From Chloroflexota bacterium (GTDB lineage Bacteria > Chloroflexota > Anaerolineae > Promineifilales > Promineifilaceae), in assembly GCA_024278255.1 (NCBI GenBank), contig JAJRTP010000396.1, positions 1 through 31,034 of the forward strand: a stretch of 31,034 nt of DNA, read 5' to 3'. Positions 1-31,034 of this stretch are shown in pieces. Positions within the stretch are counted from its first letter, which is position 1, and every line of letters starts with the position of its first letter. The notes beneath the pieces were generated by a model. The model did no database searches, had not been told where the DNA came from, and was given only the letters and a program-made list of their open reading frames with translations. Made by a program: the position numbers and the translations under genes.

Positions 1-254
1 TGATGACCGATCCTAAAATCATTTTGGTGGACGAACCGACGGCTGGCCTGGCCAAGCTGTTGTCGGCAGAGGTATACCGGATGCTAACCGATTTACGGGA
101 TGATGACGGGTTAACCATCTTGTTGGTAGACCAGGAAATCCGTCAGGCGCTGAAAATTTCCGATTATGTGTACGTGTTGGAGTTGGGGCGGAACAAGTAT
201 GAAGGCCCGGCTTCTGACTTCCATGATTTGGAGAAGGCGTTCTGGGTAGGGTGA
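1..254 (+). CDS. livF: Branched-chain amino acid ABC transporter ATP-binding subunit (LivF-like), 3' part only, cut by the window start
   Basis: Walker B/D-loop ILVDEPTAGLA and LivF-type switch LLVDQ...ALKISDYVYVLELG; stop TGA 252-254. Confidence 0.75.
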   Translation, partial: MTDPKIILVDEPTAGLAKLLSAEVYRMLTDLRDDDGLTILLVDQEIRQALKISDYVYVLELGRNKYEGPASDFHDLEKAFWVG

Positions 255-278
255 TGCCTGATGCGCAATACATAATGC
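251..278. repeat. Degenerate heptamer tandem repeat (GTGATGC CTGATGC GCAATAC ATAATGC) overlapping the livF stop
   Basis: Read directly; same unit family as 10049, 26756 and 29067. Confidence 0.5.
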
Positions 279-318
279 GTGGCCGACGTGCATCATATAT
301 TGTGAAAGAGAAATTTTC

Positions 319-1878
319 ATGCGTATTAAACTATTTTATCCCTTTATTTTTGCCGCCTTGTTGGGCGCCACCCTATTTATTATTTTCCGCCCGGCCCAGG
401 CCGCCCACAGCGACGGCGTCATCTACGTGGACGTTGGTGCGGTCGGTGCGGCCAGCGGCGTCTCCTGGACAGACGCCTATACCAACGTGCAGGACGCCCT
501 GGCTCACGCTGTCTCCAGCGACCAGATTTGGGTGGCCCAAGGCGTCTACTACCCGGACGAAGGCAGCGGCCAGACAAACAACAACCCCGTTTCCACCTTT
601 TCCTTGCAAAACGGCGTGACCATCTATGGTGGTTTTGTTGGGAGTGAAACGCAATTGAGCCAGCGCGATCCGGCAGCCAATGTTACCGTCCTTAGCGGCG
701 ACATTGATGGGAACGACAGCACCGACGCCAACGGTGTGGTGACCGATCCGGGCAACATCGCCGGCAATAACGCTTACCGCGTGGTTACCGGTAGCAGCAC
801 AGACAATACTGCCATTCTGGACGGCTTCACCGTCACCGCCGGGCAGGCAACCAACGTCAGCTACTCTAGCGGCGGCGGGATGTACAATAACAGCGGCAGC
901 CCGGTGCTAACCAACGTTACCTTCTCCGGTAATGAGGCCGGTGTCAGTGGCGGCGGGATGGACAGCAGCGGTAGCCCGGTGCTGTCCAACGTCACCTTCA
1001 TTAATAACGCCGTCGGTAACAGTGGCGGTGGGATGGCCAACAGCGGCAACCCGGTGCTGACCAACGTCACCTTCTCTGGCAATACGGCCGGTAACAGCGG
1101 TGGCGGGATGTACAACAGCAGCGGCAGTTCAGCGCTGACCAACGTCATTATTGCTAACAGCGCCAACGGTGACTGCGTGAATAGCGGTGGCGTATCCCTG
1201 AACCCCGCTTCCCAAAATAACCTGATCAAAGACAGCGGCGCTAACGCCTGCGGCCTGATATCCGACGTGAACGGCAACATCGTCGGCCAAGACCCCAACC
1301 TGGGGCCGCTCACCGACTACGGCGGCTCCGGCCGGCAAACCTTCCCCCTGCTGCCCGGCTCCCCGGCCATTGATGCCGGGACCAATACCGGCTGTCCGGC
1401 CGAAGACCAGCGGGGCGCGGCCCGGCCCATAAGCGCCGCCTGCGACATCGGCGCTTATGAGGCCGGTTACAGCCTGGCCGTTGCCAAAAGCGTGAACGAC
1501 GCCGCACCGGCGCCCGGCCAGACCATAACCTTCACCATCGTGGTCACCAGTACCGGCCCGGTAGTTTCTGGCTGGATCATCTCCGATACGCTGTCAACCG
1601 GGCTGAACTTTCTTGGCCCCATAACGCTGGACGACCCCTCCGGGACGGGTATTGCCGGCAGCGCGCCGCCGCTTCTGGCTGCCGGCCTTCTCCTGCCTTC
1701 CGGCAGCGCGGTCACTGTTACTTTCCCGGTCACCGTCTCCTATGGGCTGACCCAGGGAACTGTGTTGACCAACACGATGGCCGTTAGCGCTGCGCAGCTT
1801 GCCGCGCCTGTCACAGACGCGGTGGTTATTACGGTGCAGGAAACCAACATTTACCTGCCGTTGATACTCAGGCCGTAA
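319..1878 (+). CDS. Secreted beta-helix protein with choice-of-anchor Q region, DUF11-like domain and C-terminal YLPL tail
   Basis: N-terminal signal peptide; IYVD...SWTDAYTNVQDAL; GGGM..SGSPVL.NVTF repeats; PGSPAIDAG...DQRG...CDIGAYE; LAVAKSV...PGQTITFTIVV; ends NIYLPLILRP. Confidence 0.85.
   Translation: MRIKLFYPFIFAALLGATLFIIFRPAQAAHSDGVIYVDVGAVGAASGVSWTDAYTNVQDALAHAVSSDQIWVAQGVYYPDEGSGQTNNNPVSTFSLQNGVTIYGGFVGSETQLSQRDPAANVTVLSGDIDGNDSTDANGVVTDPGNIAGNNAYRVVTGSSTDNTAILDGFTVTAGQATNVSYSSGGGMYNNSGSPVLTNVTFSGNEAGVSGGGMDSSGSPVLSNVTFINNAVGNSGGGMANSGNPVLTNVTFSGNTAGNSGGGMYNSSGSSALTNVIIANSANGDCVNSGGVSLNPASQNNLIKDSGANACGLISDVNGNIVGQDPNLGPLTDYGGSGRQTFPLLPGSPAIDAGTNTGCPAEDQRGAARPISAACDIGAYEAGYSLAVAKSVNDAAPAPGQTITFTIVVTSTGPVVSGWIISDTLSTGLNFLGPITLDDPSGTGIAGSAPPLLAAGLLLPSGSAVTVTFPVTVSYGLTQGTVLTNTMAVSAAQLAAPVTDAVVITVQETNIYLPLILRP
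871..1146 (+). repeat. Intragenic coding tandem repeat, about 3.5 units of 75-78 bp (beta-helix rungs)
   Basis: Units start at 871, 949, 1024 and 1099, each GG(C/T)GG(C/T)GGGATG...AACGT. Confidence 0.85.
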
Positions 1879-1918
1879 CGGCACACAATACGTTTACACA
1901 TCGTGTTTCACGAGGGGG

Positions 1919-1957
1919 CGCCCAGGCAGAGGCGACGGCTGTGGCTTTGCCTGGGCG
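1919..1957 (+). terminator. GC-rich hairpin, possible terminator or processing stem
   Basis: CGCCCAGGCAGAG (1919-1931) pairs with CTTTGCCTGGGCG (1945-1957) with one G-U; no U-tract. Confidence 0.45.
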
Positions 1958-2025
1958 GGACGTCGGATTAGGATGAGGATAACGTGGTGTGTGTTGGTTA
2001 CTTATCGCGCATCACATCAAAAGTT

Positions 2026-3357
2026 ATGGCGCTATCAAAAAGTGTTCCCGAATTTACGTCGCCGGCGTTTGCCCGCGATATTGTTTTATCCCCTACACTG
2101 CGCATCAATGAGCGGGTGAAGGCGTTGTGGGCAGCGGGGGAGACGGTGTACCATTTTGGCTTTGGCGAGTCGCGCTTTCCGGTGCATCCCAAATTACAGG
2201 CGGCGTTGGCGGCCAATGCCCACCGCAAGGGATATTTGCCGGTGCAGGGTTTGGCGGAACTGCGGGAAGCGATTGCGGCGTATGACGGCCGTATCCACCA
2301 CACCCCCATTTCCCCAGATCAAGTCATCGTTGGGCCGGGCAGCAAAGCCCTGATTTATGCTTTGCAGATGGCCCTGGCGGGGGATTTACTTTTGCCGACG
2401 CCGTCCTGGGTGAGTTATGCGCCGCAGGCGAAGCTGCTGGGCAAGCCGGTGCATTTTGTGCGGGGGACGGCCGTAAACGGCTACCAACTCACCATCGAAG
2501 CCCTGGATGGAGCAGTGCGGCAGGCGCAGAGTGAGACAAAAATATTGCTCATCAACAGTCCCAACAATCCGGCCGGCTACATGTTTGCCTCAGACTTTTT
2601 GCAGGAACTAGCCGATTACTGCCGCCAAAACCGGATTGTGGTGATCAGTGATGAGATTTACGCCAGAGTAGAACACGGTTTCACGCCGCACATCTCTCTG
2701 GCTGAGTTTTACCCGGAAGGGACGATTGTGGTGGGCGGCTTGAGCAAGCATCTCTCGTTGGGTGGCTGGCGGTTGGGGAAGGCGATTATTCCTAAAGAGC
2801 AGACCGCCTTGATGCCCGCTTTACGGACGATTGCCAGTGAAATCTGGTCTACAGCGACAGGACCGGTACAGTATACGGCCGTAACCGCCTACAGCAACGA
2901 CCCCGAAATTGAAGCCTACATTACCGAATGCACTCAAATTCACGCCGCCCGTACCCAACACATCTGGGGCATGTTTGACGAATTAGGCATGACTTGTCCC
3001 CAGCCCCAGGGCGGCTTTTATTTGATCCCCAACTTTGACCGCTGGCGGGAACCGTTGGCCCGGCGTGGCGTCCATACCTCAGAGGCGTTGGCCCATTACC
3101 TGTTGGAGGAGTATCATATCGCTTCCTTACCCGGCACTGCTTTTGGTGTACCCGCCGCAGAGATGTCTTTGCGTATAGCCACCAGCTATGTGGATATGGA
3201 AACAGATGAAGCAGCAGCCAACGTCCTGACTGCCTGGCGGCAAACACCGGACAAAGATGAGTTTATCAGCCAACACCAACCGAAAATGGCGCAGGCGCTG
3301 GAGCAATTTCGCAAGTTTATTTCTGATCTTGAGACCACGGATGGCAACGGATTTTGA
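2026..3357 (+). CDS. PLP-dependent aminotransferase, class I/II (AspC-like)
   Basis: INSPNNPAG, VISDEIY, GGLSK(H) PLP lysine and GWRLG motifs; ATG 2026 preferred over GTG 1984. Confidence 0.9.
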   Translation: MALSKSVPEFTSPAFARDIVLSPTLRINERVKALWAAGETVYHFGFGESRFPVHPKLQAALAANAHRKGYLPVQGLAELREAIAAYDGRIHHTPISPDQVIVGPGSKALIYALQMALAGDLLLPTPSWVSYAPQAKLLGKPVHFVRGTAVNGYQLTIEALDGAVRQAQSETKILLINSPNNPAGYMFASDFLQELADYCRQNRIVVISDEIYARVEHGFTPHISLAEFYPEGTIVVGGLSKHLSLGGWRLGKAIIPKEQTALMPALRTIASEIWSTATGPVQYTAVTAYSNDPEIEAYITECTQIHAARTQHIWGMFDELGMTCPQPQGGFYLIPNFDRWREPLARRGVHTSEALAHYLLEEYHIASLPGTAFGVPAAEMSLRIATSYVDMETDEAAANVLTAWRQTPDKDEFISQHQPKMAQALEQFRKFISDLETTDGNGF

Positions 3358-3414
3358 TCGATCAACACGGATTTTTAATCTGTGAAAATCCATGTATCTG
3401 TGCCCATCCGTGGT
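3334..3414. repeat. ACGGAT-type inverted-repeat element (REPIN/MITE-like)
   Basis: 11-bp terminal IR ACCACGGATGG (3334-3344) / CCATCCGTGGT (3404-3414) enclosing further ACGGAT/ATC(C/T)GTG units; contains the aminotransferase stop. Confidence 0.7.
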
Positions 3415-3427
3415 TCCCCATTACACC

Positions 3428-4270
3428 ATGATTGACATACGTCCCATCACAACTATAGAAGAAGCGCGGCACATTGAGCAGATTATTCAGGCAGCCTGGG
3501 GAGCCGACTGCCATATGGCTATACCGGACCACCTGACGATCACGATTGCGCGGGAAAATGGCGGGGTGGTTTTGCTGGCCTGGGATGGAGAGCGGCTGGT
3601 GGGATTTTGCCTGGGTTTCCTGTCTTATGTGGAAACGGATGGGGAAAAGCGGCTGAAGCATTGTTCCCACATGGCGGGGGTGATTCCTGAATATCGCGGC
3701 CGCCGGGTGGGGGAGATGATTAAGTGGGCGCAGCGGGATGCGGTGCTGGCGTTGGGCATTGACCACATCACCTGGACGTATGATCCGCTGGAAACGCTGA
3801 ACGGCCGTCTCAATATCCACAAGTTAGGCGCAGTTTGTAACACGTACAAACGAAATATCTATGGCGACGGCCGTGACAGCCTCAATTGGGGCGTGCCGAC
3901 AGATCGTTTCCAGGTGGATTGGTGGCTGGCTTCGGAGCGGGTGCGGGCGCATCGGGCGGGGACGCAGCAGCATTTGTCTTTTGCCGAGTGGCGGGCGCAG
4001 GGGGTGGCGGTGGTGAATGAGGTTACGGCCGTAGACAACATCTGGCATCCCGGCGAGGTTGACGACAAGCTGTTTGCCGCACAACGGCTGCTGGTTGCCG
4101 TGCCCCGCGATTACCAGCAGGTGAAAAAAGCCAGCGTGGAATTGGGCCTGACCTGGCGGCTGTATTCACGGGACATCTTTGAACGCGCTTTTGCCCGGGG
4201 TTTCGCTGTTACCGATTTATTGGTGACAGACTCTTTGTGCTATTACTTGCTGGAAAAATCTGCCCTGTAA
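3428..4270 (+). CDS. GNAT superfamily N-acetyltransferase (COG3375-like)
   Basis: SHMAGV.PEYRGRRVG acetyl-CoA motif; ITWTYDPLETLNGRLNIHKLGA...NIYG and TDRFQVDWWL typical of this family; ATG 3428 preferred. Confidence 0.85.
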   Translation: MIDIRPITTIEEARHIEQIIQAAWGADCHMAIPDHLTITIARENGGVVLLAWDGERLVGFCLGFLSYVETDGEKRLKHCSHMAGVIPEYRGRRVGEMIKWAQRDAVLALGIDHITWTYDPLETLNGRLNIHKLGAVCNTYKRNIYGDGRDSLNWGVPTDRFQVDWWLASERVRAHRAGTQQHLSFAEWRAQGVAVVNEVTAVDNIWHPGEVDDKLFAAQRLLVAVPRDYQQVKKASVELGLTWRLYSRDIFERAFARGFAVTDLLVTDSLCYYLLEKSAL

Positions 4271-4281
4271 ATAAAGGTCAT

Positions 4282-4302
4282 ATCTGTTCCTTTCTTCATC
4301 TG
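4282..4302. repeat. Dispersed repeat, exact reverse complement of 27385-27405
   Basis: ATCTGTTCCTTTCTTCATCTG vs CAGATGAAGAAAGGAACAGAT, 21/21 match. Confidence 0.8.
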
Positions 4303-4409
4303 TTGTAATCTTGCTTTACCCGTAAGATTCCTCACATTCATCCCCGACATTTGCGTTAAGGTAAGCCCGGAAACGAGCTAAGAAAACGTTAAGAGTGAAG
4401 CCGGACTGA

Positions 4410-4437
4410 TTGGTAACCGACCTGAATCCGTTATAAT
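4410..4437 (+). promoter_or_regulatory. Putative sigma70-type promoter
   Basis: TTGGTA (4410-4415), 16-bp spacer, TATAAT (4432-4437), 40 bp upstream of ATG 4478. Confidence 0.4.
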
Positions 4438-4477
4438 GCGGCAGTCGGGCAGGGTATGCTTGGCCGCAAGTGGTGAC

Positions 4478-5815
4478 ATGGTGCGTAAACGACTGTTCAT
4501 TTTAGCTTTTCTGCTCCTGGTTGTGGTGGCGGCGATTTTGGCGATGCCCATGGCCTTGCGAGCCATCCCGCCCCGGTATGCAGCCCGGTTTTTGCCCAAA
4601 CCGCTGCTGGCCCTGACTGTACCGGAGCAGGAATCGCCTATTTTACCGACGGTAGCTAAACCGGCCGATGCCAGCTTTTTGCTTGAACCAAAAGTGACGG
4701 CTATGGTCGTAGCCGTCCTCCCCCCCACATTTACCCCGCCGCCTACGGCCGTATCCGATGAGATTGTGGTTGAAGCAACGGCCGTACCCACCATTCCGCC
4801 TACGCAAATCCCTGTGCCTACCCCCACACTCATTCCCTTTCCCCCCGCTGCTCGCATCCAGAACGTGCGCCACGAATTTCAGGAATGGAATAACTGCGGC
4901 CCGGCCACATTAGCCATGACCCTGAGCGTGTTCGACCTCAATTTAACGCAAAAAGACACCGCTCCCATCCTCAAGCCCAACCCCGAAGACCGCAATGTCA
5001 GCCCCCATGAAATGGCCGCTTTTGTCAACGAGCGCACCGATTTCCAGGCCTTGTTCCGGGTAGACGGACAGGCGGACACGGTGAAACGGCTGGTGTCTAA
5101 CGGCATTCCCGTCATCCTGGAAATTGGCATTGAGCCGCCGGGCGAGTTCCGCTGGATGGGCTGGTACGGCCATTACATGCTGGTGGTGGCCTATGACGAT
5201 GCTCAGGAGCAGTTCTGGATTTATGATTCCTGGCTGGGCACAAGTGAAGTGCCGCTGGCAAATGCCGGGCCAGACGGCCGTATCCTCACCTACGAAACAT
5301 TGGCACGGGACTGGCCCCACTTCAATCGCAACTACATCGCCGTCTACCGCCCGGAACAGGCCCAACTGGTAGCCGACATCATCGGCCCGGATATGGATGA
5401 TGCAGTCATGTGGGCCAACGCTTTGGAAACTTCCCGCCAGAATGCAGCGGCTGATCCGGAAAATGCTTTTTACTGGTTCAATCTGGGGACGGCTTACAAC
5501 GCTTTGGGCGATTATGAATCGGCTGCTGCCGCTTTTGACCAGGCGCGGGCCATTGGCCTGCCCTGGCGCATGTTGTGGTATCAATTTGGCCCGTATGAAG
5601 CGTATTACCAGGCCGGCCGCTACGAAGATGTGATTTTGCTGGCCGATACGACCTTAAAAGACCGGCCCTATTTTGAAGAATCTTTCTACTACAAAGGGCT
5701 GGCCCAGGCCGCTTTAGGCGATGCTAAAGCAGCCCGCAAAAGCCTGGAAAAAGCCGCCGATTTGAACCCGAATTTTGCCCCTGCCGCCCGCGCCCTGGCC
5801 CAAATGGAAAATTAA
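4478..5815 (+). CDS. Membrane-anchored C39-like cysteine peptidase with C-terminal TPR repeats
   Basis: N-terminal TM helix; P/T-rich linker; QEWNNCGPATLAM (Cys), GHYMLVVAYD (His), IYDS (Asp); TPRs such as YWFNLGTAYNALGDYESAAAAFDQA. Confidence 0.85.
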   Translation: MVRKRLFILAFLLLVVVAAILAMPMALRAIPPRYAARFLPKPLLALTVPEQESPILPTVAKPADASFLLEPKVTAMVVAVLPPTFTPPPTAVSDEIVVEATAVPTIPPTQIPVPTPTLIPFPPAARIQNVRHEFQEWNNCGPATLAMTLSVFDLNLTQKDTAPILKPNPEDRNVSPHEMAAFVNERTDFQALFRVDGQADTVKRLVSNGIPVILEIGIEPPGEFRWMGWYGHYMLVVAYDDAQEQFWIYDSWLGTSEVPLANAGPDGRILTYETLARDWPHFNRNYIAVYRPEQAQLVADIIGPDMDDAVMWANALETSRQNAAADPENAFYWFNLGTAYNALGDYESAAAAFDQARAIGLPWRMLWYQFGPYEAYYQAGRYEDVILLADTTLKDRPYFEESFYYKGLAQAALGDAKAARKSLEKAADLNPNFAPAARALAQMEN

Positions 5816-5858
5816 CGTATTACAAGCGCGGTAAATGGCAATTGGATTGTTGCGCCAA

Positions 5859-5889
5859 GATTGGTTCAATCTCGAAGATTGAATCAATC
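5859..5889. repeat. Palindromic REP-like element, family B, copy 1
   Basis: GATTGGTTCAATCT-CGA-AGATTGAATCAATC, 14-bp arms with 1 mismatch; second copy at 15431. Confidence 0.8.
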
Positions 5890-5906
5890 TGAAAACGTCA
5901 ATCTCT

Positions 5907-6479
5907 GTGAAATATTTAGCCTTGATTCGCCACGCAGCGGTGCAGATTGAGCCGGATGTTCCGGCGGCCGAATGGCAGCTATCGGCAAACGGCCGTACCC
6001 TGACCCGCCAACTAGCCCCCCAACTCATCCCCTATCGCCTGAACCGTATTGTAACCAGCGTAGAACCAAAAGCGGTTGAAACCGGGCGGATTCTGGCTGA
6101 GGAATTGGGCCTGCCCTGGCAAACGGCCGTCAACCTGCATGAACATGACCGGCAAGGCGTACCGTACTTTGGGCGACATGAAGATTTTGTCACGGCCGTC
6201 ACCCGCTTCTTCACCCAGCCTGATGAACTGGTATTTGGCCGGGAAACGGCCGTACAAGCCAGAGATCGTTTTGTTACGGCCGTGAATCGCCAACTAATCG
6301 CCCATCCCCAGGAAAATCTCGCCCTCGTCGCCCACGGTACGGTCATCACCCTCTACCTTTGCCACACCAACCCGGATATAGACCCCGTCACATTTTGGCA
6401 AAAACTGGCAGACCCTGCCGCCTTCATCCTCTCCCTGCCGCAGAATAACCTCAAACACAGCCTGCCCACTGCCCACTGA
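5907..6479 (+). CDS. Histidine phosphatase (phosphoglycerate mutase-like) family protein
   Basis: LIRHA at the N-terminus, TSVEPKAVETG, LHEH and LVAHG motifs; GTG start. Confidence 0.85.
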   Translation: MKYLALIRHAAVQIEPDVPAAEWQLSANGRTLTRQLAPQLIPYRLNRIVTSVEPKAVETGRILAEELGLPWQTAVNLHEHDRQGVPYFGRHEDFVTAVTRFFTQPDELVFGRETAVQARDRFVTAVNRQLIAHPQENLALVAHGTVITLYLCHTNPDIDPVTFWQKLADPAAFILSLPQNNLKHSLPTAH

Positions 6480-6510
6480 AAACTGAAAACTGCCCACTGA
6501 AAACTGAAAC
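6462..6510. repeat. Heptamer tandem array, 7 units of CTGCCCA / CTGAAAA
   Basis: Units at 6462, 6469, 6476, 6483, 6490, 6497 and 6504; contains stop TGA 6477-6479. Confidence 0.9.
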
Positions 6511-6591
6511 TTTACAGCATTCCCCAAATCATAGATAATGACTTTGCGCCATGAAGTTATTTAAGAGAGTCACCGAATCCCGGAGCGGGGT

Positions 6592-9500
6592 GTGGAACTG
6601 CTCCCAATTGATGTTGGCAGAGTGGACTTGAACCTACGAAACAAACTCGTTTACGGCCTATTTTATTGGGGGCCGGCCAAATTTCTAGAAGCCTACCAGC
6701 GTTTGCTCAAACTGGTGGGCAAAGACCCCGCATCTTCCTTCCCGGAAGGTACCTGGCAGTTTTACGTGGGGTATGCGCTGCGGGACGATACGGCGCGGCA
6801 CACCTGCGAAACGCGCGGCTTTGATACCACCCTGCACCAGTACGATATCCGGCTTTCAGCAGTAGACCGGGTGACAGCCTGGACGATGGCCGCTATTTAC
6901 GCTTTGCACCAATACGATGATTTGCTGGCGAATGAGTGGCGGGAGCGGGTTTACACCCACACCTTGCATCAGGTAGCTGTCGAATACCGGCACAAAGACG
7001 CGCCCTATTACGCCCGGCTTTACCGGCTGTGGGAGAGTAAACGGCCGTATCTCCGCCGCCGCGATGCCCATCTGGATGAAGACTTCCCTAGCTACCGCCG
7101 CCGCAAATTTGACGAGTTTATGGCCGTCGCCACTGAGGGGCTGCCCAAACCCCTGGTGGCTGAATGGCGCAGCCGCCTAGAAACCGCCCAGGCTGAAGAG
7201 CTGCCCGCTTACCAACGGCAAATGCGCATCCGGGCTTACCTGGAGCCGACCATTTACGGCGAAATCCGCAAGCCGGTTCCTTTGGAGCAGGTGCGTGTCG
7301 GCGTCATCTATGAGGGACATTACTATTTGCTGCCTATCTGCGCCGGGCAGGGGCGGCTGCCGGTGGACGTGGGCGTGGTGCGGGCGCAGATAGCGGCGCT
7401 CATGGCCTGGCCGGCTGAGAAAACGGCCGTCTCCCTGACCGCAATAGCTACTGTGCGGCGGAGTGCTTTTCCTGATTTGATCCAGTCCCTCAGCCCGGTG
7501 CTGCGTCAGGAATTGGACAACTTGCACCAGGCGCCCATCTGGATAAACACCGATCAGCAGCCAGCGCAACAGCCCTTGTCCGTCATCCGGCAGGGGGAGC
7601 GGGGGATTGGCGATCATCCCCTGACGATTTTTGATACGGGCGAATCGTTTGTCTTTGATTTGTCGCACATTTTCTTCGATGGCATCTGGGGCGTGTCGCT
7701 GGCGGAGATTTTGACGAATGAGGCGCTCTCCTGGGCGGTTTATTTGCATTCGCTGCCCACGGCCGTACCGGGGCGACACCGGCCGTATTCGCCAGCCTTT
7801 TCCTTCCGGCCCGGCGATGCAGAATTGGTGGCCCAAGCCAACCATGTAGCTCAGGAAGCCAGCGCAGAAACGGCCGCCGTAGATTTGCCCGCCCTTTTGT
7901 CTTTGCGGCAAAGCGGCAAGGAAGAGGCAGCCTTGCAGCACATCACTGTGAATGATTGGCTGGTGTTGTATCGGGCGATTCATACGGCCGTTTACCAGCT
8001 ATCCCCCGCCCTGCAAGCCGAACTGGAAGCTTTGCGCCGTGACGAGAAAACACGCCCCGCCGCTGAAACCGCTCTGACCGTCCTCCACGACGACCAAACC
8101 AGTAATCCGGCCATCCTCATTCCCGTAGACGCCAGCCGCCAATCCCCGCGCGACCGCGTTTACCCCTTGACCTTTGAAGTGCCCCTGCTCAATCTGGAGT
8201 TGATTAAGCTGTATCAACAGGCGTTGGCGGCGGAAAAAGCTTATGAACGCGGCGCGCCGAACCGGCCTCATGCCTACGCCCAATTTGCCAAAGCACGCCA
8301 GGCTTATTTGGCCCGCTTGCAGGCGTTTGGCGAGGAACTGCACCGGCAAAAACAGCGGGCCATGCAGGGGGAAACGATGAGCGTAGGCACGATTCGTCTG
8401 TTGGCCCACGTACCCATCCCCGTGCAGCGTTTGTTGGATGGTATTCCCGGTCTGTTTGACTCGCTGAACGATTTGATCAAGGGGCGGGAGGTGTTTTCCA
8501 ATGTGGGCTGGGTGATGCCGTCCAGCACGCTGACTCGTTTTATGACGGCGAAGGATGACAACGAGAAGAAGGAGATGGCCTGGGGGGTGATGACTGATGC
8601 GCCGGGAGTGATGCGCCTTACTTTGCGGGATTTTCGGCCGCACGTGGCCCAGTTAACGGCCGTCGGCCGGCACGATTTGGCGCAGCGTCTGGCGGCCGAT
8701 CAACTGGAAGCGTATGCCACCGATTTGAACCAGTTTGTGCGGGAATTGCAAAAGATACTGGACGGGGTGACTGAGCCGGCCGCGGCGGCGGAAGAAATGA
8801 CGCCGGGCCGGGCTGTACCAGAAAAGCGGTACAAACGGCCGTATCCCTTAATACCGGCGGCAGTGATTCGGGCGCAGGAAAAGCAGCCGGTTTTGGCCGA
8901 ACAGCCGTTGACAGAACAGGCCGAGAGCAGCAGCGCCTGGGGTTGTTTTGCCTTGTTTCTCTTTGCGGTTGTGATGTTGGTTGTCTTTTTTATCGGCGGT
9001 CTTTTTTACGTGGCGGTGCAGATACGGCCGTATGATGAACTGGTTGTTATTGCCCGCCAGGTGGCTGCTACTGGGGGCTTGAACCAGCCGGAGGAGACAC
9101 CCACTGCCGCGCCTGCCATAAGGCCTATACCCACCTTTACCCTATCACCCACCATGGCTCCTACCCAGACGCCCCGGCCCAGCAGGACGTCATCCCCGAC
9201 GGTGACGGCCGTTGTACAGCCCATCGCCACTGCCACGGTGCGGCCATCACCTACGTTGATGCCTACGGCCGTCCTCACCATCACCCGGCCGGCAGACGAG
9301 ATGCCGATGGCCCTGATTGCTGCCACGACTTTTCAGATGGGGGCGTATGCGGCCGACGAGTTGGCGCAGGCGGATGAGCGTTCGTTGCATGAGGTGCGGG
9401 TGGACAGCTACGCTATTGATTTGTATGAAGTGAGTGTGGCCCAATACGCTGCCTTCCTCAATACGCTGGGCAGTTATGTGGGCACGTGCCAGGGGTACAC

Positions 9501-10053
9501 CTGCCTTTCCACTCGCTTCGAGACGCGCCGCAGTTATCTTACGATTGACGAGGCCGGTTATGGTGTTCTGCCCGGTTTTGCCGATTATCCGGTGAACAAT
9601 GTAAGCTGGTTTGGGGCGCAGGCGTATTGTGAATGGGTGGGCGGCCGTTTGCCTACGGAGGCGGAATGGGAACTGGCGGCTCGCGGCGGCGATGCCCGGT
9701 TGTATCCCTGGGGTGATGCGCCGCCGGATGGGAATACGGCCGTATTCGACGGCACCATTGCCGATTTGCAGCCGGTAGACAGCCTGCCGGACGGCCGCAG
9801 CCCCTTTGGCCTGTACCACATGGCCGGCAACGTGTGGGAATGGACGGCCGACGGCTACGATCCTATCTACTATGACCGCAGCCCCTACGACAACCCCCAA
9901 GCACCGGCCGGCCGGGCCAACGATCCCCGTACCGTGCGCGGCGGCGGTTACGACGGTCCGGCGGCCGACCTGCGCCTGACCAATCGCCGCGGCATTCCCG
10001 GCACGGAATTCCGGGAAGTGCCGGATGTGGGTTTTCGCTGCGTTGTACCGTGA
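6592..10053 (+). CDS. 1153-aa fusion: N-terminal HxxxDG CoA-dependent acyltransferase-like domain, one TM helix, P/T linker and C-terminal FGE-sulfatase/SUMF1-like domain
   Basis: FGE motifs FQMG, YEVSVAQY, PVNNVSW..AQAYCEW.GGRLPTEAEWELAARG, YPWG, SPFGLYHMAGNVWEW, GFRCV; TM about 8935-9022; SHIFFDG at 7663-7683. The FGE call is strong; the acyltransferase call is inferred. Confidence 0.8.
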   Translation: MELLPIDVGRVDLNLRNKLVYGLFYWGPAKFLEAYQRLLKLVGKDPASSFPEGTWQFYVGYALRDDTARHTCETRGFDTTLHQYDIRLSAVDRVTAWTMAAIYALHQYDDLLANEWRERVYTHTLHQVAVEYRHKDAPYYARLYRLWESKRPYLRRRDAHLDEDFPSYRRRKFDEFMAVATEGLPKPLVAEWRSRLETAQAEELPAYQRQMRIRAYLEPTIYGEIRKPVPLEQVRVGVIYEGHYYLLPICAGQGRLPVDVGVVRAQIAALMAWPAEKTAVSLTAIATVRRSAFPDLIQSLSPVLRQELDNLHQAPIWINTDQQPAQQPLSVIRQGERGIGDHPLTIFDTGESFVFDLSHIFFDGIWGVSLAEILTNEALSWAVYLHSLPTAVPGRHRPYSPAFSFRPGDAELVAQANHVAQEASAETAAVDLPALLSLRQSGKEEAALQHITVNDWLVLYRAIHTAVYQLSPALQAELEALRRDEKTRPAAETALTVLHDDQTSNPAILIPVDASRQSPRDRVYPLTFEVPLLNLELIKLYQQALAAEKAYERGAPNRPHAYAQFAKARQAYLARLQAFGEELHRQKQRAMQGETMSVGTIRLLAHVPIPVQRLLDGIPGLFDSLNDLIKGREVFSNVGWVMPSSTLTRFMTAKDDNEKKEMAWGVMTDAPGVMRLTLRDFRPHVAQLTAVGRHDLAQRLAADQLEAYATDLNQFVRELQKILDGVTEPAAAAEEMTPGRAVPEKRYKRPYPLIPAAVIRAQEKQPVLAEQPLTEQAESSSAWGCFALFLFAVVMLVVFFIGGLFYVAVQIRPYDELVVIARQVAATGGLNQPEETPTAAPAIRPIPTFTLSPTMAPTQTPRPSRTSSPTVTAVVQPIATATVRPSPTLMPTAVLTITRPADEMPMALIAATTFQMGAYAADELAQADERSLHEVRVDSYAIDLYEVSVAQYAAFLNTLGSYVGTCQGYTCLSTRFETRRSYLTIDEAGYGVLPGFADYPVNNVSWFGAQAYCEWVGGRLPTEAEWELAARGGDARLYPWGDAPPDGNTAVFDGTIADLQPVDSLPDGRSPFGLYHMAGNVWEWTADGYDPIYYDRSPYDNPQAPAGRANDPRTVRGGGYDGPAADLRLTNRRGIPGTEFREVPDVGFRCVVP

Positions 10054-10121
10054 TGCGTGAAGGCGTGATGCGTAATTTAACCCTGTCACCTGCCGCCTTG
10101 TCACTTGCCGCCTTGCCACTT
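10049..10121. repeat. Heptamer repeats (CGTGATG) followed by a 15-mer tandem repeat ((C/T)TGTCAC(C/T)TGCCGCC)
   Basis: CGTGATG CGTGAAGG CGTGATG at 10049-10070 contains stop TGA 10051-10053; 15-mers at 10083 and 10098, partial at 10113. Confidence 0.75.
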
Positions 10122-10139
10122 TCCCATTAAACTGCCCCT

Positions 10140-11273
10140 ATGACCCAAACGAACGCTCACAAACAGCGCCACGAGAGCGATTTGGCAATCTTGAATAAGG
10201 TGGCCCAGGAATTGAACCGATCTGTGGAACTGCATGAGGCGGTGCAGGGCGTACTGGCCCAGGCGGCGGCGCTGCTGGATTTGCATACCGGCTGGGTCTG
10301 GCTGTTGGGCGAAGATGAACGGCCGTATCTGGCCGCCACACAAAACCTGCCCCCCGCGCTGGAGGACAATCCGCAAAAAATGGCCGGGGACTGCTTTTGC
10401 CTGCGCACCTACCGGGAAGGCGATCTGGCGGGCGCGGCGAACGTCAATGTGGTGGAATGCAGCCGCCTGCACGGGTTGGTAGATGGCACGGGCGGGCTGC
10501 GTTACCATGCCAGTATCCCTCTCTATGCGCACGGCAAAAAGCTGGGCGTCCTCAACGTCGCCAGCCGGGATTGGCGGCAGTTGGCCCCGGAAGATTTGCA
10601 GCTTCTCTACACCATCGGCGATTTGCTGGGGATTGCCATTGAGCGGGCGCGGCTGTTTGACCGCAGCGCCCAATTGGGGGCGGTGGAGGAGCGGAACCGG
10701 CTGGCGCGGGAAATTCACGATACGCTGGTGCAGGGGTTAACGGCCGTCTCCCTCCAGTTAGAATCGGCCGACGCGCTGCTGGAAGCGGGGGCCGACCCGG
10801 ACGCTGTGCGCCAAAAAGTAGAACAAGCCCTCCACCTCACCCGCGCCAATCTGGACGAAGCCCGCCGCTCGGTGATGGATTTGCGGGCCGCGCCGCTGCA
10901 AGGGCGCACCCTGGAAGAAGCGCTGGTCGTGCTGGCGGAACAGGCGGATGTGGCGGTAGATTTGCAGGTGACGGGGTCACGGCCGTTACCCCCACGGGTG
11001 GAATCCGGCCTGTACCGCATCGCCCAGGAAGCGTTGACCAATATCGGCCGTCACGCCCAGGCCACGCAGGTAACGATGATGCTGACAATGACGCCGGATC
11101 AGGTCACGCTAACGGTGGAGGATAACGGCCGGGGCTTTGATCCGGAAGCGGTATTGGAAAACAAGTTTGGTTTGATTGGCATGAATGAGCGGGTGCGGCT
11201 GCTGGACGGCCGTTTCCGTCTGGAAAGCAGTGAGGGCGAAGGGACGCGGCTGGAAGTGGTGGTGCCTGTATGA
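10140..11273 (+). CDS. GAF-domain sensor histidine kinase, HisKA_3 (NarX/UhpB) type, AirS/YhcY-like
   Basis: EERNRLAREIHDT H-box, QEALTNIGRHA N-box, EDNGRGFD and FGLIGMNER G-boxes; no TM; GAF with CFC...CSRL. Confidence 0.92.
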   Translation: MTQTNAHKQRHESDLAILNKVAQELNRSVELHEAVQGVLAQAAALLDLHTGWVWLLGEDERPYLAATQNLPPALEDNPQKMAGDCFCLRTYREGDLAGAANVNVVECSRLHGLVDGTGGLRYHASIPLYAHGKKLGVLNVASRDWRQLAPEDLQLLYTIGDLLGIAIERARLFDRSAQLGAVEERNRLAREIHDTLVQGLTAVSLQLESADALLEAGADPDAVRQKVEQALHLTRANLDEARRSVMDLRAAPLQGRTLEEALVVLAEQADVAVDLQVTGSRPLPPRVESGLYRIAQEALTNIGRHAQATQVTMMLTMTPDQVTLTVEDNGRGFDPEAVLENKFGLIGMNERVRLLDGRFRLESSEGEGTRLEVVVPV

Positions 11274-11911
11274 ATAAACCGATTCGTATTTTAATTGTAG
11301 ACGATCACCCTGTGGTGCGGGATGGGCTGGTAGCGATTTTAAGTACCCAGCTTGATTTTGCCGTGGTAGGGGAGGCGGGCGACGGCCGTGAAGCGTTGGC
11401 CCAGGTGGCAGCTTTGCGCCCGGACGTCATCTTGCTGGATTTGGAGATGCCCCGGATGGATGGGGTAGAGACGCTGCGCCGCCTGCGCCAGTCGGATGCG
11501 GACGCTAAAGTGCTGGTCTTTACGGCGTATGATTCGGATGAGCGGATTGTGACGGCCGTGCAGGCTGGGGCGCAAGGCTATCTGCTCAAAGGCGCGCCGC
11601 GGCAGGAGTTATTTAACGCCATTCGCATTGTCGCCGAGGGCGGTTCGCTGTTGCAGCCCTTGGTCGCTTCCAAACTGATGCAGCGGGTCAGCCGGGAGCC
11701 GGAGTCGTTGTTTGAGCCGCTGACGCCGCGGGAGTTGGAAGTGCTGCAGGAACTGGCGCGGGGTCTGCAAAACAAGGAAATTGCCGCCAAACTGGTCATC
11801 AGCGAGCGCACCGTCAAGTTTCACGTCAGCGCCATCCTGGCTAAATTGGATGCGGGCAACCGCACGGAAGCGGTAGCCATTGCCGCCCAACACGGCCTGG
11901 TCAATCTGTAG
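11270..11911 (+). CDS. NarL/LuxR family response regulator
   Basis: ILIVDDHPVVR, LLDLEMP, GYLLK receiver motifs; LTPRELEVL...NKEIAAKLVISERTVKFH HTH; ATGA overlap with the kinase. Confidence 0.95.
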   Translation: MNKPIRILIVDDHPVVRDGLVAILSTQLDFAVVGEAGDGREALAQVAALRPDVILLDLEMPRMDGVETLRRLRQSDADAKVLVFTAYDSDERIVTAVQAGAQGYLLKGAPRQELFNAIRIVAEGGSLLQPLVASKLMQRVSREPESLFEPLTPRELEVLQELARGLQNKEIAAKLVISERTVKFHVSAILAKLDAGNRTEAVAIAAQHGLVNL

Positions 11912-11959
11912 AACGATTTTGTAAATCGTTCTTTGGGCGATTTGCAAAATCGCCCTACA
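11907..11959. repeat. GTAG-type REP doublet, family A, between convergent genes; possible bidirectional terminator
   Basis: TGTAG...CTACA enclosing AGAACGATTT-TGT-AAATCGTTCT and GGGCGATTT-GCA-AAATCGCCC; contains stop TAG 11909-11911. Confidence 0.85.
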
Positions 11960-11960
11960 C

Positions 11961-12986
11961 TTAAAAATCTCGTTGGAGGAGGAAGTCGGCCAGTTCGTTG
12001 AGGGTGGTATAGGCTGCGCCGTTGGGTTGGGCCGCTTCCAGATGGCCCTGGGCGCTTTGGGAGTAGGTGGTGGCTTTTTCGATGGCGTACTCGCGTGCCC
12101 CGCTTTCGTCCAGCAGGCGGATGGCTTCGGCGATAAAAGCGCCATCGGTGTTTTCCTGCCGGTAAAGTCGGCGTAGTTCGGCGCTTTGGCTGAGGCCGTA
12201 GAGGACGGGCAGGGTCTTCTTTTTAGTGGTAATGTCGCTGCTGGCCGATTTGCCGATGACGGCTTCATCCCCCCAAATACCCAGAATGTCGTCTTTGACC
12301 TGGAAGGCCAGCCCCAGTTCCAGGCCGAATTGGGCGTAGTGGCGCACGGTTGGGGCGTTGCAGCCGGCAATCAGGGCGCCCAGTTCAGTGCAGAGAGAGA
12401 TGAGTACGGCCGTTTTCCCCGTAATCATCTCGATATATTCATCTACCGTCACATTGTCCCGCGTTTCAAAATCCATGTCGTTAAACTGGCCGTGCGTCAG
12501 GTTGAGACAGGTCTCGTCAAAACGGCGTAAGGCTTGCACCGTAATGTCTGCCGGAACGCCGCGCTCCAGCAGGCGGCTCATGGCCAGGTGCGCCTGGGCA
12601 AACATGGCGTCCCCGGCGTTGATCGCCTGCTCAATGCCCCAGATCGTCCACAACGTTTTACGGCCGCGCCGGGTAGGGCTGGTGTCTTCAATGTCGTCGT
12701 GGATCAGGGAGAAGTTGTGCAGCAGTTCGATGGCGGCGGCGGCGGGGACGGCTTGCTGCCAATCCCCGCCGGCGGCCTGGTTGGTGAGGAGGAGGAGCAA
12801 CGGCCGTATCTGCTTCCCGGCGTGAACCTGCACCGGCTGCATCTGCTCATCTACCCAGCCCATGTGGTAATGATTCATGCCGAAAAATAAATCCGGCGTT
12901 GTGACACTGTCATATTGCAGCACAGCCTTCATCTCTTCGTTGATAGCTGCCCGCATATCTTCTGTTTTGGCAAGAATTTTTTGCAT
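11961..12986 (-). CDS. Polyprenyl diphosphate synthase (GGPP synthase, IdsA/CrtE-like)
   Basis: GKQIRP, FARM LIHDDIED + RRGR, GQFNDM, KTA, SARM FQVKDDILG, DITTKKKT. Confidence 0.93.
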   Translation of the reverse strand: MQKILAKTEDMRAAINEEMKAVLQYDSVTTPDLFFGMNHYHMGWVDEQMQPVQVHAGKQIRPLLLLLTNQAAGGDWQQAVPAAAAIELLHNFSLIHDDIEDTSPTRRGRKTLWTIWGIEQAINAGDAMFAQAHLAMSRLLERGVPADITVQALRRFDETCLNLTHGQFNDMDFETRDNVTVDEYIEMITGKTAVLISLCTELGALIAGCNAPTVRHYAQFGLELGLAFQVKDDILGIWGDEAVIGKSASSDITTKKKTLPVLYGLSQSAELRRLYRQENTDGAFIAEAIRLLDESGAREYAIEKATTYSQSAQGHLEAAQPNGAAYTTLNELADFLLQRDF

Positions 12987-12997
12987 GTGTTTTCGTG

Positions 12998-13032
12998 TAG
13001 TTTCCCGGAAACTTCAAGTTTCCGGGAAACTA
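12998..13032. repeat. Perfect 16-bp palindrome between fni and the prenyl synthase gene
   Basis: TAGTTTCCCGGAAACT-TCA-AGTTTCCGGGAAACTA; contains the fni stop (CTA 13030-13032). Confidence 0.85.
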
Positions 13033-14091
13033 AATAAATTCCGTATAAAGCGGCGTTTCGGCCAGTGCTGGTAAATCCTTCGCGCCGCTGGCGAACATGG
13101 TGATGCGTAGTTCGTCGCTTAAAATTTCGGCCATTTCGATGACGCCGTCAACGCCATTCTGATCCGCTGCCCGCAAAAAGTCGCCGGCCAGACCGACCAG
13201 GTTGGCGCCCAGGGCGATACATTTGGCGACGTCAATGCCGTTGCGGATGCCGCCGCTGGCGAAAAGGGGCAGGTGGGGTGCCGCTTCCCGGCAGTATTGG
13301 AGGGATACGGCCGTAGGAATCCCCCAATCAATAAACGTGCTGGCTACCCGCGCATGGCGGGCTGTAGGGGCGCGGTACATCTCCACCTGGCTCCAGGACG
13401 TGCCGCCAGCCCCGGCCACGTCAATGGCGGCAATACCCGCATCCGCCAACCGCCGCGCCGCCTGCCGGGAAAATCCCCAGCCCACTTCTTTAGCGATGAC
13501 TGGGACGGGCAGCCGGGCGCAAATCTGCTCCGCCTTCGCCAGCAGATGGGCAAAATTGCCATCCCCTTCCGGCTGGACAGCTTCCTGCAGAACGTTGAAG
13601 TGCAAAATCAGGGCGTCAGCCTGACACATATCTACGGCGCGCTGGCATTCGTCCAAACCGTAGCCGTAATTGAGCTGCACTGCACCTAAATTGGCAAAGA
13701 GGAGAATGTCGGGGGCCACCTGGCGCACGTGGTAGGTGTCGGCCAGCGCGGGGTCTTCGATGGCGGCGCGCTGCGAACCCAGCCCCATCGCCATCCCTGT
13801 TTCCTGCGCGGCGGCAGCCAGTGTGCGGTTGATCTCCCTCGCTTCGGGCGTGCCGCCGGTCATGGAGGAGATGAGCAGCGGGGTACGCAGCCGCTTGCCG
13901 AAGATTTCCGCGCTTAAATCTATGGTGCCCAGGTCTAATTCCGGCAATGCCTGGTGCATGAAGAAATATTTTTCCAGCCCGGTGGTAAGCTGGTTAAAGG
14001 CGACGTCTTCTTCCAAATTGATGCGAATGTGATCCGCCTTGCGCCGCTCGTGAATGGCGTCATCGGCCGGCGGGTCCATGATTGCGCTCAT
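13030..14091 (-). CDS. fni: Type 2 (FMN-dependent) isopentenyl-diphosphate delta-isomerase
   Basis: [67 protein letters not shown]. Confidence 0.96.
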
Positions 14092-14331
14092 AAATTGACT
14101 CCGTTTTTCCTTTTCGGATTGCTTGCCGGGAGTATACTATGCCGTGAACTGAATGGCGAGAAAAAGAGAGTGACGGCCGTTATCCTTTGCCATCTTGTGT
14201 TCAGACAACGTGTAAGCCACGTCTGCTATACATTCTCTGGTTATGTGCCTGTGGGATTCGCCGCGACTCATTTGCCGGGTTACAATTCACGGGCGCGCTT
14301 TGTGAGATGGTTCAAATTGCCCTTAACAACT

Positions 14332-14383
14332 TGTAGGACGATTTTGCAAATCGTCCAGGGGCGATTTACAAAATCGCCCTACA
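14332..14383. repeat. GTAG-type REP doublet, family A, copy 2
   Basis: TGTAG...CTACA enclosing GGACGATTT-TGC-AAATCGTCC and GGGCGATTT-ACA-AAATCGCCC. Confidence 0.85.
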
Positions 14384-14447
14384 AAGTGTCAATCTGCTGA
14401 ACCATCCTAGATTTAACAGCGATTTTTCACCTATATTTGGAGGCAAC

Positions 14448-15389
14448 ATGCGCATTTTAATTACGGGAGCGGCCGGATTTTTAGGCTCCCACCTGAGTGA
14501 CAGATTTATTGAGGAAGGCCATACCGTGGTGGGTATGGACAATTTGATTACGGGCAATATGGATAACATTGTCCATCTGATGGGGCATGAGCGGTTCAGC
14601 TTTATTAGGCAGGACGTGAGCAATTACATTTATGTGGCGGGGCCGCTGGATGCGATTTTGCATTTTGCCTCGCCGGCCAGTCCCAACGATTATTTGGAGT
14701 ATCCCATCCCCACCTTAAAGGTAGGCTCTCTGGGGACGCATAACACACTGGGTTTGGCGAAGGCGAAAGGGGCGCGGTATTTGTTGGCCTCTACGTCGGA
14801 GGTGTATGGCGACCCGCAGGTGAACCCGCAGCCGGAGACGTATTGGGGGCACGTGAACCCGATTGGGCCGCGCGGCGTGTATGACGAGGCGAAGCGTTTT
14901 GCCGAGGCGATTACCCTGGCCTACCAAAGGTATCACGGCCTGGAAACGCGGATTGTGCGTATTTTTAACACGTATGGCCCCCGGATGCGGCTGAATGACG
15001 GCCGTGTCGTACCCAATTTCATCCGCCAGGCCTTGTTGGGCGAACCGCTCACCGTCTATGGGGATGGCAGTCAGACACGTTCCTTTCAGTATTACAGCGA
15101 TCTGGTCGAGGGCATTTACCGCCTGCTCCAGTCCGACGAGAAGCTGCCGGTCAACATTGGTAATCCCTCGGAGATGACTATCTTGGACTTTGCTCATGAG
15201 GTCGTGGAAATTGCCGGTAGTAACTCGGAGATTGTGTTTGTCCAGCCTAAGGATGAACGATTTACGGACGATCCCAAAATGCGCCGGCCGGACATCAGCA
15301 AGGCGAAGCGGGTGTTGGGCTGGGAACCGAAAGTGTCTTTGGCTGATGGCTTGGCGGAGACGGTGGCGTATTTTCGGGATAAGGTTTGA
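14448..15389 (+). CDS. UDP-glucuronic acid decarboxylase (UDP-xylose synthase) family extended SDR
   Basis: [51 protein letters not shown]; RBS GGAGG upstream of ATG. Confidence 0.93.
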
Positions 15390-15396
15390 GCGGTAA

Positions 15397-16962
15397 TTGG
15401 TGAACGGTGAACGGGTGATTGGCGATTGGAGATTGGTTCAATCTTTAAGATTGAACCAATCGGCCGTTTGGCAGCCGTGGGGGTTCTTGCTGGCGGCGAT
15501 GGCGGCTGGCGTGCTGCTGGTGTGGCTGCCGCTGCCGTGGGCGGTGGGATTGGCGGTAGGCACGGCCGTATTCCTCCTCGTCGTCATTTATCCTGTTCTG
15601 GGTCTGGCGTTGGCGCTGCTGGCGGCCCCATTGGGGGCGTGGGAAAGCGCTGCGTTTGGCTCATCGCTTTTGGACAGCGGCCAATTTTTTTTGCTGTTGA
15701 CCCTGGCGGTGTGGTTGGGGCGCGGCCTTTCTCGGCGGCGGCTGATGATTCCGCACACATTTTTGCATGTGCCGTTGGCGATCTTTTTGCTGGTGACGGC
15801 CGTCTCCCTCCTCAATGCTCCCTCTCTACCCTTCGGCTTGCGTGAATGGCTCAAATGGGCCGAAATCGCCTTGATTATGCTCATGGTCGTAGATATGGGC
15901 ACTGTGCTTGCTTCTCGCCGGCTATCAATTAAACAATTACCCAACTACCAATTACCAATTACTATTTTCCTCACCATTCTTCTGCTGGCCGGCTTAACCC
16001 AAGCCCTCATCGGCATTTGGCAGTTTGGCCGGGGCGATGGCCCGGAGCATTTTTTGGTGTTGGGGCGGTTTTACCGGGCGTATGGCACGTTTGAGCAGCC
16101 GAATCCTTTTGGCGGCTACATGAATCTGACGGCTTTGCTGGCGTTGGGCGTGGTGGTGGGTTTGGTGACGGCCGTATGGCAGCGTTGGCGGCAGGACGAG
16201 GCATTCTCCTGGCGGCTGGCGGGGGCATTGCTGGCTGTGGGCCTTGTGGCTTTGGTCACCAGCCTGGCGTTGATCTTTTCCTGGAGCCGGGGCGCGTGGC
16301 TGAGTTTCGGGGCGGGTACGGCCGTCCTCGTCCTCTTCTGGCCCAAAAAGCTGTGGCAGGGCATCTTGCTGCTGGCGGTGGGCGGCATGTTGTTCCTGGG
16401 CGGCGTTCAGGCAGGCGTGGTGCCCGCTTCCGTCACCGAGCGCATCACCGGCTTCAGCCAGGATTTGCGCTTTGGCGACGTGCGCGGCGAAGATATTAAC
16501 GACGCCAACTATGCGGTCCTGGAGCGGCTGGCGCATTGGCAGGCGGCCGTAGACATGGCGCGGGAGAATTTGTGGCTGGGCGTCGGTTTTGGTAATTATG
16601 AACCGGCTTACGCCGATTATGCTCTGCTCAACTGGCCGTACCCCCTCGGCCACGCGCACAATTATTACCTGAATCTGGTGGCGGAAGTCGGCGTGGTGGG
16701 GCTGCTGGCATATGTGGTTTTGTGGACGGCCGTCTTCTGGCAAACTATTCGTCTCTTGCGGCGGTTGGATTGGCCTGTGCGGGGTATCGCTCTGGGCTTG
16801 CTGGCCGTTTGGGTGGCAATTTCCGTCCATCATTTGGTAGATAAGCTCTATGTAAACAATATTTACATCCACTTGGGTGTTATGTTAGGATTGTTGCAAC
16901 TTTTGGAGATTGGAGATGGGAGATTCACAACTCGTGAATCTCCCATCTCCAATCTTCGCTAA
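15397..16962 (+). CDS. O-antigen ligase / Wzy / oligosaccharyltransferase-like polytopic membrane protein (start uncertain; ATG 15499 is an alternative)
   Basis: Many TM helices; RAYGTFEQPNPFGG, SWSRGAW, ERLAHWQAA...GVGFGNY, HAHNYYL..AE.GVVG. Confidence 0.88.
   Translation: MVNGERVIGDWRLVQSLRLNQSAVWQPWGFLLAAMAAGVLLVWLPLPWAVGLAVGTAVFLLVVIYPVLGLALALLAAPLGAWESAAFGSSLLDSGQFFLLLTLAVWLGRGLSRRRLMIPHTFLHVPLAIFLLVTAVSLLNAPSLPFGLREWLKWAEIALIMLMVVDMGTVLASRRLSIKQLPNYQLPITIFLTILLLAGLTQALIGIWQFGRGDGPEHFLVLGRFYRAYGTFEQPNPFGGYMNLTALLALGVVVGLVTAVWQRWRQDEAFSWRLAGALLAVGLVALVTSLALIFSWSRGAWLSFGAGTAVLVLFWPKKLWQGILLLAVGGMLFLGGVQAGVVPASVTERITGFSQDLRFGDVRGEDINDANYAVLERLAHWQAAVDMARENLWLGVGFGNYEPAYADYALLNWPYPLGHAHNYYLNLVAEVGVVGLLAYVVLWTAVFWQTIRLLRRLDWPVRGIALGLLAVWVAISVHHLVDKLYVNNIYIHLGVMLGLLQLLEIGDGRFTTRESPISNLR
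15431..15461. repeat. Palindromic REP-like element, family B, copy 2
   Basis: GATTGGTTCAATCT-TTA-AGATTGAACCAATC, perfect 14-bp arms, preceded by GATTGG(C/A) heptamers. Confidence 0.8.
15934..15962. repeat. In-frame heptamer array (CAATTAC, about 4 units) inside the CDS
   Basis: CAATTAC C CAACTAC CAATTAC CAATTAC, translated as QLPNYQLPIT between TM helices. Confidence 0.8.
16907..16955. repeat. Perfect 22-bp inverted repeat in the last codons of the ligase-like gene
   Basis: AGATTGGAGATGGGAGATTCAC-AACTC-GTGAATCTCCCATCTCCAATCT. Confidence 0.9.
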
Positions 16963-16988
16963 AATTTATAGCGGAGATTACTGATTAG

Positions 16989-17555
16989 ATGGTTACACTT
17001 TTTGCTAATACGGCCGGCCGCTTTGGAGTAAATCCCAAAGAGGCGGAACGGTTCTTCAAATTTTTGATTGTTGGCTCCATTGGGTTTGTGGTGGATTTTG
17101 GCGTTTTTAACTTGCTGTTGAATCCGCTGGATGCCTTGTTCTCTGCCGGTACCGGCGCGTATAATTTTTTCGTTGGTTTGGGGTTGAGCGAAGAGTTTGT
17201 GGAATTTGGTTTGGCGGCCGTTATCGCCGGAACTATTTCTTTTATTGCTGCCATTATCAGCAACTTTTTCTGGAATCGTTATTGGACGTATCCGGATTCG
17301 CGTTCCAAACATATTGTAGGGCAGTTTTTGCAATTTTCCCTGGTTAGCATTACCGGGATTGTTTTCCGTATTCCTATTATTGCCTTATCCCGCGTTCCTT
17401 TTACCAATTTGGTGGTGGCTACGGTAGGTTCCTGGCTTAGTCCGGAGTTGACGTCTCGTTTGGGTGAAAATTTAGCGTTGGCGCTTTCTGTGCTGATTAT
17501 TCTTTTCTGGAATTTCTTCATCAACCGCTACTGGACGTACAGCGACGTTGACTGA
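16989..17555 (+). CDS. GtrA family membrane protein (lipid-linked sugar translocase-like)
   Basis: RFFKFLIVGSIGFVVDFG, SNFFWNRYWTY, QF.LVS..G and terminal WNFFINRYWTY. Confidence 0.9.
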   Translation: MVTLFANTAGRFGVNPKEAERFFKFLIVGSIGFVVDFGVFNLLLNPLDALFSAGTGAYNFFVGLGLSEEFVEFGLAAVIAGTISFIAAIISNFFWNRYWTYPDSRSKHIVGQFLQFSLVSITGIVFRIPIIALSRVPFTNLVVATVGSWLSPELTSRLGENLALALSVLIILFWNFFINRYWTYSDVD

Positions 17556-18700
17556 TGCGGATTGGCATTGATGTGACGGCGGCCGTTACCCAGGGTGGGG
17601 GGATTGGCCGTTATACCCGCGAACTGATTCACGCGCTGGCAGAAGTGGATGCAATTAATGAATACCGGTTTTTTTCGGCAAAACGGCCGTCAACCTCCCC
17701 CGTCCCCAGCCCTCTTCCCGCCGCTCCAAATATCCAGACTTGTCCCGCGCCGCTGAATGAACGTTGGCTGTACCGCCTTTGGTACCGGCTGCATCTGCCG
17801 CTGCCGGTGCAGTGGGTGACGGGTAAACTGGATTTATTCCACTCGCCCGATTTTGTCCTGCCGCCGGTCAGCGGCCATATCCCCACGCTGCTCACCGTTC
17901 ACGACATTTCTTTTGTCCATTACCCAGACGTGTATCCGCCGAAGCTGATCAACTATTTGAAGCGGGTTGTGCCCTGGTCTATTGAACGCGCCAGCCACGT
18001 CCTGGCTGATTCCCAGGCGACGAAGCAGGATTTGGTGGATGTGTGGCAGGTTGCGCCGGAAAAAATCACCGTCTTGTACAGCGGCGTCCATGAGCGTTTT
18101 CAGCCGGTGACAGATGCAGGGAAGTTAACGGCCGTGCGCCAAAAATACCAATTAGGCAGCCAACCTTACATCCTGTCCGTGGGTACCATCCAGCCTCGCA
18201 AAAATTACCAGATGCTCATCCGCGCCTTTCAGCCGGTAGCGGCGCAATATCCGCACAACCTGATTATCAGCGGCGGCAAGGGGTGGCTGTATGAGGAAAT
18301 GATGGCGGAAGTAGAGCGGCAGGGGTTAAACGGCCGTGTCCGTTTCATCGGTTTTGTAGACGACGCTGACCTGCCGGCCCTGTACAGCGACGCCGATCTG
18401 TTCGTCTTCCCCAGCCTGTACGAAGGGTTTGGTCTGCCTGTGCTGGAAGCGATGGCTTGCGGCGCGCCGGTTATTTCGTCGGATGCGTCGTCGTTGCCGG
18501 AAGTGGCGGGGGATACGGCCGTGCTTCTCTCCCCCCAAGATCAAGCCGCCTGGACAGATGCCATGCTCGATCTGCTGGCCCATCCCGACAAAAGAACTGC
18601 GCTCGTGGCTGGCGGTTTCCGGCAAGCCCGCCAATTTACCTGGCAAACGGCCGCTCATTCCCTGCTTGAGATTTATCAAAAATTAGTCACTTCTTCATAG
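17555..18700 (+). CDS. GT4 family glycosyltransferase
   Basis: [51 protein letters not shown]; TGATG overlap with GtrA. Confidence 0.93.
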
Positions 18701-18702
18701 AT

Positions 18703-18784
18703 ACACGGATGACACGGATTGAATGGATAGACGCGGATTTCTTGTTTTATCCGTGAAAATCCTGCAAATCTGTCATATCCGTGT
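18703..18784. repeat. ACGGAT-type inverted-repeat element, copy 2
   Basis: ACACGGAT GACACGGAT...GACGCGGAT on the left; ATCCGTG...ATCTGTC...ATCCGTGT on the right; same layout as 3334-3414. Confidence 0.75.
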
Positions 18785-18836
18785 CTCCATTTTGCCCCAA
18801 AACAGTACTCATGTCCTAACAGACTAGACATAAACC

Positions 18837-18866
18837 TTTACAATTGCCTATAAGTTGGGGTATAAT
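18837..18866 (+). promoter_or_regulatory. Putative sigma70-type promoter for the STAND cassette
   Basis: TTTACA (18837-18842), 18-bp spacer, TATAAT (18861-18866) in an AT-rich intergenic region. Confidence 0.5.
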
Positions 18867-19000
18867 TTCGCGTAGTATCACATTGAACTTACATTGCAGT
18901 ACCCAAAAAATGAATAAGGGTAAAAATTCTTTAGCATCCTTACAACCATGCGGCTTTTCATCATCGGGATGTGTATCCTCATTTAGAGGAGGAGAAGGAA

Positions 19001-22000
19001 ATGTCCGCAAACGGCAATCTGTTTCGGGGCATCCTAAAGCTAAAGACATTATGTGTGGGTGGAGATTTCAGTAAAACGCCAACTGATCTGCCGTCTACAC
19101 AATTTCCCGGCAATGTCCTGAGGCATACGGACGTGTTTCAATTTTACATTGAGACCAGGTATGATGAAGCGCTAGACATCATCATTGCCAACCGGGATAT
19201 TGACCTGGTTTTTCTGGATGCTGATTATGATTCCCTGACCGAAATCACCACTTTTATGACTCAGGCCAGGGAAATACGGCCGAAATTACCCATCGTATTA
19301 TTTACCAGCGATAGTGATGATAAAATGCGCCACCTCATGCGTGAGGGGGCCACCTGGCATTTTGTCAAAAACTCTGAGGTGATTACGTCCCTCAATTCTC
19401 AAGTACACGACCACGTTTATTCCCCCATAGATTGGCCGGAAATTTTTGTCCAATATGCCAGCGATTCTCTGAAACCCCGCATCGAACCAGGCTTGAGCTA
19501 CACGGATTTGGAAGCGCTTTCCCAGAATCCGGAAGAGCGGTACATTATCAAGCGGTTGTTTGCCGACAGTGATGTGGTTCAGATTTTTCGCATGGATGAG
19601 GGGTTTAGCGGTTCGCGTATTTACACGGTTAAACCGGCGCACCAGCTTAAACGCATTCTGAAAATTGATGTAGCCGACCGGCTGGAAGCGATTCAGGAGA
19701 AACAGGAACGACTGATTCAACCGCGCCTCAACCGGCAGGTAGGGCAAATTCAGGGCAAACTGGTGCGCGGCGAACATCTGGCGGGGGCCTGTTACGCCCT
19801 GGCCGGCTCTTACCGGGACGCCATCACTCTGACCCAGTTTCTGTTGAATCAGAACCGGGTACGCAAAGAGTTGATTGACAAGATTCTGGAGCAGTTACGC
19901 ATCAGCCTGGAGCAGTTGTACGCGGGCAGCTCGGATACGGAACTACGTTATTGGGCGCCCCTCTATGCCCGCGTCCTGCCCACACATTTGACACTGGCCG
20001 ATGCCGTTCTGGTGGAGCCGGATGAGATGGCGGCTGATTTTGTGGTGTCGGCCGAATCGTTTAACACCCTGTCGGCCGTTCCCGGCAATCCGACGCTCCA
20101 GCAAATTAACCAAGCTGCTCGGCAGGGAGAGGAACCATCACTCATTTTGCATGGCTTTGAAGTGGCTGAAGTGGATTCGCGGGCCGGGACGATTTATCTG
20201 CATGACGATCTCATGGCCCGTTATCCGATTTCCTCGCTGCTCAAGGATAAAAACCACCCGATTATGCGGTTTAAGGTGCATTTGCAGGATGCGGATCAAT
20301 CCTGGCTGGCGCATCCGGCTTTCCGGCGGGGTAAGCGGGTGAGTGTGCGGGGCCGGGTGGTGGCTACCCAGGAGACGATCATTGGGGATAATATTACGGA
20401 GGTGACGGGACGGCCGTTTGACTATGACTCCGACGTGCTGGAACTGGCTTCCGGCCGGTTTATCTCCCCCATTGCCAACGTGCGCAGCCTGCTTTGGGAG
20501 GTGGGCCGGGAAGATATGATCGTGCCCATTCCCCAACTGTCGCCGGTGGTGCATGGCGATCTGAATACCAGCAATATCCTGGTGGAGATCAGCGATGAGA
20601 TGCCTCTCTGGCTCATTGACTTTTCCGATGCCCGCCCCGGCCACGTTTATTTTGATCTGGCCAAGTTGGAAGTGGAGTTTCGTACCCACGTCCTTTACCG
20701 CCTGTACAAGGAGATGGTGGACGAGGGCATCTGGGATGTGGACACGGCGACCAAATTTGCTCTGCTGGTGGAAAATGTGCTGATGCTGACGGCCGTCAAC
20801 GATTTCTCCGATTTCATTACCACTCTGCGTGATTACCAGCCGGAATGGTACGACAATTTATACACCCAGTTCCCCCTCTATTCCGAAAACCTGCTCTACT
20901 TCCTCCACTCCCTGCGCCAGATTGCCGAAACGTACAGCCCGGAACGGTTCAAATACCATTATCCGGTAGCGGTCTTTTTCCAGAGCATCTCGGCGCTCAA
21001 ATTTAAGCGGCTGGATGACGCCCCCTGGCATCCCTGGGCCAAACGGCTGGCCCTGTGCGCGGCCGTTGTGGCTGGCAAACAAGCCATCGAAGGTGTGGAT
21101 CGCCCGCCGGAACTGGACGACGTGTACAGCGGGATGCGCCAGCGCAGCGCCTTTGCCGTGATTACGGTAGGCAGCGGCGGCGACCGGAAATATCTGGTGC
21201 AGTGGAATGAAAACTGGAATATGTACAATCTGGTCGGCGGCCGTTTGAATAACGTCAAAGGGGACAAGGATTCCTTTGCCCGGGCCATCCAGCGGGAACT
21301 GCAAGAGGAGTTGGGCCTGGTCAGTCCCAAGGATTACCGTATCGTGCGGGAATATAAGCCAGTCTACGAGCGGCAGTTTTCCCGCCGGGAATTTGTCTTT
21401 AAGGATTATGAGTTCCGTGTATTCCAGATTGAGCTGCTGCCCCGCCATCCCATCACGCCGGAAGAGTATGAATGGTACGCCAACCGCTTTGACACGGAAC
21501 GAGAGAATATTCTGGTGTCGCGGGCGGAGATTGAACGGCTGCGCACGACGGATAATTTGCCCATCTCGGATACAACACGGATGATTTTGCAGGAGTTGGG
21601 GGAGATTACGGCCGTAAGTTCCGACGACATGCTGCTTTCTTTGGAATTTGAACTGGAGAGCGATGAAGTCGTGGTCAGCCGGGGGCGGGGGCAGGTGTTA
21701 GGCCGTTTGACCAATCCTCGCTATGGTGGCCTGGTGGAGAATGTGACGCTGGAAGTGCTGCCGGCCAATGGATACGAGACAGAGCAGGATTCGGCCGTTT
21801 TGCAGTTAGGCAAGCTGAACGCAGGCGACGTCTGCCCCATCTCCCTCTGGTTGCAGCCCAAAGAAAAACATGCCCGCCTGAAACTACGCTTTACCTTTTA
21901 TGATGCCCGGGGCAAAGAATACCGGCAAACGGTAGAAAAAAGCCTGGAATTCAAGACCAATACCCGCGCCCTGTTCCATATTGACAATCCTTACGTTGTC

Positions 22001-23194
22001 GGTAAACCGCTTACCCCGGCCTCTGAAGATTTGTACGTGGGCCGGGAAGATGTGTTCATGTGGATTGAGGAAAATTTGCTGGGTAAAACCCAGCCGCATA
22101 CCCTGATTCTCTACGGTCAGCGGCGTATGGGGAAAACATCTACGCTGTATCAATTAGTGGGCGGCCGGCGGGGCCAGACTATTCGTGAATATCCCGGCTA
22201 CCCCATCTTCCCGGCATACATTGATTTGCAGCGCTTGGCCGGCTGTGACACGCCGGAATTTATGGCCCGATTGAGCCAGCAAATCATCCGCAATCTGGCT
22301 AGACGCGGCATCAAAATCACACCGCGGGAGTCCTGGTCGGCCAATGGCACAATTTTTGGTCAGTTTGATGAATTTCTGGATCGGGTAGAGGAAAAGCTGC
22401 CGCAAAATGGGCTGCTGGTACTGGTGATTGATGAGTTGGAGCAGATGCAGGCGAGTATTGAAAACGGCCGTCTCAGCCCCGATATTCTGCCTTACTTGCG
22501 TTCCCTGATGCAGCATCGTACGCAGTTGACTTTTATTTTGGTGGGAACCAACCAATTAATGGAAGATTATTGGAGTACGATTTTCCATGTGGGCATCAGC
22601 CGGGAAATTGGTTCGTTGAGCCGGGAAGATACGGAACGCCTCATTCGGGAACCGGTTTCGCCCATGATCCAGTACGACGATCTGGCCGTAGACCGCATCT
22701 GGCTGGCGGCACGGGGCCACCCTTATTTCAGCCAGCTTTTGTGCCACCGGCTGATCAGCGCCGTCAATCTGGAAGGCCGCCACAGCAAGATCATCACCAT
22801 TACCGAAGTGCGCGATATGATTAACCTGGTGATTGATGAGGATGACAGCCATCTTCAGCATTTATGGAATGAAAGCAGCCGGGAAGAGCAGTTTATTCTG
22901 GCTTCCCTGGCAGGGACGCAGGAAGTGGGCGAAGAAAATGTATCCCGTTCAGAAGTGTTGTCTCGCCTGCGCGGTGCTTCCATTGAGGATGACACGGTAC
23001 GCATGGCTTTGAACCGGCTGGAAACGCGCCGCCTGGTGACGCGCACCCCGGTGGAACGCCAGATTCAACGCCGGTTATCACAGCCGGGCGGCTGGCAGCC
23101 CACGCTGGTCAGTAAGGATTATGCGTATTCGATTTCGTTTGATTTGTTGCGAAAATGGGTGGCGAAGAAACACCCGTTGGGTTCGCTTTTATAA
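19001..23194 (+). CDS. 1397-aa multidomain protein: REC - kinase/phosphotransferase (TCAD9/APH-like) - NUDIX - Ig-like - STAND/AAA ATPase - wHTH-like
   Basis: RBS GAGGAGGAG before ATG 19001; REC VFLD (19217), LFTS, FVK; GFSGS (19601), LKID, HGDLNTSNILV (20552), LIDF; RELQEELGL (21293); NPYVVGKP, GQRRMGKTS (22115), LVIDE (22421-22435), GHPYFSQLLC. Confidence 0.85.
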   Translation: MSANGNLFRGILKLKTLCVGGDFSKTPTDLPSTQFPGNVLRHTDVFQFYIETRYDEALDIIIANRDIDLVFLDADYDSLTEITTFMTQAREIRPKLPIVLFTSDSDDKMRHLMREGATWHFVKNSEVITSLNSQVHDHVYSPIDWPEIFVQYASDSLKPRIEPGLSYTDLEALSQNPEERYIIKRLFADSDVVQIFRMDEGFSGSRIYTVKPAHQLKRILKIDVADRLEAIQEKQERLIQPRLNRQVGQIQGKLVRGEHLAGACYALAGSYRDAITLTQFLLNQNRVRKELIDKILEQLRISLEQLYAGSSDTELRYWAPLYARVLPTHLTLADAVLVEPDEMAADFVVSAESFNTLSAVPGNPTLQQINQAARQGEEPSLILHGFEVAEVDSRAGTIYLHDDLMARYPISSLLKDKNHPIMRFKVHLQDADQSWLAHPAFRRGKRVSVRGRVVATQETIIGDNITEVTGRPFDYDSDVLELASGRFISPIANVRSLLWEVGREDMIVPIPQLSPVVHGDLNTSNILVEISDEMPLWLIDFSDARPGHVYFDLAKLEVEFRTHVLYRLYKEMVDEGIWDVDTATKFALLVENVLMLTAVNDFSDFITTLRDYQPEWYDNLYTQFPLYSENLLYFLHSLRQIAETYSPERFKYHYPVAVFFQSISALKFKRLDDAPWHPWAKRLALCAAVVAGKQAIEGVDRPPELDDVYSGMRQRSAFAVITVGSGGDRKYLVQWNENWNMYNLVGGRLNNVKGDKDSFARAIQRELQEELGLVSPKDYRIVREYKPVYERQFSRREFVFKDYEFRVFQIELLPRHPITPEEYEWYANRFDTERENILVSRAEIERLRTTDNLPISDTTRMILQELGEITAVSSDDMLLSLEFELESDEVVVSRGRGQVLGRLTNPRYGGLVENVTLEVLPANGYETEQDSAVLQLGKLNAGDVCPISLWLQPKEKHARLKLRFTFYDARGKEYRQTVEKSLEFKTNTRALFHIDNPYVVGKPLTPASEDLYVGREDVFMWIEENLLGKTQPHTLILYGQRRMGKTSTLYQLVGGRRGQTIREYPGYPIFPAYIDLQRLAGCDTPEFMARLSQQIIRNLARRGIKITPRESWSANGTIFGQFDEFLDRVEEKLPQNGLLVLVIDELEQMQASIENGRLSPDILPYLRSLMQHRTQLTFILVGTNQLMEDYWSTIFHVGISREIGSLSREDTERLIREPVSPMIQYDDLAVDRIWLAARGHPYFSQLLCHRLISAVNLEGRHSKIITITEVRDMINLVIDEDDSHLQHLWNESSREEQFILASLAGTQEVGEENVSRSEVLSRLRGASIEDDTVRMALNRLETRRLVTRTPVERQIQRRLSQPGGWQPTLVSKDYAYSISFDLLRKWVAKKHPLGSLL

Positions 23195-23214
23195 TTATTT
23201 GGGGATTTTGGAGT

Positions 23215-24537
23215 ATGTCATACATTGTTGGTCATCCTATAAAAAGACCTTCTGATTTTTACGGCCGTTCCTCTCAGGTCGCTCGTTTTTATGAAATTAT
23301 TGGGGGTACTCAGGCCCAGTCTGCCAGCGTTTTGGGTGTGCGCCGGGCTGGGAAAACATCTTTTTTGCAATATGTCGCCCATCGCAGCATCAAAGCCAAA
23401 TACTTGCGTGAGCCGGACAACTACACCATGATTTACATCAACATGTCCACCTGCAAAAAACCAGCCGATTTCTATTACGGCTTGCTGCGCCGCCTGCAAT
23501 ACTCGCTGGGCGTGGCCGAAACCGGCTTTTTGTGGAAAGAATCGCCCCCCAACGCCACCAGCATGTATGACGTGGAGGCATTCCTCTGCCAATTTCCGGA
23601 GCGGCGCATCATTCTTCTTCTGGATGAGTTTGACCAAATTCGGGTAGACACTTTCTCTCAGGAATTTTTGACCGAACTGCGGGCCATGACTAGCGTGCTG
23701 GACTATGATTTGGCTTTTGTCACGGCCTCTTACTGGGATTTGTACTATTTGGGTACCCAAATAGGGCTGCCGCCGACGTCACCTTTTTACAATATTTTTT
23801 ACCCGACACCCATTTACATTCCCGGATTGGAGGAGAGCGAGATTGATACGCTCATCCAAAAACCAGCGGCAGAAGAGGGTTTCCCTTTTTCCGCGGAGGA
23901 TGTGGCGCAGATTAAGCAGTTGGCAGGATCGCTGCCGTTTTTTGTGCAGGCTACGGCCGCTTATTGGCTGCGCTGCCGCAAAAGCGAATATACACCTGAC
24001 CCGGAGCAAGCCCGGCAAATTTTAGTCGGCGAATTGTCGCCTTATTTTGAACAATGGTGGCGCTCTTTTGATAACGGCTACAAAGAAGTGCTGCGCTGCA
24101 TTGCCGATAATCTTGACCTGTCTATTTTGCCTTACAGTCCGGTAGAAGTTCAGGAAGCTGTCCGTATTTTGGGTAATTATGGCATGGTGGTGCGGGAAGA
24201 CGGCCGTCTGTCCATCAACGGCGATATTTTTGTTTTATGGGTGCAGCAGTACGCCCAACTGGCCGAACAAAGACAAACACTTCACATGCCGAATAACGGG
24301 CAAAACAGGCAGAAAAATAACGTAACTGATCCGGCCAAACTGCGTCTGGTCCTGACCGATTATTTCAGTCTGGAAGATTTGCAGGCGCTTTGTTTTGATC
24401 TGGGTCTGGATATTGATGATTTTCCTGGCACCAGTAAGCAGGCCAAAGCCATCGGGCTGATCGAATATTGGCGTAACCGGCGCGAATTGGGTCGTCTTGT
24501 TCAGGCCATTCGCCAGGAACGTGGTGCTATTGTGTAG
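23215..24537 (+). CDS. STAND/AAA ATPase with C-terminal effector-associated domain (EAD7-like)
   Basis: VGHP...FYGR, Walker A GVRRAGKTS (23335), Walker B LLLDEFD, AGSLPFFVQ; C-terminal LRLVLTDYFSLEDLQALCFDLGLDIDDFPG..K..KA..LIEY...R..LGRLVQAIRQER (24328-24534). Confidence 0.8.
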   Translation: MSYIVGHPIKRPSDFYGRSSQVARFYEIIGGTQAQSASVLGVRRAGKTSFLQYVAHRSIKAKYLREPDNYTMIYINMSTCKKPADFYYGLLRRLQYSLGVAETGFLWKESPPNATSMYDVEAFLCQFPERRIILLLDEFDQIRVDTFSQEFLTELRAMTSVLDYDLAFVTASYWDLYYLGTQIGLPPTSPFYNIFYPTPIYIPGLEESEIDTLIQKPAAEEGFPFSAEDVAQIKQLAGSLPFFVQATAAYWLRCRKSEYTPDPEQARQILVGELSPYFEQWWRSFDNGYKEVLRCIADNLDLSILPYSPVEVQEAVRILGNYGMVVREDGRLSINGDIFVLWVQQYAQLAEQRQTLHMPNNGQNRQKNNVTDPAKLRLVLTDYFSLEDLQALCFDLGLDIDDFPGTSKQAKAIGLIEYWRNRRELGRLVQAIRQERGAIV

Positions 24538-24561
24538 GGCGATTTTCAAAATCGCCCTACA
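24533..24561. repeat. GTAG-type REP, family A, copy 3 (single hairpin)
   Basis: TGTAGGGCGATTTT-C-AAAATCGCCCTACA, perfect 14-bp arms; contains stop TAG 24535-24537. Confidence 0.88.
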
Positions 24562-24603
24562 GCCAACTACCAGACCTTCGCACAGCCCAACTTCGGATTC
24601 CCC

Positions 24604-24632
24604 TTGCCTCCCCAAATTGCCATCACTATAAT
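24604..24632 (+). promoter_or_regulatory. Putative sigma70-type promoter
   Basis: TTGCCT (24604-24609), 17-bp spacer, TATAAT (24627-24632), 70 bp upstream of ATG 24703. Confidence 0.55.
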
Positions 24633-24702
24633 GCTATTGAGAAGAGGATTATCTCACGGATGTTTTTATATATGCGTGAGGCATTGACAGCGAGGGGAAA
24701 CA

Positions 24703-25050
24703 ATGGTTCCGATTTATCGCAGTGATGGCGAATGGGTGGCTGTTTATGTGAATGGCAACTTGTTTAATATAGATGGAGAATGGATAGGCTATTTGGTGGG
24801 CCGGGAAGTGTATGATACCAGCGGTATGTATCTGGGCTTTTTGAGCAATGATAAGCGTTTGGTGCGAAAACGTTCTTACCATCCTCGGCCCCGGTTGGCG
24901 GTGCCGCCCCGCCCGGAACGACCGGAAATTCCGGCGTCTATGCCCTTGGCTCCTATGTTTGCCTCTTTGCCGCACCAAATTATTGATTTGTTTGAGGAAT
25001 ACCCGGAAAAGTTGATGTTTATTTCTGAAACCCGGCCGGATATGGACTGA
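24703..25050 (+). CDS. Small protein resembling the 4-fold beta-flower family
   Basis: Repeated (Y/F)xxxGxxxG units: IYRSDGEWVA, LFNIDGEWIG, VYDTSGMYLG; Pro-rich C-terminal half; RBS GAGGGG. Confidence 0.7.
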   Translation: MVPIYRSDGEWVAVYVNGNLFNIDGEWIGYLVGREVYDTSGMYLGFLSNDKRLVRKRSYHPRPRLAVPPRPERPEIPASMPLAPMFASLPHQIIDLFEEYPEKLMFISETRPDMD

Positions 25051-25064
25051 TAAACGGAAGAACT

Positions 25065-25101
25065 GCGGAGAATGCAGAGAACGCAGAGAATTGCCAGAGA
25101 A
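25065..25101. repeat. GCAGAGAA-type 9-mer tandem repeat (half element)
   Basis: GCGGAGAAT GCAGAGAAC GCAGAGAAT TGCCAGAGAA; no inverted partner seen nearby. Confidence 0.65.
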
Positions 25102-25137
25102 AATTTGGACAATTCGTGGCTGTTTTTGGAAAACTTG

Positions 25138-25614
25138 ATGATGGAACCGAAACCACCTGGTGAATCTTGTGTAACGTTGACTCAGTTGATGGGGCCGAGC
25201 CATGCCAACACGATGGGTAATGTGCATGGCGGCATCATTATGAAGTTGTGTGATGAGGCGGGCGGCATGGCGGCGGTACGTCACGCGCGGCACACGGCCG
25301 TCACCGTCACCGTAGACTCCATGACCTTCCACTCCCCGGTACACATTGGCAATTTGATGATGGTCACAGCCGAAGTGGTCTGGACGGGACGCACCTCGAT
25401 GGAAACGCGGGTGGTGGTGCGCGCCGAAGACGTGCTGACCGGGGAAATCACCCACACCAATACGGCCTATTTTGTCTACGTGGCGCTGGATGAAAACGGC
25501 CGTCCCACCCCCGTGCCCCCGCTATTGTGCGAAACTGAAGAAGAAAAACAACGCTGGGAACGGGCCGCCCAGCGCCAGGCCTATCGTTTACAGCAGCGCC
25601 AGGAAACCCTATGA
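25138..25614 (+). CDS. Acyl-CoA thioesterase, HotDog fold (YciA-like)
   Basis: ANTMGNVHGGIIMKLCDEAGG, AVTV.VD...F.SPV.IG, GRTSME, A.FVYVALDE.GRP.PVP; start 25138 or 25141. Confidence 0.92.
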   Translation: MMEPKPPGESCVTLTQLMGPSHANTMGNVHGGIIMKLCDEAGGMAAVRHARHTAVTVTVDSMTFHSPVHIGNLMMVTAEVVWTGRTSMETRVVVRAEDVLTGEITHTNTAYFVYVALDENGRPTPVPPLLCETEEEKQRWERAAQRQAYRLQQRQETL

Positions 25615-26747
25615 CCCAACCCAAATCCAAACTCCTTGACATCCTGCTGACCTCACCTGCCGGACAAGTCACATCTTTGCCTGTGCCAGACGTTGGCGTC
25701 GCCCAGATAGAGCCATTCCCCTTTTTAGCTATTGTCAACCAGTACGAGATGAAGCTGGCCCTGGTACTGTCTTTGATCAATCCTCTGGTCGGCGGCGTTT
25801 TGCTGATTGGCCCGCGGGGGACGGCCAAGACAACGGCCGTGCGCGCTTTAGCCGATCTCCTGCCCCACACCCGGCGCAGCCTGTGCGCTTATGGCTGCAC
25901 TGAGGAGATGATTGAAACCTACGGTATGGATGGCGTATGTAAAGATTGCGCCGCCAAATTTGGCTACGGCGAGCCGCTCACTGTCGAGGATAAAGTTCGC
26001 ATCTTTGAACTGCCCCTTAACGCCCGCCTGGATGACGTGGTGGGCGGCATCAATGAACGGCTGGCGCTGGAGCAAAACAAAGTGCGCCTGGAACGGGGTA
26101 TCCTCGGCCACGCAGACCGGCATATCCTTTATATTGATGAGGTCAATTTGCTGGACGACACCATCACCGACGCCATTTTGGATGCGGCGGCGCAGGGCCA
26201 TTACACCGTGCGCCGCGGCCCGCTGAAGATGACTTACCAGGCGCGGATTATGCTCATCGGCTCCATGAACCCGGAAGAAGGCAAGCTGCGGCCGCAGTTG
26301 ATGGATCGCTTTGGTTTACGGGCCATTGTGCGCGGCCTGGAGGAACCGGAACTGCGTTATCAAGCGTATGAACGAGCGTTGGCTTACAAACAGCATCCCG
26401 AACTATTTGCCGCCTCTTACGCCGCCGCCACGCTGGCCCTGGCTGATGATATTCAAGAGGCGCGGGATCGGCTGCCACAGGTCACCATCCAGCCGGAGGC
26501 GCAGGCCTTGGGTCTGGAACTGGTTGCCAGCTTGCAGATTGATTCTAATCGGGCAGAAATCACCCTGTTTGAAGCCGCCCGCGCCCACGCCGCCGCCGAT
26601 GAACGCCTGGAAGTAACCACAGCGGATGTGGAGGCGATAGCCACATTGGCCCTGCGCCTGCGCCAAAGCCCGCATTTGACTCAATTCTTTGCGGAACAGG
26701 CGGCGGAAGATGAAAAGATGCGGGCTGTTTTTGCCAAGAGAGGGTGA
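25611..26747 (+). CDS. Magnesium chelatase subunit I (BchI/ChlI)-like AAA+ ATPase
   Basis: FPFLAIVNQYEMKLAL, GGVLL.GPRGTAKTT, LPLNA..DDVVG, LYIDEVNLL, GSMNPEEG.LRPQLMDRFGL; ATGA overlap with the thioesterase. Confidence 0.88.
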   Translation: MTQPKSKLLDILLTSPAGQVTSLPVPDVGVAQIEPFPFLAIVNQYEMKLALVLSLINPLVGGVLLIGPRGTAKTTAVRALADLLPHTRRSLCAYGCTEEMIETYGMDGVCKDCAAKFGYGEPLTVEDKVRIFELPLNARLDDVVGGINERLALEQNKVRLERGILGHADRHILYIDEVNLLDDTITDAILDAAAQGHYTVRRGPLKMTYQARIMLIGSMNPEEGKLRPQLMDRFGLRAIVRGLEEPELRYQAYERALAYKQHPELFAASYAAATLALADDIQEARDRLPQVTIQPEAQALGLELVASLQIDSNRAEITLFEAARAHAAADERLEVTTADVEAIATLALRLRQSPHLTQFFAEQAAEDEKMRAVFAKRG

Positions 26748-26752
26748 GGGAT

Positions 26753-27391
26753 ATGGCAATACGCAACACGCAATACGCATCACGCATCACGCTGCTTTTG
26801 GGTTTTACGGCCGTATTCATCGGCTATCTCACTGTCTGGCTGCCAGGGCCGGCGGCCGGTTTGCAATTTCTGGGGGTGGAGTTGGGGGAGTGGACTAAGT
26901 TCCTGGGGATGAATACCCGGCGCAATCTGTTTTACCTGCCCCCTATCACCCTGAGCTTGATGCTGTTGACGTTGACTATTGTTTGGGACAGCCGGCGTTG
27001 GCAAACCTGGATTATGCGCGGGCTGGCTGTGGCTTTGGCCTTGCTGGTCTTTCCCGCTTTGGAGGATTTGCTGGGGCCGGTGCGGTCGGAATATTTGCCG
27101 CGGGTGGGCTGGATTGGCCTGACGTTGGTGTGGGCGGCTGTGGTTTCCCTGGTGAGTTGGCGTTGGCGGGAACGGCCGTGGACCACAAAGTTAATGTGGC
27201 TGCTTTTGCTGCTGCTGGGCCTGGCGGGGGCTATCATCCCCACGCAGGTTTATTTGGAGGTACGGCCGTTTGTCGCCAACTTATTGGGTATGTCGCTGGG
27301 TATTGGGCCGGGCGTCTGGCTGAATGGGGCTGGGCATTTGCTGGTGGTTGTGATTAGCGGCGTGCAGCTCTATCACGAATACAGCAGATGA
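26753..27391 (+). CDS. Hypothetical multi-pass membrane protein
   Basis: About 6 hydrophobic segments; ATG 26753 after GAGGG; no family recognised. Confidence 0.75.
   Translation: MAIRNTQYASRITLLLGFTAVFIGYLTVWLPGPAAGLQFLGVELGEWTKFLGMNTRRNLFYLPPITLSLMLLTLTIVWDSRRWQTWIMRGLAVALALLVFPALEDLLGPVRSEYLPRVGWIGLTLVWAAVVSLVSWRWRERPWTTKLMWLLLLLLGLAGAIIPTQVYLEVRPFVANLLGMSLGIGPGVWLNGAGHLLVVVISGVQLYHEYSR
26756..26790. repeat. Heptamer array, 5 units of GCA(A/T)(T/C)AC, inside the 5' end of the CDS
   Basis: GCAATAC GCAACAC GCAATAC GCATCAC GCATCAC, translated as AIRNTQYASRIT. Confidence 0.85.
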
Positions 27392-27435
27392 AGAAAGGAA
27401 CAGATTTTCCCTGAATTGTTATCTGTTTCTTTCTC
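27385..27435. repeat. ACAGAT-type inverted repeat containing the membrane protein stop
   Basis: AAGAAAGGAACAGAT (27391-27405) / ATCTGTTTCTTTCTC (27421-27435), imperfect; 27385-27405 is the exact reverse complement of 4282-4302. Confidence 0.7.
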
Positions 27436-27467
27436 AAACCGTTGTACTCCCCCCGTAAGGAAAGCAA

Positions 27468-27497
27468 AACCTCCCAAAGGGAAATCTTCGGGAGGTT
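27468..27497. terminator. Hairpin between convergent genes, possible terminator for acpP
   Basis: AACCTCCCAAAG / CTTCGGGAGGTT, 1 mismatch, 6-nt loop. Confidence 0.5.
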
Positions 27498-27529
27498 GAA
27501 CCATCTAATTTCTGGTTTAAGGGCCGTTA

Positions 27530-27769
27530 TTACTGCATACGTTCTTTAATATAGACAACTGCTTCGCCCACCGTGGTAATTTGTTGGGCGTCTTCGTCAG
27601 AAATTTCGCCGTTGAATTCTTCTTCAAAAGCCATAATCAACTCGACTAAATCTAAAGAATCTGCTTCCAGGTCTTCACGGAAACGGGCTTCCGGCACGAC
27701 CTGATCTTCATCAACCCCCAACAAATCTACGATTATCGCTGTTACGCGAACTTGTGTGTCATCACTCAT
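27530..27769 (-). CDS. acpP: Acyl carrier protein
   Basis: 79 aa, acidic, [21 protein letters not shown] with the phosphopantetheine Ser; RBS GGAAGGAG upstream of ATG 27769. Confidence 0.97.
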
Positions 27770-27909
27770 TGACCTAATCTCCTTCCGGTTTTGATAATTT
27801 TCATTAAGAATGAATTGCGGGGCAATTTTAGAACCAACGTCTAAAAAGTCAAGCGGTTGGCTGGATTGCCATAGAGAAAAACACAAAATTGGGGGGGAAG
27901 TTACGCGGT

Positions 27910-28026
27910 TTGTAGTCTTGTAGTCGGGTAGTCGTTAGTCTTGTAGTCGGGTAGTCTGGTAGTCTGGTGGTTGTTAGTCAGACTACTTGACTACTCGACT
28001 ACCCGACTACTCGACTACTCGACTGC
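27910..28026. repeat. Octamer tandem arrays in inverted orientation: (NNGTAGTC)n then (GACTACNN)n
   Basis: About 7-8 units at 27910-27979 facing 5-6 units at 27981-28026; contains stop 28007-28009 on the minus strand. Confidence 0.9.
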
Positions 28027-31000
28027 ATTCCAGCCACACGGCCGTACCCAGCATCAAATAAAACAAGAAAGCCAAATCCACCAAAAAGAAACTGTGGTCT
28101 ACCAGGCCGTGTGCCACCATATTAATGAATGCGGCGGCAAGGCCTACTGCTACCGGGAACCAGACGGCCGTAACCTTGCTCCAACTGCGCCAAAGAGAAC
28201 GAACCAGCGCGGCCATCATCCACAACCCGGCCGCCAGCCCCAGCAGCCCCAGCCGTGTGCCAAAATCCAGGAAGATGTTGTGCGGATGGCTCAAGTTCGG
28301 GTCGCGCCACGCTTCGGCAAAAATGTACCGTCCCCGGTAGGCGTACAGGAAATTGTCCAACCCTACGCCAAAGAGAGGGTGTTCCCTAATCATTTCCAGA
28401 CTGGCCTGCCACAGTTTCAGGCGGAAGAGGCCGGTTTCGCCAAATAGCCCCAGCCGTCCCGCCAGCGCCGGGGTTTGCTGGATGGCGAACAGCCCGGCAA
28501 TGCCTAATCCGGCAAAAGCGGCCAACCAGGGCCAGGTGCGACGGCCGTTACGCCGCTGCCACTGCCAAAAAACAAACAATAAGGCTGCCGGTAAGCCCAG
28601 AAAAATCGCCCCTTTGCTGAAGGTGAGTAACGCTGCCAGCCCGATGGGGAGCAATGCCGCTCCGTACAGCCAACGACGACGGCCGTTTTCCTGCACTCCC
28701 AGCAGCAGCATCGCCGCCAGCAAGGGAATGATGCGCCCCAAAAAGAGGGCCACGTTGTTGGGCGAGCCGTAGATGGATTTGATCCGCAGCAAACCGCCTT
28801 CGGCCGTAATCAGGCTGCTCCGGTCAAAGCCGTACTGGTACAGGCCAATCAGGGCAATGACCAGGCCGGCCATTACGACCGCATCCAGAATCACCCACAT
28901 TTCCGATGATTTCAGGCGTAGGGCACGCAGCATCAGGTAAAAGAGGGCCGGCTCCAGGATGACGATGCGCCATTCGTTGCTGGCTACGTCCAGGCGGGCG
29001 GTGAAGAGAAGAGAGAGGGTAGCGACGGCCGTAAAAGCCAAAACCGCGTAATCAGCCATGTGCCACGTGGTGCGTGAGGCGTGATGCGTGAGGCGTGAGG
29101 CGCGGCGGACGAGTTGGTGGAGGAGGAAGGTGGCGAAGGTGACGAGGGTGAAAACTTCAACGGGAGAGAAGCGGTATTGGAAGACCGGTTTGAGGACGGG
29201 CGGGACGTAGAAGGGGATGGAAAAGGCGATCAGGGCCAATCCCCAGGCGGGGCGCAGGGCGATGAGGATGAAGAGGACAATGAGGGTGGCGGTCATGAGG
29301 AGGAAGGTGGGAGAGATGTAGAAGATGGAGGCGGCCACGGCCGTCAGCGCCAACTGCCCGCCATCCCGCAAGCGACGATACACGCCGCCTGCCTGATCTG
29401 CCCAGGTCAGCCAGCCGGCAATGGTCACCAGGGCGGCCGCGCCAAAGGTGAGGAGAAGCTGCGCGCTCTTGTCCAGCGCGCCGTATCGTTCCCGCATCTG
29501 GCGGAACCAGCCCGGCCAGTCTGCCCGCCGCCAGCTTCGCATAGCCAGTATAAGAGACAAAACGGCCGTACCCAACAATCCCCACGTCGCCCAAACCGCC
29601 CAGCGATCTGAGGGATGGTAGGCTACACTGAAACCGTTTAATGCCCATTGATCCCAGCCGCGTGAACCGACGATGACGGCCGTATGCACCCCCGGTTCCA
29701 GATTTTCGGCTACCGGTTCAATGGCTAAATAATCGTCTTCTTTGAGCGGGGAGGTGAGAACCAGCATGGCGCCGTATTCGTCGCGGGGCAGGGCGTTGGC
29801 GGGACGGCCGTCAATCGTCACGTACAGCCGGGCGCGGTAATTGGCCCGGCGCACCCGCAGCCCCAAATCTGTGCCCCAAAAGGTAAACGTCACCTTGTCC
29901 CCAAAAATTGCCTCCTCCGGCTGGGGACTCATATCCGCGCCAAACTCCGGCGAAAAACGCCAGTCACCTTCGTAAACCTGTGCCGGGTCGTCTGGCGTGG
30001 CAAAGTGAAAGCCGGGAAAAGCGATATTGGGGGATTGGTCAATAGCCAACATCCCATTATCCAATCTCTCTTTCACACTAAATCCCCAAACCGGATCATC
30101 ATTCGCCGCGTCCGGTTCCCAGTTTTCCAGGAACATGAGACCCATCCAGGGCCACTCTTTTTGGGTGCGTTCCAGGGCGGCGCGGGTGTAGGCGGCTTGT
30201 TCGTCGGCGCTGACGTCTCCCCAGATGGACGGCCGTCCCGTCCAGTCGTCCGGCAGCGCATTCCAGCCCCAATTGCCGGCCCACAATGCTTTACGGCCGT
30301 CTCCGTTCCGCTCCATCACCTCCCGCAGCAGAATCGCCCGGCTGAAATTGGTCGTGTTAATGTCCACGTCGCGGTCATCGGGACCGGTGTGGAAGCCGTA
30401 AGGTTTGGCGGCAGCCACGTCAAAGGCATCAGCCGCGCCCGCCTCGTACATTTCCTGCAAGTAGAGAGGATCGGCCAGGTTGTCGGGGCCGGTTTCGACG
30501 GTGGGGGCCAATGGTGCAGCTACGATAACGGCGTCAGGGTCGGCGGCGCGGATGGTTTGGGCTGCGGCCGTGAGCAAAGCCGCATATTCGGCCGGGTTGA
30601 CAGGCTGGTTGCCCCAATGCGTCGTCAGGTTCGGCTCGTCCCAGATGATGTAATACTGGATTTGGTCGCCATACCGCCGGGCAAATTCGCCGGCCCACTG
30701 CGCGAACTCGTTGGGGTCGGCCGGCGGAGCAAAACCGTCGGCCGGATTGCCGTCCAGCAGGGGAACCAGCGTTAAACCTTGCTCACTGGCCGCCTGCGCC
30801 AGCCGACCCGCCTCTGCCCAGTCAAAATCCGGGGCAAGATAAAACGGCTGCTTGATGAACTGAACGCCCATCCCGCCGATTTGCGCCAGATTTTCTGCCA
30901 ATTCTGCGTCGTCGTACTGGTTCAGGGTGACGTTGAGACCTATTTGCGCCCCGGCATGAGCTATCGGCGGCGGCAACCCTTCCGGGATACCCCGTGTCAG

Positions 31001-31034
31001 GTACGCCTGCCGCTGCCACACCGCCCCAATGGAA
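28007..31034 (-). CDS. Fusion of clan GH-A (GH5/GH39-like) barrel, beta-sandwich and O-antigen ligase-like membrane domain; 5' end lies beyond the window
   Basis: YYIIWDEPNL, FDVAAAKPYG, ALWAGNWGW; FTFWGTDLGL; then TM helices with RIKSIYGSPNNVA, LTFSKGA, RLKLWQAS...GVGLDNF, HPHNIFLD...LG..G; frame open to the window edge. Confidence 0.88.
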   Translation of the reverse strand, partial: SIGAVWQRQAYLTRGIPEGLPPPIAHAGAQIGLNVTLNQYDDAELAENLAQIGGMGVQFIKQPFYLAPDFDWAEAGRLAQAASEQGLTLVPLLDGNPADGFAPPADPNEFAQWAGEFARRYGDQIQYYIIWDEPNLTTHWGNQPVNPAEYAALLTAAAQTIRAADPDAVIVAAPLAPTVETGPDNLADPLYLQEMYEAGAADAFDVAAAKPYGFHTGPDDRDVDINTTNFSRAILLREVMERNGDGRKALWAGNWGWNALPDDWTGRPSIWGDVSADEQAAYTRAALERTQKEWPWMGLMFLENWEPDAANDDPVWGFSVKERLDNGMLAIDQSPNIAFPGFHFATPDDPAQVYEGDWRFSPEFGADMSPQPEEAIFGDKVTFTFWGTDLGLRVRRANYRARLYVTIDGRPANALPRDEYGAMLVLTSPLKEDDYLAIEPVAENLEPGVHTAVIVGSRGWDQWALNGFSVAYHPSDRWAVWATWGLLGTAVLSLILAMRSWRRADWPGWFRQMRERYGALDKSAQLLLTFGAAALVTIAGWLTWADQAGGVYRRLRDGGQLALTAVAASIFYISPTFLLMTATLIVLFILIALRPAWGLALIAFSIPFYVPPVLKPVFQYRFSPVEVFTLVTFATFLLHQLVRRASRLTHHASRTTWHMADYAVLAFTAVATLSLLFTARLDVASNEWRIVILEPALFYLMLRALRLKSSEMWVILDAVVMAGLVIALIGLYQYGFDRSSLITAEGGLLRIKSIYGSPNNVALFLGRIIPLLAAMLLLGVQENGRRRWLYGAALLPIGLAALLTFSKGAIFLGLPAALLFVFWQWQRRNGRRTWPWLAAFAGLGIAGLFAIQQTPALAGRLGLFGETGLFRLKLWQASLEMIREHPLFGVGLDNFLYAYRGRYIFAEAWRDPNLSHPHNIFLDFGTRLGLLGLAAGLWMMAALVRSLWRSWSKVTAVWFPVAVGLAAAFINMVAHGLVDHSFFLVDLAFLFYLMLGTAVWLECSRVVE
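29067..29101. repeat. Heptamer array, 5 units of GTG(A/G)(T/G)GC, inside the CDS
   Basis: GTGGTGC GTGAGGC GTGATGC GTGAGGC GTGAGGC, translated as ASRLTHHASRTT in an inter-helix loop. Confidence 0.85.

Follow-up and report, generated by a model that had tools for sequence, protein, structure and literature searches.

The window, a 31,034-nt stretch of a Chloroflexota genome (G000), carries genes for an aminotransferase, a peptidase/TPR protein, a histidine kinase, a response regulator, a polyprenyl synthase, glycosyltransferases, STAND NTPases, and O-antigen ligases. The palindromic octamer ACGGCCGT occurs exactly 67 times in it, as the initial annotation had counted by hand. Dinucleotide-preserving shuffles of the window give a mean of 0.84 copies and a maximum of 4, in line with the ~0.8 estimated there. 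The GC content assigned at the same time, ~57%, is right for the window (56%) but too high for the genome (54%). The copies and the zones around them are as follows.

2285-30300, both strands: all 67 copies of ACGGCCGT, one per ~420 bp in this span, in unrelated genes and spacers.
2285-2292, in the aminotransferase gene 1984-3357 (+): first copy, starting at codon position 2 and read xAC GGC CGT (x-Gly-Arg), with the frame derived from the ORF start.
6123-6130, in the histidine-phosphatase gene 5907-6479 (+): copy in frame, ACG GCC GTn (Thr-Ala-Val).
12406-12413, in the polyprenyl synthase gene 11961-12986 (-): copy encoding Thr-Ala-Val in frame on the minus strand.
14173-14180, between the divergent genes 13030-14091 (-) and 14448-15389 (+): spacer copy.
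30293-30300, in the gene of a large membrane protein with an O-antigen-ligase domain, 28007-31033 (-): last copy.
2255-30330, base counts on the + strand: zones of mirror-image composition flanking the copies.

The word also occurs throughout the rest of the genome. In total, the assembly (4.80 Mb, 733 contigs, 54% GC) contains 8497 copies, or 1 per 565 bp, compared with ~98 expected from base composition. All contigs of at least 8 kb carry it, at densities from 0.34 to 3.3 per kb, and its spacing is close to random (CV 1.06 vs 1.02). In a genome-wide count of 8-mers, ACGGCCGT is the commonest, 2.5-fold above a runner-up that itself overlaps ACGGCCGT; the second-ranked palindromic 8-mer has 577 copies. 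Genes hold 91% of the copies, and the density in non-coding DNA is 1.2 per kb genome-wide.

All eight letters of the word are required and act jointly. The core CGGCCG is ~2.6-fold enriched, the core plus one correct outer letter ~5-fold, and the full word 86-fold. [quoted passage not shown] The initial annotation had centred the system on CGGCCG. The centre is more than this hexamer, since the eight letters all matter and related genera change the outer letters or the core.

The excess persists when codon usage is taken into account. Genes contain 7756 copies, compared with 994 +/- 26 after synonymous codons are shuffled within each gene (7.8-fold) and 148 +/- 7 after codon order is shuffled (52-fold), and so the earlier statement that codon bias alone is insufficient stands under both codon-preserving nulls. 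Overall, ACGGCCGT is some 50-90 times more abundant than chance or codon usage allows. Genic copies occupy all three reading frames (3956, 2602, and 1189), which together with the non-coding density bears out the reported frame independence. The word also leaves an imprint on proteins, in Thr-Ala-Val and [DNHY]GR, as had been claimed for Thr-Ala-Val and Asp/Asn-Gly-Arg. The Thr-Ala-Val tripeptide is 7-fold enriched genome-wide, and 3960 of its 4098 occurrences (97%) are encoded by ACGGCCGT. A REP- or MITE-type repeat does not fit, as most copies are genic and the flanks vary independently, with complementarity in composition only.

The word is conserved in place. In 210 kb aligned between G000 and its sister species G001 (85.9% identity), the two have 350 copies in common, with a further 52 only in G000 and 42 only in G001. 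Accordingly, 87-89% of copies are kept in place, compared with 36.6% for all 8-mers. Named matches and relatives are Chloroflexota. One family, probably Promineifilaceae, carries ACGGCCGT in most genera, and 62 of 121 sampled family genomes have at least 1000 copies per Mb. The core is enriched across the family, and the outer letters vary. G013 uses TCGGCCGA instead (7669 copies) and is the only genus found with this word, while TGCCGGCA occurs in two genera, G016 (8850 copies) and g31 (five species, 3639-6775 each). The basal G007 has a looser W-CGGCCG-W form, and an iterated word of this kind is absent from G015. An RpoB tree recovers the family as a single clade (SH-aLRT 100) with G016 nested inside; the early-branching G007, G002, and G004, which also carry ACGGCCGT, are weakly resolved. 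ACGGCCGT probably arose at the base of this one family.

ACGGCCGT is a genuine highly iterated palindrome (HIP): it is genome-wide, frame-independent, beyond codon bias, protein-imprinting, and conserved in place. The annotated likeness to cyanobacterial HIP1 is thus upheld by its abundance, by the nulls, by the deviations at the outer letters, by its conservation at orthologous sites, and by the alternate palindromes of its relatives. Cyanobacterial HIP1 is GCGATCGC, and alternate HIPs have been described alongside it (Elhai 2015, PMC4390886; Xu et al. 2018, PMC5861425). HIP1 and ACGGCCGT are both palindromic octamers with a GC-rich core and the commonest 8-mer, at ~1-2 per kb. Both lie in genes and spacers, exceed the level set by codon bias, and are conserved in place. 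Both deviate at the first and last letters, were swapped for another palindrome in some related lineages, and have no explained function. However, ACGGCCGT is found in another phylum and with other words, it could not be linked to a cognate methyltransferase, and a single family has at least three sharp dialects as well as one loose form, among them an exchange of outer letters around an unchanged core. HIP1 proper is not what is present here, since GCGATCGC has only 6 copies in G000, where CGATCG is avoided, and the host is not a cyanobacterium.

ACGGCCGT is therefore a counterpart, in a second phylum, of the unexplained HIP1. In the literature searched, HIPs are described only in cyanobacteria, where they remain unexplained ~30 years after their description, and we found no published description of ACGGCCGT as an iterated palindrome. 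Chloroflexota provide natural experiments not available in cyanobacteria: one family combines at least three sharp dialects, a loose form that looks ancestral, and a word-less lineage. The word distorts protein composition, as the 7-fold excess of Thr-Ala-Val illustrates, and could act as a signature for metagenome binning and for assigning phages to hosts.

The copies are flanked by mirror-image composition. On the + strand of the window, G and C are 0.374 and 0.227 in the 3-30 nt before the copies and 0.223 and 0.359 in the 3-30 nt after them, relative to 0.293 and 0.270 in the window overall. Genome-wide, with genes oriented alike, the skew reverses at ACGGCCGT in all three frames. It is present at each lineage's own exact word. 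In G000, neither one-letter variants nor other palindromes show it, nor do CGGCCG, GCCGGC, and TGGCCA in the word-less G015. Third codon positions carry most of the skew (0.39 at 3-9 nt, 0 by 220-300 nt), compared with no more than 0.055 at second positions. Within 3-9 nt, four-fold sites of the strand that runs into the word (the incoming strand) are composed of G 0.65, C 0.14, T 0.11, and A 0.11, compared with a background of 0.36, 0.37, 0.17, and 0.11, respectively, and there is no A/T skew. The sign of this bias, G on the incoming strand, is not simply derivable from known MutS blind spots in the strand-invasion schemes considered. The GC skew also changes sign at a defined point, with a G-rich incoming strand, at origins and termini of replication and at recombination hotspots of mammals, but the flips described here number thousands per genome, each at an 8-bp word, decay within ~200 nt, and lack A/T skew at four-fold sites. 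Flank skew is not described for HIP1 in the published HIP1 literature searched.

The comparison of G000 with G001 gives the skew an order in time. The skew is 0.02 at the young, G001-only copies and 0.12 at shared copies, indicating that the skew follows the word. Four-fold divergence is 0.226 at 3-9 nt from shared copies and 0.29-0.32 far away. Differences between G and C are 0.028 and ~0.06, respectively, where a raised C-to-G mutation rate would predict ~0.10. Since divergence beside the word is not raised, the data point to a fixation bias, which fits the skew better than extra mutation. This word-specific footprint, which builds up once the word is in place and acts like a fixation bias, is another of the natural experiments. 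No oriented discrete k-mer stands out in the flanks. As a separate matter, selection on flank composition for some function would leave the same signature of fixation bias as biased gene conversion. The AddAB-bearing G007 shows the skew as well. Viral contigs carry the word more densely than the host, at up to 3-4 per kb, and show no long-range skew, so enrichment of the word and skew may have separate causes.

The initial annotation had proposed a mutational or a repair/recombination process. The mutational half fits poorly, as silent sites near the word do not evolve faster, and a bias in repair or recombination is the best reading left. The HIP-type word, which probably originated at the base of the family, is written at the DNA level into genes and spacers alike. 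On this reading, a lineage-specific protein would read the exact 8-bp word and start a DNA transaction, most simply with a nick or a break. The strand leaving the word 5' to 3' would be removed and then resynthesised, and the strand running into the word would serve as the template or invading strand. Mismatches in the processed DNA would be resolved with a bias that acts like selection, as in biased gene conversion. Such a bias could keep, and perhaps spread, the word itself, and could slowly add G to silent sites of the incoming strand, at the cost of C and T, over ~200 nt. Shifts in the specificity of the reader between lineages would produce the dialects TCGGCCGA, TGCCGGCA, and W-CGGCCG-W, and the highest word densities would be reached where the end-processing enzyme AddAB is missing. 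We infer the strand geometry from base composition, and the reader protein is hypothetical; we give the whole reading a little less than an even chance.

Elhai's model of HIP1, a methylation-directed ratchet of mismatch repair, is rather unlikely to apply here. In this model, a methyltransferase marks CGGCCG, a MutH-like nickase reads the methylated base and an outer letter, and misdirected repair fixes mutations that complete the word. The concentration of one-letter deviations at the first and last positions agrees with it, as for HIP1 (PMC4390886), and the family-wide enrichment of the core with varying outer letters suits a two-component system. MutL is present, as are several N4/N6 methyltransferases, but the latter are patchy and none is common to all word-rich genomes. 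In particular, no PF01555 enzyme is shared by all of them, and G003, G004, G007, G008, and G010 are without a typical full-length one. A C5 methyltransferase was not found in G000, G005, G009, or G012, of which G009 and G012 are near-complete and word-rich, and MutH was not found in the five genomes tested. Vsr was not found in this genome, G009, or G012, and among the genomes examined occurs only in G001, G016, and G018. In G016, the sole C5 enzyme is similar to M.HhaI along its entire length, which points to GCGC specificity rather than to G016's own word. None of C5 methyltransferase, Vsr, MutH, NucS, and RecC tracks the word. The claimed link between the core and a methyltransferase is thus not supported, given the word-rich genomes in which no C5 enzyme was found and the patchy N4/N6 enzymes, although an unrecognised enzyme may methylate the word. 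The 'GmC' rule is also mismatched, since the first C of the word comes after A or T, and misdirected repair of replication errors should raise nearby divergence, which is not raised. Dcm/Vsr very-short-patch repair in E. coli is a related case, in which a site-specific nick and a short patch bias the abundance of palindromes and near relatives (CCWGG-related words); here, most word-rich genomes lack Vsr and C5 methyltransferases, and the effect is orders of magnitude larger.

We consider it similarly improbable that the word serves as a selected signal of 'self' or of uptake, such as a DNA-uptake sequence for transformation or a tag protecting from a host nuclease, which biased uptake or survival enriches, which phages copy, and of which the skew is a separate by-product. 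The word-dense viral contigs without long-range skew are what such a signal would give, and dialects could serve as barriers between lineages. The DNA uptake sequences of Neisseria (DUS) and Pasteurellaceae (USS) also occur at ~1 per kb, have spread genome-wide as if by molecular drive, and come in lineage dialects. Recent studies connect HIP1 with the efficiency of transformation and with genes for type IV secretion (bioRxiv 10.1101/2024.09.10.611283; PMC13756078). However, the known uptake sequences are not palindromic and are not known to change amino acids on such a scale, the near-random spacing looks unoptimised, and nothing in this model accounts for a strand-polar skew with its start exactly at the word. 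We know of no mirror-image skew at DNA uptake sequences.

Local hypermutation, in which single-strand exposure or error-prone patch synthesis beside a nick makes the skew purely mutational, is very unlikely. The strand geometry would fit, and the decay over tens to ~200 nt resembles the length of repair patches, but the comparison of the two species already points away from an excess of new mutations near the word: silent-site divergence is lower there than far away and G-C differences are halved. Moreover, four-fold sites show no gain of T and hence no signature of cytosine deamination.

A palindromic Chi-like hotspot read by RecBCD or AddAB, with the incoming strand spared as a 3' tail, is less probable again and already disfavoured. 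Chi is likewise an exact, lineage-specific, over-represented short word at which the incoming and leaving strands are treated differently, and the mirror-image flanks match its geometry, in which the strand 5' of Chi is preserved and the complement is degraded and resynthesised. Yet known Chi sites are asymmetric, replication-oriented, and about ten times rarer, do not reshape proteins, and would need readers that were not found: RecC did not turn up in the five genomes tested, and the addB-addA operon is missing from word-rich genomes and occurs mainly in word-poor ones. The flanks also lack an outstanding oriented k-mer. Finally, an artefact of codon usage, amino-acid composition, repeats, or assembly has only the heavy use of the codons ACG, GCC, GGC, and CGG in its favour and is refuted by both codon nulls, by copies in spacers, in every frame, and on all the longer contigs, and by the family-wide occurrence.

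The biased-repair reading can be carried further to HIPs in general. They may be the entry points of an undescribed, site-started, strand-polar pathway of recombination or repair that acts as biased gene conversion. Such a pathway would write and maintain its own 8-bp word, switch specificity between lineages as restriction enzymes do, skew silent sites for ~200 nt on each side, and thrive without Chi-dependent enzymes (AddAB in Promineifilaceae, RecBCD in cyanobacteria). This generalisation is possible but on balance doubtful; if true, the 30-year-old puzzle of HIP1 and ACGGCCGT would have one common mechanism.

Among the 121 family genomes, AddB turned up in 28. The median word density is 125 per Mb in these and 1229 per Mb in the rest, and at least 1000 per Mb is reached by 2 of the 28 (G093 and G041) and by 59 of the 93 others. 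Neither AddB nor long PD-(D/E)XK ORFs were found in the word-rich genomes searched, near-complete ones included. The association has p = 0.0085 in a genus-level test, which is its sole phylogenetic correction, and incomplete genomes can hide the gene. The skew in the AddAB-bearing G007, together with the dense words of G093 and G041, indicates that AddAB plays a modifying role at most. For cyanobacteria, published gene tables hint at a similar relation between RecBCD and HIP1. This inverse association, seen with AddAB and apparently also with cyanobacterial RecBCD, is a concrete, testable lead to the pathway.

The window belongs to a genome (G000) pervaded by ACGGCCGT, an 8-bp palindrome of the HIP type that is conserved between species, has dialects in relatives, and carries a word-specific footprint at the silent sites of its flanks. 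The window contains exactly 67 copies between positions 2285 and 30300, confirming the initial annotation's hand count of at least 67, where dinucleotide shuffles predict 0.84. The genes hosting these copies are mutually unrelated and lie on both strands. The G000 assembly (4.80 Mb in 733 contigs, 54% GC, completeness 83.6%) contains 8497 copies, or one per 565 bp, compared with ~98 expected from composition, and every contig of at least 8 kb has the word, indicating that the enrichment is not confined to the window. ACGGCCGT is the top 8-mer of G000 by 2.5-fold, and the next-ranked 8-mers overlap it. No description of this word, or of HIPs in Chloroflexota, was found in the papers searched.

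With genes of G000 called by a simple longest-ORF caller (4105 genes, 87% coding), genes contain 7747 copies, a density of 1.85 per kb, and the remaining DNA 750, a density of 1.20 per kb. Copies fall in every reading frame (3956, 2602, and 1189 copies). Shuffling synonymous codons within each gene, which keeps the protein and the codon usage, yields 994 ± 26 copies and shuffling codon order yields 148 ± 7, compared with 7756 observed. The enrichment therefore goes beyond codon bias, as had been proposed, and its loss under a codon-preserving null, named in the initial annotation as the refuting outcome, does not occur.

The word leaves on proteins the Thr-Ala-Val and Asp/Asn-Gly-Arg imprints that had been read from the window. 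Thr-Ala-Val occurs 4098 times in G000 versus 585 expected, with 3960 occurrences encoded by the word; the permuted tripeptides VAT and ATV reach 0.8 of their expected counts. Enrichment of [D/N/H/Y]-Gly-Arg is 2.6–3.9-fold. In a codon alignment of RpoB, the word is common to several word-rich genera at columns with unrelated codons elsewhere (e.g., column 3515), and other copies fall on conserved Gly-Arg pairs.

In G000, CGGCCG is enriched ~2.6-fold without either correct outer letter, ~5-fold with one, and 86-fold as part of the full word, indicating that the two halves act together. One-letter variants number 30–146 copies at inner positions and 341–735 at outer positions. Two A/T-rich positions border the word. 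Beyond them, G reaches ~0.5 at each of −4 and −3, with C in the mirror-image positions on the far side. The left and right flanks vary independently of each other and show no hairpin signal, their complementarity being no higher than composition predicts, which argues against a hairpin or cruciform. Gaps between copies are near random (CV 1.06 versus 1.02) with a deficit only below ~30 nt, so regular spacing is rejected as well. Nearly all 6-bp palindromes other than CGGCCG are avoided in G000 (observed/Markov-expected ratios: ACGCGT, 0.04; GTGCAC, 0.07; GGGCCC, CTCGAG, and GAGCTC, 0.08; CGATCG, 0.12), which suggests long-standing exposure to many restriction systems. Positions 1–2284 of the window are without any ACGGCCGT and include the gene for a 519-aa DUF11-domain protein (319–1878); given the near-random spacing, the length of this 2.3-kb stretch alone is not significant.

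Alignment of 210 kb of G000 with its same-genus sister G001 (85.9% identity) reveals 350 shared copies, 52 present in G000 only, and 42 present in G001 only, while only 36.6% of 8-mers overall are unchanged. The site facing an unshared copy usually differs from the word by a single transition, and the altered letter is most often the first or the last.

Of 30 relatives compared, only members of the window's family have the word in abundance. We take this family to be Promineifilaceae because of the named genomes that carry the word, 'Ca. Leptofilum sp.', which NCBI taxonomy places in Promineifilaceae, and 'Ardenticatenaceae bacterium'. Matches to a promiscuous FGE-sulfatase domain protein resolved little of the taxonomy other than two named word-rich genomes. 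About half of the 121 species genomes surveyed across the family have 1000–2100 copies per Mb. The relatives are metagenome-assembled genomes of uneven completeness, some sampled over only 47–200 kb. In an RpoB tree, a quick single-gene tree with several forks unresolved, the family forms a single clade (SH-aLRT 100). The early-branching but weakly resolved G007, G002, and G004 already have the word at 160–680 copies per Mb, and word-poor genomes are scattered inside the family.

Several genomes poor in ACGGCCGT have dialects that differ in the outer letters or in the core. G013 contains 7669 copies of TCGGCCGA, which keeps the core but exchanges the two outer letters, and its RpoB gene has TCGGCCGA where relatives show TCGGCCGT, TCGGCCGG, or TCGGCCGC. 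G016 contains 8850 copies of TGCCGGCA, the word read backwards, which is also the word of all five species of genus g31; no ACGGCCGT was found in the 400 kb of G016 sampled. In the basal G007, the word is a loose W-CGGCCG-W (276, 205, 181, and 50 copies across the four A/T combinations). CGGCCG is enriched with different outer letters in G002 and G010, GCCGGC is enriched in G018, and no iterated word was found in G015. In addition, GGCC is depleted ~12-fold in the sampled region of G016 (L151–L170; 128 in 400 kb). TGGCCA, used as a stand-in for GGCC across the whole genome, occurs only 180 times in 4.9 Mb, with many occurrences clustered in one ~13-kb region of contig C1. This purge, found in G016 alone among five genomes compared, accompanies the replacement of a CGGCCG word by a GCCGGC word.

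The strand running 5'→3' into the word (incoming strand) is G-rich and C-poor before a copy, and the reverse holds after it. This skew is also seen inside the window. It is found in all three frames with genes oriented alike, so the DNA itself carries it and coding does not account for it. It accompanies ACGGCCGT in G000 and G007, TCGGCCGA in G013, and TGCCGGCA in G016, and is absent from one-letter variants and seven other palindromes in G000, and from CGGCCG, GCCGGC, and TGGCCA in G015. At third codon positions of G000, the antisymmetric G-C skew is 0.39 at 3–9 nt and decays through 0.27, 0.17, 0.11, 0.07, 0.04, and 0.02 to 0 at 220–300 nt; first and second positions show 0.13 and 0.055. Four-fold sites 3–9 nt away on the incoming strand are G 0.65, C 0.14, T 0.11, and A 0.11, compared with a background of G 0.36, C 0.37, T 0.17, and A 0.11. 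G thus gains from C and T, with no A/T skew.

Comparison of G000 with G001 contrasts young and old copies. Copies present only in G001 have a skew of 0.024, and the matching G000 sites 0.015, compared with 0.11–0.12 for shared copies. Copies present only in G000 have a skew of 0.09, and the matching non-word sites of G001 still have 0.065. The skew therefore accumulates after the word arises and persists after its loss.

Four-fold divergence beside shared copies is 0.226 at 3–9 nt, 0.29–0.30 at 9–60 nt, and 0.29–0.32 beyond 100 nt (one species pair, ~570–1050 four-fold sites per near bin). If an increased rate of C→G mutation at equilibrium had produced the skew, G↔C differences would climb with G content, to ~0.10. 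However, they are 0.028, 0.053, and 0.050 in the three bins closest to the word and 0.057–0.066 further out. This fall is the outcome expected from a fixation bias, by either selection or biased gene conversion, or from a lowered G→C rate; coming from a single species pair, it is suggestive. Overall, the footprint builds up slowly and resembles a fixation bias.

We infer that a protein recognizing the exact 8-bp word may start a polar transaction there, possibly with a nick or break, after which the outgoing strand would be removed. Mismatches would then be settled with a bias that maintains the word and loads the incoming strand with G. Selection on the flanks and biased gene conversion would account for the fixation bias alike. 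Word enrichment and skew may have different causes, since 16 IMG/VR viral loci have 0.8–4.1 copies per kb that keep G at −4 and −3, but their long-range skew is only 0.01–0.02.

Several other explanations of the skew did not hold. If the skew had to precede the word, near-equal skew would be expected at the three codon positions, but the third:first:second ratio is ~7 : 2.4 : 1, and young copies are without skew. Okazaki-fragment priming is rejected since both flanks are skewed within one 400-kb stretch of G016, assumed to lie in a single replichore. Cytosine deamination is rejected since four-fold sites show no T gain. No discrete k-mer underlies the skew, as no flank k-mer exceeds ~1.6-fold over compositional expectation, which dismisses an oriented Chi-like motif.

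No methyltransferase of the kind proposed in the initial annotation was found to track the word. No C5 methyltransferase (PF00145) was found in G000 or in the word-rich G005, G009, and G012, near-complete genomes among them. N4/N6 methyltransferases (PF01555) are numerous, but none is universal; those of G000 have orthologues in few relatives, one of them also in an outgroup lacking the word. Vsr (PF03852) is present in G001, G016, and G018 only, each time adjoining a C5 methyltransferase. With such patchy distributions, all three are rejected as genes tracking the word. The C5 methyltransferase of G016 is a full-length match to M.HhaI. We reject the pair as the cause of TGCCGGCA, because it consists of an orphan M.HhaI-like enzyme and Vsr between housekeeping genes. 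In the five genomes tested, neither MutH nor RecC was found, and MutL is present in all five, with or without the word. For NucS, only G009 and G019 gave matches, both weak and partial.

A helicase-nuclease shows an inverse association. The addB-addA operon is present only in G002, G004, G007, and G015 out of 31 relatives; such operons include loci L380 and L382. AddB was found in 28 of the 121 family genomes. The median density of the best word is 125 per Mb with AddB versus 1229 per Mb in the rest, and at least 1000 per Mb is reached by 2/28 with AddB versus 59/93 of the others (Fisher's test 6e-8, with no phylogenetic correction; genus-level rank test p = 0.0085). Within genus g36, three AddB-positive species have 465–512 per Mb and four of five others 921–1290. 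G093 and G041 are exceptions, and G007 has the skew although AddAB is present. Published tables suggest a parallel between recBCD and HIP1 in cyanobacteria. Full recBCD with recC is confined to marine Prochlorococcus and Synechococcus (PMC5101192), the clade lacking abundant HIP1 according to Elhai (PMC4390886).

The window and G016 contain further elements.

Window 11905–11960 and 14330–14392: REP- or MITE-like intergenic repeat, two adjacent hairpins with stems GNCGATTT...AAATCGNC
Window 18971–24537: two adjoining large conflict-system-type NTPase genes
First gene of this pair: 1407 aa, TCAD9, NUDIX, and AAA domains
Second gene of this pair: 460 aa, nSTAND1 NTPase and EAD7 effector-associated domain
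Window 25611–26747: MoxR-like AAA gene, near the NTPase pair
G016:C2:1156129–1186891 (loci L158–L160): very large CRISPR-like array, ~31 kb

In BLAST searches of G000, the two window copies of the repeat give 111 and 65 matches over 88 and 56 contigs, and G001 has many copies too. The array of G016 comprises 421 copies of a ~37-nt repeat with a period of 72–75 nt.

Follow-up and report, generated by a model that had tools for sequence, protein, structure and literature searches.

Two adjacent, co-directional genes in a 31,034-bp stretch of Chloroflexota DNA (contig JAJRTP010000396.1; hereafter the window) form an unnamed variant of the computationally catalogued two-gene STAND conflict/signalling systems, and do not represent a new kind of system. 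The first, which we refer to as BIG (19001..23194, + strand), codes for a 1397-aa protein with receiver, TCAD9 kinase, NUDIX, beta and STAND segments, and the second (the partner; 23215..24537, + strand) codes for a 440-aa paralogous STAND ATPase with a C-terminal EAD7 domain. Among the new findings are the identity of the partner as a paralogous STAND protein with EAD7, the co-divergence of the two genes, and the reappearance of the pair amid unrelated genes in a second family. We see roughly even chances that BIG and its partner act together as a hetero-STAND switch, one of the two-gene types in the catalogue of Kaur, Burroughs, Iyer and Aravind.

BIG is a single intact reading frame on the + strand, running from either 18971 (GTG) or 19001 (ATG) to 23194; the ATG at 19001 is preceded by a GGAGGAG ribosome-binding site, giving the 1397-aa product. 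The motifs recognized in a first-pass annotation are all where it placed them: D73 (19217), GFSGS 201-205 (19601), K221 (19661), HGDLNTSN 518-525 (20552), D540-F (20618), RELQEELGL 765-773 (21293), GQRRMGKTS 1039-1047 (22115), and LVIDE 1141-1145. Profiles and AlphaFold models agree with its five domain calls, with the exception of the Ig-like fold of the beta segment, and BIG has no transmembrane segment, as had been proposed (hydropathy maximum KD19 1.19). Misassembly of the fusion is ruled out because there are 115 full-length homologues (40-92% identity) in independent assemblies, some with contigs of Mb size. Immediately upstream of BIG, ~300 nt away, is a GT4 gene that matches a GT4-conflict profile in Pfam. 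Between them, ~135 nt upstream of the BIG start, is a promoter-like site (TTTACA-18-TATAAT, 11/12; 18837..18866, + strand), a consensus match only and of a type whose number in the region is not above chance, which suggests that the pair may be transcribed apart from the GT4 gene.

The C-terminal module of BIG (21983..23191, + strand) has the STAND/NOD layout: an N-terminal NPYVVGKP and a P-loop nucleotide-binding domain (Walker A G1039-S1047, Walker B 1141-1145, R1173), then a helical domain and a C-terminal winged helix. It matches AAA_22 (34.1 bits, GA 27) and none of the nSTAND profiles. The partner begins 21 nt after the BIG stop codon on the same strand, has its own GGAG ribosome-binding site, carries Walker A GVRRAGKTS and Walker B LLLDEFD, and is 27% identical to the BIG STAND module (E 6e-7). 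In the window it scores 24.1 bits on nSTAND1, below the GA of 27.1, and its orthologue in a distant clade, from the second family, scores 71.9 bits on Pfam nSTAND2 (PF20702). Neither gene has lost Walker A GKT/S or Walker B DE in the sequences compared (17 of the partner and 24 of BIG or its short form). The partner tree is congruent with the BIG tree, and the two have co-diverged since before the split of the two Anaerolineae families. A STAND-STAND interface across the Walker A/B faces is predicted with an ipSAE of 0.59, where values of 0.60 or less are unreliable (best control 0.00); in calibration, 51 of 78 solved complexes came up to that mark, as did 2 of 108 mismatches.

The link between BIG and 23215-24537 drawn in the first-pass annotation is borne out at many loci, with the partner directly downstream in all 19 of the family f1 loci checked first and in 3 of 11 fetched later, and in a different context in the second family. 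Six of the eight later loci without it have an MraZ-like gene upstream. The partner is absent from the g9 clade, G021, and G069, and BIG can therefore persist alone. At aa 376-436 of the partner (24340..24522, + strand) is a death-domain-like EAD7 adaptor (56.7 bits, GA 32); a genome-wide scan gave 19 further matches, for a total of ~20 EAD7 domains in the host genome, and the carriers include EAD7-TIR, EAD7-FGE, EAD7-NACHT, and LRR-Roc-COR-EAD7. EAD7 is missing from the partners of g3 and of the distant clade, and is thus present in only part of the family. The vocabulary of TCAD9, EAD7, and nSTAND matches the tie to conflict-system domains that had been suggested for this locus.

The TCAD9/APH-like domain, of the small-molecule kinase type, spans aa 196-700 of BIG (19586..21100, + strand), and includes the G-loop (201-205), K221, E236, H518-G-D520, N525, and D540-F. 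It scores 71.5 bits on TCAD9 (PF19974; GA 40) and also matches APH. Like members of the APH/choline-kinase/5-methylthioribose-kinase group, it has the Brenner motif HGDxxxxN, a DF(S) Mg site, a G-loop, and a Lys-Glu pair, but it differs in having an alpha/beta insert of ~170 residues between the lobes (~331-500) and in its setting between a receiver and a NUDIX domain. The active site is invariant among orthologues, with K221, D520, N525, and D540 conserved, and judged by these residues the domain is catalytically intact. Conservation along BIG peaks in the kinase core (71-79% identity within the family), whose best fold match is 5-methylthioribose (MTR) kinase, and sugar kinases including NahK are among the nearest. 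Fusion partners of 62 related TCAD9 kinases include EAD7 (9), Response_reg (8), TIR (3), and vWA (3), with nSTAND1, nucleoside-phosphorylase-like, and cyclase domains found twice each. Independent fusions include NUDIX-TCAD9, REC-TCAD9-PYNP, and an STK-REC-TCAD9-NUDIX protein adjoining a TIR-propeller gene.

The receiver-like domain (aa 12-142; 19034..19426, + strand) has a confirmed CheY (beta-alpha)5 fold with T102, and D73/D75 and K123 are conserved in the orthologue alignment. In nearly all orthologues Gly20-Gly21 stand where the Mg2+-binding acidic pair would follow beta1, the next residue being variable, and the Response_reg score (19.1 bits) is below the cutoff of 30.2. The domain thus looks like an atypical or pseudo-receiver, and the phosphorelay input into BIG proposed earlier is doubtful because the acidic pair is lacking, although Asp73/75 and Lys123 are kept.

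The NUDIX-fold domain (aa 713-870; 21137..21610, + strand) scores 25.4 bits (GA 21.1), has a confirmed Nudix fold, and matches the ADP-ribose pyrophosphatase domain of NadM. Its box, G746-G747-x7-D755-x9-[R/N]765-[E/K]766-L-x-E769-E770-L-G772, differs from the canonical GX5EX7REUXEEXGU in the spacing from glycine to acid. Among orthologues position 765 is R or N, the 'RE' glutamate (766) is E, K, or G, with lysine in many, E769 and E770 are nearly invariant, and G772 is conserved; the window copy has the full R-E-L-x-E-E-L-G. Because of the spacing and the frequent lysine, the domain may be a nucleotide-binding sensor and not a hydrolase. The idea that BIG joins two opposed chemistries is weakened: the kinase active site is invariant, but hydrolysis by the NUDIX domain is doubtful. 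Standalone NUDIX paralogues adjoin BIG in G021 and G066. The segment that follows (aa 882-986; 21644..21958, + strand) is all-beta with about nine strands in the AF2 model (pLDDT ~80-90), and is the least conserved part of BIG (47% identity within the family, 18% to the distant clade). Searches of Pfam, the Atlas, and known folds gave no match to it, so the earlier Ig-like label is right as to beta content and only plausible as to fold.

Of 62 families sampled in the class, only 2 were found to carry BIG, and within f1 it occurs in ~14 of 41 genera, with a short form in one genus; this indicates that BIG is dispensable. There is one copy per genome. All f1 loci examined have the same slot order (polyprenyl synthase, FMN-dehydrogenase, epimerase, Wzy-like, GtrA, GT4, BIG or its short form, partner), and an MraZ-like regulator is directly upstream of BIG in the g9 clade. 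In the distant clade the pair sits amid unrelated flanks (UvrA/GDH/QueG and PNP/FtsW/PBP) with no polysaccharide genes and with a PNP_UDP_1 gene two genes downstream. A single probable transfer to a second family, or ancient split, was seen. The dN/dS of BIG is 0.038 against a same-genus orthologue and 0.01-0.11 in every domain, and no diversification was seen between close relatives. Short orthologues in sister-genus relatives consist of receiver-STAND plus partner and lack kinase-NUDIX-beta; the pair has been repeatedly simplified by loss of these domains or of the partner. Decayed copies occur in G090 and G131 (frameshifted) and in P0105 (degenerate motifs). BIG has the marks of a gene inherited vertically at one fixed locus under strong constraint, unlike a typical mobile defence cassette, and for this reason its earlier description as a new conflict hub is less credible.

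In a hetero-STAND switch, NTP-dependent hetero-oligomerisation of the two STAND modules would gather the N-terminal enzymatic arms and switch on the kinase, whose substrate would be small and probably derived from ribose or a nucleotide. The NUDIX domain would hydrolyse a related nucleotide (an ADP-ribose derivative, for example) or simply sense it. A phosphorylation-independent role in regulation or dimerisation could fall to the receiver-like domain, and the partner's clustered EAD7 tails might draw in TIR and other effectors that bear EAD7 and are encoded elsewhere. The switch is supported by the paralogous NTPases, their conserved adjacency and congruent trees, the domain identities, catalytic conservation, the EAD7 network, the TCAD9 fusion partners, and the published two-gene precedent (PMC8195603), and weakly by the predicted STAND-STAND interface. 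Against it, the vertical, fixed slot beside envelope-polysaccharide genes, a dN/dS of 0.04, and the lack of diversification are atypical of a conflict-type switch; BIG sometimes lacks the partner, and only some partners have EAD7. The receiver without its Mg pair, the variable 'RE' Glu, the absence of a repeat sensor, and the lack of a PADLOC match also count against it. A bolder version, which we think rather unlikely, is that the receiver, TCAD9, and NUDIX domains form a self-contained unit for making, reading, or destroying a second messenger derived from ribose or ADP-ribose. In this Chloroflexota lineage the unit would have been placed between an atypical receiver and an 'apoptosome-like' assembly of the two STAND proteins, to which EAD7-TIR proteins are recruited. 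If true, the pair would be a cell-fate switch of a filamentous bacterium, stably inherited and linked to NAD-derived nucleotides, with the natural short receiver-STAND orthologues as a built-in domain-deletion control.

The same fixed slot and constraint suggest a rival to which we give perhaps half as much credence, in which BIG is a domesticated, lineage-specific physiological regulator; its receiver-STAND core and partner would govern how the cell makes its envelope glycans, divides, or develops filaments, and TCAD9-NUDIX would act on a sugar or nucleotide-sugar intermediate. NUDIX enzymes often act on NDP-sugars, the nearest kinase folds include sugar kinases, and the single copy, the uniformly low dN/dS, the MraZ-like gene in the g9 clade, and FtsW and PBP downstream in the distant clade also fit. 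However, the patchy distribution marks the gene as dispensable, decayed copies exist, the distant-clade pair has no polysaccharide genes nearby, ~300 nt and a separate promoter-like site lie between GT4 and BIG, and EAD7 and the TCAD9 fusion partners (TIR, vWA, EAD7) point to a conflict or apoptosis-like network.

A further reading, which we regard as improbable, reverses the flow of information, from the EAD7/TIR network into BIG and not out of it. NUDIX and receiver would be non-catalytic sensors and the kinase the sole output, with NUDIX, like NrtR, binding a nucleotide alarm signal (such as an ADP-ribose-type TIR product) and so licensing STAND assembly and the kinase. Substitution of the 'RE' Glu and the unusual spacing, while fold and EE pair are kept, agree with this, as do the receiver without its acidic pair, the strongly conserved kinase core, and the STK-REC-TCAD9-NUDIX relative beside a TIR-propeller gene; yet the nearly invariant E769 and E770, metal ligands of active Nudix enzymes, are as consistent with catalysis as with binding, the full R-E-L-x-E-E-L-G is retained in the window copy, and the standalone NUDIX paralogues could be either enzymes or sensors. 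That BIG is a purely metabolic bifunctional nucleoside/ribose salvage enzyme, with an ORC/Cdc6-like ATPase as scaffold or chaperone and a functionally unrelated STAND neighbour, is very improbable in spite of the MTR kinase and NadM matches, the TCAD9 relative with a nucleoside-phosphorylase-like domain, and the PNP_UDP_1 gene of the distant clade, given that the partner co-diverges with BIG and moves with it into a new context, that short orthologues drop the enzymes and keep receiver-STAND and partner (so that the ATPase pair is core, not accessory), that related TCAD9 kinases have EAD7, TIR, and vWA as fusion partners, and that the narrow, patchy distribution is unlike that of a salvage pathway.

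For the hetero-STAND switch, the closest described system is the nSTAND2 two-gene counter-invader operon, a computational prediction for which a hetero-multimer was proposed, and in which the effector varies (GT4 or HEPN) and is borne by one STAND module with eroded NTP-binding motifs (Kaur, Iyer, Burroughs, Aravind 2021, eLife 10:e70394, PMC8195603, Fig. 6C). BIG and its partner are likewise adjacent, co-directional genes with STAND cores of the nSTAND1/2 kind, one of them fused to variable enzymatic domains; a GT4 gene with a GT4-conflict match is directly upstream, and the distant-clade partner is itself an nSTAND2 match. Unlike that operon, both proteins keep Walker A and B, the effectors (receiver, TCAD9, NUDIX, and beta) are on an active STAND, the second protein bears an EAD7 adaptor, both proteins in the window score below the nSTAND1/2 gathering thresholds, and the locus is vertical and syntenic across family f1 where the operon is mobile and sporadic. 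PADLOC-DB v2 has no system match for BIG and only a weak one for the partner (PDC-S27, E 1e-4), and NCBIfam supplies no name; the first-pass view that this is not a named system thus stands as to the name, but the nSTAND2 operon is a close precedent. BIG resembles Avs and NLR-type NOD proteins in having enzymatic domains N-terminal to the NOD, but ends at the winged helix with no C-terminal TPR, LRR, or WD sensor, has no PADLOC match, and is paired with a second STAND.

TCAD9 and NUDIX are listed among effector-type domains of the EAD networks of multicellular bacteria (Kaur et al. 2020, eLife 9:e52696, PMC7159879). We rejected the MoxR-vWA ternary system, from which the TCAD name originates, as a match: the nearby AAA+ gene (25611-26747) is ChlI/BchI-type chelatase-like (TIGR02030 278 bits; bpMoxR 24.9 bits, below the 27-bit cutoff), and none of the genes flanking the pair gave a vWA match. 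The locus also differs from the EAD networks in having no VMAP/iSTAND third component and no diversification between close relatives. It shares with them an NTPase switch with a C-terminal EAD7, a filamentous Chloroflexota host, and many EAD7-tagged proteins (TIR, FGE/lectin-like, NACHT, and Roc-COR) in the same genome as the partner.

The 1397-residue protein that joins a receiver, a TCAD9 kinase, a NUDIX domain, a beta-rich segment, and a STAND ATPase (here BIG) is encoded on the forward strand in a single long open frame (18971/19001–23194), with an ATG at 19001 behind GGAGGAG. All of the motifs in the first-pass annotation were recovered as residues in this frame: the receiver Asp (D73), the kinase motifs (GFSGS 201–205, K221, HGDLNTSN 518–525, and D540-F), the NUDIX box (RELQEELGL 765–773), and the ATPase Walker A (GQRRMGKTS 1039–1047) and LVIDE (1141–1145) motifs. 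Pfam matches include TCAD9 at residues 197–565 (71.5 bits, cutoff 40) with APH nested inside it (516–556), NUDIX at 713–814 (25.4 bits, cutoff 21.1), and AAA_22/ATPase_2 at about 1015–1186; the N-terminus alone gives Response_reg and OKR_DC_1_N matches, both sub-threshold, and PDB profile searches from sequence return marginal matches only (E 0.09–0.4). We looked for a hydrophobic segment and found none, in agreement with the earlier prediction that BIG lacks transmembrane segments. Misassembly of the fusion is ruled out by full-length homologues in >100 clusters, some on Mb-scale contigs. BIG was also thought to belong to no named system, and PADLOC and NCBIfam indeed hold no name for the protein, its NUDIX part, its kinase part, or standalone NUDIX relatives; the architecture is unnamed, and every part of it is already catalogued. 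Overall, what had been observed in BIG is confirmed, and its interpretation is supported in part only.

We modeled BIG with AlphaFold2 in two halves, each from a 30-sequence alignment (residues 1–700, pLDDT 83.5 and pTM 0.85; residues 696–1397, pLDDT 84.9), and judged active-site conservation on 30 aligned orthologues of 40–92% identity. The kinase residues G201, K221, E236, H518, G519, D520, N525, and D540-F541 show little or no variation, the sole exception being P0105, a visibly decaying copy in which the G-loop is lost, HGD has become HGA, and the NUDIX box reads RRGLGL. All BIG, short-form, and partner sequences examined retain the Lys of Walker A and the Asp-Glu of Walker B. In the NUDIX domain, E769, E770, and G772 are conserved, and the distant clade has Asn in place of R765; at E766, the position equivalent to the general base of MutT, many orthologues carry Lys or Gly, and the Gly-to-acid spacing is non-canonical. 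Of the two opposed chemistries first envisaged for BIG, phosphoryl transfer thus keeps its site, and nucleotide hydrolysis is possible but not assured. The receiver likewise has the Asp, Thr, and Lys ascribed to it, with D73/D75 at the end of beta3, K123 after beta5, and T/S102 kept in most sequences; the residue following Gly20-Gly21 is variable, and because these glycines occupy the position of the acidic pair after beta1, canonical Mg-dependent phosphorylation is unlikely, and the proposed phosphorelay input is weakened. The segment at 882–986, described as Ig-like, is beta-rich, with about nine strands in the model. The Ig-like label itself is unproven: Pfam offered no fold match at E ≤ 5, an ESM Atlas feature search gave no usable match, and in fold searches with the whole model the ATPase took up most of the matches.

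The next gene (23215–24537, forward strand; 440 aa, with a GGAG site) starts 21 nt after the BIG stop and codes for a second STAND ATPase, hereafter the partner, with Walker A and B motifs, a weak nSTAND1 match, and a clear C-terminal EAD7 (Pfam, 56.7 bits). The two NTPases are paralogous (27% identity over 175 residues, E = 6e-7) and have an N-terminal Y-[VI]-V-G-x-P motif in common. Predicted as a complex, BIG 995–1397 and partner 1–375 give an ipSAE of 0.59 versus 0.00 for the best control, which hints that the two modules may contact each other directly. In calibration, 51 of 78 solved complexes scored at least this high, as did 2 of 108 mismatches, and the value lies in the range (≤0.60) in which scores are unreliable. 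The predicted interface spans the faces that bear Walker A and B, an arrangement also seen in oligomers of AAA+ or STAND proteins.

A word-indexed search identified 115 full-length BIG homologues, all from Chloroflexota where the source name gives a taxon (Ardenticatenaceae, Promineifilaceae, and other Anaerolineae) and with annotations that go no further than phosphotransferase, AAA ATPase, or NUDIX; exhaustive HMMER scanning with residues 1–900 against 1.84 billion representatives yielded no more than about six clusters of full-length proteins at 50% identity. Among 401 genomes across the class, BIG occurs only in the family of the window (f1) and in one genus of a second Anaerolineae family (f11, the distant clade), and since only 2 of the 62 families sampled, and roughly one f1 genus in three, carry it, a universal housekeeping gene is ruled out. 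Within f1, the full-length form is found in a genus-consistent subset (e.g., 14/14 in g29, 6/6 in g19, and 9/9 in g9), and it was not found in the order's other family.

The gene order around BIG is constant in f1, with polyprenyl synthase, FMN-dehydrogenase, epimerase, Wzy-like, GtrA, and GT4 genes, an accessory slot, BIG, and, where present, the partner, followed by thioesterase, ChlI-like ATPase, membrane protein, and ACP genes. The slot is empty in the window. In the g9 clade (loci L042, L058, L059, L060, L065, and L066) it holds a MraZ-like gene of 141 aa (Pfam MraZ, E = 2e-25) 25–90 nt upstream of BIG, and these lineages lack the downstream partner; in two other genomes it holds a standalone NUDIX gene directly upstream of BIG (L061 11599–12066 in G021; L068 6221–6688 in G066). 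These paralogues have 47–51% identity to BIG 714–869, and the G021 copy contains one in-frame TGA. In f11, BIG and partner are adjacent and flanked by unrelated genes; in the f11 partner the STAND part is preserved (32% identity, E = 2e-51) and matches nSTAND2 strongly, and the C-terminal tail is a different one.

Some smaller features of the window lie close by. At 18703–18784, in the 300-nt GT4–BIG gap that has the MraZ-like gene in g9-clade relatives, three direct copies of AC[A/G]CGGAT (18703, 18712, and 18731) are followed by two inverted copies, ATCCGTG (18749 and 18777), just upstream of a promoter-like site; the repeats could represent an operator or else some short repeat element. The segment 25611–27391 codes for a ChlI/BchI-like AAA+ ATPase (TIGR02030, 278 bits, below the equivalog cutoff) and then a 215-aa membrane protein, both conserved downstream across the family; there is no adjacent ChlD/vWA partner, and a MoxR-vWA ternary system is ruled out by the ChlI-like nature of the gene and the absence of vWA among the neighboring genes. 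A 268-aa ORF on the reverse strand (24649–25455) overlaps the thioesterase gene on the opposite strand, has no family match, and is probably not a gene. No RNA run contained the locus, and the best DNA run contained 0.23 of the sampled words.

In genus g3 and a related metagenomic contig, the place of BIG is taken by a protein of roughly 450 aa, followed by a 350-aa partner without EAD7. In this short form, a receiver-like domain of the BIG type runs straight into the STAND module, or the STAND module stands by itself, and there is exactly one such gene per genome. A STAND tree, built by quick search and with long outgroup branches, places the f11 long forms outside a 98%-supported clade of short forms and two f1 long-form lineages, and the partner tree mirrors it, which argues for an old and co-diverging pair. 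Because of this placement of the f11 long forms, the short form is more likely an internal deletion of kinase-NUDIX-beta, and insertion of these modules into an ancestral short gene is disfavored. Relative to a same-genus orthologue of 96% identity, dN/dS is 0.038 overall and 0.01–0.11 per domain. Besides P0105, two other copies are decaying (G090:C12:45902–50095 and G131:C10:11737–15211), both frameshifted and spread over two or three frames.

About 20 EAD7 domains are encoded in the genome of the window, including those on contigs C614, C252, C338, C416, C88, C730, and C180 (loci L046, L051, L047, L055, L048, L045, and L054). As an N-terminal domain, EAD7 precedes TIR in two proteins, one of which also has FGE (contigs C614 and C252), and likewise FGE-sulfatase (C338), NACHT (C416), and DUF4404; as a C-terminal domain, it comes after LRR-Roc-COR in two proteins and after a further AAA_16/nSTAND6-like ATPase. 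These fusions show the adaptor-network pattern described for multicellular bacteria (Kaur et al. 2020, PMC7159879), and judged by domain content the set appears to be a full network of the Kaur-Aravind type. For the two-gene organization itself, the best precedent is the operon of Kaur et al. (2021, PMC8195603), in which both products are built on the novel STAND NTPase nSTAND2, a toroidal hetero-multimer is predicted, and variable effectors are carried on one product. BIG and partner follow the same two-gene logic; however, both of their NTPases are intact, the effector set is a different one and sits on an active STAND, and the locus is inherited vertically, whereas the described operon is mobile. 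Since the logic fits and these three features do not, we class the pair as a variant of the nSTAND2-operon kind, which is itself purely predicted by computation.

The analysis establishes the domain identities, the conservation of the active sites, the paralogy, linkage, and co-divergence of the two genes, the existence of the EAD7 network, and the recurring fusion partners of TCAD9. As to how the pair assembles, what it acts on, in which direction it signals, and what role it plays, we infer that the two STAND modules would hetero-oligomerize in an NTP-dependent manner and so switch on the TCAD9 kinase, whose substrate would be small and ribose- or nucleotide-like. The NUDIX domain would hydrolyze or sense a related nucleotide, the receiver would serve as a regulatory domain independent of phosphorylation, and EAD7 tails would recruit effectors tagged with EAD7. 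The strongest rival explanation casts BIG as a domesticated regulator with a physiological task in envelope synthesis, cell division, or filament development. This would suit the strong purifying selection, a location that stays fixed next to polysaccharide genes, and the MraZ-like neighbor in one clade and FtsW/PBP neighbors in another, but it sits poorly with the narrow and patchy distribution, the decaying copies, the absence of polysaccharide-gene neighbors in f11, and the EAD7/TIR associations; we consider it a serious, if rather unlikely, candidate. Reversal of the flow, such that the NUDIX and receiver are the sensors and the kinase the only output, strikes us as improbable. A purely metabolic reading is unlikely because short orthologues discard the enzymes and keep the ATPase pair.

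The domain families from which BIG and partner are built have been assigned, by computation only, to predicted networks of an immune or apoptosis-like kind in multicellular bacteria, and we know of no biochemical test of TCAD9, EAD7, or nSTAND1/2. The BIG family is an unusually clean test case, being a single-copy pair under strong constraint in which one STAND bears an intact small-molecule kinase and a NUDIX domain and the other bears an EAD7 adaptor. The genome also encodes EAD7-TIR candidates at other loci, and there are natural variants without the enzymatic arm, the partner, or the adaptor. Its evolutionary behavior is unusual for a 'conflict' system, and the architecture is experimentally tractable. 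A 'conflict-type' architecture can evidently persist for long at a fixed locus by vertical inheritance, which bears on whether such systems act in defense or development in filamentous bacteria. A full-text literature search found no functional study of TCAD9, and identifying its substrate would provide a function for the whole Pfam family.

The exhaustive scan also returned variants that recombine BIG's own parts: a Ser/Thr kinase-receiver-TCAD9-NUDIX protein whose gene adjoins those of a TIR-beta-propeller protein and a recombinase, a protein with the order reversed to NUDIX-TCAD9, a receiver-TCAD9 protein, and a receiver-TCAD9-nucleoside-phosphorylase-like protein from Poribacteria. Among the 62 closest TCAD9 proteins that are not orthologues, Pfam places EAD7 in nine and Response_reg in eight, with TIR, vWA, Pkinase, and AAA_16 in three each, and nSTAND1, FGE-sulfatase, PYNP, and nucleotide cyclase in two each. 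On the Poribacteria metagenome contig (L071 4188–13045), the phosphorylase-like fusion, of 1330 aa, has after it an ORF of 1625 aa that joins RNA polymerase beta (Rpb2) and beta-prime (Rpb1) domains, and sigma-54 and sigma-54 activator genes lie nearby.

Follow-up and report, generated by a model that had tools for sequence, protein, structure and literature searches.

Two adjacent, homologous STAND-type ATPases, one ending in an EAD7 adaptor, as candidate partners in a signalling complex of Chloroflexota

Two neighbouring genes of a Chloroflexota bacterium, here called A and B, encode homologous ATPases with intact nucleotide-binding motifs, and the second ends in an EAD7 adaptor domain. The genes lie in a 31,034-nucleotide stretch of DNA (the window). 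Considering the domain content, the conserved pairing and a predicted interface together, we think that A and B probably assemble into a hetero-oligomeric signalling ATPase of the STAND type, in which A would take the input and B would give the output by EAD7-mediated recruitment, leading to cell death or immunity.

Domain content of the two genes

The genes, domains and motifs are as follows.

19001-23194, forward strand: gene A, 1397 aa; ATG after GAGGAGGAG
19160-19372, forward strand: REC-like domain of A (aa 54-124); Response_reg E 0.0011-0.017, under the cut-off
19589-20695, forward strand: TCAD9 kinase-like domain of A (aa 197-565); PF19974 E 9.8e-20, 71.5 bits (cut-off 40); APH 28.3 bits
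21137-21442, forward strand: Nudix domain of A (aa 713-814); PF00293 E 1.5e-5, 25.4 bits (cut-off 21.1)
21971-23191, forward strand: A-type ATPase module (aa 991-1397); AAA_22 34.1 bits, ATPase_2 25.2 bits; aligns with B-type modules
22115-22141, forward strand: Walker A of A, GQRRMGKTS
22415-22435, forward strand: Walker B of A, LVLVIDE
23215-24537, forward strand: gene B, 440 aa; ATG after GGAG
23335-23361, forward strand: Walker A of B, GVRRAGKTS; G41, R43, R44, G46, K47, T48 and S49 invariant in 53 homologues
23608-23628, forward strand: Walker B of B, IILLLDE; D137 invariant and E138 nearly invariant in the 53 homologues
24340-24522, forward strand: EAD7 adaptor domain of B (aa 376-436); PF19960 E 2e-15, 56.7 bits (cut-off 32), model positions 1-61 of 62

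A first-pass annotation of this DNA had described two related ATPases 20 bp apart with intact motifs. This was confirmed: the gap spans 23195-23214 as read from the sequence, the two modules match by BLASTP (E 7e-7, 27% identity over 175 aa), align along their whole length and have in common the motifs NPY.VG...GR, GxRRxGK[ST], hhhhDE and a GxP-type lid. Both ATPases are thus present, but the first is the C-terminal third of a multidomain protein. From the N-terminus, A carries a REC-like pseudo-receiver, a TCAD9/APH-type kinase-like domain, a Nudix domain, a beta-sandwich and an A-type STAND-like ATPase, in which the strand motif NPYVVGKP...YVGR and the lid motif GHPYF are followed by a winged helix. 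In an alignment of 11 orthologues, the REC-like domain retains the acceptor-position Asp, the T/S and the Lys and lacks the N-terminal acidic pair, and the kinase-like domain conserves HGDLNxxN, IDFSDA and the ILKI lysine. The Nudix box RELQEELG is intact in A and degraded from RE to RK in 5 of the 11 orthologues. Full-length orthologues of A were found in 40 of the 121 genomes of the bacterial family (52-96% identity).

Gene B encodes a B-type (nSTAND1/2-like) ATPase with strand motif YIVGHP...FYGR, lid motif SLPFF and a winged helix, followed by a disordered linker and EAD7 at the C-terminus. B itself reaches 24.1 bits against nSTAND1, under the cut-off of 27.1, and its orthologues carry precomputed PF20702; 254 homologues with precomputed PF20702/PF20703/PF19960 were found, and paralogous B proteins give nSTAND2-type matches of 44-83 bits. 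In the structure model of B (pLDDT 83.4), strands at residues 37-40, 70-76, 131-137 and 165-172 precede helices and a winged helix (309-356); the model fits the STAND layout of P-loop core, helical lid with GxP-type motif and winged helix. Its nearest solved folds are archaeal ATPase_2 proteins and ORC/Cdc6, then plant NLRs and the apoptosome. The best solved matches by Foldseek, PABY2304 (2qen, E 3e-10) and SSO1545 (2fna, E 3e-9), have the same succession of core, lid and winged helix, but are single-gene proteins without an adaptor and with ~15% sequence identity to B.

Conserved pairing and predicted interface

The two genes co-occur in other genomes, as the first-pass reading implied: orthologues of A and B are adjacent in 33 of the 33 family genomes that have both. 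Pairing extends to paralogues, since 15 of 17 paralogous B-type matches in the family have an A-type match within ~5 kb, and to other families of the class, in which an A-type gene adjoins 16 of 18 B-type loci. Walker A and B are intact in both partners of 13 of 15 distant pairs; within the set compared, Walker B is changed to DN or DD only in B copies that lost EAD7 (L028, L027). Across pairs, the N-terminal modules on the A side vary (kinase/Nudix, NACHT+HEAT, propellers+CARDB or none), as do the C-terminal outputs on the B side (EAD7, EAD7+CHAT, Ser/Thr kinase, Trans_reg_C, a weak Mrr-like nuclease match or none).

We also obtained a complex prediction for A 900-1397 with B 1-370. It scored 0.64, compared with 0.00 for the best of three controls, although such a value could stem from generic AAA+/ORC-like stacking that the predictor learned from rings of known structure, and it is blind to which family member binds. 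Of 78 solved complexes, 51 attain the mark used for this score, as do 2 of 108 mismatched pairs. The predicted interface includes the A P-loop residues R1041, R1042 and T1046, residue R156 of B and a B-specific insert (187-198). R156 is invariant in the 53 homologues, and the aligned position is Arg in most A-type rows and His in two. Placed opposite the A P-loop in the model, it is a candidate arginine finger, a feature that both partners conserve in the nSTAND2 two-gene operon (PMC8195603). With a prediction that passes its controls and a conserved pairing, we infer that A and B may bind one another, in line with the hetero-oligomer that the first-pass annotation had proposed.

The two ATPases could instead be independent tandem paralogues, each homo-oligomeric, whose adjacency stems from an old duplication and shared regulation. 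Seven family genomes have A without B and one genus (g203) has B without A, so each subunit can persist alone; in the genome studied here, A-type paralogues on contigs C685, C28, C421, C168 and C415, which are short, have no detectable B-type neighbour. Both observations fit independence. However, by sequence comparison A-type and B-type modules are distinct clades, not recent duplicates, and their adjacency has been kept across deep divergence, with several pairs overlapping by 4 nt. Sensor-type domains fall on A and output domains on B, and the hetero-complex prediction also argues against this explanation, which we consider quite unlikely.

Chromosomal site and flanking elements

The elements on either side of the pair are as follows.

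18703-18790, no strand assigned: imperfect inverted-repeat element 3' of the GT4 gene, arms ACACGGAT / ATCCGTGT, read directly from the sequence
18837-18866, forward strand: putative sigma-70-like promoter consensus match, TTTACA-18-TATAAT, 11/12 positions
24533-24561, no strand assigned: perfect palindrome with 14-nt arms, overlapping the gene B stop codon
24604-24632, forward strand: promoter-like match upstream of the beta-flower gene, TTGCCT-17-TATAAT, 10/12 positions
24703-25050: beta-flower gene

The first-pass annotation had viewed the pair as a self-contained cassette with its own promoter, bracketed by repeats and followed by a gene with a separate promoter. Both promoter-like matches exist, and the one at 18837-18866, 135 bp upstream of the gene A start, is the best in 17400-25700. 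However, the region holds 9 such sites compared with 7.0 +/- 3.1 in shuffles, which is no excess, and the position of the upstream site is not conserved among the relatives compared. The repeats likewise lie where they had been placed, but they delimit no cassette. A blastn search with 18695-18800 against the genome gave partial copies of the upstream element on >40 contigs, and copies of the palindrome occur in the window at 11935-11959 and 14359-14383 and on other contigs. The two are unrelated to each other and both are short elements dispersed genome-wide; the one at 18703-18790 is a copy of a REP-like element and no cassette boundary. The palindrome may be a candidate transcript-end hairpin, though without a T-run after it.

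Every orthologous locus examined has the pair at the same site, directly after an epimerase / Wzy_C / GtrA / GT4 glycan operon. At this one site, genomes show the full pair, a short A, A or B alone, B with a swapped tail, or no pair at all. The last state, an empty site in which GT4 would join directly to the beta-flower gene, had been anticipated by the first-pass annotation and was found in G287 (L036), where the beta-flower gene follows GT4 85 bp on. Divergence is roughly parallel in A (52-75%) and the adjoining GT4 (61-72%). Together, the fixed site and this parallel divergence indicate vertical inheritance with lineage-specific loss and remodelling rather than a mobile unit.

We consider it very unlikely that the pair entered the space between GT4 and the beta-flower gene as a mobile defence cassette bounded by repeats. 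Its presence or absence at the site, the repeats on both sides and the description of the nSTAND2 two-gene operon as mobile by Kaur et al. (PMC8195603) would suit such a cassette. However, the borders lack integrase, transposase or tRNA genes, the repeats have no relation to one another, the GC content of the pair is similar to that of neighbouring genes, and the partial states at the same site fit decay and remodelling in place.

The same position raises another explanation, that the pair is a housekeeping signal-transduction module, for example for envelope glycan synthesis or as a metabolic or stress regulator, in which the kinase, the Nudix domain and the winged helix do the work and EAD7 is a mere scaffold contact. 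Consistent with this, the enzymatic domains of A are strongly conserved, with a mean identity across genera of ~70% for the kinase and ~68% for the Nudix domain, which, together with the fixed site, is unlike a fast-evolving immune sensor. PADLOC returned no significant defence-system match. Moreover, in the paralogous pair that is most frequent across the class, the C-terminus of the B protein is an OmpR-type DNA-binding domain (Trans_reg_C, L047), so the A/B chassis is not intrinsically immune. Against a housekeeping role, presence of the pair is patchy within one family, and pair-less relatives (L033-L036) retain the glycan operon and the downstream block intact, so the pair is dispensable for them. 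That block includes a MoxR-like AAA gene (25611-26747), also present in pair-less L036 and L033. In addition, one paralogous B carries EAD7 with a CHAT protease (L020), and EAD7 domains elsewhere in this genome are found on TIR, FGE-sulfatase-like, NACHT and LRR-Roc-COR proteins, the kinds that serve as effectors and sensors in predicted conflict systems (PMC7159879, PMC8195603). We therefore regard the housekeeping role as rather unlikely and retain the signalling ATPase as the preferred reading.

EAD7 repertoire, known systems and a proposed mechanism

EADs have been proposed to act as homotypic coupling adaptors (PMC7159879, section 30), and EAD7 is listed among those thought to recruit effectors (Kaur et al. 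2020, eLife, PMC7159879). The assignment of the C-terminal helical domain of B to the EADs, first made from the sequence, was borne out by the Pfam EAD7 match above, which rises to 60.7 bits in a genome scan. The domain is small, all-alpha and non-enzymatic, modelled with four helices in ~64 residues (pLDDT 88). Foldseek gave no match at E <= 0.001. In an exhaustive structural alignment, ~40 of the top 50 matches were CARD, DD, DED or PYD and death-fold chains ranked first (Z 5.3-7.6, rmsd 2.2-3.5 A, 60-73 residues aligned, including the solved bacterial death-like domain 8ss1); for this tool, helical bundles are unsafe under Z ~13 and Z <8 may be a common helical arrangement. The modelled domain may resemble a truncated, CARD-like death fold with four helices instead of six, at Z values in the range of common helical arrangements.

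The EAD7 of B is the only one in the window. A list of the EAD7 proteins of the genome (83.6% complete), as the first-pass annotation had suggested drawing up, yielded 18 further open frames over the cut-off, which makes an EAD7 partner encoded elsewhere plausible. Their architectures include EAD7-TIR, EAD7-TIR-FGE-sulfatase, EAD7-FGE-sulfatase, EAD7-NACHT, LRR-Roc-COR-EAD7 and small P-loop proteins. The nearest relatives of the B domain (42-47% identity) are on small proteins without a recognised effector domain. At least 6 EAD7 matches occur in every genome of the family that carries a B-EAD7 orthologue, and copy number in the family reaches 44 per genome. The earlier suggestion that the adaptor recruits a partner from elsewhere is compatible with this repertoire, in which several copies sit on effector-type domains, and we keep it as a proposed step.

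The closest known system is the nSTAND2 two-gene counter-invader operon, for which a toroidal hetero-multimer has been proposed (Kaur, Iyer, Burroughs, Aravind 2021, eLife, PMC8195603, section 15, Fig. 6C). Like that operon, the present locus has two adjacent genes for related non-classical STAND NTPases, one partner with variable outputs, B-family members carrying PF20702/PF20703 and a paralogous A-type protein reaching nSTAND2 (L055, 38.8 bits). In contrast, A of this locus matches only AAA_22 and ATPase_2; Walker A and B are intact in both partners, whereas in the operon one partner is eroded and inactive and carries the effector; the output is EAD7 (elsewhere CHAT, kinase or Trans_reg_C) rather than GT4 or HEPN; the other partner has kinase, Nudix and REC-like domains; and the locus is chromosomally fixed, not mobile. 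The EAD networks of NTP-dependent conflict systems (PMC7159879) likewise place one EAD copy at the terminus of a core NTPase. Here, however, the core is a two-ATPase pair and not vWA-MoxR-VMAP, iSTAND or GAP1, no cognate EAD7 gene is adjacent, and the highest EAD7 count per genome in the family, 44, exceeds the records quoted there for EAD1 (22). The names TCAD9 and EAD7 come from the vWA-MoxR-VMAP ternary system, yet the ten nearby open frames that were scanned contain no match to vWA or VMAP. By analogy of working alone, the pair may be likened to the Apaf-1/NLRC4 apoptosome/inflammasome and to plant sensor/helper NLRs, which also join a NOD-type ATPase and winged helix to a small death-fold-like adaptor, a possible nucleus for recruiting effectors, and divide sensing and output between subunits. 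However, the pair has no detectable sequence relationship to them, EAD7 has four helices rather than six and is C-terminal to the ATPase, and in structure the ATPase is nearer to ORC/Cdc6 and archaeal ATPase_2 than it is to NACHT or NB-ARC.

In the signalling model that we favour, A would be the input subunit: ahead of its ATPase lie a pseudo-receiver, a TCAD9/APH-like kinase of small-molecule type that appears active, a Nudix domain and a beta-sandwich. B would be the output subunit, with EAD7 on a flexible linker behind ATPase and winged helix. Nucleotide-dependent assembly of A and B would be triggered by a signal, most likely a small molecule derived from a nucleotide that the kinase and Nudix domains of A bind or process. 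This assembly would cluster the EAD7 tails, which would then recruit, by homotypic contacts, EAD7-tagged proteins encoded elsewhere (EAD7-TIR, EAD7-TIR-FGE-sulfatase-like, EAD7-NACHT-membrane and others). In this filamentous bacterium, the outcome would be immunity or regulated cell death.

A broader reading is possible, though on the doubtful side. A/B pairs might be common among bacteria as the equivalent of paired sensor/helper NLRs, with two active ATPases and, in B, an output slot that is swappable in evolution between a CARD-like EAD7, CHAT protease, protein kinase, nuclease or DNA-binding domain. In the present pair, A would read a nucleotide-derived messenger via kinase and Nudix, and the EAD7-TIR enzymes of this genome could be what makes that messenger. 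The EAD7 version would then be a hub of a death-fold-like recruitment network of up to 44 proteins per genome in filamentous Chloroflexi.

As the components and the general logic have already been predicted computationally, the system extends these predictions and is not a new principle. If the signalling model is true, EADs as homotypic adaptors and nSTAND2-type pairs as hetero-multimers, both long-predicted ideas, would become directly testable, and the natural series of states at one chromosomal site provides ready-made comparisons. Should A and B form a mixed ring showing a CARD-like tail, the organisation of this bacterial system would be that of an apoptosome or a sensor/helper NLR pair, set apart by a conserved enzymatic input module of defined make-up and by a set of candidate recruits encoded in the genome.

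Gene layout and domains of the A-B pair

The window spans the whole of C316, a contig longer than any other in its metagenome-assembled genome (733 contigs, 4.8 Mb, 83.6% complete). It carries two adjacent ATPase genes, A and B, separated by exactly 20 bp.

19001-23194, +, gene A, 1397 aa; ATG preceded by GAGGAGGAG
23215-24537, +, gene B, 440 aa; ATG preceded by GGAG

The start of B agrees with its orthologues, which share the MxYIVGHP start. None of the RNA sequencing runs searched contained the A-B locus. Partial matches to the locus came mostly from sediment and hydrothermal-vent metagenomes (shares 0.09-0.23), which hints at the habitat.

Domains of A and B (Pfam)
A aa 54-124: receiver-like region, weak, under the cut-off
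A aa 197-565: TCAD9, an APH-type kinase-like domain, 71.5 bits
A aa 713-814: Nudix, 25.4 bits
A aa 860-990: beta-rich segment of ~130 residues without a family match
A from ~aa 1015: AAA_22/ATPase_2 P-loop module
B, P-loop module: AAA_22 and nSTAND1 matches, scores near the cut-offs
B aa 376-436: EAD7, 56.7 bits (cut-off 32)

The first-pass annotation had described tandem STAND ATPases, the second of which ended in an EAD7-like adaptor, and this observation is confirmed, the C-terminal helical domain of B being recognised by the EAD7 model. The "first ATPase" does contain a P-loop module, but this occupies no more than the C-terminal third of a protein with five modules. NCBIfam returned nothing useful for either protein, and the one match from PADLOC (B to PDC-S27) fell short of significance.

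Alignment of 11 orthologues showed that the kinase region of A (mean identity ~70%) keeps its catalytic loop (HGDLNxxN), metal-binding motif (IDFSDA) and ILKI lysine. The window has an intact Nudix box (RELQEELG), but RK replaces RE in 5 of the 11 orthologues. The receiver-like domain keeps the Asp at the acceptor position, the T/S and the Lys, and the N-terminal acidic pair is absent; we regard it as a predicted pseudo-receiver. The conservation of these input domains suggests that A would read a conserved small molecule, not a variable invader protein.

In many relatives, a separate small Nudix gene, with 39-46% identity to the Nudix domain of A, lies between the GT4 gene and A, for example at relatives' loci L023:10596-11150 (-) and L028:1893-2417 (+), and as ORFs of 184-207 aa at L014, L016 and L017. 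Neither the window nor the Ca. Leptofilum locus has such a gene between GT4 and A, and tblastn of the window's genome detected no remnant of it.

Homology and predicted contact of the two ATPases

A 980-1397 matched B by BLASTP (E 7e-7, 27% identity across 175 residues), and alignment with orthologues and paralogues showed that the two ATPase modules are homologous over their whole length. An NPY.VG.P...F/Y.GR strand at the N-terminus is common to both types, as are Walker A (GxRRxGK[ST]), Walker B (hhhhDE), an Arg conserved beyond Walker B (in B this is R156, which does not vary among 53 homologues), a lid motif of GxP type (GHPYF for A and SLPFF for B) and a winged helix; the insert LPPTSPFYNIF is specific to B-type proteins. 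With their nucleotide motifs intact, both ATPases look active. The AlphaFold model of B (pLDDT 83.4) comprises a P-loop core, lid, winged helix, disordered linker (357-369) and four-helix EAD7. Its closest solved folds were the archaeal ATPase_2 proteins 2qen and 2fna, followed by ORC/Cdc6 and then by plant NLRs and the apoptosome.

The 254 homologues of B are each ~430-440 aa long, and every named one is from Chloroflexota (Anaerolineae, Ca. Promineifilaceae, Ardenticatenaceae and Ca. Leptofilum). Among 121 family genomes, full-length A orthologues (52-96% identity) were found in 40, three split copies included, and B orthologues (E below 1e-100) in ~45. The expectation that the two genes occur together held, as A and B adjoin on the same strand in all 33 family genomes with both.

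Pairing extends beyond these orthologues. Paralogous pairs in the same family, such as those at L018, L019 and L020, overlap by 4 nt, and among the paralogous B-type matches listed, 15 of 17 have an A-type match within ~5 kb. Outside the family but within the class, 18 B-type loci were selected by the B match alone; 16 of them had an adjacent A-type gene, and Walker A and B are kept almost always in both partners of these class-wide pairs. The pairing of A and B is far older than this orthologue group. Across the pairs, input-type domains vary on A and output domains vary on B.

Paralogous and class-wide pairs
L018 and L019: B-type nSTAND2 + Ser/Thr kinase, then a 1089-aa A-type protein
L020: 2411-aa propeller/CARDB A-type protein, then B-type nSTAND2 + EAD7 + CHAT
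L047:2282-8391 (similar at L045, L046, L048, L052, L059): NACHT + HEAT + A-type ATPase (~1580 aa) with nSTAND2 + Trans_reg_C (~450 aa), the commonest class-wide pair

In this widespread pair, the NACHT/HEAT/A-type protein holds two NTPase modules in one chain, and its nSTAND2 partner ends in an OmpR-type DNA-binding domain.

A 900-1397 was folded with B 1-370, alongside three controls. The A-B complex scored 0.64 and the best control 0.00; 51 of 78 solved complexes reach the mark for this score, as do 2 of 108 mismatched pairs. Three runs were concordant, with 81-88% of contacts in common. The confident interface consists of the N-terminal strand 995-1008 and the P-loop residues R1041, R1042 and T1046 on the A side, and, on the B side, of 150-167, where the invariant R156 lies, plus the B-specific insert at 187-198. 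This predicted geometry fits the contact between a nucleotide site and its neighbour in AAA+ rings, a stacking that the model may have learnt from solved ORC and clamp-loader rings. The prediction favours binding of A and B without demonstrating it. Together with the conserved adjacency, it lends indirect support to the earlier proposal of a hetero-oligomer.

The EAD7 domain and its candidate partners

Scanning the genome with PF19960, we found 19 open frames above the cut-off, only one of which lies within the window. The 18 others support the proposal that EAD7 partners are encoded elsewhere; several carry tails without a domain assignment, and those with recognisable architectures are listed by contig.

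EAD7 proteins outside the window
C614: EAD7-TIR
C252: EAD7-TIR-FGE-sulfatase-like
C338: EAD7-FGE-sulfatase-like
C416: EAD7-NACHT-membrane
C88, C730: LRR-Roc-COR-EAD7
C472, C180: two small P-loop-EAD7 proteins

In the work of Kaur et al. (PMC7159879, section 30), this pattern of domain partners served to define EADs and led to the proposal of homotypic coupling. The copies nearest to the EAD7 of B, on C571 (47% identity) and C10 (42%), belong to small proteins in which no effector domain was recognised, and no particular EAD7 partner of B can be named. In the alignment, B-lineage EAD7 terminates the protein with ERG-x-I-(V/I), whereas that of other proteins runs on with ERP-x-h-x-W. These different end motifs indicate that B-lineage EAD7 is a putative distinct subfamily.

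EAD7 copies per genome range from 1 to 44 across the family. Genomes with a B-EAD7 orthologue all have 6 or more, and a single copy is found in many genomes without the pair and in 3 of 7 A-only genomes; because these related genomes are not independent, no statistic is attached to the counts. That about twenty family genomes have exactly one copy suggests a single conserved EAD7 protein together with a lineage-specific expansion. In the window's genome, a 297-aa open frame (C337:5180-6070, +) combines N-terminal membrane helices with two tandem EAD7 domains, one above the cut-off and the other at 25 bits.

Modelled alone, EAD7 forms a four-helix bundle (pLDDT 88), for which Foldseek gave no significant match in the PDB. 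With an exhaustive structural aligner, CARD, DD, DED and PYD domains and the solved bacterial death-like domain 8ss1 made up ~40 of the top 50 matches (Z 7.6-5.3, rmsd 2.2-3.5 Å, 60-73 residues aligned). These Z scores lie under the aligner's caution line for helical bundles, and we therefore treat "death-fold-like" as a reasonable lead, not a result.

Chromosomal site and relation to described systems

An operon of epimerase, Wzy_C, GtrA and GT4 always directly precedes the A-B pair. Downstream, many relatives carry a block of beta-flower, 4HBT thioesterase, MoxR-like AAA, membrane protein and large Wzy_C protein genes. The first four correspond to 24703-27391 in the window, in an order kept across the family; they also occur in genomes without the pair (L036, L033, L023, L027) and are cut down to 4HBT and the membrane protein at L034 and L035. 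Between GT4 and this block, the site takes several states.

States of the site in family genomes
Full: A + B-EAD7
L030: A + B with another tail; Mrr-like nuclease match weak (19 bits, under the cut-off)
G386: A + tail-less B with degraded Walker B; EAD7-bearing B copy elsewhere
Genus g3: short A, ATPase only, + B with another tail
G326, G345, G320, G373: A alone
G398: B alone, after an LVIVD-repeat gene
G287 (L036): empty
G163, G314: empty, 4HBT directly after GT4

The two B copies of G386 lie at L028:7038-8093 and L029:409-1713. G395 has the same pattern: the copy adjoining A has lost EAD7 and reads DN, not DE, in Walker B, and the full B-EAD7 is on another contig.

The A-B unit is discrete, and the empty site that the first-pass annotation proposed to look for was found in G287, where the beta-flower gene follows GT4 by 85 bp. 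The further idea of a repeat-delimited cassette found no support. The flanking element at 18703-18790 and the palindrome at 24533-24561 are unrelated, and each is spread across many contigs, the palindrome with two more copies inside the window (11935-11959 and 14359-14383). Genome-wide, the perfect palindrome GTAGGGCGATTTT / AAAATCGCCCTAC turns up between genes on C292, C653 (several times), C428 and other contigs; it may be a shared transcript-end hairpin or an element of REP-like type. The A-B borders showed no integrase, transposase or tRNA gene. The GC content of the pair is like that of its neighbours, and the identity of A to its orthologues roughly parallels that of GT4. Unmarked borders, dispersed repeats, GC content and parallel identity all oppose a mobile element. 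We read the locus as old, vertically inherited in the family, and repeatedly lost and remodelled. A GT4 tree, with 3 of 16 branches well supported, did not resolve the order of events (one gain with losses or several gains). Of the separate promoters proposed for the pair and the next gene, the consensus matches (18837-18866 and 24604-24632) are real, but they offer nothing beyond the consensus, and the former is not conserved in position upstream of A orthologues.

The closest described system is an operon of two nSTAND2 NTPase genes, whose products were suggested to assemble into a toroidal hetero-multimer (PMC8195603, section 15, Fig. 6C) and for which GT4 is a typical effector. Compared with that operon, which has GT4 or HEPN as output, the window's pair ends in an EAD7 adaptor, both A and B have intact nucleotide motifs, A bears kinase, Nudix and receiver-like domains, and the locus is not mobile. 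We rejected the adjacent GT4 as part of the system: its match to PF20706 "GT4-conflict" is partial (53.7 bits) and far under that to Glycos_transf_1 (126 bits), and relatives that lack the pair still have this GT4 operon intact. Unlike the vWA-MoxR-VMAP ternary systems, the source of the names TCAD9 and EAD7, the locus has no vWA or VMAP match among ten flanking open frames. The nearby MoxR-like gene, considered and rejected as a marker of such a system, is part of the conserved flank, which is also intact in relatives without the pair. No experimental study of EAD7, of nSTAND2 pairs or of TCAD9 turned up in the literature searched. The A-B pair would extend a computationally predicted kind of system, and its function is likewise a prediction.
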